DNA of 64,000 bases from the IMG/VR virus record IMGVR_UViG_3300029922_000001, positions 310,001 through 374,000 of that record. One strand, 5' to 3'. This document shows, one piece after another, positions 1 to 64,000 of the stretch. Under the pieces are notes generated by a model. That model saw only the letters and a list, made by a program, of their open reading frames with translations, did not search any database and was not told the DNA's origin. The position numbers and the translations under genes are program-made. Each line of letters starts with the position of its first letter. Position 1 is the stretch's first letter.

Positions 1-326
1 ACATATGCGCCCCCAGCAGTTTCTAAATTAATAGATACAAAATAATAGACTCTGTTATCAAATGACATTTTAAATACACCTTCATGAAAGAAATCGTACA
101 TTCCAAAAATTGTAAATTCAGGGTGTAATACTTCAATTTTCTCTGAAAGTAAAGATGTTAACAAATCAACTTTACCATAACCTATAGAAAGGCAAAGGTT
201 GTGTTCTGGTGGGATTATATTGCCATGTGCAATTAACTCTCTAAGAGCCAATCCATGTTTCGTGTTTAATCCAATCAATCCGATGTCGTTTGTTTCAATT
301 TTGATGTCATTTGGAAAGTCATCAAC

Positions 327-740
327 ATGGTTATAGCTTCGGTAGAACATAATTTTATTATACATTTCGTGAACTCAATGTGGTATGCTGTTTTTATGAT
401 CTTAACTGATATCGAAATTTATAGTTGTTGTATTTTTGGACAAAATTATACATTTATTGAACACTCCAAAAAGAATATTAAATTATGGAAACAACTTCTC
501 GTTGCTTTATCTGAAAGAAATATTCGTTTTGAAATTAATTCATCTGAAGGTAATGATAAATACAATGATGACTGTTATTGTTTTCTTAATGATTATAAAA
601 CTACAATTTATGTGTTAGATAATTACAGTATTTGCTATCCTTTGATGGATGGAGAATCATGTGATTGGGAAATCGGATCATTTAAGAAATTAATGAATTT
701 TATTGATAATTTTAAAGATCATCCAGCTAGAAAGATTTGA
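327..740 (+). CDS. hypothetical phage protein
   Basis: 137-aa ORF; true start uncertain. Confidence 0.5.
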   Translation: MVIASVEHNFIIHFVNSMWYAVFMILTDIEIYSCCIFGQNYTFIEHSKKNIKLWKQLLVALSERNIRFEINSSEGNDKYNDDCYCFLNDYKTTIYVLDNYSICYPLMDGESCDWEIGSFKKLMNFIDNFKDHPARKI

Positions 741-762
741 TCTAAGGTATACTGTTTTCATT

Positions 763-1899
763 ATGAAACGAATCGGAGAATTTCCACAAAAAGAAGAAGT
801 GCTTAAGCTATTGAGGACGACTGAAAAATCGCTTGTTTGTAAACTTGGTGTCGATCCTACAGCAACTGAGGTTACTTTGGGGTGGGCTGTCGTTTTACGC
901 GAACTAAAGCGTTTACAAGTGTGTGGTCACAGTATCACATTAATTATTGGCGATTTTACGGCTGGCATTGGTGATCCTACAGGTAAGAGCAAAACTCGTG
1001 TACCATTGACACACCAACAAATTAATGATAATGTCAATGCGTTATTACCACAGATTTTTACTATTTTAGATCCTACAAAGACTTCTGTTAAGTTTAATTC
1101 TGATTGGTTGGCTTGTAAGTCATTTGCTGAAATGATGCGTATTATGGCAAATATTACTGTTCAACAAGCTTTGAATCGTAATGACTTCCAGAATCGTTTA
1201 GAAGACAATGCACCCGTAGGATTACATGAAATTATGTACCCTGTTTGTCAGGCTTTGGATTCGGTACATATTTGGGCAGATATTGAAATTGGTGGAGAAG
1301 ATCAATTATTTAATGTTATGATGGGTAGAGATTTAATGAAGCAAATGGGTATGAAACCTCAGTTGCCGTTACTTTTCCCATTGCTTTTAGGTGTTGACGG
1401 TACGCATAAAATGAGCCAAAGTCTTGGTAATTTTATTAGTATTCGTGATACTCCTGAAGATATGTTTGGTAAAACGATGTCGATTCCAGATAGTGCTATG
1501 CCTAACTGGTTCCATTTGCTTACTGATATTTCTTTTGAGTCTGCACAGAAGGAAAATCCTAGAGATACTAAATTAATTTTGGCTGAAGAGATTGTACGTC
1601 AATTCCACGGATTTGAAGCAGCAACTTTGGCAAAAATTAATTTCATCAATAGGTTTACTCATAAGATTGTAATGCCTACTGAAATTCTGGGTTTTTCTAG
1701 AGAGGATGCAAATGAATCTTGGATGACAATTCTTGAAGAAGCTTTACCAGGAGAAAGCAAGAATAACCTTAAAAGATTGGTTCAACATAAGGGAGTGAGG
1801 TTGAACGGTACACCAATTGAGAGTGTGAAGGATTTCCCAGAGGAAGGGATTTTGACAATTGGGAAACTAAGAGCGTGGAAAGTAGAGAGTTACGATTAA
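763..1899 (+). CDS. tyrS: tyrosyl-tRNA synthetase (class I) with atypical HIGH motif
   Basis: LGVDPTA..TLGW (HIGH position), IGDFTAGIGDPTGKS.TR, YPVCQALDS, EIGGEDQLFN, GVDGTHKMSQSLGN (KMSKS-like), short S4-like tail; ATG at 763 follows AGGTATACT. Confidence 0.95.
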   Translation: MKRIGEFPQKEEVLKLLRTTEKSLVCKLGVDPTATEVTLGWAVVLRELKRLQVCGHSITLIIGDFTAGIGDPTGKSKTRVPLTHQQINDNVNALLPQIFTILDPTKTSVKFNSDWLACKSFAEMMRIMANITVQQALNRNDFQNRLEDNAPVGLHEIMYPVCQALDSVHIWADIEIGGEDQLFNVMMGRDLMKQMGMKPQLPLLFPLLLGVDGTHKMSQSLGNFISIRDTPEDMFGKTMSIPDSAMPNWFHLLTDISFESAQKENPRDTKLILAEEIVRQFHGFEAATLAKINFINRFTHKIVMPTEILGFSREDANESWMTILEEALPGESKNNLKRLVQHKGVRLNGTPIESVKDFPEEGILTIGKLRAWKVESYD

Positions 1900-1903
1900 C
1901 TCT

Positions 1904-2209
1904 CTACTTAGCTTCGAATTGAAAGAATGCGTCGTAACTTTCACAATAACCAGGCTTATCATAGGTTACTTTCCAGCCGACTTTATTAAATGCAGGTTCA
2001 ATGTCTAGCCATTTTGAATCAAAGATTTCTGATCTTGCATAGCCAAGTGCTTCTAGGGCACTAACAATAGCATCTTGCTTGATTGTAAAGTAAGTAGAAT
2101 TTTTTTGCTTAATTAGATCATTAACCACGTTGACTACAAAATCAGGTGGTGTATATTCTGCTTTAAGCTTTTTAATATCGGCTGGCGAAATTGGTTTTAC
2201 TTTGTCCAT
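1904..2209 (-). CDS. hypothetical phage protein
   Basis: ORF; likely start MDKVKP at 2209. Confidence 0.7.
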   Translation of the reverse strand: MDKVKPISPADIKKLKAEYTPPDFVVNVVNDLIKQKNSTYFTIKQDAIVSALEALGYARSEIFDSKWLDIEPAFNKVGWKVTYDKPGYCESYDAFFQFEAK

Positions 2210-2236
2210 ATGATTTATTGTAGTATATAATAAACT

Positions 2237-2677
2237 ATGATTGATATTCTGAAAATCTGGAAAGCACAAAATGATGGGATTAAAGAATATGACAATAAGG
2301 CATTATTTAATTTTGAAACACTAGAATATGAACTTAAAAAGCTTTCTGCTAAATATGCAGGGCATCAATATGATGATGAAGTCTTAATAGAACATAAAGG
2401 GTTAATTTATTTAGTAAACACTAAGTATTCATTTGATGAAGATTATCAGCTAATATTAGATAAATATCCTATCGAACCAGTTAGCCACACGGATCAATCT
2501 GTTGATTGGTTAAGTACTTTGCACAATCAAAAAAAAGGCTGGGTTAAAGATTCAGATGGTGGATATTCCAGAGAAATTAAAGTTAATCAAGAATTTAACT
2601 ATACAATGCCCAGTAGAATAAAAGTAGAAGGATATCGTCCTGAATTTATTAAAGGAATACCAATAATAACAATATAA
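2237..2677 (+). CDS. hypothetical phage protein
   Basis: 146-aa ORF. Confidence 0.7.
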   Translation: MIDILKIWKAQNDGIKEYDNKALFNFETLEYELKKLSAKYAGHQYDDEVLIEHKGLIYLVNTKYSFDEDYQLILDKYPIEPVSHTDQSVDWLSTLHNQKKGWVKDSDGGYSREIKVNQEFNYTMPSRIKVEGYRPEFIKGIPIITI

Positions 2678-2737
2678 TCTTGATAGGGTGTCGTAGGGTC
2701 CACTGCGGCACCCGCTTTTTTGTATAATATAATTAAG

Positions 2738-3388
2738 ATGACTAAGAAAAGTGATAAATTTTACAAGAGAGGTAGCAAAAAGAAACATTATATCTGTACC
2801 GGATCTAATAATACATATATTGGGCGTCACGCTGGACAATCTTTAATCACAGGTTGTAATAGTGTCTATGATCGTATAGCGGCTTATGAAAGAGATGTCA
2901 CAGGTAAAAGCTATCTTATTGGTGTAAACAAGGGTAGAATGCCAATCGTAGTTGAAGAGAATTTTATTGTTGAACCAGAAGAGTTTTGTATTCCAGAAAT
3001 TGAATTAATTGATGATGGTTATCGTATTAAACTCAATGACAAGATTAGAGAATCTTTCGTAAATGGTCATTTTAATGAAAGAGATATAGAAGTTAACAGT
3101 TGGGTGGTTACTAAGCGTAAGGGTGAAGATGTTTACGTTGTTCCAGGTGTTGATATTGGACCAACCAAATTTCCTCATGAAATTTTAGTTAAAAGGGCTA
3201 TTCTTCCCAATGGCGAAGTTATTGCACAAAATGAAGATCCAAATATGCCTAATTATAAAAAACCAATTTATAACTGTAGTCATGAAGAATTATCTGAAGC
3301 GATGGTAAAACCAATTAGAGACGCTTTAGCACTTTCTGGAGTAGTTAAAGATCCTAAAATTGATTTTGGAGAGTTAAATGTTCAGTAA
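2738..3388 (+). CDS. hypothetical phage protein
   Basis: ORF; ATG after TATAAT-like boxes. Confidence 0.7.
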   Translation: MTKKSDKFYKRGSKKKHYICTGSNNTYIGRHAGQSLITGCNSVYDRIAAYERDVTGKSYLIGVNKGRMPIVVEENFIVEPEEFCIPEIELIDDGYRIKLNDKIRESFVNGHFNERDIEVNSWVVTKRKGEDVYVVPGVDIGPTKFPHEILVKRAILPNGEVIAQNEDPNMPNYKKPIYNCSHEELSEAMVKPIRDALALSGVVKDPKIDFGELNVQ

Positions 3389-3590
3389 AATTAAAGCAAA
3401 AATTAAAGCAAAAATTAAAGATATAAGAATCAATAGATTATTAAATATGAACGTTTCATTATGGAACTACAACACTAAGCCTGATGGCACTTATGACTGG
3501 AATAATTCTTTTTGCAAACTTAAAGAATTAAGAAAAGAAGAAATAGATTGGTGGTTGGAATACGAAGGATATAAAAAATCATTACAATAA
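3378..3590 (+). CDS. hypothetical phage protein
   Basis: 70-aa ORF overlapping the upstream stop. Confidence 0.6.
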   Translation: MFSKIKAKIKAKIKDIRINRLLNMNVSLWNYNTKPDGTYDWNNSFCKLKELRKEEIDWWLEYEGYKKSLQ

Positions 3591-3593
3591 AGT

Positions 3594-4466
3594 ATGAGTA
3601 ATCCCAAAATTTACCTTGCCGGTCCCATCTCAGGTTGTTCTTATGAAGGCGCAACAGATTGGAGAGAACATGCTAAGAAAGAATTATCGAATTTCAATAT
3701 TGATGGTTTTTCACCAATGCGCAGCAAAGAATATTTACTTGGTAAAACAAGTATTGTATCTGCTCAAGGTGGAAGTGTTTTATCTACACAGAAAGGTATC
3801 GTCACCAGGGATAGAAACGATGTCATGACCTGTGATGCCTTGATTGTTAATTTATTGGGCGCACAGAAACCCACACTAGGCACAATGATTGAATTAGGCT
3901 GGGCAGATGCATGGCGTAAACCAATTATTCTAGTTATGGAAAATGAAAATCTTCATGATCACGCAATGGTTAGAGAATTAGCTGGTTTCATTTTACCAAC
4001 ATTAGATGAAGCAATTGACATTGCTATTAAGCTTCTTAAACCTAATGCTTCTCTTGCTGAAGCTAAGAGAAAAATGGAACCAAAAATTGGGCACACCCAA
4101 CCTAATCCTTTTTTTTATAGACCTATGTTAACTGGTGGTAAATTGACAGATAACATTATTGAGGAAATTGAATACGTTAAAAAACTTGAAAAGGATCTAG
4201 ACGCATTAACTAGATTACAAGAGATTTATTTAGAAAGCTTTCCAACTGAAAAAGGTGTAGAAGAATATCAACAAAAAATTAAGACAATTGAAAATAAGCT
4301 TGCTATTGCACAAAGCGAAGAACCTGCTAAATTCGAAGACACTAAATTAATTGATGTAGCTGTTGACAATCTAATGAAGGCAGAATCAACTAAAAAAAGA
4401 AGATATGATGTTGTTGCTAATGCCGCTGAGAAAGCAGGTATGACAGTTAAAGGGGATAAGAAATGA
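3594..4466 (+). CDS. nucleoside 2-deoxyribosyltransferase-like N-terminal domain plus coiled-coil extension
   Basis: KIYLAGPI...WR...PMR...RDRNDVMTCDALIVNL...GTMIELGWA.A.RKPIILV family pattern in the first ~150 aa. Confidence 0.8.
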   Translation: MSNPKIYLAGPISGCSYEGATDWREHAKKELSNFNIDGFSPMRSKEYLLGKTSIVSAQGGSVLSTQKGIVTRDRNDVMTCDALIVNLLGAQKPTLGTMIELGWADAWRKPIILVMENENLHDHAMVRELAGFILPTLDEAIDIAIKLLKPNASLAEAKRKMEPKIGHTQPNPFFYRPMLTGGKLTDNIIEEIEYVKKLEKDLDALTRLQEIYLESFPTEKGVEEYQQKIKTIENKLAIAQSEEPAKFEDTKLIDVAVDNLMKAESTKKRRYDVVANAAEKAGMTVKGDKK

Positions 4467-4996
4467 ATAATAAAGAAACACTACAGCATATAAAAGAATA
4501 TGAATCTAGAACTGGTCGTAAATGGTTAATGATTGAAAATTTAGATAATGAAGATGTATTAGAAAAATACGAAAGAATGGTACAAGCTCAAAAAATATAT
4601 AAAAGCCAAAAACTATCAGATAACGTTTTACCTGAGTTACCAGTGGCTCCCAACATATTAAATGTTTACAGATTTAATTGGGATTGTGGACGACAAGGAA
4701 GAGTTGAAGGTGTATTTATTTCAACTTCACAAACAATAGAACAATTTATTGGTAGGGATGTTTATTTTGGGGAAATCTTAGGTAAGCATAGTGAAGTATA
4801 CGGAACATTAAATGATAAGGATCTTAACACTATTCCTATAAGCGATGAAGATGCTTATTTAATCATGAAAGTTCTTACGAATTTAAATGGTGATGAAATT
4901 CATAGTATGTTGAAAAATATATGGTCAGGTGAACAGCGTAGCTGTACCTTGACCGGTTATAATCCACTCACTAATATTTCTGGAGAAGATTACTAA
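4463..4996 (+). CDS. hypothetical phage protein
   Basis: 177-aa ORF with ATGA overlap. Confidence 0.7.
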   Translation: MNNKETLQHIKEYESRTGRKWLMIENLDNEDVLEKYERMVQAQKIYKSQKLSDNVLPELPVAPNILNVYRFNWDCGRQGRVEGVFISTSQTIEQFIGRDVYFGEILGKHSEVYGTLNDKDLNTIPISDEDAYLIMKVLTNLNGDEIHSMLKNIWSGEQRSCTLTGYNPLTNISGEDY

Positions 4997-4997
4997 T

Positions 4998-5345
4998 ATG
5001 ATTTATTTGTTTTTGTATGTATGGTTCTGCTACGTGCTGTATTTATTACAAGATGCTAGTGATTGGACTGATGTTTTAGCTTTTGTATTTTTGCCCATTG
5101 TTGCACCAATTTATTTATTTTTCGCTTGGGTTGGTGATTTCTTGAGCGATAAAATTAGTTTTAGGCGTAAAATGAATTGGAATAAAGAACCACACTTAAC
5201 TGTTAAATTTAAAATAGGTTCATTGATGTTTGCAACAGTTGATCCACAAGATTCTGATAAATGGTCTGTTGATCCACTCTATACGTTCTCAGGTATTGTT
5301 ATTCGACACAATAAGCTAATTGGCGTCGTAAAGAAGGTAAACTAA
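4998..5345 (+). CDS. hypothetical membrane protein
   Basis: two hydrophobic N-terminal segments. Confidence 0.65.
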   Translation: MIYLFLYVWFCYVLYLLQDASDWTDVLAFVFLPIVAPIYLFFAWVGDFLSDKISFRRKMNWNKEPHLTVKFKIGSLMFATVDPQDSDKWSVDPLYTFSGIVIRHNKLIGVVKKVN

Positions 5346-5348
5346 TTT

Positions 5349-5693
5349 ATGATTGATATTCCAATGATTATGGGTGGGAGTTGGTATTCAACTTCAGAAA
5401 GAAAAGTGAGAAGTTTATTTAAGGTTAGTGTTATCAACAATGAGCCTGGAGTTAATACAAATAATATATGCAAAAGATTAATATTTCACTTAGAGCATAA
5501 TGAGGGTTTTACTGTTAATTCTGGTGTTGAAGACGGCTATACAATTACCTTATTAAATGAAAATACTTTTAGTGGAGATAAATACAGTTCTAGTTTTACT
5601 GATTTTGAAACATTAGAAAGAAGAATCCAAACTAAGTTCTATTATCATCTTCTAGATTTGGCTATGAAATATGTGGAATCTAAGGTAAACTAA
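5349..5693 (+). CDS. hypothetical phage protein
   Basis: 114-aa ORF in operon spacing. Confidence 0.65.
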   Translation: MIDIPMIMGGSWYSTSERKVRSLFKVSVINNEPGVNTNNICKRLIFHLEHNEGFTVNSGVEDGYTITLLNENTFSGDKYSSSFTDFETLERRIQTKFYYHLLDLAMKYVESKVN

Positions 5694-5697
5694 TTAC

Positions 5698-6024
5698 ATG
5701 GTTACACCAGAAGAAGAAAAAGAAATGCGCAAGAAGTTAGAAGCGCATGAAAATAGTATTGAAACGCCTTATAAACTGACATTAGAGTTTCAGTCCGAAG
5801 AGGTATTGAAGCACTTTATGATGGCAATGTGTGAAGGTGTTGAACAGGATTATTGGAATTGGGTTGACGAAAATGATAAATGGAAAGATCCAGTATTAAA
5901 GGGGTGCAGTCAACATCCTAGTATTAAATATGATTTCAAAAATTATAAAATTAAGTTTATTCACCATAATAATCAAGTAACTAAGGATCTTGGGTTTTAT
6001 TTGCCACCAGGTGAAGAATTGTAA
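5698..6024 (+). CDS. hypothetical phage protein
   Basis: 108-aa ORF in operon spacing. Confidence 0.65.
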   Translation: MVTPEEEKEMRKKLEAHENSIETPYKLTLEFQSEEVLKHFMMAMCEGVEQDYWNWVDENDKWKDPVLKGCSQHPSIKYDFKNYKIKFIHHNNQVTKDLGFYLPPGEEL

Positions 6025-6656
6025 TCTGTATCTAATAAATTGTGGTCATATTCCCAATGATGATTAGGACATAATGCCATAAGATTAGTTATGGCGTTAA
6101 TGTCAGTTATTAAGGCGTCATTATCAAAGCTTGCTACACTTTTAATATGACATACTTGACAATGTTTATCATAACCGCAGATTTGGCATGATTTAAATTT
6201 ACTATTATTTTTAGTTATTTTTCTAGCATGAGATTGAATCGAACATCTTGCTGCATCATAGTTTTTACTTGATGCAAAAAGATCACCTTTTGTTACCGAT
6301 TGATACATTGGATATTTTATTTGAGGTTCTGTTTTTTCTGTTTTTTCTTGATTTTTATTTTTAAAAATCGTGAAACATCTATGAGAACAAAATGCACGTT
6401 CATATTTTTTATATTTTTTGTTGTAATCTATTTGAATTTGATTTCTTTCAAAAGACTTTTTACATTCTTCGCAAATTAAAGTGGTCATTATATTTTTTTT
6501 TCTGAGTTGGCTATTGAGACATTGTTGAGAACAAACTGGACGATATTCACCTTTGCATTTATTTTTTCTATTATTATGTTGACACAATAATCTTTCAAAT
6601 TCTTTACTACAAACACTACATGTCAATGTAATTTTAGCTGCTTTACTTTGTTTCAT
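5997..6656 (-). CDS. free-standing HNH endonuclease with TRASH-like zinc fingers
   Basis: CSVC..F...CSQQC, CEECKKSF...FCSHRC; C-terminal CQICG...VCHIK...NLMALCPNHHWEYD. Confidence 0.85.
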   Translation of the reverse strand: MKQSKAAKITLTCSVCSKEFERLLCQHNNRKNKCKGEYRPVCSQQCLNSQLRKKNIMTTLICEECKKSFERNQIQIDYNKKYKKYERAFCSHRCFTIFKNKNQEKTEKTEPQIKYPMYQSVTKGDLFASSKNYDAARCSIQSHARKITKNNSKFKSCQICGYDKHCQVCHIKSVASFDNDALITDINAITNLMALCPNHHWEYDHNLLDTDYNSSPGGK

Positions 6657-6744
6657 ATTTTTGTATTATATATCTAATATAAAAGTTCCTCTAAGATTTA
6701 TATCAATAATAAAAAATGATGAAAAAATGTGGTAAATCTTAACG

Positions 6745-6758
6745 ATGATGGGTATAAT
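6745..6758 (+). promoter_or_regulatory. -10 box (TGGGTATAAT) driving ncRNA locus A
   Basis: TATAAT at 6753-6758, 5-6 nt before the tRNA-like unit. Confidence 0.7.
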
Positions 6759-6763
6759 ATATT

Positions 6764-6840
6764 TGCGGTTTAGAGTTCTAGTGAACTCACAAGTTTCATA
6801 AGCTTGTCCAGAATAGTGCGATTCTATTAACACGCACCCA
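6764..6840 (+). tRNA. deviant tRNA-like RNA, anticodon CAT, encoded CCA
   Basis: cloverleaf TGCGGTT-TA-GAGT(TCTAGTGA)ACTC-A-CAAGT(TTCATAA)GCTTG-TCCAG-AATAG(TGCGATT)CTATT-AACACGCA-C-CCA; bulged acceptor stem, no D-loop GG, T-loop TGC. Confidence 0.6.
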
Positions 6841-6849
6841 CGAGACTTG

Positions 6850-6914
6850 CTCTGAGAAAACCTGGTTAAAATTCGGTTTTCAGTTAGAAAATCTTTAAAG
6901 AATAGGACTCAGAG
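6850..6914 (+). ncRNA. tRNA-sized multi-arm RNA unit, possibly a degenerate tRNA
   Basis: 7-bp closing stem CTCTGAG/CTCAGAG with internal hairpin AAAACC/GGTTTT; CGAGA at 6919. Confidence 0.4.
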
Positions 6915-6918
6915 ATTG

Positions 6919-7181
6919 CGAGAATTTTATTTAGCAGTAATCAGGCTTAGTGTTGTTGAATCCTGAACAACATGAAAAGAATAAAAGATCGAATAAAGAT
7001 ACTCGTAAGAGTTGAGGGTTTCTAGCTTCCCCCAAAAAGTCTAGAGGACGAGAATTTATTCAGCAGTAGTTAAGCTAGTTTTGAGCGAATGGATCAAAAT
7101 GAAAAGAATAAACGATCATTAAGATACTTGCAAGAGTTGAGGGTTTTCTGGCTTTTCCCGCATAAAAGTTAAGGGACGAGA
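6919..7181 (+). ncRNA. two tandem ~130-nt structured RNA repeats
   Basis: shared blocks AGCAGTA.T.A.GCT, ATGAAAAGAATAAA.GATC, GATACT.G.AAGAGTTGAGGGTTT, GGACGAGA; stems differ in sequence but keep pairing. Confidence 0.7.
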
Positions 7182-7216
7182 GTTTTGTGTTTGTGTTTGT
7201 ATTTATATTGAATTGA

Positions 7217-7250
7217 AAGCCTTTGGAATTTTCCAAAGGCTTCTTTTTAT
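7217..7250 (+). terminator. intrinsic terminator of ncRNA locus A
   Basis: AAGCCTTTGGAA-TT-TTCCAAAGGCTT hairpin followed by a T-tract. Confidence 0.8.
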
Positions 7251-7258
7251 AATAGAGC

Positions 7259-7501
7259 ATGACTCAAATCGAAATTGATAACATCAAATCAGCAAAAGAA
7301 TTAAGGCATGAAGAAATTGCTCAAATTAAGACTCAAATTAATATTCTTAAAAAACAAAAAACAGAATTAGATTTACAAGATAACGCTATACAAAAAGCTA
7401 ATTCCGCAATATGTGACCATACATTACCAAATGGTAAAACAGCTTGGCAAGGTGGTTTTATGTTTAGTATATGTTCTATCTGCGATGACTGTGACTTATA
7501 A
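7259..7501 (+). CDS. hypothetical coiled-coil/zinc-ribbon protein
   Basis: CDH...CSICD; leaderless after TATAAT. Confidence 0.65.
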   Translation: MTQIEIDNIKSAKELRHEEIAQIKTQINILKKQKTELDLQDNAIQKANSAICDHTLPNGKTAWQGGFMFSICSICDDCDL

Positions 7502-8464
7502 TACTTTATTTAATTCATCACAAGTCCATTCAATTGCTGCTAGTGTGTTTAGTTTGTGTTCCCATCTAGTTGGGATTGCTTCATAACCATATATCAATCC
7601 TAAAATATTACCAGCTATAGCACCTGTACTATCTGAATCACCATCATGGTTTACAGCATTGACAACACCTGAAACAAAATCCTTTGATGTTAGCGCACAG
7701 TAAATAGCAATTGCTAACGCTTGCTCACCTATCCAACCTTGACCTAATATATTAAGCATAGGCATATTGAAATCTTTCTTTGCAAAGTTTAAAGCATGTT
7801 TAGAATAGAAGTATGTGTCGGTTTCACCAGTTACACTTTTAAGGTACTCTAGCGTCTGTTCTACAGCTTTAAATGGTTCAGTCTGGTTATCTAATAAGGA
7901 TATCAAATAAGCGAACGCTCCAGCAGAATAAATACCATCAGGGTGGTTATGTGATAGGTTAGCGGCTTCTACAGCAAAATCAAAAGCATCTTCTGGTTCA
8001 AAATATAAACCAATTGGAGCAGAACGCATAACCGCACCACAACCCTTTCTATCATTTGGGATAGGGAATTCAGCATTGTGTTCAATGAGATATTGAAATG
8101 AGGTTAAACACGTATGTCCAGCAGATTTATCTCCCCACATGCTTTGAAATTGTAATAGACCTTTTGTGTGTAATTTAGAATTATATTGTTTCTTTTGAGT
8201 TAAATACCATTTCTTATATTCTTCGCGAACGTTGTTAAGTCTTTGTTCTTCTGAGTCGCATGGCAAACTTAATGCATAAGCAGTAAATAGTGTTAACTGT
8301 GTATCATCAGTAATACAACCATCATCTCCATAAGCTGGGTGAATGTCTGTAATTCCGTTTTCTCCATATTGATTTAATATTTCAGATCGTGATTTAAACT
8401 CAACTGGTGCGCCTAATGCATCTCCAACCGCACCACCCATAATACAAGCTTTGACGTTATTCAT
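7496..8464 (-). CDS. ADP-ribosylglycohydrolase (DraG/ARH family)
   Basis: GGAVGDALGAPVEF, ITDDTQLT, KGCGAVMRSAPIGL, SHNHPDG, VNHDGDSDSTGAIAGNILG. Confidence 0.95.
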   Translation of the reverse strand: MNNVKACIMGGAVGDALGAPVEFKSRSEILNQYGENGITDIHPAYGDDGCITDDTQLTLFTAYALSLPCDSEEQRLNNVREEYKKWYLTQKKQYNSKLHTKGLLQFQSMWGDKSAGHTCLTSFQYLIEHNAEFPIPNDRKGCGAVMRSAPIGLYFEPEDAFDFAVEAANLSHNHPDGIYSAGAFAYLISLLDNQTEPFKAVEQTLEYLKSVTGETDTYFYSKHALNFAKKDFNMPMLNILGQGWIGEQALAIAIYCALTSKDFVSGVVNAVNHDGDSDSTGAIAGNILGLIYGYEAIPTRWEHKLNTLAAIEWTCDELNKVL

Positions 8465-8497
8465 GATATTATTATACGTATAATGGTATAATCAGAT

Positions 8498-9097
8498 ATG
8501 GACACATGGCTTACTGCCGATTGGCACTGCGGAGAAGACAGATTTAAACTTATGGGACGACCTTTTACGTCCCCACAACAAATGATTGATACATTAGTCG
8601 AAAACCATAACAAATTAGTAGCTCCTGATGCACATGTTTATATGTTAGGTGATGTTTGTGCTAGTCAACATCCTGAATATCTGGATCAAGTATCTCGTTT
8701 CAACGGTACCAAGGTTCTTTTGCGTGGGAACCATGATCGCGGAATTTCAGACAAAGAATTCTCACCTTATTTTCAAGAAATCATTCCAGAAGGCGAAGGA
8801 ATCTATATCGAATTTGGTGGTATTGATTGTTATCTAACACATTACCCAACTTGTGGTAAAAAAGACTGTTTTAATTTAGTTGGTCATGTCCATAACGCAT
8901 GGCGAATTCAGCTTAATATGCTTAATGTTGGGGTTGATGCTAATCATTTTATTCCAGTAAATACAAAAGTTATTCCAAGACACATTGAATCACTTGGTAA
9001 TTTCTATGATTTAGATGCTTTTGTGTGTTATGACGACATCAATACAAGTCATTGGGCTACCAGAGGGAAGAAAGAAAAATATTTTAACCGCCAATAG
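8498..9097 (+). CDS. calcineurin-like metallophosphoesterase
   Basis: TADWH, LGDV, LRGNHD, LTHYP, GHVH motifs. Confidence 0.9.
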   Translation: MDTWLTADWHCGEDRFKLMGRPFTSPQQMIDTLVENHNKLVAPDAHVYMLGDVCASQHPEYLDQVSRFNGTKVLLRGNHDRGISDKEFSPYFQEIIPEGEGIYIEFGGIDCYLTHYPTCGKKDCFNLVGHVHNAWRIQLNMLNVGVDANHFIPVNTKVIPRHIESLGNFYDLDAFVCYDDINTSHWATRGKKEKYFNRQ

Positions 9098-9482
9098 TAA
9101 CTTCACCAGAGAAAATAGGTACAGAATCTAAATGAGCCTGAATGCTTGGTGTAAGTGGTCTATTGAATGTACCAATTCCAACATAACTTGGGAACAATCC
9201 TAAATCTGTTGAATCTTGTGCTAATCTTACTTGTTGAGCAAATGTGTTAAATTGTGTTTGTGCGGCAAGTAAAAAGTTCGTATTGAACTTAGCTAATTTA
9301 GTAGAACTATTATCAACGCTAGTGTTGACGTTATAAGATAAATTAACAGTAGAAAAACTATTAGTAAGAGTTTGGGTTAAACTTGTACCAGTATGAGACA
9401 TTGTAAAGTTTACTACAGTTACAACTCCAGTGACGGTTACTGAGTTAATTGTGTAATTAATTGTAATGCTTATATCAGCCAT
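9084..9482 (-). CDS. probable virion protein (Thr/Ser/Val-rich)
   Basis: start MADISIT at 9482 downstream of a class III promoter; beta-rich composition. Confidence 0.6.
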   Translation of the reverse strand: MADISITINYTINSVTVTGVVTVVNFTMSHTGTSLTQTLTNSFSTVNLSYNVNTSVDNSSTKLAKFNTNFLLAAQTQFNTFAQQVRLAQDSTDLGLFPSYVGIGTFNRPLTPSIQAHLDSVPIFSGEVTIGG

Positions 9483-9541
9483 GACTATCATTTCTATATA
9501 ATTGTTTGCATATCCTTTTTCAATGTGGTATACTATCAAAC

Positions 9542-9775
9542 ATGGAACCGACTGAAAGACAAATTAATATACTCAAGCAAGCACCACTTTTTAGAGTGAG
9601 GTATGATGAAAAGGTAGAGCCTTGGGCTGTTACTGTAAAAAATACAATGGTTTGCTGGTGGAAGGAAGTTGAAGAATTGCAGCAACTAGGATTATTGAAT
9701 CCTAGGAATGTTTATGAAGCTGATTTGACGCAAGAGGGGCGAATGTACACATATGATAAAAGTAAAACTAACTGA
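9542..9775 (+). CDS. hypothetical protein
   Basis: leaderless ATG after TGGTATACT; similar to the next ORF (T..Q..IL...P...L...GL). Confidence 0.65.
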   Translation: MEPTERQINILKQAPLFRVRYDEKVEPWAVTVKNTMVCWWKEVEELQQLGLLNPRNVYEADLTQEGRMYTYDKSKTN

Positions 9776-10022
9776 CAAACAAATTGACATTCTAAAAAAT
9801 ACTCCATTAGAGTACTGTGATTCTTCTTGGACAAATTTCGGAATGCATAATAACAAATATGCATTCAATCGTAAAACTGGTCATAGAGTTTACGACTGGC
9901 ACGATGTTGAAGATTTAGAAGAAATGGGATTGTTAAAATTCCATAACCTACTAAGCACTTTAATTGTCGTATTAACTCCTAAAGGAAAAGATGCAATAGC
10001 TGAATCTGTAAGTATAATATAG
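9753..10022 (+). CDS. hypothetical winged-helix-like protein
   Basis: LTDKQIDIL...VEDLEEMGLL...LTPKGK. Confidence 0.6.
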   Translation: MIKVKLTDKQIDILKNTPLEYCDSSWTNFGMHNNKYAFNRKTGHRVYDWHDVEDLEEMGLLKFHNLLSTLIVVLTPKGKDAIAESVSII

Positions 10023-10024
10023 AC

Positions 10025-10345
10025 ATGGTTGGCGGTAAAGTAAAAGAAGTCATTGATTGTGGTAATCTCGTTTGGGTAAACTGCGAAGAGAATTGTTATA
10101 GGATTAGCGGATGTAAAGATCCAACTTGTACTCATGAAGAGTGTGCAGTTTATGTAGAGCGTAATGAAAATTCATTAAAGATTAAAGCAGGGGATAAGTT
10201 ATGGTGGCAAGGTCAAAGCACTTATTGGACACCACAACCTTTCACTAAAAATGAAGAAGATTTAAAATGTGGAATAGATTATGAAATCGACATTCGCAAA
10301 ATGAGTGGTTCAGGAGTTAGTAGACCTGAATTAGTTAGTTGTTAA
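10025..10345 (+). CDS. hypothetical phage protein
   Basis: 106-aa ORF. Confidence 0.65.
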   Translation: MVGGKVKEVIDCGNLVWVNCEENCYRISGCKDPTCTHEECAVYVERNENSLKIKAGDKLWWQGQSTYWTPQPFTKNEEDLKCGIDYEIDIRKMSGSGVSRPELVSC

Positions 10346-10493
10346 GAGTTCCCGATAGTGAGGATCAGCTTAATACGTACCGTTTAAACCGTGGCAAAGT
10401 AAGTGATAGGGAGCAACCTCAATCCTCCGGTATCCCTACCTAGTGGGATGACAACCAGGAAAATAGACTGGTACCGAGGGATATAAGGAGTTT
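10346..10493 (+). ncRNA. GC-rich structured intergenic RNA or leader
   Basis: GTTCCC/GGGAGC, GAGGAT/ATCCTC (crossing), ATCCC/GGGAT, CCAG/CTGG pairings before SD AAGGAG. Confidence 0.4.
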
Positions 10494-10733
10494 ATGGAAT
10501 TAGAATTTAAAGGAACATTTGATGAAGAAAATGATACATTTTTTACAGGTGCAATGAGATACATAGGTTGGGAAGATCCAAATTATCCACTACGTAGTGA
10601 CGGATACATATTAGGTATTCCACTTGAAGAAGTATTTGATTTAAGAAAAGCTGTAATCAATGGTATTACTTTTATTTATCAAGAATCGGAAGAAACGGCT
10701 CAAAAAGCTAGAGAATATTTTGAAGAGGCTTGA
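10494..10733 (+). CDS. hypothetical phage protein
   Basis: SD AAGGAG; 79 aa. Confidence 0.7.
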   Translation: MELEFKGTFDEENDTFFTGAMRYIGWEDPNYPLRSDGYILGIPLEEVFDLRKAVINGITFIYQESEETAQKAREYFEEA

Positions 10734-10760
10734 CAAAATCCAATGAATAAGTGCTATAAT
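10730..10760 (+). promoter_or_regulatory. sigma70-like promoter
   Basis: TTGACA-19-TATAAT (TGC extended -10). Confidence 0.65.
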
Positions 10761-10766
10761 AAATCA

Positions 10767-10983
10767 TAAGCAGGGAACATCTTGAATCGTTCAAGATCTT
10801 TGCTTGCTTAAAGAGAAGTTTCGTACTTTCAGCTTTAAAAAGTGCATAAGGTTAATATAAATAGTATAATGTAAGTTGTTTTTTGTTTTCGCGTTAAAAG
10901 CAAATGGTCCGACATTTCGGAAAGTTTCTTACTTTGAACGTAAAATAAGTGGTGGAGGACCTGCGGAAACGTAGCGTCCCTAG
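10767..10983 (+). ncRNA. structured ncRNA locus B
   Basis: ORF-free region between promoter and terminator; hairpins ATCTTGAA/TTCAAGAT and GGACCTGCG-GAAA-CGTAGCGTCC; second TATAAT near 10865. Confidence 0.55.
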
Positions 10984-11015
10984 AAAAAAGCCTCATAGAA
11001 ATATGAGGCTTTTTT
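10984..11015. terminator. bidirectional intrinsic terminator
   Basis: AAAAAAGCCTCATA-GAAA-TATGAGGCTTTTTT. Confidence 0.9.
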
Positions 11016-11017
11016 CG

Positions 11018-11494
11018 TTATAACTTAAAATTAAGATTAGCAAATTCACCAAATAGTTCTTTAGCTTTATTATCATAAGCTCTCGCAGCATCTTCTTCAT
11101 TGATAAAATATCCTACAAAAATTCTTTTATTATTAAATCCAATTTGTGATTTCCATTTTTTTCTTGATTTTTCCCAATTAACTCCCATGTATTTACTAGT
11201 GCTGTTTTTATTTGAAGATTGATTCATGTGGTTTTGTTGGTGCGTACATAATCTCAAATTATATTTTTCATTATCACAGCCATTATGGTTTATATGATCT
11301 ATGTGAATTTTTGGATTATTATTATTGATAATTAAACGATGCATACCAGTGGTTTTGTGCTTACCATTTTCTTGTTTAATAGAAGTTTCGGCATATCCAT
11401 TATTATTGTAATACCATTTATAGTTTTTGACAAGATCCCAATCTTCATCATCTATAAAAGCAAATTTACCTTTAGTAAGCGATATTTCAATCAT
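11018..11494 (-). CDS. HNH endonuclease with AP2 DNA-binding domain
   Basis: MHRLI...IDHINHNGCDNEKYNLRLCT..QN; SKYMGVNW....KW.SQI......GYF..EEDAARAYD..A..LFGEFA.LNF. Confidence 0.92.
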   Translation of the reverse strand: MIEISLTKGKFAFIDDEDWDLVKNYKWYYNNNGYAETSIKQENGKHKTTGMHRLIINNNNPKIHIDHINHNGCDNEKYNLRLCTHQQNHMNQSSNKNSTSKYMGVNWEKSRKKWKSQIGFNNKRIFVGYFINEEDAARAYDNKAKELFGEFANLNFKL

Positions 11495-11512
11495 AATTTA
11501 TTATAATAATTT

Positions 11513-12289
11513 TTATAATTTATTTTGCATACGATTACATTCATTAACAATTATATTAACAAATTTTTCATTAGTAAAATAATACATATGAGATGTTGGA
11601 AAATATTTACTGATTAGTCCTCCAACGTTTAATTCTATATCAATAATTCTATCATCCTTAGCATAGGCTTGATTAATTTTTTTTATTGGATACCCAATAA
11701 CATCATAATCACTGTAAATATTTAACCATTTAGAAACATTGATGGGTTCACCGCCACCAGTGTTTGCCAAACTCCAAACCAAGATTGGTGAACCAATGGT
11801 GAATAGTGTTTTTAAGCTCTGTAGTGCCTTCTGTGACTTCAAAGAAGCTGTGTAGTATTTATTGCCATCAGAGTCTTTATTCTGTACATCCCAGATAAAA
11901 TTGTTAGTAATAATAGTTCCTAAACTATGTCCTATCCAAAGTAAAACACCATCATCGCCAAGCCAGTCACTAGCTTCACTTAACACAGAATCAACTCTTT
12001 GATGAATGGCACTATAAACATCATTAGTAGTGTCAGATAATTGATAAGCAACAGCATCGCCAACAAATTCAATCATAAACATACGCAGTGTTTTCCAACC
12101 TAAATTAACAATTTTACTATCTAATTGATCTTCAGTAGTGCGGACTAAATCTTTCCAAGAACAAGGGAAGACTTTAAGTTCTACATTGGTAAGATCCTTA
12201 GTTTGAGATTCTAGCAAGGTTACAAACTCGTTAGCGAAGTCAGGACCGTTATTACCGATACCATGTATAGCAAAAATAGCGATTTTCAT
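11513..12289 (-). CDS. alpha/beta hydrolase (lipase-like), late gene
   Basis: IHGIG, GHSLG nucleophile elbow, TIGSP, D.IGYP, SHMYY; class III promoter. Confidence 0.8.
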   Translation of the reverse strand: MKIAIFAIHGIGNNGPDFANEFVTLLESQTKDLTNVELKVFPCSWKDLVRTTEDQLDSKIVNLGWKTLRMFMIEFVGDAVAYQLSDTTNDVYSAIHQRVDSVLSEASDWLGDDGVLLWIGHSLGTIITNNFIWDVQNKDSDGNKYYTASLKSQKALQSLKTLFTIGSPILVWSLANTGGGEPINVSKWLNIYSDYDVIGYPIKKINQAYAKDDRIIDIELNVGGLISKYFPTSHMYYFTNEKFVNIIVNECNRMQNKL

Positions 12290-12342
12290 AATTTTATGTT
12301 CGATTTAACAGGTTATTTATCCTTAATTTTTAAAAAATAATT

Positions 12343-13026
12343 ATGAAAACTATAATTGCAGAAGTTATGTTATTGGCAAAAGAGTTTGATGAAAATAATA
12401 TGACATATCAAGCTGATGCAGTTGATCAAATTACACACGCAATTCTTGCTCAAATAGATTGGAGTAAACATAGAAAACCTGGACAATTAGAAAAAGAAAA
12501 TAATGCTTTAATAGATAAAAATTTAGATTTAAACGTTCGTCGTAATGAAAATACATTAGCTAATTCAACTGTGTTGAATTATTTTATTAACGGTCACGCA
12601 CCTACTCAAGAACAAATTGAAAAACTAATCAAAGATAGAACTGTTACACAAATGCAGAAAATAAGTGATGTTATTAATTTGTATGGAACACAGGATCAAA
12701 AAACAAGAAGATCACAAACAGTTAAATCTGTTATGTTTGAAGAAGAAGAAAAAAAGAAACTAAAGGGTGTGGACAACAATAAACTAAAATTAAAAATCCA
12801 AAAATTAACCAGTGAAGTAAAGAATATTATCGCAGACATTCGCGCTCTTACTCAGAAAATTAATTTACCAGTTTATAGAGATAAGAAAAATCAACTCCTT
12901 AGCGCCATCGAAGAGAAAAAGTTATTAGTTGAACAGATCAACGATAACATACAGATATTAAAGAATTTATTAATACCTGATACTAATCAAAGTAAATTCT
13001 TTGAGCCTTTAGTTCTAACGGGCTAA
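12343..13026 (+). CDS. probable virion protein with shared N-terminal leader motif
   Basis: LAKEFDENNMTYQADAVD...LAQ leader; coiled coil. Confidence 0.7.
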   Translation: MKTIIAEVMLLAKEFDENNMTYQADAVDQITHAILAQIDWSKHRKPGQLEKENNALIDKNLDLNVRRNENTLANSTVLNYFINGHAPTQEQIEKLIKDRTVTQMQKISDVINLYGTQDQKTRRSQTVKSVMFEEEEKKKLKGVDNNKLKLKIQKLTSEVKNIIADIRALTQKINLPVYRDKKNQLLSAIEEKKLLVEQINDNIQILKNLLIPDTNQSKFFEPLVLTG

Positions 13027-13232
13027 TAATCGACAGTGCAGTTATCCTTTTTTGTATATAGAGCAAATGGCACACCATTAACCATACCCACAAAAATACT
13101 ACTATTACAAGTTTGTTCTTTTGAACAATTACAATCCAACGAAGGGAAGCTAAACAAAGATTTTAAGATTTTTTTCATATATTCTCCAATACGGTACAAC
13201 TCTGTGGAGAAGCTACTTTGCTTACTTATATA

Positions 13233-13526
13233 TTATACCAAGTATGTCTCTGGATTGGAATATTCTTTGAGGAAAATTGCAGATTCTTCTGGTAATGTTT
13301 CTAATGCTGCAACTGCAACAGCGGCAATTTGGACGATTTCATGTTCTATGGAATTTCTACCAGTTGGATTTTTAACATAAGCTAAACAAGCTTCGTTTAG
13401 TTCTTGTTGTAAAATAATAAGGAATTCACCTAATCTTTTGTCGGTAGTCCAACCTTTTTTGATTATCTTAGCTTCTTGAAAAACCCTTTCTTGGTTAACA
13501 ACTTCTAGTACAGTTTCACGCTTCAT
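13233..13526 (-). CDS. MazG-like all-alpha nucleotide pyrophosphatase, putative
   Basis: ER..QE.K....ILQQELNEA...EHEIVQIAAVAVAALE. Confidence 0.55.
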   Translation of the reverse strand: MKRETVLEVVNQERVFQEAKIIKKGWTTDKRLGEFLIILQQELNEACLAYVKNPTGRNSIEHEIVQIAAVAVAALETLPEESAIFLKEYSNPETYLV

Positions 13527-13538
13527 ACTTTATTGTAC

Positions 13539-15371
13539 TTAGAATGTAAACCCTTCGGTTTTAGCCTTGGCGATTGTTGGATTATCAATTGGGCTAGTTC
13601 CTGTTCCGGTGTTACCGGTGGTTCCATTTGGCTCAATGCTGCCAGTTTGGGCAAGACTTCTAGAAGCTTGATATTTCTTTGTTGCTGCTATTGTTTCTGG
13701 TCCAATAATACCATCAATAGCGACTGGGAAGCCTTTATTAGTTAAGAATGTTTGCCATTGTTGAATGGTTGGTTTTTTAACGAATGGTTGTGCTTGACTT
13801 GTTGATCTATAGCTTTGTATTTGTTGATTGTAGTTCATTGCAAATTGTGCAAATTGAGGATTTCCATCAACGCTACCAACCAACCAAGGATATTTAGTTC
13901 TTAATTGAGGTAATGCATCTCTAAGTTTAATACCTTGTTTACCCATTGCAACCGCTTCTTGAACGGCTTGTGCCACGACTGGTGTCATTGGAGTGTTCAA
14001 AGACATATTGTTAGTATCTCTTATGTCTTTATGTTGTTGACTTTGTGGAACGACTGTTTTACCAAGAATGTCTAAACCACCACCAGTATCACCAGCAAAT
14101 TGTGCTAATTCAGCACCTTGATCTGCTCCAATACCAATAACACCTAAAGCACCAGCAATAGGTTGTAAACCAGGAATAATAGCTGAAATACTACCAAGAA
14201 AGTTTGCAAAAAATCCAATAAATTTAGCTCTTGTATATGCATCATTAGCTAAATCAATTTCTCCACCTTGAATTTTTTGACACCAACTATACGCTTCTGG
14301 AACCTGCATAATTAAACCAATAAAAGGTAAATATTTAGTGAATTTACTTAAAGCATTTAAGGCTGGCATAGATGCGCTAATCTTAGCTAATGCATTTGAA
14401 ATTACACTAGCAACTTCTGAATTTTTAGTTGCCGCCGCAGCAGCTTTATCTAATTCACCAGCAACATTACTAAGATTTTCAGCTTTGGCACTTAAACTAG
14501 CAATTTCTTGTGCGGCTTGAGGGTTATTCATTAATTCTGCATTATTTTTTAAAGCTTGTAGACGTTGAATAGCGGCTTGTTGTGCTTCTGGATTATCAGT
14601 TTTATTTAAGTCTTCTGCGATACTTGTTGCCCAATTTTGCTGTTTTAAATCTCCAGCAGCATTTGTAGTATTTGTGGCATTAGCAGCGGGAGTTGCAGCC
14701 GCATTAGCGGCAGGGGCAAGTTGTGTTAATGCTGCATCTGCTTGAGATGCAGCTTGTGTTGCAAGTTGTGTTTCTTGCGTGATAGCTTGTGCTAATTGTG
14801 GATTAGCTTTATATACTAATAGAAATTCAGGATCTTGAGTGGCTTTGGAAACAATTTGTGCTCCAATTTTACTAGCTAGAGCATTCATAACCAGGCTTTC
14901 ATTGCTTCCCATACCTCCAGCCGCAAAAAAAGCTATAGCTTCTCTAGAAATATTAACGCCCCGTTGTAACCATTTTTCTAAACCTACAGCATTCTTGTTT
15001 TTCATTAAATTGTAAAAAGATGGATATTTTTTTAATAATAAAGCTTCTACGTATTTTAATAATTCTCTAGTTGCCACACTTCTGGCTAGTCCACCTGGAT
15101 TATTCCAATCACCAAAAGCAATTTTAGAACCCAGATCAGTTAGGCTTTCACCTTGTGCTGGTGTACCTTTTGGCATATTTGGATTTAATAAAATATTAGA
15201 ATTCCCACCTGAAGGATCTATATTTTGTGTAGGTGAAATCATTGATGGCGATTGATTGAATGCGTTATTTGGATCAAGGAATCTTTGGGCAGTACGAATC
15301 ATATTGCGATCTATTTCATCAGCAAGGTGGTGAAATCCATTTTTATCTAAACTTCTAGCAATACTATCCAT
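13539..15371 (-). CDS. large probable virion protein with C-terminal peptidoglycan-binding domain
   Basis: leader IARSLDKNGFHHLADEID...TAQ; Ala/Gln-rich body; IQQWQTFL..KGF....DGIIGPETIAATKKYQ...L..TG. Confidence 0.75.
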   Translation of the reverse strand: MDSIARSLDKNGFHHLADEIDRNMIRTAQRFLDPNNAFNQSPSMISPTQNIDPSGGNSNILLNPNMPKGTPAQGESLTDLGSKIAFGDWNNPGGLARSVATRELLKYVEALLLKKYPSFYNLMKNKNAVGLEKWLQRGVNISREAIAFFAAGGMGSNESLVMNALASKIGAQIVSKATQDPEFLLVYKANPQLAQAITQETQLATQAASQADAALTQLAPAANAAATPAANATNTTNAAGDLKQQNWATSIAEDLNKTDNPEAQQAAIQRLQALKNNAELMNNPQAAQEIASLSAKAENLSNVAGELDKAAAAATKNSEVASVISNALAKISASMPALNALSKFTKYLPFIGLIMQVPEAYSWCQKIQGGEIDLANDAYTRAKFIGFFANFLGSISAIIPGLQPIAGALGVIGIGADQGAELAQFAGDTGGGLDILGKTVVPQSQQHKDIRDTNNMSLNTPMTPVVAQAVQEAVAMGKQGIKLRDALPQLRTKYPWLVGSVDGNPQFAQFAMNYNQQIQSYRSTSQAQPFVKKPTIQQWQTFLTNKGFPVAIDGIIGPETIAATKKYQASRSLAQTGSIEPNGTTGNTGTGTSPIDNPTIAKAKTEGFTF

Positions 15372-15512
15372 GTTTAATTAATTATGAATATGTTAAGTGT
15401 ATTCCTTGAAATAGTTCAAAAATGTGGATGTATAGATAGAAAACCGCAAGAAATATTAAGTATATTTCTTGCGGTTTTACTAACGTTAATTATTTCATCC
15501 AAGCCGTTATAT

Positions 15513-16754
15513 TTAAGGCAACGACTTGATGTAATCGTCTAAGTAACCTTGAACTAAATCACACAATGGTTTCTCACCATAACCAGTTTCTGCAAAGTAC
15601 TTGGGATCATTATATACAGTCAACTTTTTAGGTTGACGACGACCTTGAGATGTTGTATAAGCCAATAATATATCATCCATACTATTAACGATATCTTTCA
15701 CATTAGACTTAAAGAAATCTTTAGTTTGATCTAATGAACCTAATTTCCAATTACCTTGATTATCTACCAAAGCATAACCTAATGCGAACAAGAATGGATT
15801 CCAAAGATGCTTCGGAAATTCATATGGAACAATTTCATTAATGAAGTATAGCTTGCGATTACGTTTTACACCACCGCCACGCAAAAACTCTCCGGTTTTC
15901 GCATTACACAAAACGAGATTAGTAACGTCTTGTCTTTTATATGGATGACCAATGTTTCTGATTGGATAATTAAAAGTATTATTACCACAATAAATTTCAT
16001 ATTGCACATAATCCATAAACTGGAATTGTTCATAAAGATTAATTGCTGAAACATCTAGTAAAGTTCGTGACATTTTATCATTAAACCCAACAAGCGCAGG
16101 AAGAATTTGAGTCATATTTCGATATGATTGCGATGTTGTAACTAGGTTGTTAATCAAACCACTATTTTTAAAAATCTCAGTAATACTAACTTCACCTTTA
16201 TTTGTGATCCAACTAAATTTATCACCAAATGCCCCAAGGTGTTGTTTAATTTTATTAAATTTACCATTATATAAATCAAACGTTGTAGTTGTTACAGCCC
16301 TAGTCTTATTTAAAGTGATTGGCATCAAATTAGAGATATTAGCTGGTAATCCAACAACGAGATTAATCATAATTCCAGCTTCATTGGGAATTTCTGGATC
16401 TTGAGCCATGTTAATAAATTGTTCAAGCAAATGTCCACCATTCATTTGACCATCGTTAGGACCAAAAAATAGATCAACCGTTTTATTGGCATGATTAATT
16501 TTAAATGATGTACATGTCCCTGTTACGCCTTGTGATAAATATTGAAAATATTCAGGATATTTAATTGCGTTTTGCTTAATTTCCTTTTCTATTTCTTTAT
16601 TCTCATTAACATTAGGACCGCGCACATTATGAGAGGGAATAGTTTTCCCAGAATCATATAGTTTTTTAATGTGGGGCTTTTTAACAATCAATGAAAGCCG
16701 TTTGCCGCCTTCAAGTTCAGTGACAGAAGAATAATCGAGAGTGATTTTGTTCAT
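15513..16754 (-). CDS. AIPR-like (ParB-superfamily) protein
   Basis: NVRGPN....I...A...PEYFQYLSQGVT..C....GQMNGGH...I...LNKT pattern. Confidence 0.6.
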   Translation of the reverse strand: MNKITLDYSSVTELEGGKRLSLIVKKPHIKKLYDSGKTIPSHNVRGPNVNENKEIEKEIKQNAIKYPEYFQYLSQGVTGTCTSFKINHANKTVDLFFGPNDGQMNGGHLLEQFINMAQDPEIPNEAGIMINLVVGLPANISNLMPITLNKTRAVTTTTFDLYNGKFNKIKQHLGAFGDKFSWITNKGEVSITEIFKNSGLINNLVTTSQSYRNMTQILPALVGFNDKMSRTLLDVSAINLYEQFQFMDYVQYEIYCGNNTFNYPIRNIGHPYKRQDVTNLVLCNAKTGEFLRGGGVKRNRKLYFINEIVPYEFPKHLWNPFLFALGYALVDNQGNWKLGSLDQTKDFFKSNVKDIVNSMDDILLAYTTSQGRRQPKKLTVYNDPKYFAETGYGEKPLCDLVQGYLDDYIKSLP

Positions 16755-16809
16755 TAGGGATATAATACCAGCTTAAAATCACCATGTCAAGCTATTCAAC
16801 GCTTATTAT

Positions 16810-16983
16810 TCACTTTTGATCTACGTGCTTTATTTTATATAATGGTCTTGTGATATTTGGATTATATTCTGGATTTAAATATGTTTTAAACTCAGCTAAG
16901 GGAATTTTACAAAATTCACAATCATACTTATGATTGAGTTTATTACCGCACTTTTTACAACATCTAATGTATTTTTGGTTCAT
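16810..16983 (-). CDS. small zinc-ribbon protein (57 aa, not in the ORF track)
   Basis: MNQKYIRCCKKCGNKL...CEFCKIP. Confidence 0.55.
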   Translation of the reverse strand: MNQKYIRCCKKCGNKLNHKYDCEFCKIPLAEFKTYLNPEYNPNITRPLYKIKHVDQK

Positions 16984-17006
16984 GTTTTATTATAAGAATA
17001 AATTGA

Positions 17007-17573
17007 TTATCCACCACCAATTTGCCCAATTCCATTCATTATTCCCTCTACACTGTTTTGCCAAGCATCTCCAGTGTTTTGCAAGAATCCATCATCTCTT
17101 GCACCTTGACCTTGAGTTTCTGTAATACCCGGTTTTCTTTGTTGTTGATTTGGTTGATTAGGCATAGCATTAGAGAGAGCTTGTATAAATTGTGGAGATT
17201 GCATATTATCTTTAGCATGTTGTAGTGCTTTGGCTTTATCTCCACCAGACCATTTAATATATTGTTGTATTAAATTACCATCTTCTTTTGCTTTTTGTCT
17301 TGATTGCTGATTAAATTGTTGTGTTCCCCATTGTTGATTAGGATATTGTTTATTGTACTGCTGTGTTTGATTAGGTTGTTGTGATGGTGCTGGAGTATTA
17401 GGTTGAACGGTTGATGGTGTAGTTGTGGTGCTTTGTAAACCAGGATTACCGATTGGAGCAGCAGTCATTAAAGCTAATCTTTGAATATGTTTATCAAAAT
17501 TATCCGCAATTTTATACCTGCCTTCTTTATCTGCTTTATTGGCATCTCTAACTAATTGTTCAAGTGTATTCAT
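17007..17573 (-). CDS. probable virion protein with shared leader motif, Gln/Asn-rich
   Basis: DANKADKEGRYKIADNFD; class III promoter. Confidence 0.7.
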   Translation of the reverse strand: MNTLEQLVRDANKADKEGRYKIADNFDKHIQRLALMTAAPIGNPGLQSTTTTPSTVQPNTPAPSQQPNQTQQYNKQYPNQQWGTQQFNQQSRQKAKEDGNLIQQYIKWSGGDKAKALQHAKDNMQSPQFIQALSNAMPNQPNQQQRKPGITETQGQGARDDGFLQNTGDAWQNSVEGIMNGIGQIGGG

Positions 17574-17712
17574 AATGTAACTTATTCTTAATTCAACATT
17601 TTATTTCCTTGTTGGTTTAAAAAGTTTTTAACTTTTTAAACGCATCTATTCTATATGTAATAATTATTTACCATTGAGGTTGTGAAAATTGTGAAGATTG
17701 TCCTTGGCTTTG

Positions 17713-18132
17713 TTATGAACTCATAAATCCGAAATCATCGCCAGTATCTTGTCCCATGCCTTCTTTCTGTGCTAATTCAGCAACTTTGTCGTAAGGCAAC
17801 TGTTTAAGATCCTTCATACTGTAGCCAACACCAATAAGATATTGAACAGGATCTTGATCGTCTTCTTCTTGATTCATTTCGCCCATAACTTGGCTATATG
17901 CTTCAGGATCAAAACTAGGATTACCCTCATGAACTTCGTGGAAGTCTGATTGAGGTTCATCTTCATTGAAGCCACTATTTAGAAAACTATTATCTTGTGC
18001 AAGTTTAATGAAAATATTTGTAACTCTATTAGATTGTCTTTGTAAGACATCTCTTAATTGGTCGTTTTTAGTAGCAAGAGTCTGTTCATCTAGTGCATAA
18101 GCTACGTCTGCTAATTCTTTTAAAATGTTCAT
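17713..18132 (-). CDS. probable virion protein with shared leader motif, acidic
   Basis: LADVAYALDEQ...KLAQ; class III promoter. Confidence 0.7.
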   Translation of the reverse strand: MNILKELADVAYALDEQTLATKNDQLRDVLQRQSNRVTNIFIKLAQDNSFLNSGFNEDEPQSDFHEVHEGNPSFDPEAYSQVMGEMNQEEDDQDPVQYLIGVGYSMKDLKQLPYDKVAELAQKEGMGQDTGDDFGFMSS

Positions 18133-18187
18133 GTGTGTTTAAATACCTCTGTTATTTATATTCTTTAGAGGTATTTAATATCCTTTA

Positions 18188-18763
18188 TCATGAGTAAATA
18201 ACTTCGTTTTTGATAGCTATTATTGATTTTTCTAACTCTTCTATTGTGTCGTTATTGTAGAAAACGCGATCAGCTTTTTCAATTTTTTCTTGTAATGGCA
18301 TTTGCATTGAAATCCATTTTAATGCAGTTTCTTCATCGTATTTATTGCGTTCCATTAGTCGTTTTATCTGTATTTCAGGATCACAAGCAACTAGCCAACT
18401 TTCATAATATCTTAGATATTGACCAGTTTCAAAAAGTAAAGGATTTTCCACAAATAAGGCTGTACTGTTTGAAATACGCAAATTAACTAGAGGATGAACA
18501 TAGTGTTCTATTTCTTTTTTAAATTCTTTGTTGCCTATTAGAGATTTAATTTGATCTTTAGAAAATGGAAAGTCTATATCAGGATTGTATTTTTTCATCA
18601 TCATTACAATTGGATTGGTAATAAATTCGTTTTCATATAACTTAGTAACAATTTCATCTGCGGAAATGACATTTTCCTTTCCAAAATGCTTTGCTAGGAG
18701 GGCTAAGAATGTGGATTTGCCACAGCAAATATTACCAGAAATAGCTATTTTGTGTGAAATCAA
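18188..18763 (-). CDS. coaE: dephospho-CoA kinase
   Basis: IAISGNICCGKST, SADEI, HPLV, ENPLLFE, QIKRLMERN, QMPLQEKIEKAD.VF.N. Confidence 0.9.
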   Translation of the reverse strand: MISHKIAISGNICCGKSTFLALLAKHFGKENVISADEIVTKLYENEFITNPIVMMMKKYNPDIDFPFSKDQIKSLIGNKEFKKEIEHYVHPLVNLRISNSTALFVENPLLFETGQYLRYYESWLVACDPEIQIKRLMERNKYDEETALKWISMQMPLQEKIEKADRVFYNNDTIEELEKSIIAIKNEVIYS

Positions 18764-20058
18764 AGTTGTTGCTCCAAATAACGGTTTACATAAGATGGTA
18801 CAAATTCTTTGCCTTTACCTAACATAGCTAGTTCTCTCACGAGCGAACTACTAACATAAGAATCTTCGATATTACAAGGAATGAAAATGGTTTCTAGATT
18901 TGGATTAATAGCTTTGTTTGCCATAGCTAACTGTAGTTCACCTTCAAAATCACCAATTGGGCGTAATCCACGAATTAACGTATTACAGTTAATTTGTTCA
19001 GCATATTTTGCGACATAACCACTAGTTGTATCTACTGTAATTCTTGGATACTTTAAGCATTCTAGAGCCACTAAAATCTTTCTAATATTCTGTGTAATCT
19101 GAGCAGTCTTTTTAGGATTATCAGCAATTAAGATAAGAACGTTATCAAAAATCTTAGTTGCCTTGTTCGCAATGTGTAGATGTCCGTTGGTGATTGGCAT
19201 GAAGCTACCCGCATAAATACATTGTGAATATACTGGTGAATATACTTGTGGACATTCTAGGTAAGGATCATTAAGGAAGGTTAAAGCGGCTTGTTCCCAA
19301 CGTATACAGTGTTTTGGAAGTTGAGCTACACGAGGGATATATAATTCAATTTCACTAAGAATCAAATCAGAATCACCTAGTAGATTGTCAATTTCCCAAT
19401 CAAGATTTTTCTGAAATTGCTCATTTAAGAAACTCAATTGTTGGAAGTAATATGACTTCATCTTGTTCAAAAATGCTAAACGACCTTTGCGGTATTCGCC
19501 ATTGGAACAATAGCTATATTCAGAACGAATAGATTTTGCATAATTAACATAATTGTCATTGTCTGCACCTAAAATTGCTAGATCGCATTCCATGAATAGT
19601 CTAGCGTAGGCAGGGGCATAAGATGGTAAAAGATCGTGTGTTTTGGTGTACATAATCAAAGGAATAGCACGATCTAAAATAAGACTAGTATCAGTAGCGT
19701 TAATATTTAAAGCGGATAAAAATTCCATTAACGCTTCACAACTAGCTTCTTCATTGTCGGTATTCCCAGCAACACATATTTGATCATGAAATAGAATGGC
19801 TAATAGCGGAATATAGTAACTTACAATTGGATTACCCATATTGGTCTTGTGGTTTGCTTCGTACATTTTGTACATATCAAAAACATGGTCATTATTGTGA
19901 TATGGCAGTGGTGCCTTCTTTTCAAGAACATCTCCAATGAGATTTCTGATTGTTAACTGATCCAATTTTGGATTTAGACAGTGTAAGAAGTCAATGACTT
20001 CTTTAGCGTGTGACGCGACTGTATAGCTATTATTTCTTGGTGTTTTAGTATAGACCAT
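18760..20058 (-). CDS. coaD: HD-domain phosphohydrolase fused to phosphopantetheine adenylyltransferase
   Basis: N-term YHN..HV, FHD, DLAILG..Y..YA..IRSEY; C-term IYAGSFMPITNGHL, LIRGLR...DFEGELQLA..NK, YVSSSLVRE. Confidence 0.88.
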   Translation of the reverse strand: MVYTKTPRNNSYTVASHAKEVIDFLHCLNPKLDQLTIRNLIGDVLEKKAPLPYHNNDHVFDMYKMYEANHKTNMGNPIVSYYIPLLAILFHDQICVAGNTDNEEASCEALMEFLSALNINATDTSLILDRAIPLIMYTKTHDLLPSYAPAYARLFMECDLAILGADNDNYVNYAKSIRSEYSYCSNGEYRKGRLAFLNKMKSYYFQQLSFLNEQFQKNLDWEIDNLLGDSDLILSEIELYIPRVAQLPKHCIRWEQAALTFLNDPYLECPQVYSPVYSQCIYAGSFMPITNGHLHIANKATKIFDNVLILIADNPKKTAQITQNIRKILVALECLKYPRITVDTTSGYVAKYAEQINCNTLIRGLRPIGDFEGELQLAMANKAINPNLETIFIPCNIEDSYVSSSLVRELAMLGKGKEFVPSYVNRYLEQQL

Positions 20059-20071
20059 GTATCTAGTATAC

Positions 20072-20713
20072 TCAATCCTTTGGGCATTGTGGTTTGTAAT
20101 GAATCACTTTAACGATATTTTCTTTTCGTAAAACTGGGAAAACAGCTTGTAATAACAACTCACGATTATTACCATTTAAATATTCAGAGGATTGAATAGC
20201 CTCAAGATCAAAGATTTGATACCAGGATTTTCTTTTCAATTCTTCACCTTGTGCTTTGATTTCTTCAGTAATTACAGTACGTTGAAAGTCTTTTCTATCA
20301 GAAATGTTGATATTGTAATAGGTTTCATAGAACAAATCATCATCTTCACGAGTTAAAGAACAGTGGCTACCGTTTAATACAGAGTGCCATGCTCCATGAT
20401 CTGAAATCAATACTTCACACTCAGGAATATCTAACTCTATTAAGACAGTATCTTCACCATGAAAACGATAGCGCCAACTTCTTAAATCTGGTCTTTTAGC
20501 AAATGCCCACCATAAATCGCCTTCCACTTCAATGCCGCGTAGTTCAGTGAAAACTTCTTTCATCCATTTATATGGTTTTTGAAATCCTTCAGAAATATGA
20601 CCATTTGGAAATTCAAATTCCCAATTATCACCTTTACTAGCGTCTGCTAATAAAAATGTTTTTTCATTGACAAGATCAACAATGTGTTTAGGCTGAAAAC
20701 TCCAAACTTTCAT
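20072..20713 (-). CDS. DUF3841-like protein
   Basis: MKVWSFQP...Y.WM...WWAF..RPDLR...LIELDIPE.EVL.SD..AWH.VLN...QAVF..L. Confidence 0.75.
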   Translation of the reverse strand: MKVWSFQPKHIVDLVNEKTFLLADASKGDNWEFEFPNGHISEGFQKPYKWMKEVFTELRGIEVEGDLWWAFAKRPDLRSWRYRFHGEDTVLIELDIPECEVLISDHGAWHSVLNGSHCSLTREDDDLFYETYYNINISDRKDFQRTVITEEIKAQGEELKRKSWYQIFDLEAIQSSEYLNGNNRELLLQAVFPVLRKENIVKVIHYKPQCPKD

Positions 20714-20771
20714 GCTGATATTGTACCACGTTCATAGGATTTAATGTTTTAACTGTAGAATATAAAGCTAT

Positions 20772-23700
20772 ATGTGGTATCGTTTAGCAAATCCAAATTT
20801 CAAAAAAACAGTACAGCAATTCATTAAGCCAAAAGTTAATAACACTTGGATGAATTCTGCTCCTGTTCAACCTGCTCAACCACCAGTACAACCACCAGTA
20901 CAACCACTAGTACAAACACCAGAACAAACACCAGTACAAACACCAGTACCTGTTAATAAAAATTCGCAATTATATGACAGTGTTATGAATCCTCCAGCAG
21001 CTAATTCTGTTGCTACACCAAGTAGAACACCTATCAGTGATAAGCTTCAATTACTTAAAAGTGATGGATATAAATTACAACATGATGATTACAAAGTTAT
21101 TAATGACAGTGATGGCGGTAATAATTACAGTGATGGCGATTCTTATTCTAATGCTGATAGTGATGGACAACCTTCAAAATATTTAACGAATAAGATGTAT
21201 GAGCAAGATCCACTTGACCCAGAATTATTAGAATTATTCAAGGCTTTTGGCGCTTATGATCAAGAGTATGAAGATAAAACGAAGTACGACGTAAATTATT
21301 CAAATTTCTCAAAGAAAATTGAAGACTACAAAACATCTCAAGATCCAAAACTATTAGAATCGCTCATGCAATATGATAAGGACACTACTTTACATAAATT
21401 GACTAACACCGTTGAGTTGTGTTATGAGTTTCCTGACTTAGTAAAACAAAGAATAATAAGTTCTAGTCTTAGTGGTTTAGATACCTTACCTAAAGGTATT
21501 CTTACCCCAGAATTCATGATCAATTTTATTCAAGAAGGTAACCCTATAATAACTAAAGATGGTCTTAGTTTAGTCGGAAAAACCATGTCAATGATTTATC
21601 ATCACAAAGTTGAATCAACTCCAGAGTTGTTAAATACTTGTTTACAGAATGATTTTAATAAAACTTTGGGGTGGATGACTTCGGACCAAAAAGAACAAGT
21701 TAATTTGATGCAATATGTAGATGGTATGGATTTGAGCAGTATGCAATATTTGCAACCTGAACAAATTGATCAGATTTCACCAGACCAATGGGAAAAAATG
21801 ATTAGTAAAAATCCTAGCGATCTTCAATATGTAGGTTCTCAAATTAAAGATAAAATACCTAAAGAAATCATAAATAAATACTTAACTCCAGATATTATTA
21901 GAAATTTATCTTACAATATCTATCCATATTTGAATTTAGAAAGTCTTGATAAATTAAGAGATACTTATCCAAGTTTTTACACTGATCTTATGCGTTATTA
22001 CTATGATTATCTTGATGATTCAATATTGAAGGTTGCCATATCACAATTTAAAAAATGGTTGTATAGCCCAGCGGGATTGAAATATGCACCTATAGATTCA
22101 ATGAATTCATATATGTTTAACAAGCTAAGTAAAAAACAACAAAAAATGATCTTGGAACATGCGCCATACCAAAATATGTCTCATTACATTAAAACACTAT
22201 TAACTCCTGAACAAATTTTTGCAAAAGAAAAAGAATCAGGTTTTAAAGACGTGTTACATGAAGACTTGTACCCTAAGTTTAGTCCAGAACAATTAAAAGA
22301 ACTGATTCTTGCTAGTCCAATATATCTTGCTCAACTACCTTGGGCTCAAGCACAAAGTTTAGGTATGGGATTTTACAAACAGTTATTAGCTAAAGATATT
22401 AAAAATTATTCCAGAATACCACTTTCAATTAAAATTAAAATGGGTAAAAGTGTATTTAAAAATATTAAGGTCGCGCAAATACCTTATATTGCTAGTCAAT
22501 TACCTGCTGAAGTTATTGAAAAATTAAGCGATAAAGAACGTGACTACATTTTAGATAGAGCGGTTAAATATGGCACAGATTTACCAGCCCAACTTTGGGA
22601 ATATGCTAAAACACCTGCTCAAGAAGCAAAACTTTTTGCTTCTGAACCATCCGTTCAAAGTGTCCCACATGACAAACAAGAGAGCTATAGTGAGCATTTA
22701 GAACAAAAATATGGAGCCAACTTACCTGAATTTTTCAAGAAACTTGATATTGAAGCAAATTTCTCTTCGTTCTATCGCGCTAATCCTGAAACTAAATCAA
22801 ATTTTAATGCCGCATTCAGACAAGAATTTGGACATGGACCTTATATTGATATTCATAGTGTGTTAGATTCTTGGGATAGTGGATATAAACGTACTAGTAG
22901 CACAAAACAATTACTATACGCTGCCAATAAAATAGTTGGTAAAACCAGTGCTGTTGATCAAGAAAATTTTGATAATACGGACGGTTATGACGGTTATGAT
23001 GTTGTCAATGATTTAGAAGGCACAGAAACCTTAAAAGAATTAGAGTGGGGATTAAAGAAAGTATATCAAAATACACAAGACATGTTTAGACAAATGGGCA
23101 TCACTCATATTCCTATTGCTAGATTCAAAGGTGTGTCTATTGAAAATTTAGATAAACGTTTTCCACCAGAAATTGCCAATCAGATTCGCGCTAAATTACA
23201 ACTTAAAAAACCTTTTATGTTAACCTTCCAAAACGCCCCAATGAATGAAAGAGTTATGGCAAGTGCTACGTATAATCCTAATGCGATTTGGAGTTCTTTT
23301 GGTGGATCTAAAGGAAGTAAATCATTAAGTGTTAAGGTCTTCGCTAATGTGCCTGTAGAAAACATTATGGCTGCAAAAAATTCTTGTATGTTAGATGATC
23401 ATAGTAGTGAAGATGAAGTTATTATTTTTAACACTTATGATTTACCTTGTACTTTGGTCATTACTTATGGTTATATAGATGTAAATTCTTCTAGCTACAG
23501 CGAAGTACACTCTAATATTTTAAAAAGCATTGGAGATAAAAAATTCTTTAATAAAGCAGAAGTTCCATACACTGAGTTTACTAAGAATAATATCTTCGAT
23601 ACTCAGCCTAAACCAGAACACAAACCAAAACCTACTGAAACACCAAGAGCCAAAGCGGATAATGAATTACCTGATTTAAGTGGTGTAGAAGGTGGAATTG

Positions 23701-23858
23701 AACTACCTGATTTAAGTGGTGTAGAAGGTGGAATTGAACTACCTGATTTAAGCGAATTGTCTAATTTCGATGATGATTCAGAGGACAGTGATTCAGAAAA
23801 TGAATTACCTGATTTAAGTGATGAAGAACTCTTAAAAGAGTTTGGTGGTGATGAATAA
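20772..23858 (+). CDS. large probable virion protein, WY leader, ART-like C-terminal domain and acidic repeat tail
   Basis: MWYRLA; IPIARFKG/ASATY/SEDEV; paralog of the next ORF; class III promoter. Confidence 0.75.
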   Translation: MWYRLANPNFKKTVQQFIKPKVNNTWMNSAPVQPAQPPVQPPVQPLVQTPEQTPVQTPVPVNKNSQLYDSVMNPPAANSVATPSRTPISDKLQLLKSDGYKLQHDDYKVINDSDGGNNYSDGDSYSNADSDGQPSKYLTNKMYEQDPLDPELLELFKAFGAYDQEYEDKTKYDVNYSNFSKKIEDYKTSQDPKLLESLMQYDKDTTLHKLTNTVELCYEFPDLVKQRIISSSLSGLDTLPKGILTPEFMINFIQEGNPIITKDGLSLVGKTMSMIYHHKVESTPELLNTCLQNDFNKTLGWMTSDQKEQVNLMQYVDGMDLSSMQYLQPEQIDQISPDQWEKMISKNPSDLQYVGSQIKDKIPKEIINKYLTPDIIRNLSYNIYPYLNLESLDKLRDTYPSFYTDLMRYYYDYLDDSILKVAISQFKKWLYSPAGLKYAPIDSMNSYMFNKLSKKQQKMILEHAPYQNMSHYIKTLLTPEQIFAKEKESGFKDVLHEDLYPKFSPEQLKELILASPIYLAQLPWAQAQSLGMGFYKQLLAKDIKNYSRIPLSIKIKMGKSVFKNIKVAQIPYIASQLPAEVIEKLSDKERDYILDRAVKYGTDLPAQLWEYAKTPAQEAKLFASEPSVQSVPHDKQESYSEHLEQKYGANLPEFFKKLDIEANFSSFYRANPETKSNFNAAFRQEFGHGPYIDIHSVLDSWDSGYKRTSSTKQLLYAANKIVGKTSAVDQENFDNTDGYDGYDVVNDLEGTETLKELEWGLKKVYQNTQDMFRQMGITHIPIARFKGVSIENLDKRFPPEIANQIRAKLQLKKPFMLTFQNAPMNERVMASATYNPNAIWSSFGGSKGSKSLSVKVFANVPVENIMAAKNSCMLDDHSSEDEVIIFNTYDLPCTLVITYGYIDVNSSSYSEVHSNILKSIGDKKFFNKAEVPYTEFTKNNIFDTQPKPEHKPKPTETPRAKADNELPDLSGVEGGIELPDLSGVEGGIELPDLSELSNFDDDSEDSDSENELPDLSDEELLKEFGGDE
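23664..23820 (+). repeat. 36-bp coding tandem repeat (ELPDLSGVEGGI) with partial copies
   Basis: GAA(T/C)TACCTGATTTAAG at 23664, 23700, 23736 and 23802. Confidence 0.9.
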
Positions 23859-25837
23859 TGATTTGGTATAAACAAGCATCAAATATCGAACCTCAAGAAC
23901 CTGTTGAGGAAATAATAAAACCATTACCTGTTGAGGAAATAATAAAACCATTCGTGCAACCTACACCAATACAACCAATACAAGAAACACCACAGCCACA
24001 AGATGAAATTAGTGCAACTGTGGATACTGTATTAAAAAACCCTTTAGAGTTTGCTTGGTTACCAATTCAGACTAAACAGGCAATAGCAAATCCTTTAGCG
24101 TTAGCTTTAGTTAATAATGGACAGAGCGTATCTTTTGATATTCAGAGACAGTTAACGGATAAAGGTGTTAGTGATATATATAATATTGATCCAATGTTTG
24201 TTTTTATCAATATTCATGTATTTCGATTAACTAAAGAAGAAAAGCGAAAATATATTTTACCTTTATTTCCACAGGTTTATACTGGTAGTAATATAGTAAA
24301 TATGCCATATAACACATGGGGTTTATTAACAACCGAAGAACAAATTGATTACCTTGAAAGCCATATGAATAATTACAAATTCTTCCCTTCATTTTTAAAA
24401 TTAGAAGCTGGACCAACCTTTGCATGGCAACATTTATTACAGACAAACTTTGCAGACAAGGTACCTGGTGAAATAATTGATGAATTTACGCCTGAACAAT
24501 TAAATATTATTGCTGAAAAAGATCCTGGTATGTTGAAATCAATGTCATTAACTGCTCTTAATAAAATAGACGATGCACATATCGAAGCATATTTTGCTAA
24601 TCATTTTTCTAATAAATATCAAGACGCTAGTGGAAATTTAAAAATAAGATATGGTAATAAGATTTTAGATCAAATAATGGACCCTAAATTGTATGGTGTT
24701 TCATATGCGATTGGTGCGATACCTGCTGCGGTTATGGCACAGGCAACCCAAGAACAAAAAGATAGAATGGCTACTCTATTGGAGCAAAAACCAGAATTAT
24801 TAAAAATAAATCATGAACTATGGGGTGTAATCTCAGAAGAGAAATTACCAGAATTTTTCAATAAAGATCCAGATGCTGATTATATGCCCGAAGAAATTCA
24901 AACTAAATTTTTAGCATTTTTTAAGCATAAGTATAACTTAAATTTACCTCAATACTATGATGATGAAAAGCTACAGAGTGCAATAAAAACATACTATGGT
25001 GATCATAGTGATATAGCTTTAGATGATAAATATCCGAATGATCCAACTAGTAGGTATATTAAGAACACCCTTGGACAATGGGATAGTGGCTATAAAAATG
25101 AAAATGTATTATTAATACATATTGCTTCTGCAATATGTAAACCTAATCCATTAGATGATGAATTATCTATGGAATATACCAGTGGCTGGAATGATGATAA
25201 AATAATTAACGGAGAAGCTACTGATAAAGTTAAGGAAAAGGTGTTGTGGGGTATATCACAAGTTCATAAGAATACACAGCAATTTTTTAAAGTTATGAAT
25301 ATGAAAACAATACCACTAGTGCGATATCGCACTGTTAGTGTTCATAACGTTGCCACTAGATTTTCTCCCGAAAATACAAAATTGATTATGGAACACTATC
25401 AAAAAGGTAAGCCTTTTATGCTTACCTTACAGAATCAGCCAATTCAAGCTAGAAGCTTAGCTAGTTTTTCTTATTCACCAATTGCTGTCTGGAATGGTTT
25501 TGGACTCAGTAAGGGCGAATACACAATAAGCATTAAAGAATTTGTTGAAATGCCAGTAGAGAATGTTTTGGCACTACACGGTTCTGTTATGTGTAAAGAT
25601 TTGCCAGAAGAACATGAGGCTGTTGTTATTGATGGTTATGGACTTCCATGTACCATGATAGTCATGTATGGTTATGACCATTCTAAAAATAATCCAGATA
25701 CAGACGATAGTGCAGACCCTAGATACTATCATGACTTAAAAGCATTTATTGAACAAGATTGTCAAGACAAGCGTGATATTGATTTTTATGGAATGAGACA
25801 AAAATTAATAGATGCACCCAATGTTATTGGGTCTTAA
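23858..25837 (+). CDS. probable virion protein, WY leader, ART-like C-terminal domain
   Basis: MIWYKQA; IPLVRYRT/ASFSY/EEHEA; aligns by eye with the 20772 C-terminal domain. Confidence 0.75.
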   Translation: MIWYKQASNIEPQEPVEEIIKPLPVEEIIKPFVQPTPIQPIQETPQPQDEISATVDTVLKNPLEFAWLPIQTKQAIANPLALALVNNGQSVSFDIQRQLTDKGVSDIYNIDPMFVFINIHVFRLTKEEKRKYILPLFPQVYTGSNIVNMPYNTWGLLTTEEQIDYLESHMNNYKFFPSFLKLEAGPTFAWQHLLQTNFADKVPGEIIDEFTPEQLNIIAEKDPGMLKSMSLTALNKIDDAHIEAYFANHFSNKYQDASGNLKIRYGNKILDQIMDPKLYGVSYAIGAIPAAVMAQATQEQKDRMATLLEQKPELLKINHELWGVISEEKLPEFFNKDPDADYMPEEIQTKFLAFFKHKYNLNLPQYYDDEKLQSAIKTYYGDHSDIALDDKYPNDPTSRYIKNTLGQWDSGYKNENVLLIHIASAICKPNPLDDELSMEYTSGWNDDKIINGEATDKVKEKVLWGISQVHKNTQQFFKVMNMKTIPLVRYRTVSVHNVATRFSPENTKLIMEHYQKGKPFMLTLQNQPIQARSLASFSYSPIAVWNGFGLSKGEYTISIKEFVEMPVENVLALHGSVMCKDLPEEHEAVVIDGYGLPCTMIVMYGYDHSKNNPDTDDSADPRYYHDLKAFIEQDCQDKRDIDFYGMRQKLIDAPNVIGS

Positions 25838-26096
25838 TATATTTTGCAATGTCAGTTTGATAATTGGGTAGAACTTCTTTGAAATGCATATCTTTTATGT
25901 TTCTCACTAATTCTGCCGAAACACAAATATCCATAGTTTGTTGTAATGAATTTTTAGCATTAATTTGTGCTTGATCAACACAGTAATATCCTCTATTTTT
26001 TACTTCTTCCAAAGAAATTGTTTGATCTTTAAAAACAAGACGAGTAAAATCTGTTTTAAGTTCATAGAATTCTTCAGGCGTAATGACATTAGACAT
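25824..26096 (-). CDS. hypothetical phage protein
   Basis: 90-aa ORF. Confidence 0.55.
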   Translation of the reverse strand: MSNVITPEEFYELKTDFTRLVFKDQTISLEEVKNRGYYCVDQAQINAKNSLQQTMDICVSAELVRNIKDMHFKEVLPNYQTDIAKYIKTQ

Positions 26097-26119
26097 ATTT
26101 ATATTATAACGTTAATAAT

Positions 26120-26230
26120 CTAATTTAGTCCAATGTTCATCTTTTGATGGGCTATATTCACTTTCAATAGATTGCTTGATTTCTTATCTTTGACCACACT
26201 AACGAAACTATCATTCATAATTATCCACAT
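26120..26230 (-). pseudogene. truncated small phage gene (MWIIMNDSFVSVVK...)
   Basis: intact AGGGTATACT leaderless promoter but only 36 codons; resembles the N-terminus of a longer phage protein family. Confidence 0.3.
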
Positions 26231-26290
26231 ATGATGCGAGTATACCCTATTCTAACAGGGATATTTTTCTTGGACTCATAACATATTTAT

Positions 26291-27346
26291 ATGGCATGGT
26301 ATCGCAAAGCAAATACTGGGATTCAACAATTTCAAAATCCGAAGGAATTGTTAATGAACTATAGGCGAAAGGGTTCTGAAATGTTACCCGAATTGATAGA
26401 GTTCGTATCTAAACACTACGGAACTTCACCAGAAGAAGCTAAAAATATAATTTCTGAAAAAACTTTACCTATAGAAGTTATTCAGCAATTTATGAAATAT
26501 ATGCACCATGTTGAACATCCTCTATTGAAGCCTTCATACAATAGTCAACAATATTCAGATATTGCTGGTGCTTATTTAAATACTAGACGTTCCAAAAATG
26601 AAATGCAAGCATATATCTTGTTAGGTTTACCAGGTTCTGGTAAATCTACATATGCTGATGCTGCTGGATTGATTGATCCTAATAAAATTGGAGGATTAGA
26701 AATAGATGTTGATTTATTTAAACCATATAGCCATAAATATTCTCAAGGATATGGATCTTCTTTAGCTCATCCTGATAGTATGGCTTTAGGTGATGTTGCA
26801 CTTACCCAAGCGGCTAATAAAGGTAGTAATTTAGTTTTACCACTAGTTGGAGCTAACGCTAATTATATTGAAGGTGTTATTCATCATTTAAAGAAATTAG
26901 GCTACAACGTTCATATTAAATATTTACATTTAGATCACAATAATGCTGTAAACAGAGCAAAAGAAAGATATGAAACAACAAAGCGTTATGTACCATTAGA
27001 GTATATTAGTGGTATTGCAAATCAGCCTTTTGAAACTTATAATAAGATGAAAAATTTAAACAATGCGGATTCTTTTGAAGATTTGAATGCGCTTGATGTT
27101 GCAAAACAAAGACCACACAGACGACAGAATGAAATATATGAATCAGATACACCATTGTTTGTGACGGCACAAGTGGAAAACAATAGAGATAAAAAAGATA
27201 ACAATGAAGTAATTTTAGAATATCCCTTTAATGAATTTGAGGAATGGGAAGAAACAGTATTAAACTCTTTAAAAAATGCACATCAATTGCTGGAATTTAA
27301 AAAGAGATATCCATACATGCTTCCCTCTAAAGATATGAAGAACTAA
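26291..27346 (+). CDS. zeta-toxin-like P-loop kinase with WY leader
   Basis: MAWYRKA; LLGLPGSGKST, IDVDLFK, LKKLGYNV, RAKERYETTKRYVP. Confidence 0.8.
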   Translation: MAWYRKANTGIQQFQNPKELLMNYRRKGSEMLPELIEFVSKHYGTSPEEAKNIISEKTLPIEVIQQFMKYMHHVEHPLLKPSYNSQQYSDIAGAYLNTRRSKNEMQAYILLGLPGSGKSTYADAAGLIDPNKIGGLEIDVDLFKPYSHKYSQGYGSSLAHPDSMALGDVALTQAANKGSNLVLPLVGANANYIEGVIHHLKKLGYNVHIKYLHLDHNNAVNRAKERYETTKRYVPLEYISGIANQPFETYNKMKNLNNADSFEDLNALDVAKQRPHRRQNEIYESDTPLFVTAQVENNRDKKDNNEVILEYPFNEFEEWEETVLNSLKNAHQLLEFKKRYPYMLPSKDMKN

Positions 27347-27347
27347 A

Positions 27348-27884
27348 ATGAAAAAAATATCAACAAAAACATTCTTAACTAAAAGAAATTTTACCATCAT
27401 TTTGATGGTGCTTTTGTTTGCGTGGTATCAGCCTTATAGAATCTTACAAGTTCAGGGGCACAGCATGGAGCCTACACTATTAAATAATGACTTGGTTGTG
27501 ATTAAGCCATTTAATGGTGTTATTCATAGAGGGGATATTATTGTTACAAAAGATCCTTCCCCGGATTTAGATACAAATGGCAATCTTATTGTGGTCAATA
27601 ATATCATTAAAAGAATAAAATTTCTCCCTGATGATGTCTTCTATATGTCACAAATCAATGGTGTAATGAATACAAGCTACAGTTATGATGAATTAAAACA
27701 AAAATTGTCCAAGAGTGATCTTATATTGATTGATGGTCATTATGTTGGCAAGATTTATAAAACTAGGGTTGACCATAATAAATGTTTTTTACAAGGTGAC
27801 AATACTAATGATTCGATAGATTCAAGAGATTTTGGTCCAATAGATATTAAAAATATATTGTATGTTGTTGCATTGAAGCTATAA
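27348..27884 (+). CDS. lepB: signal peptidase I-like S26 peptidase
   Basis: TM anchor; VQGHSMEPTL (catalytic Ser), IKRI (Lys), GDNTNDSIDSRDFGPI. Confidence 0.9.
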   Translation: MKKISTKTFLTKRNFTIILMVLLFAWYQPYRILQVQGHSMEPTLLNNDLVVIKPFNGVIHRGDIIVTKDPSPDLDTNGNLIVVNNIIKRIKFLPDDVFYMSQINGVMNTSYSYDELKQKLSKSDLILIDGHYVGKIYKTRVDHNKCFLQGDNTNDSIDSRDFGPIDIKNILYVVALKL

Positions 27885-28196
27885 ATGTATAATTTCAAAA
27901 GATTTTGAAATTATATTGTAACAAAGTAAACACGGTAAGGCTAAGCATTTACATAATCTTGAAGCCAAGCTAAAGTCAATTCGAGTTACATCTATAGAAC
28001 AACTATCGAAATTGATTGGTGATTTATAGTCTAAGTAATCATTAAAATCATTAAATAGCCGCATACTATTGGTTAAAAAGAATTCATAATCTATCATTGA
28101 GCGAAAACATACTAATCCAGACACATTAGAAGTGTGAGACAGAATAATGCCATCATTATTCCATAAGATATACACGCTGTCTAGGGTAATGTCCAT
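27879..28196 (-). CDS. hypothetical protein
   Basis: 105-aa ORF. Confidence 0.5.
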   Translation of the reverse strand: MDITLDSVYILWNNDGIILSHTSNVSGLVCFRSMIDYEFFLTNSMRLFNDFNDYLDYKSPINFDSCSIDVTRIDFSLASRLCKCLALPCLLCYNIISKSFEIIHL

Positions 28197-28204
28197 ATCA
28201 TTAT

Positions 28205-28816
28205 TTGTACAGTATCAAGTATAATATGTGGAGAAACATAAGAAAAATGTTTTATGAGTACGCTCAGATGAAGAGAATGATGATGAATAAGTGTAAATTT
28301 AATATTGCTTGGCGTGGCTATTGTAATGCTGAAACTGAAGGCGAATTTTGTTCAATCCACGAAGGCTTGAAGTGTCGCTGTGGTCAACAAGCGAATCGTG
28401 AGTGCCCTGAAACTTTAGGTGCTTTTATCTGTGGTGGTCTATTATGTGAAAATTGTTTAAGTGTTAATGGTCTAGGTTTTATGAATCATCAACATTTTCC
28501 AGCTAATGATGTTCCAGTTTCTAAAGAAATTTGGATTTTCCGTAAAGTTGGAGAAACTAAATTTGAAAATTATAAGGTTTGTGATAGTGAAGAACTCGCC
28601 AAAAGAGTTTTATCACAGGTTATAGAATGGTTAGACAAAAAAACATTTACCGTACAACATCAAAGTTCAGATCGCGCTACATTGACTTATGCGATTGGCA
28701 ATTTACATACACAAAGTATTTCTTTTGAAGTTGTGTCAGCGATCTTATTGACAGATAAATATTGGGATCAAATTGAATGTCATCATGATAAATGTGCTTA
28801 TGTTAATTTGGGCTAA
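28205..28816 (+). CDS. Cys-rich hypothetical protein
   Basis: multiple Cys pairs; true start probably downstream. Confidence 0.6.
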   Translation: MYSIKYNMWRNIRKMFYEYAQMKRMMMNKCKFNIAWRGYCNAETEGEFCSIHEGLKCRCGQQANRECPETLGAFICGGLLCENCLSVNGLGFMNHQHFPANDVPVSKEIWIFRKVGETKFENYKVCDSEELAKRVLSQVIEWLDKKTFTVQHQSSDRATLTYAIGNLHTQSISFEVVSAILLTDKYWDQIECHHDKCAYVNLG

Positions 28817-28836
28817 TTTTGTGGTATACTCAGATC

Positions 28837-29058
28837 ATGTTGATAAATTGTAAAGATATTCAAATCGTTTCATGGAGCAAACAAGAGATTATTGACTTGC
28901 TCATTGGGGAAACTCAACGCAAACTTGGCAGGAATTGTTATGGTAGTGATCAGTATAGTGTTGATTTCCTAATTCCTGGTATCAATATTAACGCCGCATT
29001 TAAAGGTGCTGTTGTTAAAGCGGAAGTCACAAAGGACTTACCACAGGAGCAAAAATGA
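28837..29058 (+). CDS. hypothetical protein
   Basis: leaderless ATG after TGTGGTATACT. Confidence 0.6.
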   Translation: MLINCKDIQIVSWSKQEIIDLLIGETQRKLGRNCYGSDQYSVDFLIPGININAAFKGAVVKAEVTKDLPQEQK

Positions 29059-29612
29059 AAATAGATCGAACAAATTATGCTTTGGCAAATAAAAACAAAA
29101 CGCTTGTGGTTGGTGATCTTTGGGTTACTCCACATTTGACTTGGCTACTTCAAAGTATAGACGAAGGTCGTTTTAAAGATATGGGTCATGGATGGAATTG
29201 GATTTCTATTACTGGTAACGATGAACCTTGTGATGGAATTTCATTAACCTTGAATTCTTATGAGGTTGGTAGTTTTATGACAAATGGCGAATTGTATACT
29301 CAAGCTAAACTAGCAACAATTGAGATTACAGGAAGTCGATATCAAGGCTTGTATGAACGCTGGAATGACAATACAAGTCGTCCAACTTGGTACGTGGCAT
29401 GTTCTAGTGAAGCAGTGGCAAAAGCCGCTGTAGAAGCAATTACAAGCCAAAAAGATGCCAATTTAAGAAACGTAGAACTCGTTGAACAAATTTCTGAAGT
29501 AAAGAATTATCTAACAAACATTAGAGAATTTTGTAGAAAGAATAAGGATCAAAACGATAAGATTGATTTTATTGGTTCTTGGCTTGAAGAAGCTTTAGGT
29601 AAGGTGAAATAA
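29055..29612 (+). CDS. hypothetical protein
   Basis: 185-aa ORF, ATGA overlap. Confidence 0.7.
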   Translation: MKIDRTNYALANKNKTLVVGDLWVTPHLTWLLQSIDEGRFKDMGHGWNWISITGNDEPCDGISLTLNSYEVGSFMTNGELYTQAKLATIEITGSRYQGLYERWNDNTSRPTWYVACSSEAVAKAAVEAITSQKDANLRNVELVEQISEVKNYLTNIREFCRKNKDQNDKIDFIGSWLEEALGKVK

Positions 29613-29971
29613 TGAAGATATACACACTCACAACTAAAGAACCGAATGTTATCGGTGAACATTTGCGTAATGAATTTTTCGTCCAGTATCATGGTGACAC
29701 TTATGTAGGAAGAGGTTGTTATTCAATCTTTAAACTTCATGATGGTGTTTGCGAATTGGGTATGCAACCTGTCAATGATGCAGATTTTGATATTTGGAAA
29801 GTTTATTGTAAGCGTATTGGCAATGAAACAATCACAATGCGTTATTTTTGGGATGGTGATGGTGTATTAGAATTTATTTTTGCAGATGGTGCTGTACTAC
29901 GTAACGATGATTGCAAAAAGGATTATAATTGGACTTGGTACAATGAGCATGAGGAAATATCAAATGAGTAA
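29612..29971 (+). CDS. hypothetical protein
   Basis: TAATG coupling. Confidence 0.7.
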   Translation: MKIYTLTTKEPNVIGEHLRNEFFVQYHGDTYVGRGCYSIFKLHDGVCELGMQPVNDADFDIWKVYCKRIGNETITMRYFWDGDGVLEFIFADGAVLRNDDCKKDYNWTWYNEHEEISNE

Positions 29972-30392
29972 ACCTGTAGTAAAAATTAATAGAGCAAAAT
30001 GGCGGTTTGGTGGAGTAGGTGTAGACGAAAATTTAAGGGATATTTTTGGAGACACATGTCTTTGTAATAAAAAAGGATATAAATGTTGTTTGGGATTTGC
30101 GTCCTTACAGCTTATTCCTTCATTAAAAAATGATGATATTTTAAATTATTGTTTTCCTTGTTCGATAAAACTACCATTACCTGTTAGCAAATATAAACAT
30201 GCTAATTTGTTGATTGTTGATGAAAATATTGATCCAGATTGGGTAGCAACGGCTATTGCTTACAATGATGATAGTTCGTATAGCTTAGAAGAAAGAGAAA
30301 AAAGGCTAACTGATTTATTTGATCAAAATGGTATCACTCTTCAATTTGAAGGGGATTATACTAAAAAGCAACTTAAAGCACTTCAGGCTTGA
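29964..30392 (+). CDS. hypothetical protein
   Basis: start MSKPVV; KCCLG motif. Confidence 0.7.
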   Translation: MSKPVVKINRAKWRFGGVGVDENLRDIFGDTCLCNKKGYKCCLGFASLQLIPSLKNDDILNYCFPCSIKLPLPVSKYKHANLLIVDENIDPDWVATAIAYNDDSSYSLEEREKRLTDLFDQNGITLQFEGDYTKKQLKALQA

Positions 30393-30417
30393 CTTTTGAT
30401 TGAATGATTGGTATAAT
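30389..30417 (+). promoter_or_regulatory. sigma70-like promoter
   Basis: TTGACT-17-TATAAT. Confidence 0.75.
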
Positions 30418-30448
30418 ACAAGCATAACTACTTCTGAGTTGTTTATTC

Positions 30449-30634
30449 ATACTGCTGATAAGTAATAGTCGTGTTCTAGGCATGATTTATGAAAGTTGGG
30501 TGTCCCTGTAAAGCAATTATGTGAAGCTAGATATGGAAGGCGTTGCTATACTGCTGATAAGTAATAAAATGTGTTCTAGGCACGATTTATGAAAATTGGG
30601 TGTCCCTAGTGCGTTTTTCATATTCTAGGCGAGA
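30449..30634 (+). ncRNA. two tandem ~60-nt structured repeats with ~99-nt period, in the 5' region of 30646
   Basis: ATACTGCTGATAAGTAATA..GTGTTCTAGGCA.GATTTATGAAA.TTGGGTGTCCCT at 30449 and 30548; CGAGA at 30630. Confidence 0.6.
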
Positions 30635-30645
30635 ATCAAGATAAA

Positions 30646-31167
30646 ATGAAAGACGTTAAAGACTACACAATAGGAGAAATTATTGCACTTGGCATTGGTG
30701 ACAATATCACTAATCAGGCAATAGATAAAATTACTGCAATTGTACATTTGGCTTGGGCTAATGGTCATGCAATTGGATTTGAAGAAAAAGAAGAACTTCA
30801 ATCCATTAGAGAAAGAGAGTCATTAGCAAATTGTCTTCAAGAAAGTTTTAGAATATTTTCACCATCACACAAGCCTGATTGGATCAATAATCTCCCAAGT
30901 GAACAAGATTTTATTGATTTTGTTAATCCGAAAGAAGAAGCTGCTTCTGTTGCCTGTTTAGTGGATAATCATGGATTTCCTTATTCAGAACGTCGGTTTA
31001 CTGTGAAAATGATAGTTGCCACAAATCCAAAAGGTGTTTATCAGTATGTTATCCAAGATAATGCTCTCAATAAAACTATTACGCTTAAAGGTAAAAACAA
31101 AGAAGAAGTATATGCTTTTGCTAGATCTAAGAACTTAGAAGGTCATTATTTCCCATATAACATATAA
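30646..31167 (+). CDS. hypothetical protein
   Basis: 173-aa ORF. Confidence 0.7.
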   Translation: MKDVKDYTIGEIIALGIGDNITNQAIDKITAIVHLAWANGHAIGFEEKEELQSIRERESLANCLQESFRIFSPSHKPDWINNLPSEQDFIDFVNPKEEAASVACLVDNHGFPYSERRFTVKMIVATNPKGVYQYVIQDNALNKTITLKGKNKEEVYAFARSKNLEGHYFPYNI

Positions 31168-31247
31168 ATCGAAAAGAATTCTAAACAACAAAATTTCCGC
31201 ATTGTTTATAAAGACAGTGTGCCATCTATTAATAAAGTGAATTGACT

Positions 31248-31574
31248 ATGAATAAATATATATTAATCCCTCTTGCCGTTTTAAGTTTTGGTGTTCTAGG
31301 CTGTGATAGTTCAGATGCATATAAAGCTGATGCAAATCAAATAAATCAGGATCAAGTAAAAGTTGAACAAGATTCATTTGCAGTTAAGCAAATGAAAAAA
31401 ACTATGTCAGAACTCTATCCTGATTACACTGTTATTGGTGTAACTTGTAGTGAGGGTTGGGGCACAATTTGTAGTGCCAGAATATCAAAAAAAGATAACC
31501 GTCAACAAATTTTACAAATAAAAGCAGATTGTGATAGTGGTGGTTGCAATGTAAAATCAACTCAAGTCCAATAA
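31248..31574 (+). CDS. putative lipoprotein
   Basis: signal peptide ending VLGC. Confidence 0.6.
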   Translation: MNKYILIPLAVLSFGVLGCDSSDAYKADANQINQDQVKVEQDSFAVKQMKKTMSELYPDYTVIGVTCSEGWGTICSARISKKDNRQQILQIKADCDSGGCNVKSTQVQ

Positions 31575-31634
31575 AAATCCCCAATAGCTGAAAATGTGGT
31601 ATACTGATCTACACAGTTAAGGAAAGATATTAAA

Positions 31635-32855
31635 ATGGCACAACCCTCACTTTATACAGACGTTACAGGAATTAGAACACCTGTCAAGATTAATACACCA
31701 GCGCAAAAGCGCATTACAGATATTAAGGTTGAAAAGGTAACCGTACCTCTTGATATCTTCATGAACAGAGTTCGTGAAAATTCTCTTTATAAGAGCGATT
31801 ATATGGAGCCAACTGAAGGATGGCTACGACTTTCAGCTAAGAACGACAAGTTGGTTGCTCCAAATGGCGTTTATCTTAATGATTTTGCAGTTAAGTCACT
31901 GGTTGGCTATACTGTTATCCCTACCACGGTAGTTGATTATTTGATGAATATTCACCCTGACCTTGGTCGTCTTGCTTATGAAGCTAATTGGGGACTTGAT
32001 ACTCGTAAGGCTACCGTTGATGCTTCAGATTCTAAGCGATATGCTAAGAAGTATTTGATGCGAAATCGACTTGATGACAAGGGCGATACGGTTTGTCGTG
32101 TTGTCGTTACCGATCAATATGCGATTTTAAACAACATCGAAACTCTTGAAATTCTACAGAAGGCACTTCCTGCTGGTAGCTTTAAGGATGCTAGGACATC
32201 TTACAGCTATGATAATGGTGATGATATGATTTGCGATATCATTCTCCCTGACTATGTTAAGGTAAATCAAAACGCTGAGTATGGTGTTATTGTTGGACTC
32301 AAGAACAGCGAAATTACTAAGTACACATTTGTTCTTGCTCCTGGTATTTTCGAAGCCAACACTGGTAATACGTTTATGTGGGAAAAGACAAGTTCTAAGT
32401 TTAAGATTAACGTTAAGCATCGTGGTGAAATTGATCGTGCTGTTCTACAAAATAGTGCAGTAACGGTTGTTCAAACGGTTCTTACTGAAGGTGAAAACTT
32501 GATTACTCAACTTAATTATCTCAAGGATATTAAGGTTAAGACAATTCCAGAATTGATTTTCCTTCTTGCTAAGGAACGATCTATCAGTAAGAACGTTGCA
32601 CGTCAATGGTATAAGAACTACCATAACTTCTATGGTGATGCTAAGACGGGTTATAACCTTGTTTCTGCTCTAGCTCATACAGCTAAGAAGTTTGAGGGTG
32701 AAGATAAGCGTAAGATTGAAGCTACAGCTTCAATGATTATGACTCCTGGGCTAGATGCTCCAGAAGCGAAGGTTAAGAGTCTTTGGTCAGCTTATATGTC
32801 TCGTGCAAATGAAATCAGCAAGGATGATCTAGACGACTTCTTGGACGATCTATAA
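31635..32855 (+). CDS. DUF932-like protein
   Basis: VVTDQYAILNN.E, KNSE..K.TF...P.IF...TGN, KHRG, LV.AL.H.A pattern. Confidence 0.55.
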   Translation: MAQPSLYTDVTGIRTPVKINTPAQKRITDIKVEKVTVPLDIFMNRVRENSLYKSDYMEPTEGWLRLSAKNDKLVAPNGVYLNDFAVKSLVGYTVIPTTVVDYLMNIHPDLGRLAYEANWGLDTRKATVDASDSKRYAKKYLMRNRLDDKGDTVCRVVVTDQYAILNNIETLEILQKALPAGSFKDARTSYSYDNGDDMICDIILPDYVKVNQNAEYGVIVGLKNSEITKYTFVLAPGIFEANTGNTFMWEKTSSKFKINVKHRGEIDRAVLQNSAVTVVQTVLTEGENLITQLNYLKDIKVKTIPELIFLLAKERSISKNVARQWYKNYHNFYGDAKTGYNLVSALAHTAKKFEGEDKRKIEATASMIMTPGLDAPEAKVKSLWSAYMSRANEISKDDLDDFLDDL

Positions 32856-32869
32856 GGTATACTACCGGT

Positions 32870-33097
32870 ATGGAAAATTTCAATACCGGTGGGTCTGTTT
32901 CTCTAGCCGCTTTACATCAACGTCAAGCGGCTACTAAGGTTTTATTAGAATCGTTGTATGGGGAAGTCTTAGCTAAAAAGGTTCACACAGATCGTAAATA
33001 TTTAAATTTACTGTTACATGTTCTTGATTCTGATGGTAAAGATCTAGAAGCAGTGGAGAATTTACGTACAATGCTTGAAAAGGATCTGGTATACTAG
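32870..33097 (+). CDS. hypothetical protein
   Basis: leaderless after AGGTATACT. Confidence 0.65.
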   Translation: MENFNTGGSVSLAALHQRQAATKVLLESLYGEVLAKKVHTDRKYLNLLLHVLDSDGKDLEAVENLRTMLEKDLVY

Positions 33098-33101
33098 AGT
33101 T

Positions 33102-33566
33102 ATGGAACTAACCAAAATTGAAACGGCACAAATTCTTGGCACTAAGCCAACTAGTAGACAAGACGCATATAACATCGGTAGGAGACTGGGAGATATTCTT
33201 CTTGAGCTAATTCCCGATCTGGATTTTAATCAGATTTTTGATAGTACTTTTATGGCTGTCATTCCTGATATGCTTGGCGAATACACTGACGAAGGCAACA
33301 TGACTCGAAAGGAATTGATTACGATTATGACACCTTTTCTTCAAGTAAGTGCGGAAATTGTTAGTGAAGATGTTTGTTTTCTCATGGTCTTGGCTATTTT
33401 GGATGTTTGCAATCTAAAGAATCCTTCTGCTGAACTTCAAGCGTGTCTTGATGAACTTCTAAGTGAAGTAAATACTTATATGGATATGGATTGCACCGAA
33501 TTTCAAGTAGCTTATTGGATTGCAAAAAGGATTATAAATGTAGCAAATACTTCAACTGAAGTATAA
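33102..33566 (+). CDS. hypothetical protein
   Basis: leaderless after GGTATACT. Confidence 0.65.
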   Translation: MELTKIETAQILGTKPTSRQDAYNIGRRLGDILLELIPDLDFNQIFDSTFMAVIPDMLGEYTDEGNMTRKELITIMTPFLQVSAEIVSEDVCFLMVLAILDVCNLKNPSAELQACLDELLSEVNTYMDMDCTEFQVAYWIAKRIINVANTSTEV

Positions 33567-33572
33567 TAAATC

Positions 33573-34286
33573 ATGTCTAAAATATCATACAAATTGTCAC
33601 CTTCTGATTTCGCTTTTTTGTATCATGAATGCAAAAGATGCTTTTATCGGAAGGTGAAGCTTAATATAGCTCCACCTAGAACTCCACTAGCAAACATCTT
33701 TACAGCTATTGATGGTGCTATGAAGGAAACTTTTAGTAAGGATGATTTGTCTGTATATTTTCCAGATTTACCTGCTCTACGTAGTTTAGATGGTTGGGGA
33801 GATAAGTATTTAACTTCTCAACCATTTCAAGTTCCAGAATATGATTTTAGTTTATATATTCTAGGTAAACTTGACAATTTATCAGAATTTGTTGATGGTT
33901 CAGGTTATGGTATTTTTGATTATAAAACAACAAAACCAAAACCAGAACACGTTCAAAAATACGCTAGACAACAACACGCTTATAAGTTCTGTTTGGAACA
34001 TCCTGGTACTGATAGATTTGGAAAACCTTCACCATTGATTACACCTGTCAATAAATTGGGATTGATTTGTTTTGAACCTAACAATTTCATGATTAAGAAA
34101 GCTGAACAAAAGGTTTGTTTACTTGGTGGATATGAATATTTAGATATTCCAGTTGATGAAGATGGATTTTTAGATTTCTTAGGTGAGATTGCGGATTTGA
34201 TCGCGCAAGAAAAATTACCAGAAAGCGGAGAAAACTGTAGTTATTGTCAATATTTAGAGAAAATAGTAGGTAAAATAAACCCATGA
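33573..34286 (+). CDS. PD-(D/E)XK (RecB/Cas4-like) nuclease
   Basis: LSPS, CKRCF, GKLDNL, IFDYKT, YARQQHAY, CSYCQY. Confidence 0.85.
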   Translation: MSKISYKLSPSDFAFLYHECKRCFYRKVKLNIAPPRTPLANIFTAIDGAMKETFSKDDLSVYFPDLPALRSLDGWGDKYLTSQPFQVPEYDFSLYILGKLDNLSEFVDGSGYGIFDYKTTKPKPEHVQKYARQQHAYKFCLEHPGTDRFGKPSPLITPVNKLGLICFEPNNFMIKKAEQKVCLLGGYEYLDIPVDEDGFLDFLGEIADLIAQEKLPESGENCSYCQYLEKIVGKINP

Positions 34287-34612
34287 AACCCAGTGAACTT
34301 GTTTCCAATGATTCGCCATACATGAAAATGGCACCTGATTGTATGTTAGGTGATCGTAATGATATTGTTCCAGGTAGTAGAGTTTTAGTTTGGTCTAAAG
34401 AGCTAAAAACTTTTCGTGTTGGCACTTTGATTAAGTCTGCTAATTGGCGTCATACTGTTTTGGTTGATGGTAATACTCGGTCTACACAATACACAGTCGT
34501 CTTTCTATGCAGTCTTAAAAATTGTAATTCTGCTTTAGCTATTATGAATGAAATTCGTACCTTCCATCAATATAACATGGATAAAATTACCGAAGCCATG
34601 AACGCATTGTGA
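34283..34612 (+). CDS. hypothetical SH3-like protein
   Basis: 109-aa ORF. Confidence 0.6.
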   Translation: MKPSELVSNDSPYMKMAPDCMLGDRNDIVPGSRVLVWSKELKTFRVGTLIKSANWRHTVLVDGNTRSTQYTVVFLCSLKNCNSALAIMNEIRTFHQYNMDKITEAMNAL

Positions 34613-34625
34613 CGTATAATAGAGC

Positions 34626-35768
34626 ATGAATAAAATCTCAAAGTTTGGTATGGCATTAGATGTTTTTGAAAAAACCGTAGCAACAAACTTATCATTAGCA
34701 GTTGACTGTGTTGGGAAAAAACTATGTGCTTCATTAACTGCATCTTCAACCGATCCTGGTTTTCATCATATTTTAATGTGGTTAGAAAGTTTAGGATTTT
34801 CTACAACTACAAATCATGTTAACTACACTTCAAATAATAGAGAAACCTCTCCTGCTGATGGAATTTATTTTTTAAGATGGAACACTAAAATTTTAATGTT
34901 AACCATTTCAAGTTTAGATCCAACTGTATTTGGAGCAATCAATAAAAAGATAAGTATTAAGATTTTAGGTGGAAACAGAGAAGACGTTAATGAAATCTTA
35001 GAAGAAATTAAACAACTTAAAGAAAATGTTAATAAAGATTTTATATCAATTTATACTTATGATGGTTGGTGGCGATTATCGGGTAAAAAGGCTCCAAGAC
35101 CTATAAAAACTTTGTTTTATGCGGATAATATATTAGAAGACTTAACTCAAGATTGTCTTAGTTTTTTTGAGAAACAAGAAGAATATAGAAATAAGGGAAT
35201 TCCTTGGCGTAGAGGTTATATTCTATATGGTGAACCAGGTAATGGAAAAACTAGTTTAGTGTTTGGTATTGCATCGCAATTAAAATTGCCTATTTATGTT
35301 GTAAATCTCACTCATGCAGATTCATTAGGGAAAATGCTTATTGATATTGATGAAAAATGTTTAATTCTAATTGAAGAAATTGATACATTTACTGTGTCCA
35401 GGGCTGATGAAAACACACCTATTCCTACTACTGAAAACCCAACATTAACCACACATAAAGTGTTTGGTGATTTTTTAAATAGCTTAGACGGTTTAACTTC
35501 TAAAGAAGGTATTGTTTTGTTTGCAACTACTAATCATAAAGATAAATTAGATGCAGCTTTGATTCGTCCTGGTAGATTTGATAAACATGTAGAAATTAAA
35601 AATTGCACTTCTGAATTAGCTAAAGAAATGTTTTTATTACATTTTCCGAAGAAATCTCCAACTGAGTTTGCAACATTATTTAAAAATAATGATTTATCTG
35701 TGAGCTATGCTCAAGAATTATTGCTAGAAATGAGTGTTACTGGGAATATCCCCAATGAGTTAAAATAA
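34626..35768 (+). CDS. BCS1-like AAA+ ATPase
   Basis: Y...GIPWRRGYILYGEPGNGKTS, IEEID, FLNSLDG, TTNH..KLD.ALIRPGRFD. Confidence 0.9.
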   Translation: MNKISKFGMALDVFEKTVATNLSLAVDCVGKKLCASLTASSTDPGFHHILMWLESLGFSTTTNHVNYTSNNRETSPADGIYFLRWNTKILMLTISSLDPTVFGAINKKISIKILGGNREDVNEILEEIKQLKENVNKDFISIYTYDGWWRLSGKKAPRPIKTLFYADNILEDLTQDCLSFFEKQEEYRNKGIPWRRGYILYGEPGNGKTSLVFGIASQLKLPIYVVNLTHADSLGKMLIDIDEKCLILIEEIDTFTVSRADENTPIPTTENPTLTTHKVFGDFLNSLDGLTSKEGIVLFATTNHKDKLDAALIRPGRFDKHVEIKNCTSELAKEMFLLHFPKKSPTEFATLFKNNDLSVSYAQELLLEMSVTGNIPNELK

Positions 35769-35785
35769 GGTATACTAAAATTACA

Positions 35786-36055
35786 ATGGCAACAATGACA
35801 GCAGGACAAATGATTGGTTGGGATCATGGTTATTTTAAAATTAAAAACGGCAGAACGACTTATCAGGCTGTTATGTTCAATTGTGCAGGAAGACAAGAAA
35901 AAGTTCTTCTTGCACGTCTAGATAACAATCTCAAGCAAACCAATAGGTATGTTGATTGGGATACCATTCTTGAATTTAATGATGAACAGTTTGAAGAATT
36001 TAAGATTTGGTCAGCTAATGAGGATCTTCAAGACATGTCAAAGGCGGGAAACTAA
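35786..36055 (+). CDS. hypothetical protein
   Basis: class II promoter upstream. Confidence 0.7.
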   Translation: MATMTAGQMIGWDHGYFKIKNGRTTYQAVMFNCAGRQEKVLLARLDNNLKQTNRYVDWDTILEFNDEQFEEFKIWSANEDLQDMSKAGN

Positions 36056-36525
36056 TGGGTAAAAAAATATTACAAAAGCCAAGTAAAATCGTTAAAGAAT
36101 CGCAAGATTATAATGCTTGCCGTGACTACATCGAAAATAAATATAAGTGTGATATTCGTGATTTTGGTGGATTTTATAAGCATCCTAAAAAGAATGATGC
36201 TTTACTTAAAAAGCTATGTGTCAAACATGGTCATCCTTATGAACTCATACGTAATGGTTTTAGCCCTAGTCATCCAGATAGCGATAAATTAATGATTAGT
36301 GTTAGAAATGTTTTTGATGAATACGAAAAACTCCAACCTCCATATCAAGATTTTTGGCATTGGATTGTTGAAAATAATAGCATCAATAATGGTGGATATT
36401 TTCAACTGAGTAATTATGATTTTGAAACATGTGAAGAAGATTTCCAAAAGACAATCTTAGAGTATTTCTTATCAGAATTTGGTGAAGGTGAAAATCGTCG
36501 CGTTGAGTTCTATGTGGAGTGGTAA
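36055..36525 (+). CDS. hypothetical protein
   Basis: TAATG coupling. Confidence 0.7.
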   Translation: MGKKILQKPSKIVKESQDYNACRDYIENKYKCDIRDFGGFYKHPKKNDALLKKLCVKHGHPYELIRNGFSPSHPDSDKLMISVRNVFDEYEKLQPPYQDFWHWIVENNSINNGGYFQLSNYDFETCEEDFQKTILEYFLSEFGEGENRRVEFYVEW

Positions 36526-36527
36526 TT

Positions 36528-36887
36528 ATGGAAATAAATTTTAAAACAGACAATCTAGAAACAATAAAAAAATGGTTAGAGGAAAATTACACTATTCCTG
36601 AAGATTATAGCATAACCTTTGAAGTTAGATATAATCCTAAATTCAAAGACGGGGATCGTGTTGAGTTTATTGAAGACTATTCCGATAATGAAGTCTATGA
36701 AACAGATAAGGGAGATAAAGCAACCGTAATCAGTTTGAATAATTATGCTGGTATTGAACTCCGTATTGATGACTTAGAATATGAAGATAATAATATTATT
36801 TATATAGTTGATCACCGTGGCAGAACAAACGGGCATGGAACATATGCACCAAATTGGGTGCTTAGAAAGATTGAAGATAATGTATAA
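36528..36887 (+). CDS. hypothetical protein
   Basis: ORF in operon spacing. Confidence 0.7.
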   Translation: MEINFKTDNLETIKKWLEENYTIPEDYSITFEVRYNPKFKDGDRVEFIEDYSDNEVYETDKGDKATVISLNNYAGIELRIDDLEYEDNNIIYIVDHRGRTNGHGTYAPNWVLRKIEDNV

Positions 36888-36942
36888 TAAACATGCTAAG
36901 ATCGTGGCTTAACAGCGTGAAGACTTGCAAGGAAAAATAAAT

Positions 36943-37392
36943 ATGTCAATAACACGCTGTAAATTTTATGTATCGTCGGTCACTGTCGAAGCCCATCATG
37001 GCTTTGAAAACGAAGAAGAAGGACGAACTTGGTCCAAAGTCAACTTAAATGCATCTTACAGTCCAGATCCTGAGACTGAAAATAATTCATTTTGGAAGTA
37101 TACACCAAGTGGTTCTATGTCTCTGAGTGTTAAGTATGGTCAACCTTGTGAATTTAAACCTGGTCAATTTTGGTATATTGATACCGAAGCTGATTCAAGT
37201 GGTAAATACATACTAACTAAGCTTAATAAAGAGTCAGAAGATTACTTATCTGTAGAACTCAAAGCACAATCAGGTACGGAATATGATTGGGTTACTTTTG
37301 GTTTTACTGTAAGCAATCCTAATGTATTTCCAATGTTTACAAACTTGGGTGCAAAATATAAAGTCACCCTATATCCAGCGAAGAAAAAATGA
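36943..37392 (+). CDS. hypothetical phage protein
   Basis: SD AAGGA; RCKF.V...EN..FWKYTPSG. Confidence 0.75.
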   Translation: MSITRCKFYVSSVTVEAHHGFENEEEGRTWSKVNLNASYSPDPETENNSFWKYTPSGSMSLSVKYGQPCEFKPGQFWYIDTEADSSGKYILTKLNKESEDYLSVELKAQSGTEYDWVTFGFTVSNPNVFPMFTNLGAKYKVTLYPAKKK

Positions 37393-37673
37393 AAAAACTA
37401 AAAGTTGATTTTTGTTATATCTATACCTTCTTTCTTGATGATCAGCCATTGACTCAAGAAAGAAGGTTGATTGAAATTGAGTTCCCAGATAAGCACAAAG
37501 AGGTTTGTGCATTATATTGGCAAGATCACTCTACTATAGATAGAGATATGAATGCTACGCATTATGATGTTTCCCATGTTCCTGCTATTAAAACAGACTT
37601 ACATGGTCTTGAAGTTACTCTTAGACTGCAAGATTTGGATTATCAAAATATGTTGTTTGATTTTGTGGAATAA
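37389..37673 (+). CDS. hypothetical protein
   Basis: ATGA overlap. Confidence 0.65.
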   Translation: MKKLKVDFCYIYTFFLDDQPLTQERRLIEIEFPDKHKEVCALYWQDHSTIDRDMNATHYDVSHVPAIKTDLHGLEVTLRLQDLDYQNMLFDFVE

Positions 37674-37688
37674 GCGTATAATATCCAC

Positions 37689-38264
37689 ATGGATGGTTTT
37701 TATGAACATAGATTTCTTAATCTAGTTGTAGGTGACGAAAGAGATTATTCTCTGAAACCCACAACTCAACACATTGAACAATGGTTGGATTATATTTATA
37801 ACGTTTATTCACAACAAAACGAAGAAACTATGTTGATCGAAAAGATTTTTGGTCAGAGAACATTTAGTGAATCTAGTTATTTTTGGGTTAAAACTATTGC
37901 TGATGATTTGAATTATCAAATACCATCATTAGAACAAATAGGTAGAGATATCAATATTGAGCCTAATTGGGATTGTAAAACTGCTAGAGAATGGCAGGAA
38001 GAAAATAATGATATCAAGGTGATTATTCCCTGTGGTTTTCCTAAAAATAGTTGGGATACAGAACGCATTCCTTGGGGTGAATATTGTCATCGAAGGAAAG
38101 AATCAGAGTGTGATAGCACTGGATTTATTAAGCATTTAAAAAACAAAGATAAACTTAGCTATACAATTGCATGTGAAGCAAAATGTGGTCAAAAATTAAG
38201 ATCATGTCTGGTTCTTGTAATGGGAAAACTGCCACTGTACTTGATCTTTGTGCTACTTACTTAA
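37689..38264 (+). CDS. hypothetical protein
   Basis: leaderless after TATAAT; overlaps the next ORF. Confidence 0.6.
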   Translation: MDGFYEHRFLNLVVGDERDYSLKPTTQHIEQWLDYIYNVYSQQNEETMLIEKIFGQRTFSESSYFWVKTIADDLNYQIPSLEQIGRDINIEPNWDCKTAREWQEENNDIKVIIPCGFPKNSWDTERIPWGEYCHRRKESECDSTGFIKHLKNKDKLSYTIACEAKCGQKLRSCLVLVMGKLPLYLIFVLLT

Positions 38265-38503
38265 TGGAAAAATCTAAGAAATACAATAAAGTTCATCAAG
38301 ATGAATCTGATCAGTGTTTTAAAGATGCTGGTGAATATATCAGAATTGCTACTTGGGTTGGTAACATTTTAGATAATGAATGTTTAAGATATAAAGAGGT
38401 AACCAAAGAACATGTATATCAACTATGGGATAGTTTTCATGGTCGCAATATGTTTTCGGAAATTCCACCAGAATATAGAAAAGATTTCTATAATAAGAAG
38501 TAA
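38183..38503 (+). CDS. hypothetical protein
   Basis: 106-aa ORF. Confidence 0.55.
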   Translation: MWSKIKIMSGSCNGKTATVLDLCATYLMEKSKKYNKVHQDESDQCFKDAGEYIRIATWVGNILDNECLRYKEVTKEHVYQLWDSFHGRNMFSEIPPEYRKDFYNKK

Positions 38504-38504
38504 T

Positions 38505-39044
38505 ATGGATAAACAAACATTAATTGATCAATCAAGTGTGTTAGATGCACAGTTGAGAGCCAACAGACAGGCTTTAAAAAAGTTAGAAAAACAAGAAAAG
38601 GGTTGGACTTGGGGTGAACAAATTAGAACTTTGTTATTGGAAGCTGGATATACAGAGACTATCAATTACGAAGGGCATTCAATTTATAAATTTGAAACAT
38701 TAGGTGTTAATATTGAGATTGGTGACAGGTTTACCCTTGGACCTTATATTAACGTTTGTATATGTCCCACTCAAAGACCTTATAGCCCTATTTATCATGT
38801 GAACTTTGATAAATATAAAGATTTCTTACGGTTTTATAATTCAATGAAAATTGAAAAGAAAAGACTCTCTATCACTTTTGAAAGAGATGAATATTTTGTT
38901 ATTTCTGAAGGTACAAAACCTGAATTCAATAACATTAAAAAATGTCTTAAAGAAAGGATTTTATCTGATCTTCAAGAAGATTATGAATATTGGGAGAGAT
39001 TGCCAATCACCGCATATTCCATTACAGAACCGGAAAATATATGA
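38505..39044 (+). CDS. hypothetical protein
   Basis: start MDKQTL. Confidence 0.7.
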   Translation: MDKQTLIDQSSVLDAQLRANRQALKKLEKQEKGWTWGEQIRTLLLEAGYTETINYEGHSIYKFETLGVNIEIGDRFTLGPYINVCICPTQRPYSPIYHVNFDKYKDFLRFYNSMKIEKKRLSITFERDEYFVISEGTKPEFNNIKKCLKERILSDLQEDYEYWERLPITAYSITEPENI

Positions 39045-39274
39045 CACAAGAATTAGTGCAAAAATTAAAAAACGGAGACAAGTTTAGCTGGAATAACACC
39101 AGCATTTCCACAAAAATTTACAATAAAGTGGTTGGACGAATATTCTATGACGAAGTAGATTATGTTATCTACCAAAGCATTCTAGTGAATCATGGCATCA
39201 TTGGTGTTTTTGGTGAAGATATAAATAGCGAAATATGGGATGCGGCAACCGAATATAAGATATCAAATGATTAA
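39041..39274 (+). CDS. hypothetical protein
   Basis: ATGA overlap. Confidence 0.6.
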   Translation: MTQELVQKLKNGDKFSWNNTSISTKIYNKVVGRIFYDEVDYVIYQSILVNHGIIGVFGEDINSEIWDAATEYKISND

Positions 39275-39515
39275 AATTTCCTTTTTAGTAAACGAAAACG
39301 ATTGGCTACCTAATGATGACACTGAACGATGTCAAGCTACTATTGATGATATATTGCATCATGCAATAGGTAATCAACACTCATTGATTGAACAAGCAAT
39401 GGTTGATGGTGCTACAACAGGCAATGATATCTATAAAGATTTAGAAGCGATGTACAGAGTTAAACTTGATATTCTAAAACAAATGCAACGCAATATCAAT
39501 GTTAAAGTGATTTGA
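39267..39515 (+). CDS. hypothetical protein
   Basis: ORF in operon spacing. Confidence 0.6.
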   Translation: MIKISFLVNENDWLPNDDTERCQATIDDILHHAIGNQHSLIEQAMVDGATTGNDIYKDLEAMYRVKLDILKQMQRNINVKVI

Positions 39516-39580
39516 AATTTATTGGGTGGAAATTATGGATTCAGGAAGGAAACTCAATAGCTATGCTTTAAAATAAAAGT

Positions 39581-40384
39581 ATGGCTATTGAATCATCATC
39601 CGACGCATTATCGTTTACAAACGATTTAGGAGCAGTTTATGCAGTTTACACTAATGCACTAACTCCTACTGTGTTAACTAACGCATTAGATGCTATGGTT
39701 ACAGCACGTAGTGAACTACAGAGTTTACTACCAAATCCAGGTGATTCTCCTACAGTCCAACAAGCTGCGGCATTTGATAATTTCCTTACTTTGCTTACTG
39801 CTGTTAGAACAATAGAAAAGAATTTAACCCCTCCTGCTTCACCTAGTAATGCTTATATTGACCCAACTTATCAAGCAACAGCAAACGCTCCAGTAGCAAC
39901 TGCTTTATTTGGTATTTTAACTAATGCCTGTGTAGCTCTTAATAACTATTTTAAGAATACATACGGAAGTACATTAGCTACTTATGCATTCTCAGGTACA
40001 CCTTCTCCAGCTTGGGGATCTTCTTTTACCGCATTATGGCGTAATGCAATGAATGCGGAATTGCCACAAAAAATTGGAACCTTTACAGGTACTTCACCTT
40101 TTTCACCTTCAGGTATTACTTGGGTCTTACCAGATACAGTTGAATTAAGAGTAACTGGTGTTGCTGGAAGTCCTTCAATTTTAAATTTTAGTGGTACTTT
40201 CTATAAGTCTACTGGTGGTCTTAGCGAAGTCGTCACGGCTCAATTACCAACAACTAGAACAACATCTACTATTTTACCTTTAGTGTCTGCAAGTTCACCT
40301 AATACTTGGGTTTCAGTTTCGGGAACACCTACAATGACAGGTATGCAAGCTGGTGATGTTGTAGAACTTTGGCAACACAGTTAA
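39581..40384 (+). CDS. probable virion structural protein (Thr/Ala/Ser-rich)
   Basis: AAGGA 30 nt upstream (class III); composition unlike the flanking small genes. Confidence 0.7.
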   Translation: MAIESSSDALSFTNDLGAVYAVYTNALTPTVLTNALDAMVTARSELQSLLPNPGDSPTVQQAAAFDNFLTLLTAVRTIEKNLTPPASPSNAYIDPTYQATANAPVATALFGILTNACVALNNYFKNTYGSTLATYAFSGTPSPAWGSSFTALWRNAMNAELPQKIGTFTGTSPFSPSGITWVLPDTVELRVTGVAGSPSILNFSGTFYKSTGGLSEVVTAQLPTTRTTSTILPLVSASSPNTWVSVSGTPTMTGMQAGDVVELWQHS

Positions 40385-40404
40385 TCTTTGTGCTATAATA
40401 AAGC

Positions 40405-40782
40405 ATGATTATTCCTATCATTTTATTAGTTATTGGCATTTTATTGATTATCGTTAGTTGGGTTTCTAAGGACAAAGTATTGTCAAACAAGCTATACGGT
40501 CAAGGTATCAATTTAGTCGTATTAGATTTACTTTTTGGATTTTTAATTTATGGTACTTCTTGTACAAGCAGAACACAACAAGTAGAAATTCCACGTTCAC
40601 AATATGAATATTTCCAAACCAAAACAGGGATTTTACTTTTCAATCCTCATGAACAAGCTTTTACGGAGGATTATCGTTGTAAGCTAAATCCCGAAAGAGC
40701 CATTTTGGTTAAAAACATTTCTTATAATCAATATGGTTATCAAATGACAGAAAAAGAGAAGTATACAGTAGAATTCAAATAG
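40405..40782 (+). CDS. hypothetical membrane protein (paralog of the next ORF)
   Basis: two TM segments; T.DY...LNP..A.....N.YG shared with 40797. Confidence 0.7.
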   Translation: MIIPIILLVIGILLIIVSWVSKDKVLSNKLYGQGINLVVLDLLFGFLIYGTSCTSRTQQVEIPRSQYEYFQTKTGILLFNPHEQAFTEDYRCKLNPERAILVKNISYNQYGYQMTEKEKYTVEFK

Positions 40783-40796
40783 GGTATACTAAAAAA

Positions 40797-41225
40797 ATGA
40801 TCACAGTAGTTTTGCTTTTCTTCTTTTTTGGTGTTTTGTTTATTCTGGGTGCCGAACAATCTCAACATCATAACACGACTTATAATCCTAAATCTAATAA
40901 ATTTTATTTTTGGGATTATGTTGCTATGCTTGGACTTATTGGTGGTTTCATGAATGTAGTAACGGGTGGATTTTGTGGTTATGGGTTTGAACCTGATGGT
41001 GATAAAACTGTTTACACTTATGTTTCTCCACGTAATTATGAAATTAAACGACTTAAAGATGGTGTAACCTTTGTTTTTAATAAGGAAAATAAGCAAACAA
41101 CAAAAGATTACTTGACTTGTTTAAATCCTGATAAGGCTGTTGTTTGGTATGTTGTAGAAACCAATCATTATGGCACAAAATATACGTCTTACGAAATCAA
41201 TCCATATATTCCACCAACACGATAA
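40797..41225 (+). CDS. hypothetical membrane protein
   Basis: two TM segments; leaderless promoter. Confidence 0.7.
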   Translation: MITVVLLFFFFGVLFILGAEQSQHHNTTYNPKSNKFYFWDYVAMLGLIGGFMNVVTGGFCGYGFEPDGDKTVYTYVSPRNYEIKRLKDGVTFVFNKENKQTTKDYLTCLNPDKAVVWYVVETNHYGTKYTSYEINPYIPPTR

Positions 41226-41240
41226 TTTGAGGTATACTCT

Positions 41241-41456
41241 GTGTATATAATGAAAAAAATTATTAAAGGATGTTATCAGGGGCGACACTGTTGGAAAAAT
41301 ATTATGAGTGTTGACAATGGTTATGGATCAGACAAAATAGTACAATGGTGTACTGAGTGTGGTAGTGTAATCATTGTTACTGAATGTGATGGAAGATTGA
41401 TGAATAAAGGCGATTTACAGTGTCCAGAAATCACAAGAACAGTACATGCAAGCTAA
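41241..41456 (+). CDS. zinc-ribbon protein (paralog of 42005)
   Basis: C....HCW...WCTECGSVI...KGDL..PE.T. Confidence 0.65.
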   Translation: MYIMKKIIKGCYQGRHCWKNIMSVDNGYGSDKIVQWCTECGSVIIVTECDGRLMNKGDLQCPEITRTVHAS

Positions 41457-42033
41457 TTTGTGGTATACTCAATCTATGATTATAGAAATGAGAATCAGCC
41501 AAGAAGAAAAGGAACGTCTATCTCCCAACGATCCACTTCAAGATGCCATGTTCATCTTAAAAGACATGAAACAGCGATTGTATTTATCTTTGTGTGCAGA
41601 AATTGCAAGAAACCTGGAATATAAAGTAAAAACGGCAGAAGCCGCAGAATTTTTAGATCATCCAGATGATATCAAGATTCTGCAAAAAGATGTTGAATTT
41701 TTCGATAGTCGTGTTAAACATTTTGAAGTCTTACGTGATATAGTTAGTGATAGCATGTGGGCTATTAAAGGTGGTTTTGATGGACGAATTGAGAAAGCAC
41801 TAGACATGTCATTCCGGTGTAGCCAATATGATGGTAGTCATCATAAAGATTGGTGCAATGATCAAATGGTGAGGGCACTTACTGGTTGTCCAATGGTTGA
41901 AAAGAAAGCTATTGATTGTCGTGGTAAAGAATACACCTATGAAACACAAGGTGAGTCAGATGATTATCTAGCATGGATTGAAAAATACACAGAGGGAGGA
42001 CAGTATGAATGGAATACAGGCACCCCTGCATAA
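41446..42033 (+). CDS. hypothetical protein
   Basis: DGSHHKDWC.DQMVRAL...W..G.PA pattern. Confidence 0.7.
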   Translation: MQANLWYTQSMIIEMRISQEEKERLSPNDPLQDAMFILKDMKQRLYLSLCAEIARNLEYKVKTAEAAEFLDHPDDIKILQKDVEFFDSRVKHFEVLRDIVSDSMWAIKGGFDGRIEKALDMSFRCSQYDGSHHKDWCNDQMVRALTGCPMVEKKAIDCRGKEYTYETQGESDDYLAWIEKYTEGGQYEWNTGTPA

Positions 42034-42277
42034 CATCTTACATGAGTTACAACGTCCTTTGACTGGATGTTGTTTTGATATGCATGAATTTGTAGAAATT
42101 CATCAAGAAGATCATGGCAATGGAGAATCTACAGTGATTAAATGGTGCAAACAATGTGGTAGTGTAATATCATCATTAGAATTAAATCATGTGTTGTTTG
42201 CAAAAGGTGATTTATATATTCCTGAAGTTACACAACTTACCGCAAATGCCAATTCGGAGGATTTTATAGATGAATGA
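42005..42277 (+). CDS. zinc-ribbon protein
   Basis: WCKQCGSVI...KGDL.IPEVT. Confidence 0.6.
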   Translation: MNGIQAPLHNILHELQRPLTGCCFDMHEFVEIHQEDHGNGESTVIKWCKQCGSVISSLELNHVLFAKGDLYIPEVTQLTANANSEDFIDE

Positions 42278-42497
42278 ACAAATTTGTATTCCTAGAAAGC
42301 GAAGGTGGAGTAAAAACTACGACACCCATCATAATTACGTTGCAATATATGACACACAACATAAAAGTTACATACCAGATGGTATGAAATTTCAAAATTT
42401 TTCTACTGAAAACATTATGGCTATGAAAACAAAAGAAGATAAAAGCACATATGTTCATTCTATATGTACTCATTGTGGTAATATAATTAAAAGATAA
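42270..42497 (+). CDS. zinc-ribbon hypothetical protein
   Basis: C...H...CTHCG. Confidence 0.6.
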   Translation: MNEQICIPRKRRWSKNYDTHHNYVAIYDTQHKSYIPDGMKFQNFSTENIMAMKTKEDKSTYVHSICTHCGNIIKR

Positions 42498-43210
42498 TGA
42501 TCATTTTTGCGATACTTGCTGCTATAGCAACAATATTGGGTGGACTATTTAGTTTGAGGTTTTCAGACTATAGGCATATTATTCGTGCATTTAGTGCAGG
42601 AGCGGTAATTGGTGTCTGTTTGTTTGATCTACTTAAAGAAGCACTAGTGTCCACCCAAGGGCATTACGATTTCAGTACTGTTTTATTAGTGATGGCATTT
42701 GGTTTTGGAATTTACTTTACTATAAGTAACTGGATTAGTTTGACTTCACACAGTAATGATGAATGTAAAAACAAAAAACACAAAACCATTCTCGGAGCAG
42801 GTAGTTTATCACTTCATAGTGTTCTTGATGGCGTTGCTTTAGGTTTGACATTTCATGTTTCACCAATATTGGGTCTTGCAATGGCATGTGGTATTATCTC
42901 ACATGATTTTTCTGATGGTATCAATACAACCAATATGGTGATTAAAAATGGTGGTTCCTTTAAGGAAGCTTTACACTGGTTGTTTATAGATGCATTAGCT
43001 CCAATTGTTGGTGTTATTCTTACTTTGTTCATTGTGTTATCTGCACATGTTATGGGATTGGTTTTAGCTTGTTTTGCAGGATTCTTTCTCTATATTGGTG
43101 CATCTGATTTAATCCCTGAGTGTCACCATGAACATCCTAAGTACTTAACAAGTATTATGTTTTTTGTTGGTTTACTCTTTATGTGGGTTGTAATTCACTT
43201 CGCAGGTTAG
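42497..43210 (+). CDS. ZIP-family (ZupT-like) metal transporter
   Basis: multiple TM segments; AFSAG, LHSVLDGVALG, HDFSDG, AGFFLYIGASDLIPE.H. Confidence 0.9.
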   Translation: MIIFAILAAIATILGGLFSLRFSDYRHIIRAFSAGAVIGVCLFDLLKEALVSTQGHYDFSTVLLVMAFGFGIYFTISNWISLTSHSNDECKNKKHKTILGAGSLSLHSVLDGVALGLTFHVSPILGLAMACGIISHDFSDGINTTNMVIKNGGSFKEALHWLFIDALAPIVGVILTLFIVLSAHVMGLVLACFAGFFLYIGASDLIPECHHEHPKYLTSIMFFVGLLFMWVVIHFAG

Positions 43211-43225
43211 GGTATACTTGCGTAT

Positions 43226-43441
43226 ATGAACACAGACATATGCTTTACCAAAAACGGATTAAGGTATTCTATAACAGAAAACGCCTACGATCTTAATGCT
43301 TCGCACGTTAAACTCCCAAGCGGAGAATATTATCGCATTGAATCTTGGCTGGAATCTATGCCACCACAAGTTATTCTTAGTAATAAACCAGAAACTATAG
43401 ATTTGGATGATGTAATAGCTTATGCAAAAACAATTAATTAA
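43226..43441 (+). CDS. hypothetical protein
   Basis: leaderless promoter. Confidence 0.65.
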   Translation: MNTDICFTKNGLRYSITENAYDLNASHVKLPSGEYYRIESWLESMPPQVILSNKPETIDLDDVIAYAKTIN

Positions 43442-43601
43442 GGAAGTCGATCACTCTTTTGATGATGATTTCTATCAAAAATACGTAACACCACAAACTA
43501 GAACAATTCGAACTCATACTACGTAATGGTAATACAATGTATCAGATAATACTATTCGAAAATGGATAAAAGCTTATCAAAGTGAGGTATAATTAAAGCA
43601 T

Positions 43602-43672
43602 GTCTTAGAAGCATTTTGGTGATGCAAGGGACTCTAAATCCCTATAACGGAGTTCGAATCTCCGCTAAGACG
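43602..43672 (+). tRNA. amber suppressor tRNA (anticodon CTA)
   Basis: GTCTTAG-AA-GCAT(TTTGGTG)ATGC-A-AGGGA(CTCTAAA)TCCCT-ATAA-CGGAG(TTCGAAT)CTCCG-CTAAGAC-G; no encoded CCA. Confidence 0.9.
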
Positions 43673-43682
43673 CGAGAAAAAT

Positions 43683-43850
43683 ATGAAAAAACTCACAAAA
43701 AAAGAAAATGCTATTTTTGATGCAGCATGGGATGAAGGCTATGAAGCCTATCATAAAGCTGTGTTACGTGAAAATAATCCTCATATTGTTTTAGTGGCAA
43801 ATGATGGTTGGGATGAAGGTTGGGAAATTGCATGGGAAGATGATCAATAA
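43683..43850 (+). CDS. Rmf-like miniprotein (55 aa)
   Basis: WDEGYEAY...NNPH...GWDEGW..AW. Confidence 0.55.
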   Translation: MKKLTKKENAIFDAAWDEGYEAYHKAVLRENNPHIVLVANDGWDEGWEIAWEDDQ

Positions 43851-43867
43851 GGTGTATAATAACGATA

Positions 43868-44095
43868 ATGAAGAAAATGAAGAAAATTCAAGCTAAATAT
43901 GTTACCGTGTGGGATAGTGGACTAAGGATTTCTGCAAACTGTGAAATTGATATTTCAGTAAGACCAGTGCGCTTAATGAGCGTAGAATCAGTTTATAATC
44001 CAGATATTCAAGCTGGTAATATTATTGAAGAATATATTACACACCACGAATATGATCCAGAATATGTTCCAGTATATAGGGAATGGGAAGTTTAA
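43868..44095 (+). CDS. hypothetical protein
   Basis: Y.TVWDSG motif. Confidence 0.65.
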   Translation: MKKMKKIQAKYVTVWDSGLRISANCEIDISVRPVRLMSVESVYNPDIQAGNIIEEYITHHEYDPEYVPVYREWEV

Positions 44096-44133
44096 ACTTC
44101 CCCAACGAGAAAATTTGAGGTATACTTGTTCAC

Positions 44134-44367
44134 ATGAAGAATTATTATAGCTCTGAAAAAATCAACGAAAGAATTAATGAAAGAACTAAGATTTATGATT
44201 TGCTTGCAGAAGTAATTGGAAAACCTAGTTTTCTTAATGAATTGCAAAAAAGATATCCCAATGTTGATTGGAACCAAGTACAATATGATGATGGTCAAAC
44301 TAGTTTAATGCACGTTCAGAATGATATTGAACATTTAAATATTGACGCGACAATTTACTACCCATAA
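44134..44367 (+). CDS. hypothetical protein
   Basis: class II promoter. Confidence 0.7.
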   Translation: MKNYYSSEKINERINERTKIYDLLAEVIGKPSFLNELQKRYPNVDWNQVQYDDGQTSLMHVQNDIEHLNIDATIYYP

Positions 44368-44368
44368 T

Positions 44369-44989
44369 ATGCTATATACATTTGATAAAGAATACACATT
44401 CTCCATTACAGACGCTGAAATCAAGCGTTGTGAAGAATTCGCAGATGCTTCTACAAACGACTATTGGAAGCGCAACCAAACTGATTCAGATCGAATCAAA
44501 CAACAGATTGTTTTCGGAAAACTAGGAGAGCTAGTTGCCGCTAAGTTCCTTGTACGACATTTGAAACAACCTGTTATGGAACCAGACTTCCGCATTTACA
44601 CTAGAGATACCAAAAGTTGGGATGCGGACTTCCCCTATAAGTCATTAGGACTTGGAAATAAGAATTTCCATGTTAAGGCTTATGCTCCAAGTGATAAACC
44701 AGAATCATGGGCATTTCAATTTAAGAACAAGAGTGGCAACGGTGGAACCGATAAGCTATTTGAGAACTTCCCAGAACATAAGAAGGATTGTGTTATCTGT
44801 GTTTTGGTTGATGTAGATAATAAAAAGGGCTACATCAGAGTATTGGCTAATTGGGGAGACTTGCATTATCTTCTACGTGATCCAATATCTTATCAATTGA
44901 GAGGATTGAAGAAGTTCCTTTATTATGAGGACCTTATCAATCTCAAGAACGAAGAAAAAGATAGTGAAAAATCTGATTCAGAAGCTTGA
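44369..44989 (+). CDS. conserved phage protein, possible PD-(D/E)XK fold
   Basis: GKLGELVA, PDF.IY, WDADF, HVKA. Confidence 0.6.
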   Translation: MLYTFDKEYTFSITDAEIKRCEEFADASTNDYWKRNQTDSDRIKQQIVFGKLGELVAAKFLVRHLKQPVMEPDFRIYTRDTKSWDADFPYKSLGLGNKNFHVKAYAPSDKPESWAFQFKNKSGNGGTDKLFENFPEHKKDCVICVLVDVDNKKGYIRVLANWGDLHYLLRDPISYQLRGLKKFLYYEDLINLKNEEKDSEKSDSEA

Positions 44990-45014
44990 CAAAGACTAGG
45001 AAGATGGGTATAAT
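44986..45014 (+). promoter_or_regulatory. consensus sigma70 promoter
   Basis: TTGACA-17-TATAAT. Confidence 0.85.
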
Positions 45015-45019
45015 GAATA

Positions 45020-45590
45020 CGTTGCAGGGTTGAGAGACTGTAGCTGGAGCCTCCTAAAAAGGTTTGGTTGGATTCCTTGTAAAAATCCAACATGAAACCG
45101 AGAGGAATGACCCATAACTTAGCAGACCTCTTTCTAGCGGGGGTTCTCGAAAAAGCTAGAAACCGAGGGGCTGTTCGATTTCAGCGATTGTAACCTTTCT
45201 TAGTAGGATTCTCGAAAACTAAGAACCGAGAAGGTGTATTAATGGCTTCTTTCCTGGTAGAAGTTCTCGAAAAACTAGGAACCGAGAGTTGATTTTAAGT
45301 TCAATCATTGCCTTGCTTGTTGGGTTCTCGAAAAAACAAGCTCCTTCCGAGATAGATCGTCTAACGATCACGCAGAAAAATAGTGGGGTGTTCTCGGACT
45401 CCAGGTACCAACTATGAAGTATGAAGTAAAGTAAACGAAAAATAATTGTCCCATGAGATTGGGTTGACCAACTCCGCAAGTTTAAGCGACTGATTAACTA
45501 TGCGTAAAAGTAAAAAGTGCAAATATTATAAATGGCGTAAGTAGTTTATTTTGCGAATTTTCCTCAGAAATGAGGGAAAACGAGAAAATA
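45020..45590 (+). ncRNA. ncRNA locus C with repeated TTCTCGAAA-loop hairpins or pseudoknots
   Basis: four units near 45128-45170, 45193-45235, 45245-45290 and 45312-45352, plus a fifth GTTCTCG loop near 45390; no credible ORF. Confidence 0.7.
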
Positions 45591-45607
45591 TGATGGTATA
45601 ATAAGTT

Positions 45608-46636
45608 ATACAAAAGAACATTGAAAATTGAATATGAGCCGCGCTCAATAAATATCGGAAAAGAACGGTAAAATTGAAGTTTAGTAAATTTAAATCCGTC
45701 ACCTAATCAGGTAAAAACATGAAAGTAAATAGATAATACGGAAATCATTAACTGCTTAGTCAGTTACTATCATTAAGGGGAAAGAAAGAATAAGATAGTC
45801 CACCGACGCGATACATATTAAAGTAGGGTACGAAATAGAAATATGAACGTATCTTGGAATTAATTTTCCAACGAGATTTGTTGAAAAACAAAATAGGGAT
45901 GGGATAGACCGAATAAACGCTTTTGGAGTCTGCAACAGTAGTTGTGACGATGAATTAAGAAGTTAGAAATAATAGTTCACTGGGCACCCATGCGAATTAA
46001 GGATGTCAAGATCGGGAAGGTGGCAAACTTCCCTTGCGAGATGTTAGAAATACTATAAAAGTACACCAACTTAGTTGTGGAAAATTAATTAATTCTAGCA
46101 CTCCGAGATTTATTAGGTGGCAAAACCGCAATATTTATAAGTTGCGTACCTAGCTGTAGGGTGATAGCCTATCCGTTTTTATAGGGTAAACATACAGTCT
46201 AATGAATCTCTAAATTGAAAACTGAATATGGAATAACACTCGCTCTAGAGCTATCGGCTTTTAAACAACCTGGTGCCAAAATAAAGTAACGGCTATAACT
46301 ATATAGTTAGTTTTCGAATTATAGTGAAAGGAATTAATATTCCTAACGAGATTTATATGATCGCAGATTCCGCTTGCAAACATAGTTGGTTTCGGGAGCG
46401 ACGTTAATGGGTATATCCCACGAGATTTTTACAGACTGTTTGATTGGATTATCTAACAAAACATAAAGAACATCAACACTAAACCGCAAAAGAAAGAGTC
46501 ATGTACTACCATGAACGCTTTTGCATTTTTACCATTCTGTTATTTGTTTGTAAGAATCTTCTGGAGCAATTGTAGTAGTTGCTTGGTTATTGTATCCCTT
46601 TCATTTCAATTTGCCCTACCCACAAGGTGGGGCAAA
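45608..46636 (+). ncRNA. large (~1 kb) ncRNA locus D
   Basis: own TGGTATAAT (-10 near 45597), boxA-like elements at 45616 and 46214, many hairpins, five hairpin-CGAGA ends, terminal hairpin 46610-46636. Confidence 0.65.
46610..46636 (+). terminator. terminator-like hairpin
   Basis: TTTGCCCTACC-CACAA-GGTGGGGCAAA. Confidence 0.6.
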
Positions 46637-46651
46637 ACTGTTTATAATAGC

Positions 46652-46936
46652 ATGATGACAGCTATAGAAATTTTACAAGCAGCCTTGGATAATGATTTAC
46701 GCATTATCACTTTTATCAATGATGGTCAAAATCCACAAATTAAAGGTAAGTATCTAGCACAATTCTTTGTCTTCCCAGTAAAATCAACTGATATTGTTCT
46801 AACTGGTGAAGGTGATACTATCGAACAAGCTATTTTAGATATTCAGCCATATTTCGAAGAGTATGGATATAATATGCCACCCAAAATATCAGAAAAAGAT
46901 GAAGAAATTGATCTAGAAACGAAAACTGAGGTATAA
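46652..46936 (+). CDS. hypothetical protein
   Basis: leaderless after TATAAT; the track start at 46511 runs into the ncRNA. Confidence 0.65.
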   Translation: MMTAIEILQAALDNDLRIITFINDGQNPQIKGKYLAQFFVFPVKSTDIVLTGEGDTIEQAILDIQPYFEEYGYNMPPKISEKDEEIDLETKTEV

Positions 46937-46945
46937 TAAGATCAA

Positions 46946-47389
46946 ATGGGAAATCTAAATCTAAAAACATCAGACACACCTGAAAAGCAAATGGAAGCTT
47001 CTGGTTGTTTGACTCTAATCTTTTGTCTATGCCTTACACCGTTCGTTTGGTATTACATGACAATGTACAACGCTTATGTTTTTGCTGACATCTGGAATTG
47101 GTTCATGCCTGTTCTCTTTGGCGTAAAAGCAATTACTATGTGGCACGCTGCCGCTATCGGTTCACTCTCTGGATTTATCACTTCCGGTCTTTATGTGTTG
47201 CACGTTAGTACTCAACAGGAATTTAATAAGATTAAGAAGGCTTTGAATATTCCTGATGAACAATTGCTTACAGGATGGGATGTTCTTGGGCATTTCGTTA
47301 AACTTTGGGGTATTGGTATTATGGTTATCACTGTTATGTGGTTCTTTGCCTATGTCGTCAATGTGTTCTTCTTCACGAAGGGCGGTTAA
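46946..47389 (+). CDS. hypothetical membrane protein
   Basis: 3-4 TM segments; WNWFMP.LFG. Confidence 0.7.
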   Translation: MGNLNLKTSDTPEKQMEASGCLTLIFCLCLTPFVWYYMTMYNAYVFADIWNWFMPVLFGVKAITMWHAAAIGSLSGFITSGLYVLHVSTQQEFNKIKKALNIPDEQLLTGWDVLGHFVKLWGIGIMVITVMWFFAYVVNVFFFTKGG

Positions 47390-47428
47390 ATATTTCCCCA
47401 ATAGGGGAAATCGAGGTATACTGACAAT

Positions 47429-47800
47429 ATGATTTACTTTATCTTATATGTATTGTTTGTATTAGTTTCTTTTGTGCTGGTGTTAAAATTCTACCCTTAT
47501 GAATTCGCTGAATGCAAAATTGATGATTCGTCTCAAGAATACGATCTAGAAATTAATCCTATTACGAATCGACTAGAAGTTGTAAAAACTAAAGACATTG
47601 ACGAAAGCTATGTGTTTGAATTTTTATTGTTATATCCATTCTATATGCTTAAATTGCTATTTAAGTTTTTAGCATATTGGACATACCGTACATTTAATAA
47701 GGGTATTACCAAAGAACAGAAATTAGAAGCAGAACTTCAGGATTTAAACCAGGCAATTAAGGAAGCAAAAGCAGAATTAGATAGTCTAAAAGAGGTATAA
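47429..47800 (+). CDS. hypothetical membrane protein
   Basis: class II promoter; TM segments. Confidence 0.7.
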   Translation: MIYFILYVLFVLVSFVLVLKFYPYEFAECKIDDSSQEYDLEINPITNRLEVVKTKDIDESYVFEFLLLYPFYMLKLLFKFLAYWTYRTFNKGITKEQKLEAELQDLNQAIKEAKAELDSLKEV

Positions 47801-47848
47801 TTCAAGCATGTTAGGCGAAATTATCCGCAAATGAGGTATACTTAGCAA

Positions 47849-48448
47849 ATGCTTATAGATCCAGATCATATTACAAACTACAATCGCACAGAAAAAGAAC
47901 TTCAGTGTTTTCTATTATTTGCTATTATGGTTGCTGGTAAAAAAGCTAAAATGATGGCACCTAAATTAGATCATTTTCTTTTCATAAATGATCAGCTAAT
48001 GCCATTTGAATTCATTCAGAAGTTGATGAATAATGATGTACTTTATGGTGCTTTATTGCATTCTAAAATCGGTAAGTATAAGTTATTATTACAGTCTTTG
48101 CCTCAATTAGTGAATAGTGGCTTAGATTTGCATACGTGTACGATAGAGGATTTGGAAAAGATTAAAGGTATTGGTCCTAAATCGTCTAGATTTTTTATAT
48201 TACACTCACGCCCTAATCAAAGGATTGCGGCACTTGATACGCATATTTTGAAATTTATTAAAGAGAATTTAGACCCCAAAGCACCTAAGCAAACCCCAAG
48301 CGGAAAACGATATTTGCAGTTAGAAAAACTTTTTGTTGAATATTGTGAACAAAATAATCTCTGCATAGCAGATTTTGACCTTCAGCTTTGGGTAAAATAT
48401 TCATCAGAGAACGATAAAAAAAGGAAAGGAAAGAAAAAAAATGTTTGA
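47849..48448 (+). CDS. helix-hairpin-helix DNA glycosylase-like protein (Ogg-like)
   Basis: LEKIKGIGPKSSRFF, AALDTHILKF, Y..LE..F, DFDLQLW. Confidence 0.75.
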   Translation: MLIDPDHITNYNRTEKELQCFLLFAIMVAGKKAKMMAPKLDHFLFINDQLMPFEFIQKLMNNDVLYGALLHSKIGKYKLLLQSLPQLVNSGLDLHTCTIEDLEKIKGIGPKSSRFFILHSRPNQRIAALDTHILKFIKENLDPKAPKQTPSGKRYLQLEKLFVEYCEQNNLCIADFDLQLWVKYSSENDKKRKGKKKNV

Positions 48449-48656
48449 ATCAACTGAAACTACGTATACTTTAGATAAGACTAAATTGGAAAATTTTCTC
48501 ACTGAGAAGCTTACAGAAGCTGGGAATTTTAGTCCCAGATTGCAAACTATTAGTTTTAATTGGAAGTATGGAAGTCGTCTTACTGGTTATAGTATAAATG
48601 AACACAACGATCCATATTTTGATGGTGTTTCCATTACCGTAAAGGATATGGAGTAA
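48441..48656 (+). CDS. hypothetical protein
   Basis: 71-aa ORF. Confidence 0.6.
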   Translation: MFESTETTYTLDKTKLENFLTEKLTEAGNFSPRLQTISFNWKYGSRLTGYSINEHNDPYFDGVSITVKDME

Positions 48657-48660
48657 TAAT

Positions 48661-49014
48661 ATGGCATTAAATGGATATAAAATCGAAAATGAATCTTACT
48701 GTTGGTATTCTCCTACAATGGAAAAAGAATATGGTACAGTAACTTACTGTGATAAAAATGGAGATTATTTAATCTGTACATTAGCTACACCAACCGAAAA
48801 TCTTGAGTGCAAATATTCTGATGATTTAATATTTATTGGTAAAGGCGTTTGGGTTCATAGTAGTATTAGATGGATAAAAGGATGGATAAACAGATTCAAT
48901 GGAAAACTAATGAATGATTTTGTAAATGACGACATTACAATTGAAGAGATTATGCAACGTGCTAATGATTGTGAAAAATATACAGGAGTAGGATTATGGT
49001 CTATGAACATGTAA
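48661..49014 (+). CDS. hypothetical protein
   Basis: 117-aa ORF. Confidence 0.6.
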   Translation: MALNGYKIENESYCWYSPTMEKEYGTVTYCDKNGDYLICTLATPTENLECKYSDDLIFIGKGVWVHSSIRWIKGWINRFNGKLMNDFVNDDITIEEIMQRANDCEKYTGVGLWSMNM

Positions 49015-49199
49015 GCGAATATAAACCAAGTTGGGAATATCCTGATACAATGTATTGTCAGCGTTGTAAACATGATGTACAAACAGATAAACGATTTTCT
49101 GGTGTTACTTGTAGTAAATGTGGAATAGTTATTGTTGATACAAATCCTTGGATTAAAATTCCAGTTACAATAGAAGAAGTAATAAGGGAAAGCGAATGA
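48996..49199 (+). CDS. zinc-ribbon protein
   Basis: CQRC...CSKCG. Confidence 0.6.
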   Translation: MVYEHVSEYKPSWEYPDTMYCQRCKHDVQTDKRFSGVTCSKCGIVIVDTNPWIKIPVTIEEVIRESE

Positions 49200-49387
49200 T
49201 AACAGTGACTTGCGATAAATGCGGTGGAAAAACAAAATTGACTACAAATGACGGTTATGGTTTTTTCTGTGATAATTGTGATCAAGTGATCAACATTAAC
49301 GTTGCTTTGAGTGGTATAATAGAGAAGTTGGCGCAACTAGAAAATGAACTAGAAGCTAATAAGAAATATGCATTTTTGAAAAATTAA
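49196..49387 (+). CDS. zinc-ribbon protein
   Basis: CDKCG...CDNC. Confidence 0.6.
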   Translation: MITVTCDKCGGKTKLTTNDGYGFFCDNCDQVININVALSGIIEKLAQLENELEANKKYAFLKN

Positions 49388-49404
49388 AGTGTATTTAAAT
49401 AAAT

Positions 49405-49485
49405 CGGGTGGTGGCGTAATGGTAGCCGCAAATCTCTTAAAAAGATTCGTTGAAAAACGTGTGGGTTCGAGTCCCACCCGCCCGC
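49405..49485 (+). tRNA. tRNA-Leu (TAA)
   Basis: CGGGTGG/CCGCCCG acceptor, AATCT(CTTAAAA)AGATT anticodon arm, variable arm CGTT-GAAA-AACG, GTGGG(TTCGAGT)CCCAC; no CCA. Confidence 0.9.
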
Positions 49486-49643
49486 GAGAATTATATATTA
49501 AACACAAAGGAATATATCTAATCATGTGTTAACTATATATTATGAGATGTGAAGGCTATCGTGGTTCTTTTGATAAATTTTTAGAAGCTTATGGCGATCT
49601 TGATAAATTTCCCCAATGCCTCAATTAGAGGTATACTCGAATC

Positions 49644-50003
49644 ATGAACAACAAATTAATGATTATCGACAAAGAAGCTATTCTACGTGCTTGGCTGACT
49701 GGAGATAATCTGGAGAAAATGGATAGCAATTACAATGCTAAAGTATTTACTTGTGAATACAATGGTGTAACTCTTTCTACACGTTGTAGGAGAGTAATGG
49801 AGCGTCCTAGTTCTTTTGCACCTTATCAAGAGGTTGATGGATTGCTTTATGAATTCACGAAAGACGATAAAACAGTCCTTGATTGGAATGGTGAACTTGA
49901 TCCAAATGCTCAACGTAATTCCCCTAATGGCTATTCAAGTACATTTGAATATTTTATCAAGAACTATGGGCATCCTGAAAATTTCCCCAACAGGGTAAAT
50001 TGA
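49644..50003 (+). CDS. hypothetical protein
   Basis: class II promoter. Confidence 0.7.
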   Translation: MNNKLMIIDKEAILRAWLTGDNLEKMDSNYNAKVFTCEYNGVTLSTRCRRVMERPSSFAPYQEVDGLLYEFTKDDKTVLDWNGELDPNAQRNSPNGYSSTFEYFIKNYGHPENFPNRVN

Positions 50004-50017
50004 GGTATACTTAAATT

Positions 50018-50311
50018 ATGAAATATGTTTATGAATATCATAAAGAAAATCAAACTTTTACACTTACTGATGGCATATGGAACACTGTAACAATACGTCA
50101 AACTCATTCATCTAAATATCAAGTATCTGGTCAAGTAGGAAATCATCGTGAAGGTGGTTGGACTGATAATTTTTCTTTACAAGATGTTGTTGATGGTAAA
50201 ATGGATCATTATTTAAAATACATTGAAGATTCAAAATCTTTCATAGAAACACTGAAACAATTATCTCAAAATTTAATTAATGATAAGAATTTCCCCAACA
50301 GGGTAAATTGA
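50018..50311 (+). CDS. hypothetical protein
   Basis: class II promoter. Confidence 0.7.
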   Translation: MKYVYEYHKENQTFTLTDGIWNTVTIRQTHSSKYQVSGQVGNHREGGWTDNFSLQDVVDGKMDHYLKYIEDSKSFIETLKQLSQNLINDKNFPNRVN

Positions 50312-50325
50312 GGTATACTACGATC

Positions 50326-50526
50326 ATGGGACATTATAAACACGACGATTTGCTATTGAAGACCATTGCTGCTGGTTTCGCTGAAGAACCAGGAATAGGT
50401 CAACCAATTCCAAGTGCTTGGCTTCCGTTTCTATCTATGGAAGAATTGATTCAGGTGCATAAATACACCCTTGGATATATTAAGGCTAGAATCACCAATA
50501 CTTTAACCAGTAAATTAAAGGTATAA
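50326..50526 (+). CDS. hypothetical protein
   Basis: class II promoter; ATG 6 nt after TATACT. Confidence 0.65.
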   Translation: MGHYKHDDLLLKTIAAGFAEEPGIGQPIPSAWLPFLSMEELIQVHKYTLGYIKARITNTLTSKLKV

Positions 50527-50533
50527 TCCTAGT

Positions 50534-50863
50534 ATGAATGAATTTAATGAGTTTAATCTAATCAAAGATGCACCATCAGTACCAATCAAACCCAAGGTTA
50601 CAGGTTATGCAATGGTTACAAGATGGACTAATCCTCCTACTATTATGGGTTGTACCACATATACTGATCCTGCTGATTCGGATTTTGTGCATATTGTAGA
50701 AACTAGGGGTGATGAATATCGTGAACTTTATCAAAGTGATTTTGATAGAAAAGAAGAAGAAGAACCTAATGATTGTTTTTCGTTAGAACATAAACAAGAA
50801 ATTATGTCAAGACCAGTAGTTATTATGGAAGTTATAAAGACTGTAGAAATCACAGTGAAATAA
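50534..50863 (+). CDS. hypothetical protein
   Basis: leaderless. Confidence 0.65.
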   Translation: MNEFNEFNLIKDAPSVPIKPKVTGYAMVTRWTNPPTIMGCTTYTDPADSDFVHIVETRGDEYRELYQSDFDRKEEEEPNDCFSLEHKQEIMSRPVVIMEVIKTVEITVK

Positions 50864-50877
50864 GGTATACTTTAAAT

Positions 50878-51096
50878 ATGGCAGCAGATAAAGTTTTAAA
50901 TTTAATGGACCAATATTATGATTACATTGGTGGAAATACTAATTATCCAAAATCTAGAGTTATAATTTTCAAATTACTTGATGATGTAACAGATCGACGT
51001 GGCTGGAGACAAGAATGGGACGGTTTTGATGATGATATCCAAATTGAAATTCTTGAAACATGGTTAGATATTGTAGAAGGGGTTTTGCATGATTGA
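50878..51096 (+). CDS. hypothetical protein
   Basis: leaderless. Confidence 0.7.
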   Translation: MAADKVLNLMDQYYDYIGGNTNYPKSRVIIFKLLDDVTDRRGWRQEWDGFDDDIQIEILETWLDIVEGVLHD

Positions 51097-51158
51097 ATTT
51101 AAGGATTTTGAAAAAGAGTGGGATAGTAAATTCCCGACTCTAGAAGGTACTTATTGAC

Positions 51159-51341
51159 ATGATGACACTAGAAATTTATAATGAGGGCTATTTGGCTTTT
51201 AAAGATAATTCTGATAATCCTTATGATATTGATTCAGAAGAAAATAAAACTTGACAAATTGGATGGAACGACTGTAGTTTAATGCAAAAATTTAAGGAAG
51301 ATTTAGCTATCATGGAACTCATATTTCAGGATAAACCTTAA
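51159..51341 (+). pseudogene. Rmf-like miniprotein interrupted by an in-frame TGA
   Basis: YNEGYLAF...NPYD..SEENKT*QIGWND; TGA at 51252 falls on the conserved Trp position. Confidence 0.55.
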
Positions 51342-51374
51342 CCATTTACGATCAGAAAAAGCTATAATAGAAGT

Positions 51375-51680
51375 ATGAAAGAAAAACTACTCGTTAATTT
51401 CAGCGGACTCTTTGAATCTCAAGAGCAACTATTAGAAGTCATTGATTTATGGAAATCTAATCTAGTTAAAGATTTTGCAGTTAGTTCTGCCAACTGGAAT
51501 GTCTATAGTAAGAATCCAGAATTCAATTCTTTTGTTCATTATCTTCATGGTAATAGTGGCAAGCTTCATGATTTATTGCATGTTAAGCTAACCCTTCCAC
51601 CAGTTGTACCTGATAGTTATGGAAAACTCAGCGAAGGTTCAGATGATCGTATTTCGTCTGAAGGATACAAAGAAGATTAA
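51375..51680 (+). CDS. hypothetical protein
   Basis: leaderless. Confidence 0.65.
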   Translation: MKEKLLVNFSGLFESQEQLLEVIDLWKSNLVKDFAVSSANWNVYSKNPEFNSFVHYLHGNSGKLHDLLHVKLTLPPVVPDSYGKLSEGSDDRISSEGYKED

Positions 51681-51682
51681 TT

Positions 51683-51979
51683 ATGCTAATACAAAAAGAA
51701 ATTGAACAAAGAAATTTTCTGAAAGGTGCTTATACTGAACCAGATAATCGCCCTGAGTGGGCATTGTATTGGATTAGGGATCTTATTGAAAATATGGAAA
51801 ATGCCAAAAAAAAAGATAATATTTCTTTCTATAATGAGAGAATTAATTATGTTAAGGAAAGTTGGTTTAAAGACTTTTGGCAACACTATCAAGAATGTTT
51901 AGTTTATGAAACGATGGTTAAAGAACAAGATCAAATTGAAAATCTTTCATTGAAAGACTTGAATTTGATAATTGATTAA
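51683..51979 (+). CDS. hypothetical protein
   Basis: 98-aa ORF. Confidence 0.65.
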   Translation: MLIQKEIEQRNFLKGAYTEPDNRPEWALYWIRDLIENMENAKKKDNISFYNERINYVKESWFKDFWQHYQECLVYETMVKEQDQIENLSLKDLNLIID

Positions 51980-51993
51980 GGTATACTTAGATC

Positions 51994-52338
51994 ATGTTTG
52001 AACTATTAGACATCACCCGAATAGAAAATCATCTTCGTATTGATCCTCGTACTGGCACTGTGTATTTCGGTGTTGGATTGCGTAAGGAAATGGAAACCAA
52101 AAAGTATCCACACTTTGATTTTGCTTACGATGCGGAAAACAATCGTTTGGCATTCATACGACACGTCACTAAGAACAACCAGCGTTTGACTATCAATTCA
52201 ATCGGTTGTATTACCTCTCCACGTCTTCAAAGAGTTTTGAAGAAGCTAATGACTGAAGCTAAGACATTCAATCATACGCAAATTGAAGTCACTACACTTC
52301 GTGAAAACACTGCCTTTATTATCAATCTAGGAGCATAA
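51994..52338 (+). CDS. hypothetical beta-rich protein
   Basis: leaderless; weakly similar to the next ORF. Confidence 0.7.
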   Translation: MFELLDITRIENHLRIDPRTGTVYFGVGLRKEMETKKYPHFDFAYDAENNRLAFIRHVTKNNQRLTINSIGCITSPRLQRVLKKLMTEAKTFNHTQIEVTTLRENTAFIINLGA

Positions 52339-52679
52339 TGTCTTTCAAGAGTGTGTATTTAGAAACCGCAATTCCAGAAATCCCTAATAGATTGTCTATT
52401 AGGGAAAATGGAAATATGTTCTTTAATGGACCTTTAATTAGTGATAGTAAAATCATGAGCTATCAATATATTAAGGTTGGCTTGACAAACGGCAAGGTTC
52501 GGTTGATTTATTCTAATCAAGAAGAACTTGGATCGTTTCGCATGGAATGGAATGAGCGTCAATCCATTATGCATTGTAAATTTCTAATGGATTATCTCAG
52601 GAGATTTTATAAAGCTAAAGTCATGCAGTTTAGTATTGAGAAAGAAGGAACATCGTTGATCCTAACTAAGATTGATTAA
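52338..52679 (+). CDS. hypothetical beta-rich protein
   Basis: TAATG coupling. Confidence 0.7.
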   Translation: MSFKSVYLETAIPEIPNRLSIRENGNMFFNGPLISDSKIMSYQYIKVGLTNGKVRLIYSNQEELGSFRMEWNERQSIMHCKFLMDYLRRFYKAKVMQFSIEKEGTSLILTKID

Positions 52680-52702
52680 TCCCTCTGGGATTACGAGTGC
52701 AA

Positions 52703-52960
52703 ATGCAATTAATAAATAGATTTTTATATAAAATAGGAAGAAAGAAGTATAACCGTCAAGGTTATACAGTTGTTCGTTTTAGATATGATTGGAAACCTGA
52801 TGAAGATGTCATTGTACATCTTGCTGAATATAAAGTTTTTGGTCTTTATTCCTTTTCGCACATTATCTATGTGAGTAATTGGACTAAGCGTTTTTCGCCA
52901 TATGTTTTACAATTTCGTTATTATCCTTCAGCAAAAATACAATGGGTGGATAATATTTAG
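52703..52960 (+). CDS. hypothetical protein
   Basis: ORF. Confidence 0.55.
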   Translation: MQLINRFLYKIGRKKYNRQGYTVVRFRYDWKPDEDVIVHLAEYKVFGLYSFSHIIYVSNWTKRFSPYVLQFRYYPSAKIQWVDNI

Positions 52961-52974
52961 GGTATACTAACGAT

Positions 52975-53463
52975 ATGAATACGACGTTATATTGTTTATA
53001 CGCTTACAAACCTAGCAGTGCAGATTACTGTCGTGGTTGTCACATGGCTAGTTATACTAGTGAGTTTATTTCAGAAGAAAATATTACTGAAGAAGCACTA
53101 TTGGAACAGCTTGTTAAGATTTACAAGTACAATCACGATCTAGAAAGTGGTGAAGATGGTTATGAGAATATTAGAATTCTCGTTGGTGAATGTGATGGTG
53201 AATATGATTTTGATGAACCTTCAACGCACCCTAAGTATCGTCTTATGAATGCTGATATTTTTTCAACTTCATATTATTATTTAGAACCAGAACTAAAGGA
53301 ACTATATAACAAGATGGACGCCATCCTTGTTGCAGAGCAAGAAGCTAAAGCTGAAAAAGCACGATTAGCACAAATTGAATTCGAAAGACAAGTTGCTAAA
53401 AATCGTGAAGCTAAAGAACTTGCAGAATTCGAAAGATTAAGTAAAAAGTTTGCAGGTAAATAA
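52975..53463 (+). CDS. hypothetical protein
   Basis: leaderless; C-terminal E..E..E..RL..KF coil. Confidence 0.7.
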   Translation: MNTTLYCLYAYKPSSADYCRGCHMASYTSEFISEENITEEALLEQLVKIYKYNHDLESGEDGYENIRILVGECDGEYDFDEPSTHPKYRLMNADIFSTSYYYLEPELKELYNKMDAILVAEQEAKAEKARLAQIEFERQVAKNREAKELAEFERLSKKFAGK

Positions 53464-54071
53464 TGACAAAACCAAAACTCACCAAAGTTAAAAATTACCC
53501 TGATGGTGTATACATTATTAAGGGTGAAGAACTTTCTCCACACCAATCTGAGGGTATTTCTTTGCAGACATGTGGCTGTGGCTGTTATCTCCATAAAGTC
53601 GTTGGTGATTTTTATAAAATATCAACCACTAATAATGCACAGAAATATATGATTTTTAATCGTGATTTTTGGTATGTTCATACCACTTTTTCAGATAATA
53701 CATTCTTACCAATTCCAATGGAAGTATTAAAAACTATTGATTATAGTGAAGATGACACTTGTCCTTTTGAAATTCATCATAAGTGGGTTAAAGACACTTA
53801 TGGTGTTGATTTAAATAAACATGAATTTGTAATTGGCGTAAACTGGTTCGAAGAACATCGTATATTGCATAAACAATTACAAGAAGCTGCAATTAAAGAT
53901 ATACTACCAATGTCTACATATAACACTTGGATCATAGAAGCAATTAAATCAATTTGCGGTCTTGATGTTGAAGTATTAGATGAAAAAATCGAAGAAGCTT
54001 TTGTGCATATTAATGTATTAAGTGGCGAATTAGCTGGACCAGCGATTTTGACTTGGGATAATTGCGATTAA
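53463..54071 (+). CDS. hypothetical protein
   Basis: TAATG coupling. Confidence 0.7.
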   Translation: MTKPKLTKVKNYPDGVYIIKGEELSPHQSEGISLQTCGCGCYLHKVVGDFYKISTTNNAQKYMIFNRDFWYVHTTFSDNTFLPIPMEVLKTIDYSEDDTCPFEIHHKWVKDTYGVDLNKHEFVIGVNWFEEHRILHKQLQEAAIKDILPMSTYNTWIIEAIKSICGLDVEVLDEKIEEAFVHINVLSGELAGPAILTWDNCD

Positions 54072-54105
54072 TCCCCAATGATGGAAATTAAGGTATACTA
54101 TAAAC

Positions 54106-55116
54106 ATGACAAAGACATTAGAACAAGAAATCAAACAATTAATTAAAATTTTTAATTTTAATTGTACTATTAACAAATTCGAAGATAAAGTTAATTGGGC
54201 TTATATTTCCAATAATCAAAAATTATCTGAAGAATTCATTGAAAAATATCAAGATAAAGTTAATTGGGCTTATATTTCTATTTATCAAAAACTATCTGAA
54301 GAATTCATTGAAAAATATCAAGATAAAGTTAATTTGGCTTATATTTCTATTTATCAAAAACTATCTGAAGAATTCATTAAGAAATATCAAGATAAAGTTA
54401 ATTGGACTTATATTTCCGAATATCAAAAATTATCTGAAGAATTCATTGAGAAATATCAAGATAAAGTTACTTGGGCTTATATTTTTATTTATCAAAAATT
54501 ATCTGAAGAATTCATTGAGAAATATCAAGATAAAGTTGATTGGGCTAGTATTTCCAATAATCAAAAATTATCTGAAGAATTCATTGAAAAATATCAAGAT
54601 AAAGTTACTTGGGCTTATATTTCCAATAATCAAAAATTATCTGAAGAATTCATTGAGAAATATCAAGATAAAGTTGATTGGGCTTATATTTCCAGTAATC
54701 AAAAATTATCTGAAGAATTCATTGAAAAATACAATTTAACTAAACCAATTAATAATTGGAATTATATTTCTAAAGAAGAAAAATTAGCAATAATCAAGAA
54801 ATGTGGATTATATGAAATTATTGATGATTATATTCTTGCTTATAAATCTACAAGAGAAGATGGATATTCTATTTATAATTATCAATATCAATATAAAGTC
54901 AGTGAAGAATATGAAGCACATTGTAATTGTAATATTGATAATGAAAATAGTTTTGGATTATCAGCTTGGACATATGATAAAGCTTTAAAATATCATAATA
55001 AAGGAGAATTATATAAAGTGAAAATCCATATAGATGATATTGGAGCATTAGTGCATAATGGTTTTAAATTAAGATGTAAAAAAATGAAAGTGTTAGAAAA
55101 AATGGAAATAAATTAA
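54106..55116 (+). CDS. tryptophan-repeat protein (8 x 23-aa QKLSEEFIEKYQDKVxW) with C-terminal domain
   Basis: direct reading of the repeats; class II promoter. Confidence 0.85.
   Translation: MTKTLEQEIKQLIKIFNFNCTINKFEDKVNWAYISNNQKLSEEFIEKYQDKVNWAYISIYQKLSEEFIEKYQDKVNLAYISIYQKLSEEFIKKYQDKVNWTYISEYQKLSEEFIEKYQDKVTWAYIFIYQKLSEEFIEKYQDKVDWASISNNQKLSEEFIEKYQDKVTWAYISNNQKLSEEFIEKYQDKVDWAYISSNQKLSEEFIEKYNLTKPINNWNYISKEEKLAIIKKCGLYEIIDDYILAYKSTREDGYSIYNYQYQYKVSEEYEAHCNCNIDNENSFGLSAWTYDKALKYHNKGELYKVKIHIDDIGALVHNGFKLRCKKMKVLEKMEIN
54181..54732 (+). repeat. 8 tandem 69-bp coding repeats
   Basis: CAAAAA(T/C)TATCTGAAGAATTCATT recurs every 69 nt. Confidence 0.95.
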
Positions 55117-55117
55117 T

Positions 55118-55390
55118 ATGGATAAAACACTACAAAATAAAATTAATGGATGGGCATTAAGCTGGCTTAAAAAGAATCATTCGTATCATTGGGAATATTC
55201 TAAAACGGCAAATTATGATGTTTCTGTTGAGCATCAAGACGAACATCATTATTCAGAATATACCGTAGATCCTGGTTATACCCGAATTATGTTAAAAAAT
55301 GATGATGGTCAAGTTTGGATGATTCAAGATATTTACGATAGTAATTATTCATTGAACAATCTTCTGATGGAGATTTTTGCTTATATCTAG
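55118..55390 (+). CDS. hypothetical protein (duplicate of 55971)
   Basis: MDKTLQNKIN.WAL.WLKKNHSYHWEYSKTANYD nearly identical in both. Confidence 0.75.
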   Translation: MDKTLQNKINGWALSWLKKNHSYHWEYSKTANYDVSVEHQDEHHYSEYTVDPGYTRIMLKNDDGQVWMIQDIYDSNYSLNNLLMEIFAYI

Positions 55391-55428
55391 AAAACCCCCA
55401 ACAAAGAATCCATAGGTATACTCTAATT

Positions 55429-55962
55429 ATGCGACCATCATACTATGTAAAATTCACTGGGAAGTTTAAAGATTTAAAGCCACTCGGTTATTGTTTTTGG
55501 AAGGCTTTTGCTAGTAATTATCGTGTTTATTCACTCTATACTAAAGATGTTGTAGGTTGCGAAATGATTTCAGTATGGCAACATCGTGGTAGTTATGTTG
55601 ATGTAGATGACTTTCAAGAATATTCATATTTACTTGTTAAAGCAATTCAAAACAAGGAACATTTAAAATGGAAGAGACTGTATTATAGTTTTTTTGAACG
55701 TACTGATGAAAATTATCATTTTTATGTAAATACGGAAGATTGTACATTTATGCATCATGGTGAAGAAAACCATAAGGATAGTCCTGAAATTGTTGCCATT
55801 AAAATGCATACTTCAGGTAAAAGTGATGAAGAAATTCAGCAATACAGAAATAAATATCGAAACATCACTTTAACCCCTCGCGCTATTGCGGCGGTTGAAC
55901 AACTATTGGACTTGGGCATGATTGAGATTTCAGATGAAATCTCAAAATTGTATCGTAATTAA
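55429..55962 (+). CDS. hypothetical protein
   Basis: class II promoter. Confidence 0.7.
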   Translation: MRPSYYVKFTGKFKDLKPLGYCFWKAFASNYRVYSLYTKDVVGCEMISVWQHRGSYVDVDDFQEYSYLLVKAIQNKEHLKWKRLYYSFFERTDENYHFYVNTEDCTFMHHGEENHKDSPEIVAIKMHTSGKSDEEIQQYRNKYRNITLTPRAIAAVEQLLDLGMIEISDEISKLYRN

Positions 55963-55970
55963 GAATTAAA

Positions 55971-56246
55971 ATGGATAAAACACTACAAAATAAAATTAAT
56001 AGATGGGCACTTAATTGGCTCAAAAAGAATCATTCATATCATTGGGAATATTCTAAAACAGCTAATTATGATATTGTTATTGAACATCAAGACGAACATT
56101 ATTATTCAGAATACACCGTAGATCCTGGTTATTCCAGAATAACATTAAAGAATGATGTTGGAAACAATTGGATCATTACTGATATATCTGATGGTAGCGA
56201 ATATTCATTACATGATCTTTTGATGGAAATTTTTTCTTATATCTAA
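55971..56246 (+). CDS. hypothetical protein (duplicate of 55118)
   Basis: see 55118. Confidence 0.75.
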   Translation: MDKTLQNKINRWALNWLKKNHSYHWEYSKTANYDIVIEHQDEHYYSEYTVDPGYSRITLKNDVGNNWIITDISDGSEYSLHDLLMEIFSYI

Positions 56247-56284
56247 AAAATCCCCAATAGGGGATTCATAGGTATACTGTCGTC

Positions 56285-56707
56285 ATGGCAACGAAAACGA
56301 TTCTAAGAGCCGGTTATAGTGCAGCAATGCAGAGTGACCATCTATTTAAGATGGGAGCGGTGTTATTTAAGGGTGGAAGCGTTTTCCGAACTGCTTGTAA
56401 TAATACTAAAATTCACGCTGACATTCTTAAGTATAATGAATATGGAACTCGTCATGCTGAAATGAATGTGTTACTTAATATTCCTGATGATGTTCTAAAT
56501 GGAATGTCTTTAATGGTGGTAAGAGTTAATAGTAAAGGGTTATTTACAGCAGCTAAGCCATGTAAAACTTGTTTTACCGCATTGCTTGATCGTGGTATTA
56601 ATAAGGTATACTATACTGATTATAATGGACAGTTGGTAAAACTGAGAATGCAGTTTGTAGAAGACTATCGAAAGGATTTACCACCAGATTGGAGAGCAAG
56701 AAAATGA
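56285..56707 (+). CDS. Zn-dependent cytidine/dCMP deaminase-like protein
   Basis: FKMGAVLF, HAEMNVL, AKPCKTC, GI.KVYY. Confidence 0.85.
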   Translation: MATKTILRAGYSAAMQSDHLFKMGAVLFKGGSVFRTACNNTKIHADILKYNEYGTRHAEMNVLLNIPDDVLNGMSLMVVRVNSKGLFTAAKPCKTCFTALLDRGINKVYYTDYNGQLVKLRMQFVEDYRKDLPPDWRARK

Positions 56708-56907
56708 TTTATAAATTAAAACAGAAGTTGATGACACTTTTAGGCTTTTCATCGGTTATAAAATTAACTAATACACGCTATTTCGCTACTGATAATTTTT
56801 ATTATGCCAAGTTATTATGTTGGCTGTTTAATGGTAAAATCTATCGAAAAACACGTAGCCGACATTCTAGGGCGTTTTGGGAAATTAGAGTAAAAAACAA
56901 AAGGTAA
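56704..56907 (+). CDS. hypothetical protein
   Basis: ATGA overlap. Confidence 0.5.
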   Translation: MIYKLKQKLMTLLGFSSVIKLTNTRYFATDNFYYAKLLCWLFNGKIYRKTRSRHSRAFWEIRVKNKR

Positions 56908-56925
56908 TGAGGTATACTAATAAAC

Positions 56926-58086
56926 ATGGAAGAATTTACAGAAGAAATTAATGAAACATCTAGAAAATTAGCTAGTATTCAAAGGATTTTAGCCTTGGAA
57001 CCAATTCCAGGTGCGGATCGTATTGAAACAGCTACAATTTTGGGATGGAAGGTCGTAGTAGAAAAAGGAAAGTATAGAGTTGGGCAATTAGTTGTATACG
57101 CTGAAATCGACAGTTTATTCCCTGCTAGACCTGAATATGAATTTCTTTCTAAGACTGGTTATCGTATCAAAACCATTCGATTAAAACAGCAGGTAAGCCA
57201 AGGCATTGTATTTCCATTGTCAGTTTTAAAGTGGAATGATAACATCAAAATTATTGGTGACGAAGTGTTGGATGATAATTATGATTACATTAATGATATG
57301 TGGAATGAAGAATCGCCTTTGCTATTACTTCAAGATATGAATAATGATTCAAATCCTGCTATTTTTCTTGCTGAAGGAACTGATGTTACTGAATGGATTG
57401 GTGTAACCAAATATGAACCAGTTGTACCTGCACAATTACGGGGAGTAGCTAGAGGTGGTTTTCCAAGTTGGTTGCATAAGACGGATGAATGTCGGATTCA
57501 GGCTATTCCTGATTTATTAGAAAGACACATTGGTACAACGATTAGAGGACACGAAAAGCTCGACGGCAGTAGTTGTACTATGTATATTCGCAATGGTGAT
57601 TTTGGAGTATGTTCTAGAAATTTGAATTTAAAGCACACTGAAGGTAATAGTTTCTGGGAAATAGCTATGAAGTTCCAAGTTGAAGCCATGATGAAACATT
57701 GTTTCCCAGATTATAATTTTGCAATCCAAGGCGAACTAATCGGTCCTGGCATTCAAGGTAACAAATATAATCTTAGAGAAACAACGATTAGATTGTTTAA
57801 TGTGTTTGATATTGATAAAGATGAATACTTGCATGATCTTGAATCAAAGTATGTTGCTCAACAATTAGGTTTAGAGTGGTGTCCTTGGGTGATGGATTAT
57901 GTTATTACTGAAAACACCACAGTTGAAGAACTATTGTTGTTAGCGCAAGGTCCATCGGCTTTAAATCCTAACCAGGAAAGAGAGGGGTTGGTTTGGCGAC
58001 CATTAGTTGAGTCTAAAGATGATAAAATCGGAAGATTTTCCTTTAAGACTATTTCTAATAAGTTCTTGCTAAAAAACGGAGAGTAA
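56926..58086 (+). CDS. ATP-dependent RNA ligase, DRB0094 family
   Basis: N-terminal OB LASIQRI..LEPIPGADRIE; KTDECRIQ, HEKLDGSS, VCSRN, QGELIGPGIQGN.Y, REGLV, SFKTISNKFLLK. Confidence 0.92.
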   Translation: MEEFTEEINETSRKLASIQRILALEPIPGADRIETATILGWKVVVEKGKYRVGQLVVYAEIDSLFPARPEYEFLSKTGYRIKTIRLKQQVSQGIVFPLSVLKWNDNIKIIGDEVLDDNYDYINDMWNEESPLLLLQDMNNDSNPAIFLAEGTDVTEWIGVTKYEPVVPAQLRGVARGGFPSWLHKTDECRIQAIPDLLERHIGTTIRGHEKLDGSSCTMYIRNGDFGVCSRNLNLKHTEGNSFWEIAMKFQVEAMMKHCFPDYNFAIQGELIGPGIQGNKYNLRETTIRLFNVFDIDKDEYLHDLESKYVAQQLGLEWCPWVMDYVITENTTVEELLLLAQGPSALNPNQEREGLVWRPLVESKDDKIGRFSFKTISNKFLLKNGE

Positions 58087-58124
58087 TATTTCCCCATTGG
58101 GGAAATTCGAGGTATACTCAGATC

Positions 58125-58499
58125 ATGAGATTTAATGCTAATGCTTGTATTGCTCCTGATGGCAAAATATATCGTACATGTTGTATGGGGCATTGGGGTA
58201 TTTTATCAGAACTTACTGGTTATCATTTAGCAGTTGAAGATTGGTATACAGAAAAAAATGAAGTAATGCCTGATCCATTTAAATGGAAAGATGATATGAT
58301 TTCGCTTCGAAATTGGTTGATTGTATCTGGTCCAGAACATTACACTAAATGTCTTTATAGAGTTTCACATAGTGTTAGACCTACTAAGGCTTCTTTAGAT
58401 TCTTTATTTACTATAATTATTGAGTCTAAAGAATTTGGTGATGAATTAACTCATAATCAATTATATGAAATTTATAAATCTTTAAACAAAGAACTATAA
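58125..58499 (+). CDS. hypothetical protein
   Basis: class II promoter. Confidence 0.7.
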   Translation: MRFNANACIAPDGKIYRTCCMGHWGILSELTGYHLAVEDWYTEKNEVMPDPFKWKDDMISLRNWLIVSGPEHYTKCLYRVSHSVRPTKASLDSLFTIIIESKEFGDELTHNQLYEIYKSLNKEL

Positions 58500-58519
58500 C
58501 AATGTGGTATACTATTATT

Positions 58520-58729
58520 ATGGACAATCAATCTACAACATCTACAAAACCTGAATATTTTAAATCGTTAAAATTCCTTCAACTAATCATTACAATTCTT
58601 GGATGGCTTTGGATTGGGGGTTTATTGGGTCTATTTGTGTTTCATTCTGGATGGGTAATTATCGGTTTGGCAATCGCTTGGCTTGTATTGAGAAATTATG
58701 AGGAACATCAATTTAAGGTCAAGAGATAA
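58520..58729 (+). CDS. hypothetical membrane protein
   Basis: leaderless; two TM segments. Confidence 0.65.
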   Translation: MDNQSTTSTKPEYFKSLKFLQLIITILGWLWIGGLLGLFVFHSGWVIIGLAIAWLVLRNYEEHQFKVKR

Positions 58730-58942
58730 ATGAAAAACGAAGTTGTGCGCAAAGAAGGATATGATGCTTATATGTTGTGTTTAGAGAGATATAAGGATGC
58801 CCCCAATATTAAAAACATTAATATGTGGGCGTTAGATAATCCATATTCTAATGAATCTAATGAATCTAATGAATACGATGAATGGATGATGGGTGCATTA
58901 GATGCGGCTGTAGAACATCCAAAACCCCCAACAGATAATTAA
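58730..58942 (+). CDS. Rmf-like miniprotein
   Basis: KEGYDAY...NPYS.....EYDEWMMGALDA. Confidence 0.55.
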   Translation: MKNEVVRKEGYDAYMLCLERYKDAPNIKNINMWALDNPYSNESNESNEYDEWMMGALDAAVEHPKPPTDN

Positions 58943-58958
58943 GAGGTATACTCAAATC

Positions 58959-59405
58959 ATGAATAGAGACGATATTAAAGCTGGTGTATTTTTGAGCATG
59001 TCAGGTACTTGGCAAGAACAGCATAATGTTAAGACATTGTTGGATTGGACAGATTTTGGTTATGCAACAGTTGTTAAAGTTTCTGGTATTATGGTTTATC
59101 TTAAAACCGTTAATAATAAAGATGTACTAATGCATGTCGAAGAAGTTGAAAAATATTGGGAACTTCATCCTGTTACTGATTTTAGAGGTACAGTGCTTAA
59201 TATTGGCGATAAGTGTGCTGTAGCTGATTCCGGTAAAGATATTTTTGTTGGCACCATTCAGAAGTTTGGTAAGTGGATTCATAAGGGTTGTGGTTGGTGT
59301 GAGGTTCAAGTCACCTTTGGCGACATCGAATGTACAACTTATGAGTGGAAAAAGAACGCAAACACTAGAACTCATTCAGATCATAAGGGTAGAATTAAGC
59401 TATGA
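58959..59405 (+). CDS. hypothetical protein
   Basis: class II promoter. Confidence 0.7.
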   Translation: MNRDDIKAGVFLSMSGTWQEQHNVKTLLDWTDFGYATVVKVSGIMVYLKTVNNKDVLMHVEEVEKYWELHPVTDFRGTVLNIGDKCAVADSGKDIFVGTIQKFGKWIHKGCGWCEVQVTFGDIECTTYEWKKNANTRTHSDHKGRIKL

Positions 59406-59575
59406 CAGATATTTTCTTGGAAGGTTATCACGCATTTGAAGATGGTAAACCGGTTACTGCTAATCCTTATGAAGTTGAATCTGATGAACATGATAAGTGG
59501 CGTGAAGCTTGGTATGATGCTAATAGAGATTTAGATAATTGGCAAAAAATGCAAGAAATATGGTATGGTGATTAA
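59402..59575 (+). CDS. Rmf-like miniprotein (57 aa, not in the ORF track)
   Basis: LEGYHAFEDGK....NPYEVESDEHDKWREAWYDA. Confidence 0.6.
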   Translation: MTDIFLEGYHAFEDGKPVTANPYEVESDEHDKWREAWYDANRDLDNWQKMQEIWYGD

Positions 59576-59586
59576 TATTTCCTTTA

Positions 59587-60366
59587 TTGGGAAATTCGAG
59601 GTTAATAAAAATAAAGATAATTTCCCAATATAAGGACTACTATGACTCAGGAATGCAATACGGATTTGATCCTGATTTGCTTTTTGTGCGCGAAACTAAG
59701 GAAATCGAAGTTCCCAAAACACGTAATGATTATAAATACATCCAAAGTATTCTAAGTCTATGTCATGATTATTACAACACGGTTTACTTCTTGTTCTTCT
59801 GTGGTAAAGTATATCCATTAGTGCGTATTTGGGGCTGTACTGCTCTGTATGGCACTGTTACGGACTATATTGAAGAACAACACGCCATTCTAATTAAAGA
59901 GCCTCACAACCGATTAGCACTAGAGTTCGTGAATGGTTCTGAAAAGACTTGGAGAAATGTTTCTTTCAACTTTAGTGAAAAGGGACTGATTGCTCTCGAA
60001 AAGCATTTACAAACAGTGGTAGTACCTAGTGAAATCTTTATTGAAATGGATGCACCTTATTTTGTTGTGAGTGAGTCAGGTAAGAGTGGCTTAAACATTA
60101 TTAAGAATCCACCCCTCAATAAGTATTCATTCTTTAAGTTGTTAGATCCATTCAATTGTTATCAAGAAATCCGAATGTATATGGGTAATGTCTTAACCAC
60201 AATTAATATGATGCCATATACAACTGGTGGCGACAAGGTAGTAGCGCAACAACATGGATTTGATGATATGTCTTTCCGAACTGCCGCACCAGGACAAAAG
60301 AAGTTGAATAGAAAAATTAATAGATTACGTAAGAAGGGAGAATTAATCCCCAATGACGTAATCTAA
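59587..60366 (+). CDS. conserved phage hypothetical protein
   Basis: KIIS.YKDYYDS...DPF.CYQEI.MY...HGFD..SFR. Confidence 0.7.
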   Translation: MGNSRLIKIKIISQYKDYYDSGMQYGFDPDLLFVRETKEIEVPKTRNDYKYIQSILSLCHDYYNTVYFLFFCGKVYPLVRIWGCTALYGTVTDYIEEQHAILIKEPHNRLALEFVNGSEKTWRNVSFNFSEKGLIALEKHLQTVVVPSEIFIEMDAPYFVVSESGKSGLNIIKNPPLNKYSFFKLLDPFNCYQEIRMYMGNVLTTINMMPYTTGGDKVVAQQHGFDDMSFRTAAPGQKKLNRKINRLRKKGELIPNDVI

Positions 60367-60380
60367 GGTATACTCCGATC

Positions 60381-60743
60381 ATGAATATCAAAAACTCAAT
60401 GAAATTGGTTGAAACAGAACTTGAAAAAGTAATTGATTTGGCACATAAACACCTTCAGGATATGGCTGATGAAATTGTTGCTAAATATGAATATATTAAT
60501 GAATTTTGTATATGCAATGGCTCAATTTGGTTCTGTACCACATTAGATACGGGTAGATCATATTTTGGTCCAACTGACACTATTTTTAGTGATTATGCTG
60601 GTGATTATGAATATTTTAAAGATGAATGGTTTAGACACCATGATGATGACGAACTCATTCCAAAATGGGTTGAAAATTTCATCGAAGATTTTGGAGAAGT
60701 AAACAAGTTTTATGATTTTCTTGACGAACGGAGATTGGCTTAA
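60381..60743 (+). CDS. hypothetical protein
   Basis: class II promoter. Confidence 0.7.
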   Translation: MNIKNSMKLVETELEKVIDLAHKHLQDMADEIVAKYEYINEFCICNGSIWFCTTLDTGRSYFGPTDTIFSDYAGDYEYFKDEWFRHHDDDELIPKWVENFIEDFGEVNKFYDFLDERRLA

Positions 60744-61008
60744 TTTTTAAAACACATTTAAATTTGCGAGTCCGTACCTGAAATGGTGGCAATAACCGAT
60801 TTAACTTTTAAACTGGTAATTTAAAATAGGTTATGAAAACGGATGGGCAAGCTGCTAAATAGGAGAATACCACCTATTGCGCCAAGCGGCAAATCCCCAA
60901 AAGGGATTTCGAGGGAATGTTGTTATTTATTTTATTGTTCATACTCATATAGAAGAATTAACTGCAATAGAAATCCCCCAATAGAGAAAAAGAAGGTATA
61001 CTGAACGC

Positions 61009-61560
61009 ATGAAGATTTATAGTAAGGATTTGGGTTGGGCTGGTGGTCGTGTATTTATTGCAAACGATAGAGAAGACGCAATTCGTATCATGAAAACCCT
61101 TAATCCGCGTTGGTGGAGTGAAGAAGAAAATAAGACTTTTGTTCGACATGAAAGTGTAAGGCGATTTTATGCCTCAGTGCAAACACTTAAAACTGTTGAA
61201 CCGATTCCTAATACTAGTTTATATGTTTGCCACTTCGTAAATGATGATAGGCAAGTTGTTACAAATTCTAGTGAATTTACAGTCGGTCAAAAGGTGGCTT
61301 TCTTTCCTACAGAAGTTACATATAATGGTGTCGTCATTAAACTACGACGACTTCAAAAGTTTTGGTCACATGGTATTATTGAACCATTTGATACAGAATT
61401 AGAAGATAAAACTGATATTTCAGAAATATTTGGGGCGATTCCAGCACGTTGGGATACTATTACAATAGAAACACCATATACCGATGATGATTACCTGAAT
61501 GAATGGACTGAACACGAAGTCAAATCTGGATTGTCATTGTATTTCTCAGGGGATTGGTAA
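61009..61560 (+). CDS. protein with an OB-fold (tRNA-binding/ligase N-terminal-like) insert
   Basis: ASVQT...VEPIPN...VV....F.VGQKVAFFP...IKLRRLQKFWSHGI resembles the N-terminus of 56926. Confidence 0.55.
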   Translation: MKIYSKDLGWAGGRVFIANDREDAIRIMKTLNPRWWSEEENKTFVRHESVRRFYASVQTLKTVEPIPNTSLYVCHFVNDDRQVVTNSSEFTVGQKVAFFPTEVTYNGVVIKLRRLQKFWSHGIIEPFDTELEDKTDISEIFGAIPARWDTITIETPYTDDDYLNEWTEHEVKSGLSLYFSGDW

Positions 61561-61596
61561 AATCCCCAACAGTGGAATAAGAGGTATACTACGATC

Positions 61597-61881
61597 ATGT
61601 CAAAATCATCACCTATGAAAAGAATTAAGCGTCGGGCACTGAGAGCAGTTAAGGAAACTTTTGAGACGCCTTGGAATCTGCCAAAGTATTGTTGGTTCTC
61701 AGCTACACACAAAGCTAAGATGGTCGCATCTAGGGCAAAGTATAGAGAGGTTTTCTATCAATTGCTAGATGGTACAGTTGTGGAGATTACTGAGGTCTTT
61801 ACTGATCCTAATCGTAAGCCAACTTATGATGATGCAGTGTGTATTGGTCAAGGTCATTATCATGATCTTCAGGCGGTTTAA
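61597..61881 (+). CDS. hypothetical protein
   Basis: class II promoter. Confidence 0.7.
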   Translation: MSKSSPMKRIKRRALRAVKETFETPWNLPKYCWFSATHKAKMVASRAKYREVFYQLLDGTVVEITEVFTDPNRKPTYDDAVCIGQGHYHDLQAV

Positions 61882-61882
61882 T

Positions 61883-62473
61883 ATGAATATTTCACAAACA
61901 ATTAAGAGAACCTGTTGGTTTGCTGCTTTAATGCATGGTGGTCCTGTCTATCTAATGGATTGGTCTGATTATCGTGATTGGGTGCATTCACGTAATCCAT
62001 ACGGTAAGACTAAGGAAAAGAGCATTTTTGATTATGAAATGACTACCTTTAGAAAAGCTGATAGAGATTCATATTGGAGCTATTACGGTAGCGGTCCTGA
62101 ATTTAGCGTTGATTTGGCAAAGAAGCTATTAGCTGATATTGACGCTGGCATTGATTGGGATGCTATGAAGGAAATTGAAGATGATGAAGAAAGCGTGTTC
62201 AATGGAACTTTTGCAACAGATCATCCAAGTGTTCCTATTGTTAAGGGTGTTCTAATTCTAAAGAATGGATCTAAGTATCCTTGGGTTGCTAATCTTAATA
62301 TTAATTTGAGCGGACTAGCTAAGGTATTGGCATTCATGAAGAAATGGGAAAACAAGACAGACGAAGAAATTACAGAAGCACTCAAAATGAAACTAGAAGA
62401 CGCTTTAACCTCTAGGGATTACGAATTCCGTCACAAGATGCAATCGAATCCTTTTGCTAAAAATACATATTAA
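61883..62473 (+). CDS. hypothetical protein
   Basis: start MNISQT. Confidence 0.7.
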   Translation: MNISQTIKRTCWFAALMHGGPVYLMDWSDYRDWVHSRNPYGKTKEKSIFDYEMTTFRKADRDSYWSYYGSGPEFSVDLAKKLLADIDAGIDWDAMKEIEDDEESVFNGTFATDHPSVPIVKGVLILKNGSKYPWVANLNINLSGLAKVLAFMKKWENKTDEEITEALKMKLEDALTSRDYEFRHKMQSNPFAKNTY

Positions 62474-62475
62474 AC

Positions 62476-62913
62476 ATGAAACAAGTACCTGATTATATTC
62501 AAATTAAAAGAATCTATATTCGTTCTGCTTCTGCTGGTGTATTCAATAGACTAGCAGAATTGACTGAAGATGGTGGTTCTATGATTGATTGGCTGAATGG
62601 CGCAAGAAATGGTTGTAAGAACTATATTAGTTACATGGCAATAGATACAAGGGTCAATAAAATCGTTGGCTGGGTTTGTGTAACTTCTATTTCTGATTGG
62701 CATCTTTATAATGGGGAAAATAAAATTGGAACTTTCATTGATCGTGATTACCGAAGACGAGGAATTGGTTCTGCATTGGTTAGACAAGTTCAGACTAAAG
62801 AAAAGAGTTTTATTTATTGGAAAGGTGAATACGATGCAAGAAATTTTTATAAGGAAAACGTGCCTAATTCAATATATTACAACAACCTATGGAATCAGGT
62901 AAATCCCCAATAA
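62476..62913 (+). CDS. GNAT-family acetyltransferase
   Basis: IVGWVC...IGTFIDRDYRRRGIGSALV...ARNFY. Confidence 0.85.
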   Translation: MKQVPDYIQIKRIYIRSASAGVFNRLAELTEDGGSMIDWLNGARNGCKNYISYMAIDTRVNKIVGWVCVTSISDWHLYNGENKIGTFIDRDYRRRGIGSALVRQVQTKEKSFIYWKGEYDARNFYKENVPNSIYYNNLWNQVNPQ

Positions 62914-63096
62914 GGGATTTCGAGGTATATTCTATTTATGAATGGAACCTGATGGTAATCACTATTTTAAGAATTGGTACAAGCTAACTGATAAAGGTGC
63001 TGCTATTGTATCACATTGGCTTGATCTAAAATATGATGCTAACCATATTAATTGCGGTCATCTACCTTCAAAATTAGTTCCTTTCGGATGGTTGGC

Positions 63097-63306
63097 ATGA
63101 AGTCTAAACCAATTAAAAAAGAAAAGTACATTCCAGTAATAAAGCAATGCGCTGACTGTGGTGTTGATGTAGAATTTACAGAGTATCAATTGATGTCTAG
63201 TGCAATCATGGATGATGAAACAATGTGCAATAAGTGCAGAGATGAATGGCGTATTAAAACTGGTTGGACTCCAGGCTCAACACGATATCGAAGAAAAGGT
63301 CAATAA
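63097..63306 (+). CDS. zinc-ribbon protein
   Basis: CADCG...CNKC. Confidence 0.6.
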   Translation: MKSKPIKKEKYIPVIKQCADCGVDVEFTEYQLMSSAIMDDETMCNKCRDEWRIKTGWTPGSTRYRRKGQ

Positions 63307-63488
63307 TGAACAAGAAAATCACACTTAGACAATTGACGGAAAAATATCCAGAATATCTGGATGTTCCTATTTTTATTTATAAACGGGAAGGGACACCTTA
63401 TGGTTATATAAAAGTAAATGATTTATCTATTAGATTTAATGATGATATTAACGATAAATATATTAAAGGAATTGTTATTTCCGTATAA
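63306..63488 (+). CDS. hypothetical protein
   Basis: TAATG coupling. Confidence 0.55.
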   Translation: MNKKITLRQLTEKYPEYLDVPIFIYKREGTPYGYIKVNDLSIRFNDDINDKYIKGIVISV

Positions 63489-63524
63489 ATCCCCAATAGG
63501 GGGAATTAAGGTATACTTACGACC

Positions 63525-63854
63525 ATGAATTGGCAAGAAAAATTTCAAAAACTGTCTAGTATAAAAATCATCAATGATAAGTTGTGGTTCTCAATTATGT
63601 GGAGCGATTTCACCAAATGTTGGTATGTATCCAATAACCCTACTATTGATCTATTTGTTGAAATGGATGGTGGCATTGTTACTTTTGCTTGCCACGAAAA
63701 AGCTATTGAAGATGCTGTAAATAAATATTGGGACATTTTCACAACTCATGAAGTCACTGTAGAGTGGCGTAATCCATCAAGTAAGAAAACACACCATATG
63801 GGTGAAATCAACTATATTAATAATGAATTTGTCGTTACAAGAAGAGGTAAATAA
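63525..63854 (+). CDS. hypothetical protein
   Basis: class II promoter. Confidence 0.7.
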   Translation: MNWQEKFQKLSSIKIINDKLWFSIMWSDFTKCWYVSNNPTIDLFVEMDGGIVTFACHEKAIEDAVNKYWDIFTTHEVTVEWRNPSSKKTHHMGEINYINNEFVVTRRGK

Positions 63855-64000
63855 TGCAAGTTGCTCCTGATTATATCGTTATCAAAAGAATGTATGCTGA
63901 AACAATGGCTAATAACATCTATGATAAACTACTTACTCTTACAAATTACTATGGCACTATGGCTGAATGGCTCATACAGGCACGTAAAGGTGGGAAAGAC
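63854..64000 (+). CDS. partial paralog of the 62476 GNAT (runs off the window)
   Basis: MQVAPDYIVIKRMY...M.EWL..AR.G vs MKQVPDYIQIKRIY...MIDWL.GARNG. Confidence 0.65.
   Translation, partial: MQVAPDYIVIKRMYAETMANNIYDKLLTLTNYYGTMAEWLIQARKGGKD

Follow-up and report, generated by a model that had tools for sequence, protein, structure and literature searches.

A CGAGA word as a candidate RNA-level punctuation signal in a jumbo-phage lineage

Why does the word CGAGA occur in the place where CCA would be expected behind tRNAs of a jumbo phage, and why does it recur behind many small structured RNAs of unassigned type in the same genome? To answer this question we analyzed a window of 64 000 nt (positions 310,001 to 374,000 of IMG/VR record IMGVR_UViG_3300029922_000001), which is part of a 441-kb peat phage genome, together with further pieces of this genome and its relatives. 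A sequence-only reading of the window had listed 17 CGAGA copies behind two tRNAs, a tRNA-like unit and several non-coding RNAs, almost always right after a hairpin, and this observation was confirmed. All 17 copies are present on the + strand (6841, 6919, 7049, 7177, 30630, 43673, 45099, 45227, 45283, 45348, 45581, 45872, 46037, 46104, 46347, 46421 and 49485), and we found one more copy of the same kind at 44106, which had been missed.

Next, we examined the context of each copy, with all features lying on the + strand. The locus A transcription unit starts from an extended -10 hexamer TATAAT at 6753-6758 (TGGGTATAAT), with the RNA start inferred at about 6765, and the same TGnGGTATAAT type recurs before the suppressor-type tRNA and before locus C. 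The first module of locus A (6765-6840), which had been read as a tRNA-like unit, is called neither by ARAGORN nor by Rfam; it ends in CCCA and is directly followed by CGAGA (6841-6845). Further tags follow the module closed by CTCTGAG/CTCAGAG (6846-6918; tag 6919-6923), repeat unit Y1 (6924-7048; tag 7049-7053) and repeat unit Y2 (7054-7176; tag 7177-7181). Locus A is closed by a canonical intrinsic terminator at 7216-7249 (GAAAGCCTTTGG/CCAAAGGCTTC plus a T run), which shows that CGAGA is not the terminator. At locus B the tag (30630-30634) lies at the end of a tandem-repeat leader, 11 nt before the ATG at 30646. The amber-suppressor-type tRNA (anticodon CUA, 43602-43672) has its own promoter 8 nt upstream, its discriminator is G43672, and the tag (43673-43677) follows directly, with an ATG 5 nt later. 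The additional copy (44106-44110) lies behind a gene-end hairpin GGGAAG/CTTCCC (44085-44102) and CAA, and is followed by a promoter. In tRNA-Leu (anticodon UAA, 49405-49484, acceptor stem CGGGTGG/CCGCCCG) the tag (49485-49489) abuts the acceptor stem, so that its C would have to serve as the discriminator. Both tRNAs read G-CGAGAA where CCA would be.

The densest group of tags belongs to locus C, which is preceded by a perfect TTGACA-17-TATAAT promoter (44986-45014) conserved in two relatives, L468 (63% identical) and L470 (62% identical). A first module ends with the tag at 45099-45103, which is a candidate pairing partner for the loop of the first hairpin of an array. In this array hairpin U1 (45131-45168) has the stem TTTCTAGC/GCTAGAAA and the loop GGGGGTTCTCGAAAAA, followed by C plus CGAGG; U2 (45197-45231) has the stem TTCTTAG/CTAAGAA and the loop TAGGATTCTCGAAAA, followed by C plus CGAGA (45227), and is 75% identical to a unit in L470; U3 (45251-45287) has the stem TTCCTGG/CTAGGAA and the loop TAGAAGTTCTCGAAAAA, followed by C plus CGAGA (45283); U4 (45315-45352) has the stem GCTTGTT/AACAAGC and the loop GGGTTCTCGAAAA, followed by TCCTTC plus CGAGA (45348); and the degenerate U5 (45380-45415) carries GTTCTCGG in its loop region. 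The five loops carry TTCTCG at 45144, 45209, 45264, 45325 and 45391, the exact complement of CGAGAA. Further downstream, tags follow hairpin TTTTCCCTCA/TGAGGGAAAA just upstream of a promoter at 45597-45602 (tag 45581-45585), hairpin TTGGAA/TTCCAA directly (45872-45876), hairpin GGGAAG/CTTCCC plus TTG (46037-46041), the 62-nt module 46042-46103 (46104-46108), hairpin AGGAAT/ATTCCT plus AA (46347-46351) and hairpin TGGG/CCCA (46421-46425). To see whether these RNAs are made, we used assembled metatranscriptome contigs, whose ends carry no information. Within 6 kb, contigs from four runs cover only 45361-45521, which lies inside the CGAGA-bounded interval 45353-45580 and includes U5, and 45622-45811, which belongs to a roughly 270-nt non-coding RNA conserved in L468 (63% over 243 nt). 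These stretches are the interiors of the two longest CGAGA-bounded intervals (of five that are 160 nt or more), whereas the small modules show no coverage.

We then asked whether the word is more frequent than expected by chance. The total count is not enriched, as 34 copies on both strands compare with 41.8 +/- 6.2 in dinucleotide shuffles. However, the distribution is extreme: 18 + strand copies lie in about 8.4 kb of non-coding DNA, while only 1 lies in 55.6 kb of sense-strand coding sequence, where a synonymous-codon shuffle expects 12.4-12.7 (0 of 300 shuffles were as low). In sense-strand coding sequence CGAG is the most depleted of all 256 tetramers, with 5 copies against 38.2 expected (z = -6.5), and the depletion holds in all three frames (1/14.1, 3/9.1 and 1/14.9), while the other 15 CGNN words show ratios of 0.64-1.17. 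The avoidance follows gene orientation: in the minus-strand gene block at 11-20.7 kb CGAGA occurs three times on the antisense strand and once on the sense strand (11081, in the HNH-AP2 gene). Pooled over 183 genes (94.6 kb) of the lineage we observed CGAG 14 times against 66.3 expected, CGAGA 3 times against 23.1 and CGAGAWW once against 11.2, while the antisense form WWTCTCG was found 9 times against 9.0. The antisense word CTCG is also mildly low (50 against 74.6), which may come from a separate avoidance of TCGA. One site counted here as punctuation, at 14507 of genome piece L173, lies inside a called 97-aa ORF unless that gene starts at the downstream ATG, and this ORF was left out of the pooled test. 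The CGAGA copies that remain in coding sense lie in mobile genes (an HNH-AP2 gene and a TnpB gene) or on a stop codon. The same test on 22 other low-GC phage loci gave 252 against 235, and neither these loci nor the antisense strand show a comparable depletion.

In order to see how general the tag is, we analyzed tRNAs in five separate pieces of this genome. All 21 ARAGORN-called tRNAs carry CGAGA at their 3' end (window 2/2, L115 5/5, L173 7/7, L205 4/4, L055 3/3), and so does one further tRNA found only by Rfam. In about 200 other phage loci, which were selected for having at least one such hit, only 69 of 667 tRNAs do. From 51 sites the full site was derived as V-CGAGA-W5, with C found once in 51 at each of the five downstream positions. 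Across 71 sites in the lineage a helix of at least 4 bp ends 0-3 nt upstream in 73%, against 31% of random positions. In 26 of the 32 tRNAs of the lineage pieces the letters between discriminator and CGAGA are nothing (14), C (9) or CCA (3) and never anything else, all of them compatible with a tRNA 3' end, so the boundary probably sits just 5' of the C. The offset is not uniform, however: of these lineages three tRNAs are listed with CGAGA abutting the acceptor stem and three more with no CGAGA. Two of the latter overlap the stem end, so that a cut 5' of the C would remove the discriminator, at least one abutting case looks like a register error, and one tRNA carries CCA+CGAAA instead.

The pattern is shared to different degrees by the relatives. 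L469 (IF3 73% identical) has 8 tRNA-type sites plus one terminator-adjacent site, with sense CGAG 0 against 8.6 expected and antisense 9 against 9.2, and in L465 sense CGAG is found once against 6.1. L468 keeps the suppressor tRNA with the same G plus CGAGA, and a hairpin plus CGAGA, but its neighbouring tRNA ends in CCA without the tag and its avoidance is only mild (13 against 20.8). L470 keeps two UUCUCG-type loop hairpins, each followed by CGAGA.

Taken together, our findings suggest, with moderate confidence, that CGAGA followed by about five A/U residues and placed 0-3 nt after a helix is an RNA-level punctuation signal of this lineage, that is, a dedicated RNA-cutting or RNA-recognition signal not described before. 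What the analysis establishes is the motif with its positions, the strand-specific avoidance, the conservation in relatives and the transcription of locus C, while cleavage, its exact position, the nature and origin (phage or host) of the enzyme and the role of the array are inferred. In this view, polycistronic precursors (tRNA clusters, tRNA-mRNA co-transcripts and the multi-module non-coding RNAs of loci A and C) would be cut most likely immediately 5' of the C by a factor reading a short single-stranded word, most plausibly a sequence-specific endoribonuclease of the RegB / MazF / ToxN kind. RNase P would then remove the remaining CGAGAWWAU leader from the next tRNA, and the CCA-adding enzyme would complete 3' ends left as N73, N73-C or N73-CCA. 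Because the word alone would be harmful in a messenger, CGAG would have been purged from the sense strand of the phage's genes, so that the nuclease could act on precursors, and possibly on host RNA, while sparing phage mRNA. The hairpins at the head of locus C would either sequester their neighbouring CGAG in serial pseudoknots or act as a ToxI-like regulator or decoy of the same factor. However, no RegB, MazF/PemK, ToxN, HEPN, EndoU or Cas6 hit was found among 128 proteins from about 100 kb, roughly 22% of the genome.

The interpretation offered by the sequence-only reading is therefore supported in part. Its suggestion of a maturation or cleavage tag releasing small RNAs from polycistronic precursors fits everything found: the tag follows every tRNA in clusters whose 9-15 nt spacers, consisting only of CGAGA plus 4-10 A/U nt, cannot hold promoters or terminators, it separates the four modules of locus A that share one promoter and one canonical terminator, and the word is purged from the sense strand of mRNAs only. 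The partnership with the RNA ligase and the phosphoesterase proposed there stays conjectural. The alternative suggestion, a T-box-like docking code by which the array captures tagged RNAs, is not supported, as nothing resembles a T-box and the array holds five CGAG and five loops in one-to-one order, which can form ordinary intramolecular pseudoknots. The complementarity itself is real and conserved in a relative, but is better read as serial pseudoknots or a ToxI-like regulator.

We also considered a version in which the array is cut into roughly 55-65-nt hairpin RNAs whose UUCUCG loops pair in trans with CGAGA(A) tags on tRNA precursors and other RNAs, to guide, dock or block the processing factor, or in which they bind and hold the nuclease as ToxI holds ToxN. 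In favour of this possibility, the stems covary while the loop is invariant, the array sits behind its perfect promoter, predicted duplexes are -6.7 to -9.9 kcal/mol, and U5's loop lies in the RNA that is actually detected, whereas its candidate cis partner at 45348 lies outside the contigs. Moreover, the hairpin type is conserved in L470 but absent from L468, which also has the weakest CGAG avoidance and a tRNA without the tag, although this co-occurrence rests on three relatives. On the other hand, pairing is only 5-6 bp, both partners are invariant so that no covariation between them can be scored, the one-to-one cis partners make trans pairing unnecessary to explain the complementarity, the loop's extra G would pair with a C at tag position +7 that occurs in 1 of 51 tags, and no toxin gene follows the array. 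We regard this version as unlikely. Only slightly less likely is that no dedicated factor exists and the tag is an optimised trailer for host RNase Z, RNase P, RNase E/Y or exonuclease trimming. tRNAs that do not encode CCA need RNase Z or exonucleases and the CCA-adding enzyme anyway, the A/U-rich, C-free tail resembles RNase E/Y-type single-stranded sites, a U precedes most tRNA 5' ends, as RNase P prefers, and a 3'-5' exoribonuclease gene (Rv2179c-like) sits beside a tRNA cluster. However, none of these enzymes is known to need an invariant 5-nt word, and they would explain neither the purge of bare CGAG from all three frames of mRNAs nor the tag after short 5-6 bp hairpins and terminators; as RNase Z cuts after N73, the C or CCA inserts before the tag would be pointless, and about 600 tRNAs of other phages lack the tag.

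Two further readings appear very unlikely. Helix plus ACGAGA could copy the 3' half of type III-A CRISPR repeats, whose crRNA 5' tag is ACGAGAAC, so that a Cas6 would process these RNAs, or they and the GUUCUCG 'anti-tag' loops would act as RNA anti-CRISPRs: S. epidermidis crRNA begins with 5'-ACGAGAAC (PMC5389561), four of the five loops read GUUCUCG, the exact complement of CGAGAAC, and phage RNA mimics of repeats are known (PMC10651486). Yet tag positions +6/+7 are A/U and not AC, the offset from the helix varies by 0-3 nt and the helices share no sequence, a structure-specific Cas6 would not drive removal of bare CGAG from mRNAs, no cas gene or CRISPR array appeared in about 100 kb (only a TnpB was found), and a 5-7 nt coincidence with one of many known tags is not improbable. 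Equally doubtful is a signal at the level of DNA or transcription, either a compact promoter or terminator for a phage RNA polymerase or orientation-biased avoidance of a non-palindromic restriction site. Some tags are indeed followed by TATG at the next tRNA start, and the genome does avoid restriction-type words (GGCC 0 against 28, TCGA 63 against 112), but the distance from tag to the next RNA start varies from 4 to 10 nt, termination at each tag would silence downstream tRNAs, canonical terminators and sigma-70-type promoters are in use, and the avoidance flips with gene orientation rather than keeping one orientation genome-wide, while the full antisense word is not depleted.

Among known systems, the closest in logic is the T4 RegB endoribonuclease with ribosomal protein S1, whose target is an 11-nt single-stranded GGAGAAUAAAA with a C-poor, A-rich tail (PMC1702504). 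Both are phage-associated short single-stranded words of the form xGAG followed by such a tail of about 7 nt, lie in intergenic regions of early-type transcripts and depend on the context around a 4-nt core; here, however, the core is CGAG(A) and not GGAG, it sits after helices and tRNAs and not inside Shine-Dalgarno sequences, it would mark RNA maturation boundaries rather than inactivate mRNAs, the word is purged from the whole coding complement, and no RegB homologue was found in the 128 proteins scanned. MazF-type toxins are single-strand-specific RNases reading 3-7 nt, to which 'ACA-less' messengers become immune simply by lacking the word, comparable to the near absence of CGAGAWW from the 183 pooled genes; in contrast, the avoidance observed here is genome-wide in a virus, the same word would be used constructively as tRNA and non-coding-RNA punctuation, and no PemK/MazF domain was found in the proteins scanned. 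Type III toxin-antitoxin systems (ToxIN, CptIN) comprise arrays of pseudoknotted RNA repeats cut by their own toxin, and phages are known to carry antitoxin-like arrays. The locus C array likewise is a tandem array of structured units, each bounded by the presumed cleavage word, with pseudoknot potential and its own strong promoter, but its units are only 67-75% alike with covarying stems, no toxin ORF follows, no ORF of at least 80 aa exists on the + strand for 1.5 kb even with TAG read as sense, and the word is used throughout the genome and not only in the array. With CRISPR repeats, Cas6 and RNA anti-CRISPRs (Racr) the resemblance is a hairpin followed by ACGAGA, as at the 3' end of type III-A repeats, whereas identical repeats, spacers and cas genes are absent from the about 100 kb covered and the tail after CGAGA is A/U and not AC. 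Finally, in the punctuation of polycistronic transcripts by T7 RNase III sites, in mitochondrial tRNA punctuation and in the RNase P/E separation of bacterial tRNA operons, structured elements mark where long precursors are cut into functional RNAs, and here, too, tRNAs and mRNAs share transcripts; in the present lineage, however, the shared feature is an invariant primary-sequence word beside the helix and not the helix itself, and this word is counter-selected in mRNAs.

The window is bases 310001-374000 of a phage contig of 441,498 bp with about 33% G+C (IMGVR_UViG_3300029922_000001), and the DNA runs that hold it are peat metagenomes. A contig of 521,591 bp carrying an identical protein also exists, whereas a DNA similarity search found nothing similar among deposited annotated phages, and a search of IMG/VR with flanking proteins for close relatives returned only the same contig. 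We first checked the positions of the CGAGA word and observed that all 17 copies located by the sequence-only reading are present on the + strand, so that its observation is confirmed; a further copy of the same type, at 44106, had been missed. The whole-window count is not enriched (34 copies on both strands against 41.8 +/- 6.2 in shuffles), and it is the distribution that is abnormal. Using about 105 curated ORFs, we found that 18 of the 21 + strand copies lie in about 8.4 kb of non-coding DNA on the transcribed strand, while the other three lie antisense to a minus-strand gene. Only one copy in the whole window lies in sense-strand coding sequence (55.6 kb), inside an HNH-AP2 homing-endonuclease gene.

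Next, we investigated the avoidance of the word in messengers with a synonymous-codon shuffle that keeps each protein and its codon usage. CGAGA is expected 12.4-12.7 times in sense and is seen once (0 of 300 shuffles were as low). The core of the avoided word is CGAG, which is the most depleted of all 256 tetramers (5 against 38.2, z = -6.5), ahead of the palindromes GGCC (0 against 28) and TCGA (63 against 112). The latter two look like ordinary restriction-site avoidance, which for GGCC is shared by the related contigs L465, L468 and L469 described below; AGGAG and GGAGG are also depleted inside genes. The depletion of CGAG is present in all three reading frames (1/14.1, 3/9.1, 1/14.9), for which reason we rejected an explanation by codon usage or translation, and general CpG loss was rejected because the other fifteen CGNN words have ratios of 0.64-1.17; AGAG, GGAG and TGAG have ratios of 0.8-1.1. 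The depletion follows gene orientation and not DNA strand, which excludes one-orientation evasion of a restriction enzyme. Applying the same pipeline to 22 other low-GC phage loci gave 252 against 235. Two of the five surviving sense CGAG belong to a promoter-like word, GGGAAATTCGAGGTATACT, which recurs before genes (47405-47425, 58100-58120, 59590-59610 and 62915-62935) and accounts for several of the CGAGG copies that are not punctuation sites.

In order to extend the analysis to the rest of the genome, we ran pattern scans for tagged tRNA pairs in IMG/VR. Only this contig has multiple hits, and the scans returned four more pieces of it (L115, L173, L205 and L055). Every tRNA called by ARAGORN carries the tag (5/5, 7/7, 4/4 and 3/3 in these pieces, respectively, plus 2/2 in the window), and so does one further tRNA seen only by Rfam. 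Among 667 tRNAs of the other roughly 200 loci, which were chosen for having at least one such hit, 69 have it. The same scan in GTDB genomes and JGI metagenomes, which was not exhaustive, gave single chance matches and no genome with systematic tagging, except the metagenome contig L465; as a search for the host it is therefore uninformative rather than negative. An inference of the host from IF3 homologues was likewise rejected, as cellular hits are only 35-43% identical and taxonomically mixed. In the clusters one tRNA is separated from the next only by CGAGA plus 4-10 A/U letters (for example ...CCGGGA CGAGA ATAT GCGGGG...), and the tag also follows a gene-end hairpin and a canonical terminator. 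A logo of 51 sites reads V-CGAGA-W5, with CGAGA in 51 of 51 sites, U once in 51 at position -1, A/U in 42-47 of 51 sites at positions +5 to +9, and C once in 51 at each of the five positions after the word. A helix of at least 4 bp ends 0-3 nt upstream in 73% of 71 sites, against 31% of random positions.

The two tRNA units in the window (starting at 43602 and 49405) were recognized both by ARAGORN and by Rfam RF00005 (54.6 and 49.3 bits). In contrast, the unit at 6765-6840, which had been described as tRNA-like, has no ARAGORN call and no Rfam tRNA hit even at E <= 10, and only its terminal CCA is tRNA-like. Only the two tRNAs passed the Rfam models, including those of known large phage-associated RNAs such as GOLLD and ROOL; the best other hit is 16-24 bits, far below the gathering score. 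The tRNA at 43602-43672 is of the amber-suppressor type (anticodon CUA), and such tRNAs are conserved in the lineage (a second CUA tRNA in L205, and 1756-1828 in the related contig L468). TAG ends only 7 of 105 called genes in the window, so stop-codon recoding of some genes is possible, but no hidden ORF appeared in locus C (the hairpin array and the non-coding RNAs following it) when TAG was read as sense. Many genes have a TGnGGTATAAT or TATACT -10 element only 7-9 nt before the ATG (43211-44140, 49620-49647 and elsewhere; for example 43215/43227, 44121/44136 and 49631/49645), which implies leaderless mRNAs. The suppressor tRNA and the transcription unit of locus A likewise start at the predicted transcription start, and the phage also encodes its own IF3 (L173 11385-11915).

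The arrangement of the sites suggests a processing mark. Spacers of 9-15 nt cannot hold sigma-70-type promoters or terminators, and termination at each tag would silence the downstream tRNAs. Locus A has one extended -10 promoter (6753-6758), four modules each ending in CGAGA, and one textbook terminator (7216-7249). The distance from the tag to the next tRNA start varies from 4 to 10 nt, which argues against a compact phage-polymerase promoter, and for this reason a promoter reading of CGAGA...TATG was rejected. Among the 32 tRNAs of the lineage pieces, the letters between the discriminator and CGAGA are nothing (14), C (9) or CCA (3), and never anything else, although exceptions exist: in three tRNAs the tag abuts the stem, at least one of these cases looking like a register error, and three more have no CGAGA by this register, in two of which the word overlaps the stem end. 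One tRNA in L465 has CCA followed by CGAAA. The first module of locus A likewise ends in CCA followed by CGAGA. If the RNA is cut just 5' of the C, the products would be N73, N73-C or N73-CCA, all of which are either mature or direct substrates of the CCA-adding enzyme, whereas RNase Z, which cuts after N73, would give no reason for these inserts.

We then compared related contigs. L469, an 11-kb contig from another sample whose IF3 is 73% identical, has eight tRNA-type units and one terminator followed by CGAGA, mostly with TAAAT after it (two have other A/U-rich tails). It has no CGAG at all in sense-strand coding sequence (8.6 expected, 0 of 200 shuffles) and a normal antisense count of 9 against 9.2. 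L465, a metagenome contig that an exact 35-mer did not find in IMG/VR, shows ten tRNA-cluster sites and one intergenic site, and sense CGAG of 1 against 6.1. L468 (45% G+C; the neighbouring protein is 63% identical) keeps the suppressor tRNA followed by G plus CGAGA, and a hairpin plus CGAGA after a gene, but a second tRNA ends in CCA without the tag, avoidance is mild (13 against 20.8) and there is no UUCUCG array. L470 (62% identical) keeps the locus C promoter followed by two hairpins with loops UUCUCCCGAAAAA and GGGUUCUCGAAAA, each followed by CGAGA. Pooled over 183 genes and 94.6 kb, CGAG is seen 14 times against 66.3, CGAGA 3 against 23.1 and CGAGAWW 1 against 11.2, while the antisense WWTCTCG is 9 against 9.0.

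Within the array of locus C, hairpins U1-U4 (45131-45341) have stems that differ while staying paired (TTTCTAGC/GCTAGAAA, TTCTTAG/CTAAGAA, TTCCTGG/CTAGGAA and GCTTGTT/AACAAGC), whereas their loop R3-6-UUCUCG-A4-6 is invariant. A fifth, degenerate hairpin (45380-45415) carries GUUCUCGG. The 4-5 units are spaced 55-65 nt apart and are 67-75% identical, and Tandem Repeats Finder does not call them. Five CGAG (45099, 45164, 45227, 45283 and 45348) and five loops follow each other in strict alternation, so that each loop could pair with the CGAG just after its own stem or with the one before it. The predicted energies of the two registers are alike (-6.7 to -9.9 kcal/mol), without covariation to score. 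The upstream register would give a classical H-type pseudoknot with a 6-bp stem 1, an A-rich loop across its minor groove and an 18-26 nt linker, while the downstream register, inferred from pseudoknot geometry alone to be poor, would need one nucleotide to span a 7-8 bp helix. The complementarity therefore needs no trans partner. However, the loops could still pair with tags on other RNAs, and the fifth loop lies in an RNA whose cis partner appears to be cut away. Neither the sequence nor the structure of a T-box (specifier loop, T-box bulge pairing with NCCA) was recognized in locus C, which has no Rfam match either at the gathering threshold or at E <= 10.

Over window 43550-49549, four metatranscriptomes from peat and permafrost yield contigs only at 45361-45521 and 45622-45811, which lie inside the two longest CGAGA-bounded intervals of locus C (233 and 291 nt). 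Most smaller modules would be lost in standard libraries, but the 243-nt interval 46109-46351 and the 165-nt interval 45877-46041 are also uncovered, which this reading does not explain. The data show that locus C yields stable RNA and are compatible with cutting at the tags, but, these being assembled contigs, their ends prove nothing. A non-coding RNA of about 270 nt present in the metatranscriptomes (45604-45871) is conserved in relatives (L468 3548-3781, 63% over 243 nt; L470 1036-1108), appears to have a paralogue downstream (46109-46346) sharing ATTGAAAAyTGAATATG, and matches no Rfam family. At 30420-30645, two tandem copies of a roughly 100-nt element (ACTGCTGATAAGTAATA...GTGTTCTAGGCA.GATTTATGAAA.TTGGGTGTCCCT) lie between a promoter and the gene at 30646; this could be a tandem cis-regulatory RNA and has no Rfam match.

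To find a candidate enzyme, we scanned 128 proteins from the window and the four extra pieces (about 100 kb, leaving out about 78% of the genome) with Pfam and PHROG and found no RegB, MazF/PemK, ToxN, HEPN, EndoU or Cas6 family. The scan did find, in the window, an RNA ligase (56926-58086), a metallophosphoesterase (8498-9097), P-loop kinases and a class I tRNA synthetase of the Trp/Tyr family, and, beside tRNA clusters, Tpt1, DUF4326, IF3, a 3'-5' exoribonuclease and a TnpB. These fit an RNA-end-healing toolkit, but nothing links them to the tag, although the ligase and the phosphoesterase had been proposed as possible partners. A conserved block of IF3, RNA 2'-phosphotransferase (Tpt1/KptA) and DUF4326 sits directly upstream of a tRNA cluster in two related phages (L173 10471-11915 and L469 7088-8529), and together with the RNA ligase, kinases and phosphoesterase it suggests a eukaryote-style heal-and-seal RNA repair route. 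The ORF just upstream of the array (44342-44989) was considered as the nuclease, but it looks like a T4 endonuclease IV / PD-(D/E)XK DNA nuclease and is not evidence for an RNase. The TnpB gene (L055 3310-4656; OrfB_IS605 plus a Cas12f-like TNB domain) lies next to a tRNA-Leu cluster and is one of the few genes that still carry CGAGA in sense, as expected for a recent mobile arrival. We further observed a rich ADP-ribose toolkit (window 7496-8464, L115 451-1374, L173 5840-6352 and L469 3778-5070), consisting of two ADP-ribosylglycohydrolases, a NADAR domain protein and, in the relative, a WGR-PARP protein. Eight tandem 69-nt (23-aa) repeats (54182-54731) lie inside a 336-aa ORF (54106-55116), and a 75-80% similar repeat gene lies next to a tRNA cluster in L465 (1-790). 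Among the small ORFs of the window and sister loci, taken together, two proteins match ribosome modulation factor (RMF) and there is a weak hit to the sporulation anti-sigma factor Fin.

Taken together, the interpretation of the sequence-only reading is partly supported: its idea of a processing tag is the best explanation and is held with moderate confidence, while its docking idea is not supported in its T-box form. Our data establish a lineage-specific RNA word with a strict positional grammar and a genome-wide, strand-specific purge, whereas cleavage just 5' of the word by an unidentified short-motif endoribonuclease is inferred. A more far-reaching reading, which the evidence leaves possible but which we consider unlikely, is that the lineage runs a two-part RNA system. 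In this view a nuclease with a five-letter specificity would mature all phage tRNAs and small RNAs and may destroy host messengers while phage messengers are invisible to it, and small hairpin RNAs, cut from the same system's own array, would base-pair with the tag through their UUCUCG loops and guide, dock or titrate the enzyme. This would be a virus-encoded, RNA-programmed RNA-processing machine with a genome-wide 'self' code.

If CGAGA is a cleavage or recognition tag, it would be the clearest case known to us in which a virus has rewritten its entire coding complement around one RNA word, the RNA counterpart of restriction-site avoidance, with the same word used constructively to mature its own tRNAs and small RNAs. 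It would give a testable specificity (V-CGAGA-W5 after a helix, as in a hairpin or tRNA plus CGAGAUAAAU) for an enzyme yet to be found, which could be useful as a short-motif RNA tool. It would also offer a simple sequence signature, word depletion on the sense strand plus enrichment after tRNAs, for finding similar codes in other huge phages. Finally, it would tie together features that huge-phage genomics has listed but not explained: large tRNA sets, RNA repair genes (RNA ligase, Tpt1 and phosphoesterase), IF3, leaderless-type promoters and abundant unknown non-coding RNAs. A literature search for the motif gave nothing relevant, and we found no description of such a code.

Among known systems, T4 RegB with S1 is the closest in logic. 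Its target is an 11-nt single-stranded GGAGAAUAAAA with a C-poor, A-rich tail (PMC1702504) of about 7 nt, which is needed for S1 stimulation, and its cleavage lies inside the motif and leaves cyclic-phosphate and 5'-OH ends. Here the core differs by one letter (CGAG(A), not GGAG), the tail rule is the same, the location and use differ, and no RegB gene was found among the 128 proteins scanned. The resemblance of a helix plus ACGAGA to the end of type III-A CRISPR repeats, with the crRNA tag ACGAGAAC (PMC5389561), and of GUUCUCG to its complement, fails on the tail (A/U, not AC), on the variable offset and on the mRNA avoidance; moreover, the repeats of the array are degenerate, and no Cas family other than a TnpB appeared in the scanned proteins. 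ToxIN provides the precedent for an RNA array bounded by its nuclease's own site, but the defining downstream toxin gene is absent: there is no ORF of at least 80 aa on the + strand in 44990-46510, none longer than 51 aa with TAG read as sense, and the next gene, at 46511, has no family hit. MazF and motif-free messengers, in turn, give the precedent for immunity by avoidance.

Follow-up and report, generated by a model that had tools for sequence, protein, structure and literature searches.

What do two adjacent, similar and apparently non-coding segments of about 130 nucleotides do in the genome of a giant peat-bog phage, and why are they bounded by the same five letters? The segments lie in a window of 64,000 nucleotides (positions 310,001 to 374,000 of the 441-kb IMG/VR record IMGVR_UViG_3300029922_000001), and coordinates below refer to this window unless stated otherwise. 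An initial annotation made from the sequence alone had described them as a tandem pair of RNAs with covarying stems, bounded by CGAGA at 6919, 7049, and 7177, with the pattern expected of a selected fold that could not be matched to a recognized family. We find that this observation holds and that every sequence feature listed there is present, while the interpretation attached to it is only partly supported.

Sequence and predicted structure of the tandem units

The two units are 130 and 128 nt long, and 104 of 140 columns are identical in an alignment made by hand, compared to 79% identity by blastn. A further CGAGA not listed previously sits at 6841, so that there are four copies in 340 nt compared to 0.33 per kb in the window and 0.18 per kb per strand in the genome. 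The stretch is non-coding, with at most 37 open codons (no ORF of 40 aa or more) on the + strand whether or not TAG is read as a stop, and it is bracketed by a promoter-like sequence and the only terminator-like site found between 6000 and 8000. The pair is therefore half of a four-unit operon (6764–7250), with the following features:

6750–6758 (+), promoter-like GGGTATAAT with a −10 TATAAT at 6753–6758, 5 nt upstream of the first RNA
6764–6840 (+), degenerate tRNA-Met(CAU)-like RNA of 77 nt ending in CCCA, first unit of the operon
6841–6918 (+), 78-nt hairpin RNA unit starting with CGAGA, outer stem CTCTGAG/CTCAGAG
6919–7048 (+), unit 1, 130 nt, with predicted P1 6925–6932/6979–6986, P2 6933–6935/6945–6947, P3 6950–6957/6966–6973, GNRA hairpin 7002–7011, GAGGG 7014–7018, and 3′ hairpin 7022–7028/7037–7044 with a C-run at 7029–7033
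7049–7176 (+), unit 2, 128 nt, paralogue of unit 1, with predicted P1 7055–7061/7106–7112, P3 7078–7084/7094–7100, GNRA hairpin 7127–7136, GAGGG 7139–7143, and 3′ hairpin 7149–7156/7164–7171 with CCC at 7157–7159
7177–7216 (+), last CGAGA mark plus a GT-rich 3′ trailer separating unit 2 from the terminator
7217–7250 (+), intrinsic terminator with an 11-bp stem, a 4-nt loop, and a T-run
7259–7501 (+), downstream 80-aa ORF with a coiled-coil N-terminus and a Cys-rich C-terminus

The same promoter-like word, [GT]GGTATAAT, stands in front of other RNA genes of this genome (the tmRNA, the array at genome position 355006, the stretch upstream of the Ro60 gene, and tRNA-Leu), though its function is inferred from the consensus only. 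The tRNA-Met-like unit is found by ARAGORN only at relaxed thresholds and not at default, and it is missed by the Rfam tRNA model at E up to 10. Its acceptor stem has two mismatches and its T-loop is non-canonical, but the minimum-energy fold is a cloverleaf (z −2.2), and its 5′ 62 to 65 nt are 78% to 79% identical to tRNA-Met regions of Salmonella and Escherichia phages. The minimum-energy fold of the 78-nt unit has −19.2 kcal/mol (z −1.4).

Within the pair, conserved blocks alternate with stems that change while keeping pairing. The stem TGTTGTT/AACAACA of unit 1 (6951–6957/6966–6972) corresponds to TTTTGA/TCAAAA in unit 2 with two both-sided compensations (G-C to U-A and U-A to A-U), the GNRA hairpins read CTC-GTAA-GAG (7002–7011) and CTT-GCAA-GAG (7127–7136), and the 3′ hairpins are CTAGCTT/AAG-T-CTAG (7022–7044) and TGGCTTTT/AAAAGTTA (7149–7171), each with a C-run in the loop that could pair with the invariant GAGGG. 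To see whether this exceeds chance, we projected the minimum-energy fold of unit 1 alone onto unit 2. Using the MAFFT alignment, which misplaces stem P3, 25 of 35 pairs are kept, 4 of them with both-sided changes (joint P 0.004), while 32 of 37 are kept using the hand alignment (joint P 0.0003). The reverse control, unit 2's own minimum-energy fold projected onto unit 1, is at chance (P about 0.35). RNAalifold returns P1, P2, P3, the GNRA hairpin, and the GGG/CCC pairing, and pair probabilities are 0.59 to 0.96 for all five helices in unit 1. However, these comparisons rest on only two sequences, single-sequence folding z-scores are unremarkable, and the shared fold in unit 2 reaches just −9.9 kcal/mol against a minimum of −21.6 (i.e., 11.7 kcal/mol above it) with low pair probabilities. 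The pseudoknot between CCC and GAGGG that had been proposed can be neither supported nor refuted, because both partners are invariant in the two copies.

The failure to match a known family is confirmed for Rfam 15, given that the window yields only two tRNAs elsewhere at gathering scores and that positions 6600–7400 searched at E up to 10 yield only weak hits on the terminator, none of them inside 6919–7147. Units 1 and 2 are also not recognized as tRNAs: ARAGORN at relaxed thresholds finds only 6764–6840 within 6701–7300, the Rfam tRNA model RF00005 gives no hit, P1 is closed by an internal strand, there is no T-arm inside the junction, and the P3 loops are 8 to 9 nt.

A genome-wide CGAGA mark

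Contrary to its initial description as the boundary of this motif, CGAGA is a punctuation mark found across the genome. Of 24 tRNAs found by ARAGORN, 23 are followed at once by CGAGA and the 24th by CGAGT two bases on, where the chance per tRNA is about 6e-4. The motif abuts N73, N73-C, or N73-CCA. It also follows a small ORF and separates every unit of several non-coding arrays, including non-tRNA segments. The first unit of an array has no CGAGA before it, while the last unit of every array has one after it, so it is a 3′ mark. The operon described here, with CGAGA at each unit end on the strand of a promoter-to-terminator non-coding stretch, belongs to these arrays.

The mark is avoided in protein-coding messages. 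In 358 ORFs, sense CGAGA occurs 21 times against 85 expected (z −7.9), while the antisense word TCTCG occurs 68 times against 76 expected. The core CGAG has an observed-to-expected ratio of 0.25, the lowest of all 256 tetramers apart from the palindrome GGCC, with the antisense word only mildly depleted (0.73). CGAG is depleted in all three frames, while CGAA, CGAT, CGAC, TGAG, and AGAG are not. Two contigs that carry the punctuation, L293 and L294, show a ratio of 0.17, whereas L281, a contig of a distant relative, has neither punctuation nor depletion (0.89). CGAG also occurs inside several T-loops (TTCGAGTCC), so recognition must depend on context.

Searches for relatives, expression, and a nuclease

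No independent homologue of the units was found in IMG/VR, GenBank phages, 185k species genomes, or JGI metagenomes, so that the covariation rests on two paralogues. An exact 14-mer from the most conserved block matched at least 117 loci in IMG/VR, none of them similar to the units by blastn. A distant blastn search of the whole operon against 50,697 GenBank phages returned only the tRNA-like 5′ part, on tRNA-Met regions, and an nhmmer profile of the two units found nothing beyond these two in the whole genome and in L293 and L294. Neither the neighboring ADP-ribosylglycohydrolase nor the 80-aa ORF has relatives in IMG/VR, and the latter matches no Pfam or PHROG family. Relatives of the glycohydrolase at 52% to 60% identity were found in a set of 5.8 billion proteins, but no homologous RNA is evident on their contigs (L281 to L286), and the three tRNAs of L281 end in ACCA followed by AAT or ACT, with no CGAGA following them. 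Pattern scans for the punctuation gave 36 hits in IMG/VR, at least 120 in species genomes, and 19 in JGI metagenomes, all of them chance matches or integration-site remnants except two contigs of the same peat sample that are probably the rest of this same genome. Four other peat DNA runs hold identical sequence at low depth without variants, and no RNA run was listed. Literature searches on phage tRNA-array trailers and small RNAs found nothing on a CGAGA mark.

We also searched the 441-kb record for enzymes that might cut at the mark or act on the ends. No RegB (REGB_T4), MazF/PemK, ToxN (PF13958), PolyA_pol (CCA-adding), Lactamase_B_2 (metallo-beta-lactamase of the RNase Z type), RNase E/G, or RtcB was found, though the negatives for RegB and ToxN are weak since these searches were silent in the control genomes too. 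The ORFs flanking both arrays have no informative Pfam family. A neighboring Metallophos protein is encoded at 8498–9097.

Interpretation

The explanation that we favor, as somewhat more likely than not overall, is that the feature comprises two sister genes for structured small RNAs of about 130 nt, the third and fourth units of one non-coding operon composed of a sigma-70-like promoter, a degenerate tRNA-Met-like RNA, a 78-nt hairpin RNA, unit 1, unit 2, a short trailer, and an intrinsic terminator. In this view, the primary transcript would be cut at or next to CGAG(A), most simply just 5′ of the C, by a trans-acting sequence-specific endoribonuclease of the phage or the host, and the same cut would define the 3′ end of every phage tRNA and release the individual RNAs. 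Each unit would fold into a 5′ three-way junction that reads like a tRNA without its T-arm (a 7–8 bp acceptor-like P1, UA, a short D-like arm, a 7–8 bp P3, and a 5-nt variable stretch), a GNRA-capped hairpin, and a 3′ hairpin whose C-rich loop can pair with the invariant GAGGG, which is also the 5′ strand of T-arms in this genome. A tRNA ancestry is suggested by the tRNA-Met-like first unit and by TTGAGGGTT of both units, which equals the T-arm 5′ strand of two tRNA-like units at genome positions 274919 and 275013. Our analysis demonstrates the anatomy of the sequence, the punctuation across the genome, its avoidance in mRNA, and the covariation between the paralogues, while transcription, cutting, folding, and function are inferred. 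We are fairly confident that these are real RNA genes and consider a trans-acting nuclease at CGAG(A) rather likely, but the suggestion that they are stable, tRNA-derived trans-acting RNAs serving as a mimic, decoy, or protein scaffold in tRNA or translation metabolism is no more than a doubtful best guess.

If this reading is right, the units are a new structured RNA family without a match in Rfam, in a group of viruses (phages above 400 kb) whose non-coding repertoire is almost unexplored. A bare word of 4 to 5 nt would define the 3′ end of every tRNA and small RNA of a genome, a processing logic different from the structure-guided RNase P/RNase Z route, and the 4-fold, strand-specific, and frame-independent purge of CGAG from the messages would be a clean genomic footprint of an RNA-level selective agent that offers a way to find the enzyme and possibly a host-shutoff or anti-defense mechanism. 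A compact sequence-specific RNA cutter with a natural multiplexed array format would also interest tool builders. If it is wrong, the pair is a lineage-specific oddity. A more far-reaching and improbable version, though not excluded, is that the phage runs a private RNA punctuation code in which a dedicated endoribonuclease cuts single-stranded CGAG(A), matures every phage tRNA and a repertoire of novel small RNAs from polycistronic arrays, and can selectively destroy host transcripts because phage messages have purged CGAG. A protein would be the simplest candidate for this enzyme, but an RNA-guided one using the UUCUCG-loop hairpin RNAs of the second array is possible, and units 1 and 2 would be a new class of tRNA-derived structured RNA within this regulon.

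Alternative explanations

Each of the alternatives that we considered seems unlikely. The units could be decaying duplicates, such as tRNA-derived pseudogenes or a duplicated spacer, carried along in the operon with no function of their own, whose preserved pairing is left over from a recent duplication. This would fit the presence of only two copies without homologues, the degenerate tRNA at the start of the operon, and the thermodynamic preference of unit 2 for another fold, and by our rough estimate identical runs of 14 to 16 nt are not beyond chance at about 26% divergence. However, at about 22% to 26% divergence the changes inside unit 1's helices keep pairing far more often than random placement allows, with 2 to 4 both-sided compensations, and both copies keep intact CGAGA marks, GNRA loops, and the GAGGG/C-run pair. 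A stop or 3′-end signal for a phage RNA polymerase, with each unit still a small RNA gene but made singly and restarted from the A/T-rich spacer, would explain the position of the mark at 3′ ends and its avoidance in mRNA as well as cleavage does, and the spacers are indeed purely A/T and often end in TAT before the +1 G of the tRNA. Yet no 4–5-nt terminator of this kind is known while endoribonuclease sites of 3 to 7 nt are (MazF and RegB), spacers vary in sequence and length (9 to 15 nt), units 1 and 2 have no TATG, and arrays start with an ordinary TATAAT promoter and end with an ordinary hairpin terminator, which leaves this option improbable. About as doubtful is a decoy or antitoxin array in the manner of ToxI repeats or phage pseudo-ToxI that would neutralize an endoribonuclease of a host defense or of the phage itself. 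Its layout of promoter, tandem structured repeats, terminator, and small gene is present, each repeat is bounded by the presumed cleavage motif, and a pseudoknot is possible, but the downstream ORF has no ToxN-like or other family match and the same motif bounds tRNAs and many unrelated RNAs.

Even less support exists for Y-RNA-like partners of the TROVE/Ro60 (Rsr) protein that the phage encodes at genome positions 14878–16542. Y RNAs are 80 to 130 nt, often occur in several copies per genome, and bacterial ones contain tRNA-like domains (PMC4201824), but the units (genome positions 316919–317176) lie about 300 kb from this gene whereas reported YrlA genes lie within 4 kb (PMC4201824). Furthermore, a separate 230-nt stretch running from a promoter to a terminator sits directly upstream of the Ro60 gene, no Rfam match to Y RNA was found there or in the units (the latter at E up to 10, YrlA included), and no long stem joining the 5′ and 3′ ends, which in Y RNAs carries the Ro60 site, appears in the minimum-energy, centroid, or consensus folds. 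Tandem riboswitch aptamers controlling the downstream gene are similarly unlikely: two similar aptamer-sized folds with GNRA loops do precede a terminator and an ORF, and GGCTTT (7150–7155) could pair with AAAGCC (7216–7221), but about 40 nt of GT-rich spacer and a CGAGA mark separate unit 2 from a self-contained 11-bp terminator, the units share an operon and punctuation with tRNA-like RNAs, no riboswitch family matches, and the ORF has no known function that would suggest a ligand. Least likely are ribozymes cutting at their own boundaries, as implied by the initial annotation. Repeats bounded by a fixed pentamer and a compact fold with GNRA loops and a possible pseudoknot make this conceivable, but no ribozyme family matches at E up to 10, small self-cleaving classes such as hammerhead, HDV-like/theta, twister, pistol, and hatchet included, and a cut at CGAGA cannot depend on the units' fold when the mark follows tRNAs, a small ORF, and many unrelated segments that share no upstream or downstream structure.

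Comparison with known systems

The small stable RNAs of the phage T4 tRNA cluster (species 1 and 2, rnaC/rnaD) are likewise phage-encoded RNAs of about 120 to 140 nt without known function that are co-transcribed with tRNA genes and released by processing of a common precursor. As far as is known, the T4 precursors are matured by general host tRNA enzymes and not at a fixed pentamer, and genome-wide motif avoidance is not known in T4. Bacterial and phage Y RNAs (YrlA/Yrn1) bound by Ro60/Rsr share the size range, the possible occurrence in several copies, tRNA-like modules, and the presence of a Ro60 gene in the same genome, but the units studied here are not near that gene, match no covariance model, and have neither a stem joining the 5′ and 3′ ends nor a canonical T-loop. 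In type III toxin-antitoxin arrays (ToxI/ToxN, CptIN, and TenpIN), a promoter, tandem structured and pseudoknotted RNA repeats, and a terminator are combined with cutting at a short fixed sequence by a sequence-specific endoribonuclease, but there several repeats of 34 to 45 nt directly precede the nuclease gene (of ToxN/AbiQ/CptN type), whereas here two units of 130 and 128 nt are followed by an ORF that matches no ToxN-like family and the mark also serves the tRNAs. Short-motif endoribonucleases such as T4 RegB (GGAG) and the MazF family (words of 3 to 7 nt) act on single-stranded RNA words that are depleted strand-specifically in the transcripts that must survive, but no RegB or MazF/PemK homologue was found in this genome, CGAG specificity is not known, and the use of such a site as the universal mark of tRNA 3′ ends is not known to have been described. 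Finally, mitochondrial tRNA punctuation and CRISPR pre-crRNA processing also cut a polycistronic non-coding precursor into units at regularly recurring signals, but there the signal is a folded tRNA or a repeat hairpin of 28 to 37 nt, while here it is a bare pentamer that follows the tRNAs.

Genomic context and sequence anatomy of the paired RNA units

The window occupies bases 310001-374000 of a 441,498-bp IMG/VR virus record with 34% G+C, and the public runs that hold it are peat metagenomes plus a few lake-water runs. The paired units lie in a 600-nt gap between an HNH-endonuclease ORF on the minus strand (5997-6656) and an 80-aa ORF (7259-7501), with genes for a tyrosyl-tRNA synthetase, a nucleoside deoxyribosyltransferase, an ADP-ribosylglycohydrolase (7496-8464) and a calcineurin-like phosphoesterase (8498-9097) nearby. 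Further along, at 54182-54731, the window holds eight tandem copies of a 69-nt unit (91% matches) that presumably encode a 23-residue protein repeat. We read the stretch between the two ORFs as one predicted non-coding operon composed of the following parts:

6750-6758, promoter-like GGGTATAAT, a word that recurs before other RNA genes
6764-6840, tRNA-Met(CAU)-like RNA, 77 nt
6841-6918, 78-nt hairpin RNA
6919-7048, unit 1
7049-7176, unit 2
after unit 2, a 40-nt trailer
7217-7250, the only intrinsic terminator of the region

Every sequence feature listed in the initial annotation is present: CGAGA stands at 6919, 7049 and 7177, and the listed stems, the two GNRA loops (GTAA and GCAA) and the C-run facing an invariant GAGGG are all found. 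The two units share 104 of 140 columns in our hand alignment and are 79% identical by blastn. The stretch has no coding capacity on the plus strand, with or without TAG read as a stop. Rfam 15 returned nothing for the units, either at gathering score or at E up to 10, the only weak hits being located on the terminator, and a profile of the two units found no third copy in the genome.

Evidence for a shared predicted fold

Single-sequence folding z-scores are unremarkable on both strands. We therefore took the minimum-energy fold of unit 1 alone, which is blind to unit 2, and projected it onto unit 2. With the MAFFT alignment, 25 of 35 pairs survive, four of them with changes on both sides, and the joint probability under random placement of the same number of changes is 0.004. 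With our hand alignment, 32 of 37 pairs survive, with two both-sided changes (both in P3) and four one-sided changes, and the joint probability is 0.0003. The mirror control, in which unit 2's own minimum-energy fold is projected onto unit 1, is at chance (P about 0.35), and the shared fold in unit 2 is at -9.9 kcal/mol against a minimum of -21.6, with low pair probabilities. RNAalifold on either alignment returns P1, P2, P3, the GNRA hairpin and GGG/CCC. It thus seems likely that a common fold has been selected, though this rests on two sequences; the possible GAGGG/C-run pairing never varies and so provides no test of itself. The interpretation offered in the initial annotation, a pair of selected RNA folds of no recognized family bounded by CGAGA, is partly supported, since the pentamer turned out not to be peculiar to this motif.

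CGAGA marks predicted RNA 3' ends throughout the genome

A fourth CGAGA lies at 6841, directly after the tRNA-Met(CAU)-like sequence. ARAGORN finds this sequence only at relaxed settings and the Rfam tRNA model misses it, but it still folds as a cloverleaf and is 78-79% identical over its 5' two-thirds to phage tRNA-Met regions. In the whole genome, 23 of 24 tRNAs are followed at once by CGAGA, while the 24th has CGAGT two bases on (the chance per tRNA is about 6e-4). This holds in arrays and for solitary tRNAs alike, and whether the gene ends at the discriminator, at N73-C or at an encoded CCA. Two of these tRNAs (window 43602-43673 and genome 172128-172200) have the anticodon CUA (called tRNA-Pyl by ARAGORN) and would read TAG, suggesting possible TAG suppression or recoding in part of the genome; both are followed by CGAGA, and at 43673 the ATG of the next ORF comes 8 nt later. 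The exception is the tmRNA gene (genome 293574-293927), which has an unusual tag (GKSYAYVG) and is the one tRNA-type or tmRNA gene called by ARAGORN in this genome that is not followed by CGAGA.

The first unit of each array has no CGAGA before it and the last unit has one after it, so the mark belongs to 3' ends. Spacers consist of CGAGA followed by 4-10 A/T bases. Arrays also hold non-tRNA segments between marks:

genome 7962 and 8086, segments of 124 and 87 nt
genome 172368-172702, a 335-nt well-folding RNA between tRNA-Lys and tRNA-Gln, with ends that pair over 12 bp, a minimum-energy fold of -86.8 kcal/mol (z -2.8) and no Rfam match at E up to 0.1
genome 275173-275381 (minus strand), a 209-nt piece inside a tRNA array, bounded by CGAGA on both sides, with a small ORF of about 57 codons and its own GGAG ribosome-binding site, which would be a short message excised from a tRNA precursor
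window 44990-46510 (genome 354990-356510; approximate ends), a 1.5-kb non-coding array with no plus-strand ORF of 43 aa or more

The last of these starts with a GGGTATAAT promoter and holds CGAGA-bounded segments of 128, 56, 65, 233, 291, 165, 67, 243 and 74 nt, none of them a tRNA. The first four or five carry hairpins whose loops read GKTTCTCGAAAAA, the exact complement of CGAGAA, which makes them possible guides, decoys or intramolecular partners of the punctuation mark. CGAGA also follows G+C-rich hairpins and precedes GGTATAMT promoter-like words between protein genes (window 44106, i.e., genome 354106, and genome 387013), so that the mark may trim mRNA 3' ends too. Of 180 CGAGA in the genome, 61 lie in arrays or after tRNAs, 20 in ORF sense, 67 in ORF antisense and 32 elsewhere.

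Strand-specific avoidance of CGAG in coding sequences

Against synonymous-codon shuffles of 358 ORFs (343 kb), sense-strand CGAGA occurs 21 times where 85 are expected (z -7.9), while its complement occurs 68 times against 76. Among all 256 tetramers, CGAG has the lowest observed/expected ratio (0.25) after the palindrome GGCC, with its complement CTCG at 0.73. The depletion holds in all three frames (26/86, 22/63 and 15/101 observed/expected), and close relatives of the word are not depleted (CGAA 0.92, CGAT 0.81, CGAC 0.82, TGAG 1.04). A non-palindromic word that is purged from the sense strand only and in every frame points to selection on RNA, not on DNA. The near absence of GGCC from ORFs (1 observed, 181 expected) and the ratio of 0.57 for TCGA are palindrome avoidances typical of escape from restriction enzymes, and the depletion of AGGAG and GGAGG is avoidance of internal Shine-Dalgarno sequences.

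Two further contigs of the same peat metagenome, L293 (Ga0302280_1000099, 78,352 bp) and L294 (15,054 bp), carry the punctuation (8 of 10 tRNAs followed by CGAGA, one by CGAGT), show the same depletion (0.17) and encode tRNAs that are missing from the 441-kb record (Arg, Asn, Asp, Phe). However, 441,498 bp plus 78,352 bp is close to the 521,591-bp contig on record for the glycohydrolase. L293 is therefore probably the rest of this same genome and not an independent witness, and the 441-kb record is probably incomplete despite its 100% completeness estimate. The distant relative L281, a contig whose ADP-ribosylglycohydrolase is 52% identical to that of this phage, has three tRNAs ending in ACCA followed by AAT or ACT, with no CGAGA following them, and shows no depletion (0.89). 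No independent relatives with the RNA or the punctuation were found in IMG/VR, GenBank phages, species genomes (partial scan) or JGI metagenomes, and other samples hold identical sequence.

Inferred processing of the operon transcript

The most economical mechanism is that a transcript of ~480 nt is cut at or just before each CGAG(A) by a trans-acting sequence-specific endoribonuclease; with no expression data in the runs examined, both the transcript and the cut are inferred from sequence alone. Cutting 5' of the C would leave N73, N73-C or N73-CCA ends, all of which are, by established tRNA biology, legitimate substrates or products of a CCA-adding enzyme, though no phage copy of that enzyme was found. 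No candidate for the nuclease itself emerged, as there is no RegB, MazF/PemK, ToxN, RNase Z-type or RNase E/G family in the record, although the RegB and ToxN controls were silent. The family of the neighboring calcineurin-like phosphoesterase includes RNA end-healing enzymes, which would be needed if the cut leaves cyclic phosphate ends, but this link is pure inference. A transcription stop signal would fit the same data; we rank it lower because no terminator of 4-5 nt is known to us and because the arrays begin and end with ordinary promoter and terminator signals.

Possible functions and comparison with known RNAs

On the evidence of sequence, we regard the two units as a genuine and so far unclassified pair of small RNA genes, of greater interest for the genome-wide punctuation that they exposed than for the covariation alone. 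The predicted 5' half of each reads like a tRNA without its T-arm, with a 7-8-bp P1, then UA, a 3-bp stem with a 9-nt loop, a 7-8-bp P3, a 5-nt stretch and the returning P1 strand. In the 3' half, TTGAGGGTT equals the 5' strand of T-arms of two tRNA-like units elsewhere in the genome, and the operon opens with a decayed tRNA. We therefore favor tRNA-derived, stable, trans-acting RNAs that would serve as mimic, decoy or protein scaffold, but hold this view with low confidence, as the step to function is inferred and not shown by the analysis.

Among the alternatives, decaying duplicates remain possible though improbable. Self-cleaving ribozymes are unlikely because CGAGA follows many unrelated RNAs, and a tandem riboswitch is unlikely because a spacer and a punctuation mark separate unit 2 from a self-contained terminator. 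The idea of Y-RNA-like molecules gains from a Ro60/TROVE (Rsr) gene of 554 aa in the genome (14878-16542), but loses on distance (300 kb, against 4 kb or less in PMC4201824), on fold and on the lack of a model match. Directly upstream of that gene (genome 14637-14870), a 230-nt non-coding stretch running from a promoter to a terminator is itself a candidate Y RNA, though Rfam gives no Y RNA or YrlA match. A ToxI-like antitoxin array shares the layout of the operon but neither the unit size nor the toxin gene.

What the first reader, a model, noticed from the sequence alone, without database searches (positions are those of the whole stretch)
7496..25837. Writer/eraser ADP-ribosylation pair: two late ART-like proteins plus an ARH
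Seen: an intact DraG/ARH-family hydrolase (7496-8464) and two tandem late proteins whose shared C-terminal domain shows R, S-x-T/S and ExE in ART order. Known: T4 Alt is a virion-packaged Arg-ART that modifies host RNA polymerase, and ARH enzymes remove Arg-ADP-ribose. Inference: the phage injects ARTs and later reverses the mark, giving a timed switch. Alternatively, the ARH counters host ART defences.
Basis: inference. Interest (0 to 1): 0.6.

Follow-up and report, generated by a model that had tools for sequence, protein, structure and literature searches.

The report
Divergent phage ADP-ribosyltransferases plus a separate ARH
A 441-kb phage from peat encodes two tandem proteins ending in a very divergent ADP-ribosyltransferase domain that database scans miss, and an intact ADP-ribosyl hydrolase 12 kb away, but nothing yet shows that the hydrolase and the transferases work as a pair.

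Summary
The sequence features are real. ORF 7496-8464 (-) is an intact ARH/DraG-family hydrolase: Pfam E 6e-68, with the metal-binding motifs aligned to DraG.

ORFs 20772-23858 and 23858-25837 (+) are paralogues. Their C-terminal ~220 residues have no Pfam, PHROG, PADLOC or PDB sequence match. Two AlphaFold models of these domains nevertheless retrieve only R-S-E ADP-ribosyltransferases at the top of 48,161 PDB chains (Z up to 5.8). Arg, Ser-x-Ser/Thr and Glu-x-Glu are invariant in all 8 known homologues.

The family is tiny: 5 clusters among 1.84 billion representatives. A distant relative is gp258 of Bacillus phage SP-15, annotated as hypothetical.

The catalytic positions in the 659-aa protein nearly coincide with those of T4 Alt (682 aa), although no sequence similarity to Alt is detectable.

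Both proteins begin with M(x)WY[KR]xA. So do the zeta-like kinase encoded just downstream, an InPase, and about six other proteins. I take this to be a shared sorting signal, possibly for capsid packaging.

"Late" expression, injection and the writer/eraser link are not shown. The ARH is 12 kb away on the other strand, and the genome also has a second ARH and two macrodomains.

The parts
7496..8464 (-). ARH/DraG-family ADP-ribosyl hydrolase (P0001, 322 aa), intact
   Evidence: Pfam PF03747 E 5.8e-68. PDB sequence hits: DraG 1.4e-18, Listeria ARH immunity protein 8za7_A 2.6e-16, Tri1 6dre_A 6e-9. Metal-site motifs conserved. Below the DraG and Tri1 equivalog cut-offs. -10-like TATAAT at -12 from the ATG.
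20772..23858 (+). ART-like protein 1 (P0002, 1028 aa): N-terminal tag, P/Q-rich linker, helical repeat region, C-terminal ART domain, acidic repeat tail
   Evidence: TATAAA at -11 from the ATG and no Shine-Dalgarno sequence.
20772..20792 (+). N-terminal tag M-W-Y-R-L-A-N of P0002
   Evidence: Shared motif M(x)WY[KR]xA. 8 of 578 gene calls start MWY against 0.37 expected.
22824..23516 (+). ART domain of P0002 (residues 685-915). Catalytic codons: R784 at 23121-23123, S831 at 23262-23264, E880 at 23409-23411, E882 at 23415-23417
   Evidence: AF2 model pLDDT 73. The top 23 VIA-wide rows are all ARTs, Z 5.5-3.5. BFVD Foldseek E 4e-8. Atlas TM 0.57 to the DraT family.
23858..25837 (+). ART-like protein 2 (P0003, 659 aa); its start overlaps the stop codon of P0002 by one base
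23858..23881 (+). N-terminal tag M-I-W-Y-K-Q-A-S of P0003
25040..25717 (+). ART domain of P0003 (residues 395-620). Catalytic codons: R489 at 25322-25324, S536 at 25463-25465, E585 at 25610-25612, E587 at 25616-25618
   Evidence: AF2 model pLDDT 66. The top 18 VIA-wide rows are all R-S-E ARTs, Z 5.8-3.7. Atlas structural hit to the DraT family, TM 0.60.
26291..27346 (+). Zeta-toxin-like P-loop kinase (351 aa) with the same N-terminal tag (M-A-W-Y-R-K-A-N); probably part of the same effector set
   Evidence: Pfam Zeta_toxin E 2.5e-15. Tag seen. The neighbourhood is kept in L009 and L010, and a zeta-like kinase lies next to an ART-like gene in L007.
27348..27884 (+). Type I signal peptidase (S26) directly downstream of the kinase. 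Whether it belongs to the system is uncertain
   Evidence: Pfam Peptidase_S26 E 6e-19. Membrane anchor and catalytic boxes are visible in the translation.

Best explanation
The two tandem genes encode a new and very rare family of R-S-E-type mono-ADP-ribosyltransferases in a 441-kb peat phage.

Architecture: each protein has a short N-terminal M(x)WY[KR]xA tag, a proline/glutamine-rich linker, an alpha-helical repeat region, and a C-terminal catalytic domain. In that domain the Arg (strand 1) and Ser-x-Ser/Thr would bind NAD+. The Glu-x-Glu at the start of strand 5 would catalyse transfer of ADP-ribose, most likely onto arginine side chains of host proteins.

The tag: it is shared with a zeta-like kinase, an InPase and several unknown proteins. 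These are the domain types that other phages fuse to head proteins. I therefore infer that the tag is a common sorting signal, and that these proteins are most simply packaged effectors delivered with the DNA, as T4 Alt is.

The ARH: the gene at 7496-8464 encodes an active-looking, DraG-like metal-dependent ADP-ribosyl hydrolase that could remove arginine-linked ADP-ribose. It is an independent gene. Its substrate is unresolved: the phage's own marks, host defence marks, or soluble ADP-ribose derivatives.

Shown: fold, motifs, paralogy, intact ARH, shared tag.

Inferred: enzymatic activity, arginine specificity, packaging and injection, and any ART-ARH coupling.
For: Fold:
- Two independent AF2 models (pLDDT 66 and 73) each place only ARTs at the top of a search of 48,161 PDB chains.
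- The hits are the Listeria ART toxin 8za7_B, C3stau2, Vis, ART2.2, ExoS, SpvB, C2-I, VIP2, HopU1 and Tre1, at Z 5.8-3.7.
- BFVD Foldseek gives E 4e-8 to 3e-7. The hits include a MuF (head morphogenesis) fusion protein and SP-15 gp258.
- The ESM Atlas gives TM 0.57-0.60 to DraT clusters.

Motifs:
- R, S-x-[ST] and E-x-E are invariant in 8 homologues at 35-51% identity.
- They lie on strands 1, 2/3 and 5 of the models.
- hhalign to SP-15 gp258 aligns the same three motifs, E 4e-4.

Architecture: the catalytic positions are 489/536/585-587 of 659 aa, against 478/503/574-576 of 682 aa in T4 Alt.

Tag:
- 8 MWY starts against 0.37 expected.
- The tag is kept in distant relatives P0009, P0007, P0132 and P0133.
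- Tagged proteins include the zeta-like kinase and an InPase. PMC5512222 describes both domain types in head-packaged or injected polyvalent and MuF-fused proteins.
- PHROG hits of the InPase are 'minor head protein', 'virion structural protein' and 'DarB-like'.

ARH.
Against: - There is no sequence-level link to any curated ART family: Pfam at E<=1, PF03496 and PF18760 absent from the genome, hhalign to T4 Alt at probability 0.4%, and PDB profile search empty.
- Foldseek against the PDB is not significant. VIA Z values stay below the tool's own caution line of 8, and the models are of only moderate confidence.
- The aromatic residue follows the Arg rather than preceding it, unlike the usual ART motif.
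- No structural or head gene is adjacent, and no expression or virion data exist.
- The promoter-class analysis did not establish late timing.
- The ARH is unlinked, and there are four erasers in the genome.
Confidence: 0.6

Rival explanations
1. Timed writer/eraser switch. The ARTs are packaged and injected, and modify host proteins at once. The ARH, expressed later in the same infection, removes those marks.
For: - ART fold with an E-x-E triad, typical of arginine-specific enzymes, together with a DraG-like ARH in one genome.
- The ARH carries the TATAAT box at -12 seen before replication genes, whereas the ART gene carries TATAAA at -11. The two may therefore belong to different expression classes.
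Against: - The genes are 12.3 kb apart, on opposite strands, with unrelated genes between them.
- In relatives, ARH orthologues sit among CinA, Band_7 and RNA-ligase genes, not next to this ART family.
- The promoter classes could not be tied to timing.
- Other erasers are present.
Confidence: 0.2
2. Self-protection. The ARH acts as immunity for the producing cell, as Tri1 does for Tre1 and as in the Listeria ART-ARH pair. It erases marks made by newly synthesised ARTs before they are packaged.
For: - The best structural hit of both ART models is the toxin chain of the Listeria ART-ARH pair, 8za7_B (Z 5.8 and 5.5).
- The ARH matches that pair's ARH chain, 8za7_A, at E 2.6e-16, and the Tri1 family.
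Against: - The genes are not adjacent, unlike known toxin-immunity pairs.
- The ARH lacks the N-terminal extension of Tri1: the alignment starts at model position 70.
- Z differences under 1 are ties, so 8za7_B is not a distinctly better match than the other ARTs.
Confidence: 0.15
3. The ARH is a counter-defence enzyme independent of the phage's ARTs. It would remove host-imposed ADP-ribosylation or degrade ADP-ribose-derived immune signals or by-products of RNA repair.
For: - The ARH belongs to a huge bacterial family: 7,515 hits, about 40% identical.
- Its neighbourhood (C1:300-320 kb) holds a macrodomain, an RNA ligase and a nucleoside 2-deoxyribosyltransferase-like gene.
- In relatives it sits with CinA and RNA ligases.
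- Phage orphan erasers against host ARTs are documented (PMC11825919, PMC13309987). Viral ARG domains have been proposed to act on soluble ADP-ribose derivatives (PMC9503650).
Against: No host, defence system or substrate is known for this phage, and there is no PADLOC match. Known phage examples use macro or NADAR domains rather than ARH.
Confidence: 0.35
4. The C-terminal domains have the ART fold but are not protein-arginine transferases. They could be NADases, or could modify nucleic acids or small molecules, or be inactive binding modules.
For: The fold alone does not fix the substrate. R-S-E relatives include DNA-targeting enzymes (pierisin, Scabin) and enzymes acting on free arginine or agmatine (Vis), all of which appear in the hit lists.
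Against: All three catalytic motifs are invariant across the family, which argues against inactivity. An E-x-E doublet goes with arginine specificity in characterised R-S-E enzymes (established knowledge).
Confidence: 0.2
5. The M(x)WY[KR]xA tag is not a capsid-packaging signal. It could instead be a signal for another compartment, a degradation or processing signal, or a feature tied to translation of leaderless mRNAs.
For: - Many genes in this genome have -10-like boxes at a fixed distance from the ATG, and so look leaderless.
- The codons ATG-TGG-TAT resemble the GGTATA core of the commonest box.
- A signal peptidase gene lies directly after the tagged kinase.
Against: - The tag tolerates an inserted residue (M-I-W-Y, M-A-W-Y, M-P-W-Y) and codon changes.
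- It continues with a conserved Ala at the protein level, in 7 of 11 cases.
- It is kept in distant relatives.
- The tagged domain types match those of packaged effectors (PMC5512222).
Confidence: 0.3

Closest known systems
T4 Alt (head-packaged R-S-E ADP-ribosyltransferase that modifies host RNA polymerase)
   Same: Phage protein of nearly the same size with the ART domain at the C-terminal end. Catalytic residues are R478/S503/E574-E576 of 682 aa in Alt, against R489/S536/E585-E587 of 659 aa here. Both have the E-x-E doublet.
   Different: No detectable sequence similarity: hhalign probability 0.4%. The N-terminal regions differ. Alt lies next to baseplate genes, whereas here the neighbours are CoA-synthesis genes and a kinase. 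Packaging is not shown here.
Bacterial ART toxin / ARH immunity pairs: Listeria 8ZA7, Serratia Tre1-Tri1 (6DRH/6DRE), and DraT-DraG
   Same: An R-S-E ART together with an ARH-family eraser. 8za7_B is the top structural hit for both models, and 6drh_B is also in the lists. The ARH matches 8za7_A, DraG and Tri1. Atlas structural hits go to the DraT family.
   Different: Here the genes are 12 kb apart and on opposite strands. The ARH scores below the DraG and Tri1 equivalog cut-offs and lacks the Tri1 N-terminal extension. The ARTs are large multi-domain phage proteins.
Polyvalent and MuF-fused head-packaged effector proteins of phages (PMC5512222, PMC9503650)
   Same: The same repertoire of effector domains: ART, zeta-like kinase, InPase. 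The best viral structural match of the ART domain is a MuF-domain protein. The InPase matches PHROGs named minor head or virion proteins.
   Different: Here the domains are separate proteins carrying a short common N-terminal tag instead of being fused into one polypeptide or to MuF. The ART is of the R-S-E type, not the H-Y-D type typical of polyvalent proteins.
Bacillus phage SP-15 gp258 (SP15_258, 469 aa, annotated hypothetical)
   Same: Foldseek E 5e-8. hhalign E 4e-4 aligns the N-T-Q-like block, the Arg, the S-S-F-S-Y block and E-A-E. The ART-like domain is C-terminal.
   Different: No M-W-Y tag. Not found by HMMER with the family profile. It is a single gene flanked by terminators, next to a protease gene.

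Membership tests
ART superfamily, R-S-E clade | Split beta-sandwich ART fold | tested here: met
   Two AF2 models. The top 18 and top 23 rows of 48,161 PDB chains are all ARTs, Z 5.8-3.5. BFVD gives E 4e-8. Moderate model confidence and Z below 8 leave some doubt.
ART superfamily, R-S-E clade | Arg on strand 1, Ser-Thr-Ser-like motif on the next core strand, [QE]-x-E before or at strand 5 | tested here: met
   R, S-x-[ST] and E-x-E are invariant in 8 homologues. Strand positions are seen. The aromatic residue follows rather than precedes the Arg.
ART superfamily, R-S-E clade | Match to a curated ART sequence family | tested here: not met
   No Pfam hit at E<=1. PF03496 and PF18760 are absent from the genome. 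No PDB sequence hit.
ART superfamily, R-S-E clade | NAD+-dependent ADP-ribose transfer | not testable with these tools
   Needs a biochemical assay.
Alt/VIP2 family (T4 Alt-like) | Sequence homology to Alt | tested here: not met
   hhalign probability 0.4%.
Alt/VIP2 family (T4 Alt-like) | Packaged in the head and injected | not testable with these tools
   Only indirect hints: the shared tag, effector-type partners, and a MuF-fused structural relative.
ARH / ADP_ribosyl_GH (PF03747) | Full-length family match above the curated cut-off | tested here: met
   230 bits against a cut-off of 26.2, covering profile positions 1-287 of 287.
ARH / ADP_ribosyl_GH (PF03747) | Conserved acidic and Thr residues of the binuclear metal site | tested here: met
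   The three blocks align with DraG.
DraG or Tri1 equivalogs | Score above the NCBIfam equivalog cut-off | tested here: not met
   DraG 92.6 bits against 337; Tri1 51.6 bits against 490.
ART-ARH toxin/immunity or writer/eraser pair | Adjacent or co-transcribed genes | tested here: not met
   12.3 kb apart, opposite strands, different -10-like boxes.
ART-ARH toxin/immunity or writer/eraser pair | Co-occurrence of the two families across genomes | tested here: inconclusive
   Contigs of relatives are too short or not held.

The most novel reading that the evidence does not exclude
M(x)WY[KR]xA is a portable sorting (capsid-targeting) signal of a lineage of huge phages. It marks a set of at least eight separately encoded ejected effectors: two ARTs, a zeta-like kinase, an InPase and several unknown proteins. 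This would be a 'disassembled polyvalent protein'. The phage's own ARH enzymes would serve as built-in antidotes or timers for the ARTs.
Probability: 0.25. Interest if true: 0.7.

Novelty: new member of a known kind. Interest (0 to 1): 0.5.

Why it matters
- It adds an ART family that sequence-based surveys miss, including in the cultured Bacillus phage SP-15, where the relative is annotated as hypothetical.
- It suggests that huge phages may deliver several effector enzymes marked by one short N-terminal tag. If so, the tag would be a handle for finding ejected effectors in uncultured phages.
- The writer/eraser idea is testable with simple NAD+ labelling and co-expression assays.
- As it stands, the ART plus ARH combination in a phage is not new. 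ART-ARG pairs in Aeromonas phages are noted in PMC9503650.

Tried and rejected
- Pfam, PHROGs, NCBIfam and PADLOC scans of the two ART-like proteins gave nothing meaningful.
- tblastn against 50,697 phage records found no match, even at E<=10 for the domain alone. A viral-contig scan found no relative.
- The word search found only one 94%-identical protein. The full library search found 5 clusters.
- PDB sequence and profile searches were empty. hhalign to T4 Alt was negative. Foldseek against the PDB was not significant, though ARTs were enriched among the weak rows.
- Complex prediction of the P0003 ART domain with the ARH gave no answer (score 0.01). This is no evidence either way.
- Timing by promoter class:
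  - Three classes of -10-like boxes at a fixed distance from the ATG were found.
  - The TATAATAA class marks replication genes.
  - The TGTATAAA class precedes giant unannotated ORFs, but also a sigma factor and RNase H.
  - 'Late' therefore could not be assigned.
- Records of relatives could not be searched whole.
- No RNA runs exist for this phage.
- HMMER with the family profile did not find SP-15 gp258. Only Foldseek and hhalign did.
- tblastn of two other tagged proteins gave no informative annotation.
- DUF3841: no paper in the library and no PDB relative.


Full report
**Context.** The window is positions 310,001-374,000 of a 441,498-bp IMG/VR virus record that CheckV rates complete. 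G+C is about 33%. Near-identical DNA occurs in at least eight peat metagenome runs, and no RNA run holds it. No close relative exists among 50,697 phage records.

**The ARH.**
- ORF 7496-8464 (-) gives a 322-aa protein with no stops.
- It matches Pfam ADP_ribosyl_GH end to end, E 5.8e-68.
- It also matches solved DraG (1.4e-18), MJ1187, the ARH chain of the Listeria ART-ARH pair 8za7_A (2.6e-16), ARH1 and Tri1.
- The acidic and Thr blocks that hold the two metal ions in DraG are conserved.
- It falls below the NCBIfam equivalog cut-offs for DraG and Tri1. Its alignment to Tri1 starts at model position 70, so it lacks Tri1's N-terminal occluding extension.
- It belongs to a very large bacterial family of about 40% identity. 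Three closer relatives (52-60% identical) sit on phage-like contigs. There the neighbours are CinA, two Band_7 genes and RNA ligases, and in one case a small gene with a weak ART-PolyVal hit.

**The two tandem proteins.**
- ORFs 20772-23858 (1028 aa) and 23858-25837 (659 aa) overlap by one base. They are paralogues over their last ~440 residues, 27% identity, E 3e-55.
- No Pfam, PHROG, PADLOC or PDB sequence match exists.
- The family is tiny. The word search finds one 94%-identical protein. An exhaustive HMMER search of 1.84 billion representatives finds five clusters.
- Contig L008 carries three tandem copies, and L007 carries one copy beside a zeta-like kinase.
- In an alignment of eight members (35-51% identical), the invariant residues include an Arg in P-x-x-R-[YF], a Ser in S-x-[ST]-[YF], and E-x-E.

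**Fold.**
- AlphaFold2 on the shallow family alignments gave models of pLDDT 66 (P0003 380-659) and 73 (P0002 685-915).
- In both, the Arg lies in the first long strand, the Ser motif in a following core strand, and the second Glu opens the strand after a long loop. This is the layout of C3/VIP2-type ARTs.
- Foldseek against the PDB was not significant.
- The exhaustive VIA search of 48,161 chains put only ADP-ribosyltransferases in the top 18 rows (first model) and top 23 rows (second model). They include 8za7_B, C3stau2, Vis, ART2.2, ExoS, SpvB, iota-like, Tre1, C2-I, Certhrax, VIP2 and HopU1, at Z 5.8-3.5.
- Each Z is modest and below the tool's caution level. The uniformity of the lists for two models is what carries weight.
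- Foldseek against viral models was significant, E 4e-8 to 3e-7. The hits include a protein with a phage head morphogenesis (MuF) domain and Bacillus phage SP-15 protein A0A127AWP2.
- I located the SP-15 protein as SP15_258, annotated hypothetical. hhalign of the family against it gave E 4e-4 and aligned the Arg, the S-S-F-S-Y block and E-A-E.
- The ESM Atlas gave TM 0.57-0.60 to DraT-family clusters.
- I conclude that both domains are ART-fold with an R-S-E triad, confidence about 0.85. They form a family that curated models do not cover.

**Comparison with T4 Alt.**
- Alt (682 aa) has R478, S503-T-S and E574-x-E576.
- P0003 (659 aa) has R489, S536-x-S and E585-x-E587.
- The architecture is the same, but hhalign finds no sequence relationship, probability 0.4%.
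- The region between the linker and the ART domain resembles ALTTAQ/mesothelin-type helical repeats in the Atlas model, TM 0.55. This is a lead only.

**A shared N-terminal tag.**
- Both proteins start with M(x)WY[KR]xA.
- Among 578 gene calls in the genome, 8 start M-W-Y where 0.37 are expected. Three more start M-x-W-Y, and 7 of the 11 have Ala two residues after the Lys/Arg.
- Tagged proteins include:
  - the zeta-toxin-like kinase immediately downstream (26291-27346; Pfam E 2.5e-15);
  - an InPase (PF18823, E 1.8e-39), whose PHROG relatives are named minor head protein, virion structural protein and DarB-like;
  - a 993-aa protein beside giant ORFs;
  - several small unknown proteins.
- Relatives keep the tag: P0009 and P0007, and the InPase homologues P0132 and P0133.
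- ART, zeta-like kinase and InPase are recurrent modules of head-packaged or injected polyvalent and MuF-fused phage proteins (PMC5512222). Phage ARTs are often head-packaged (PMC9503650).
- I therefore read the tag as a common sorting signal, with capsid packaging the favoured reading. This is inference.

**Is the ARH the eraser of these ARTs?** No evidence links them.
- They are 12.3 kb apart on opposite strands, with HNH endonucleases, a peptidoglycan-binding protein and CoA-synthesis genes between them.
- The genome has a second ARH and two macrodomain proteins, and no other copy of the ART family.
- The genome shows -10-like boxes at a fixed distance from start codons. TATAATAA at -11 precedes DNA polymerase, clamp and clamp loader, and the ARH has TATAAT at -12. 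P0002 has TATAAA at -11 without the TG of the TGTATAAA class. That class precedes giant ORFs but also a sigma factor and RNase H.
- The ARH and the ARTs may therefore belong to different expression classes, but 'late' cannot be assigned.
- A complex prediction gave no answer.
- Published precedents exist both for ART-ARH pairs and for orphan phage erasers that counter host ARTs (PMC9503650, PMC11825919, PMC13309987).

**Verdict.** The writer/eraser pairing and the timing remain hypotheses. The thing is a new, very divergent member of the known class of phage ADP-ribosyltransferases. The one unexplained and potentially useful extra is the shared N-terminal tag.

Noticed in passing
window 28837-61597 (23 sites); whole genome C1:340-441 kb: A strong promoter-like motif, TCCCCAA about 9 nt upstream of GAGGTATACT. 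The GGTATA core sits exactly 14 nt before the start codon. There are 117 sites, 109 of them on the + strand, in front of small genes. The spacing implies leaderless or near-leaderless mRNAs.
   Followed up: partly
genome-wide; in the window e.g. 2237, 7259, 8498, 11494(-), 33573, 34626, 40405: A second box, TATAATAA, at -11 from the ATG (39 sites). It precedes DNA polymerase, clamp, clamp loader and endonuclease VII genes. A third box, TGTATAAA, at -12/-13 precedes giant ORFs, a sigma factor and RNase H.
   Followed up: partly
window 43602-43673: A tRNA with anticodon CTA, which reads the amber codon; ARAGORN calls it tRNA-Pyl. TAG is the rarest stop codon among long ORFs, 20 of 297. No recoding was tested or assumed.
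   Followed up: no
window 18188-20713 (-): An operon running divergently from the first ART gene. It holds DUF3841, a phosphohydrolase fused to phosphopantetheine adenylyltransferase (CoaD, above the equivalog cut-off), and dephospho-CoA kinase (CoaE, above the cut-off). These are the last two steps of CoA synthesis, encoded by a phage. The arrangement is conserved in L009 and L010.
   Followed up: partly
window 27348-27884: A phage-encoded type I signal peptidase (S26) with a membrane anchor and catalytic boxes, directly after the tagged kinase. The arrangement is conserved in L009 and L010.
   Followed up: partly
window 23634-23855: P0002 ends in an acidic tail with repeats of E-L-P-D-L-S. 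The relative P0005 is 12 residues shorter overall (1016 aa against 1028 aa), consistent with a change in repeat number.
   Followed up: no
G000:C1:5873-6553 (-), 302009-302356 (+), 179524-179805 (-), 1627-2079 (+): A second ARH and two macrodomain proteins lie elsewhere in the genome. The second ARH is about 4 kb from the tagged InPase, and the same neighbourhood is seen in relative L043.
   Followed up: partly
window 703-1899, 3594-4466, 56926-58086: A tyrosyl-tRNA synthetase, a nucleoside 2-deoxyribosyltransferase-like protein, and one of four RNA ligase genes in the genome.
   Followed up: no
window 5997-6656 (-), 11018-11494 (-): Two HNH homing-endonuclease-like genes flank the ARH region. 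The second carries an AP2 domain.
   Followed up: no
window 13539-15371 (-): A 610-aa protein with a C-terminal peptidoglycan-binding domain and weak endolysin PHROG hits. It could be a lysin or a virion-associated wall-binding protein.
   Followed up: no
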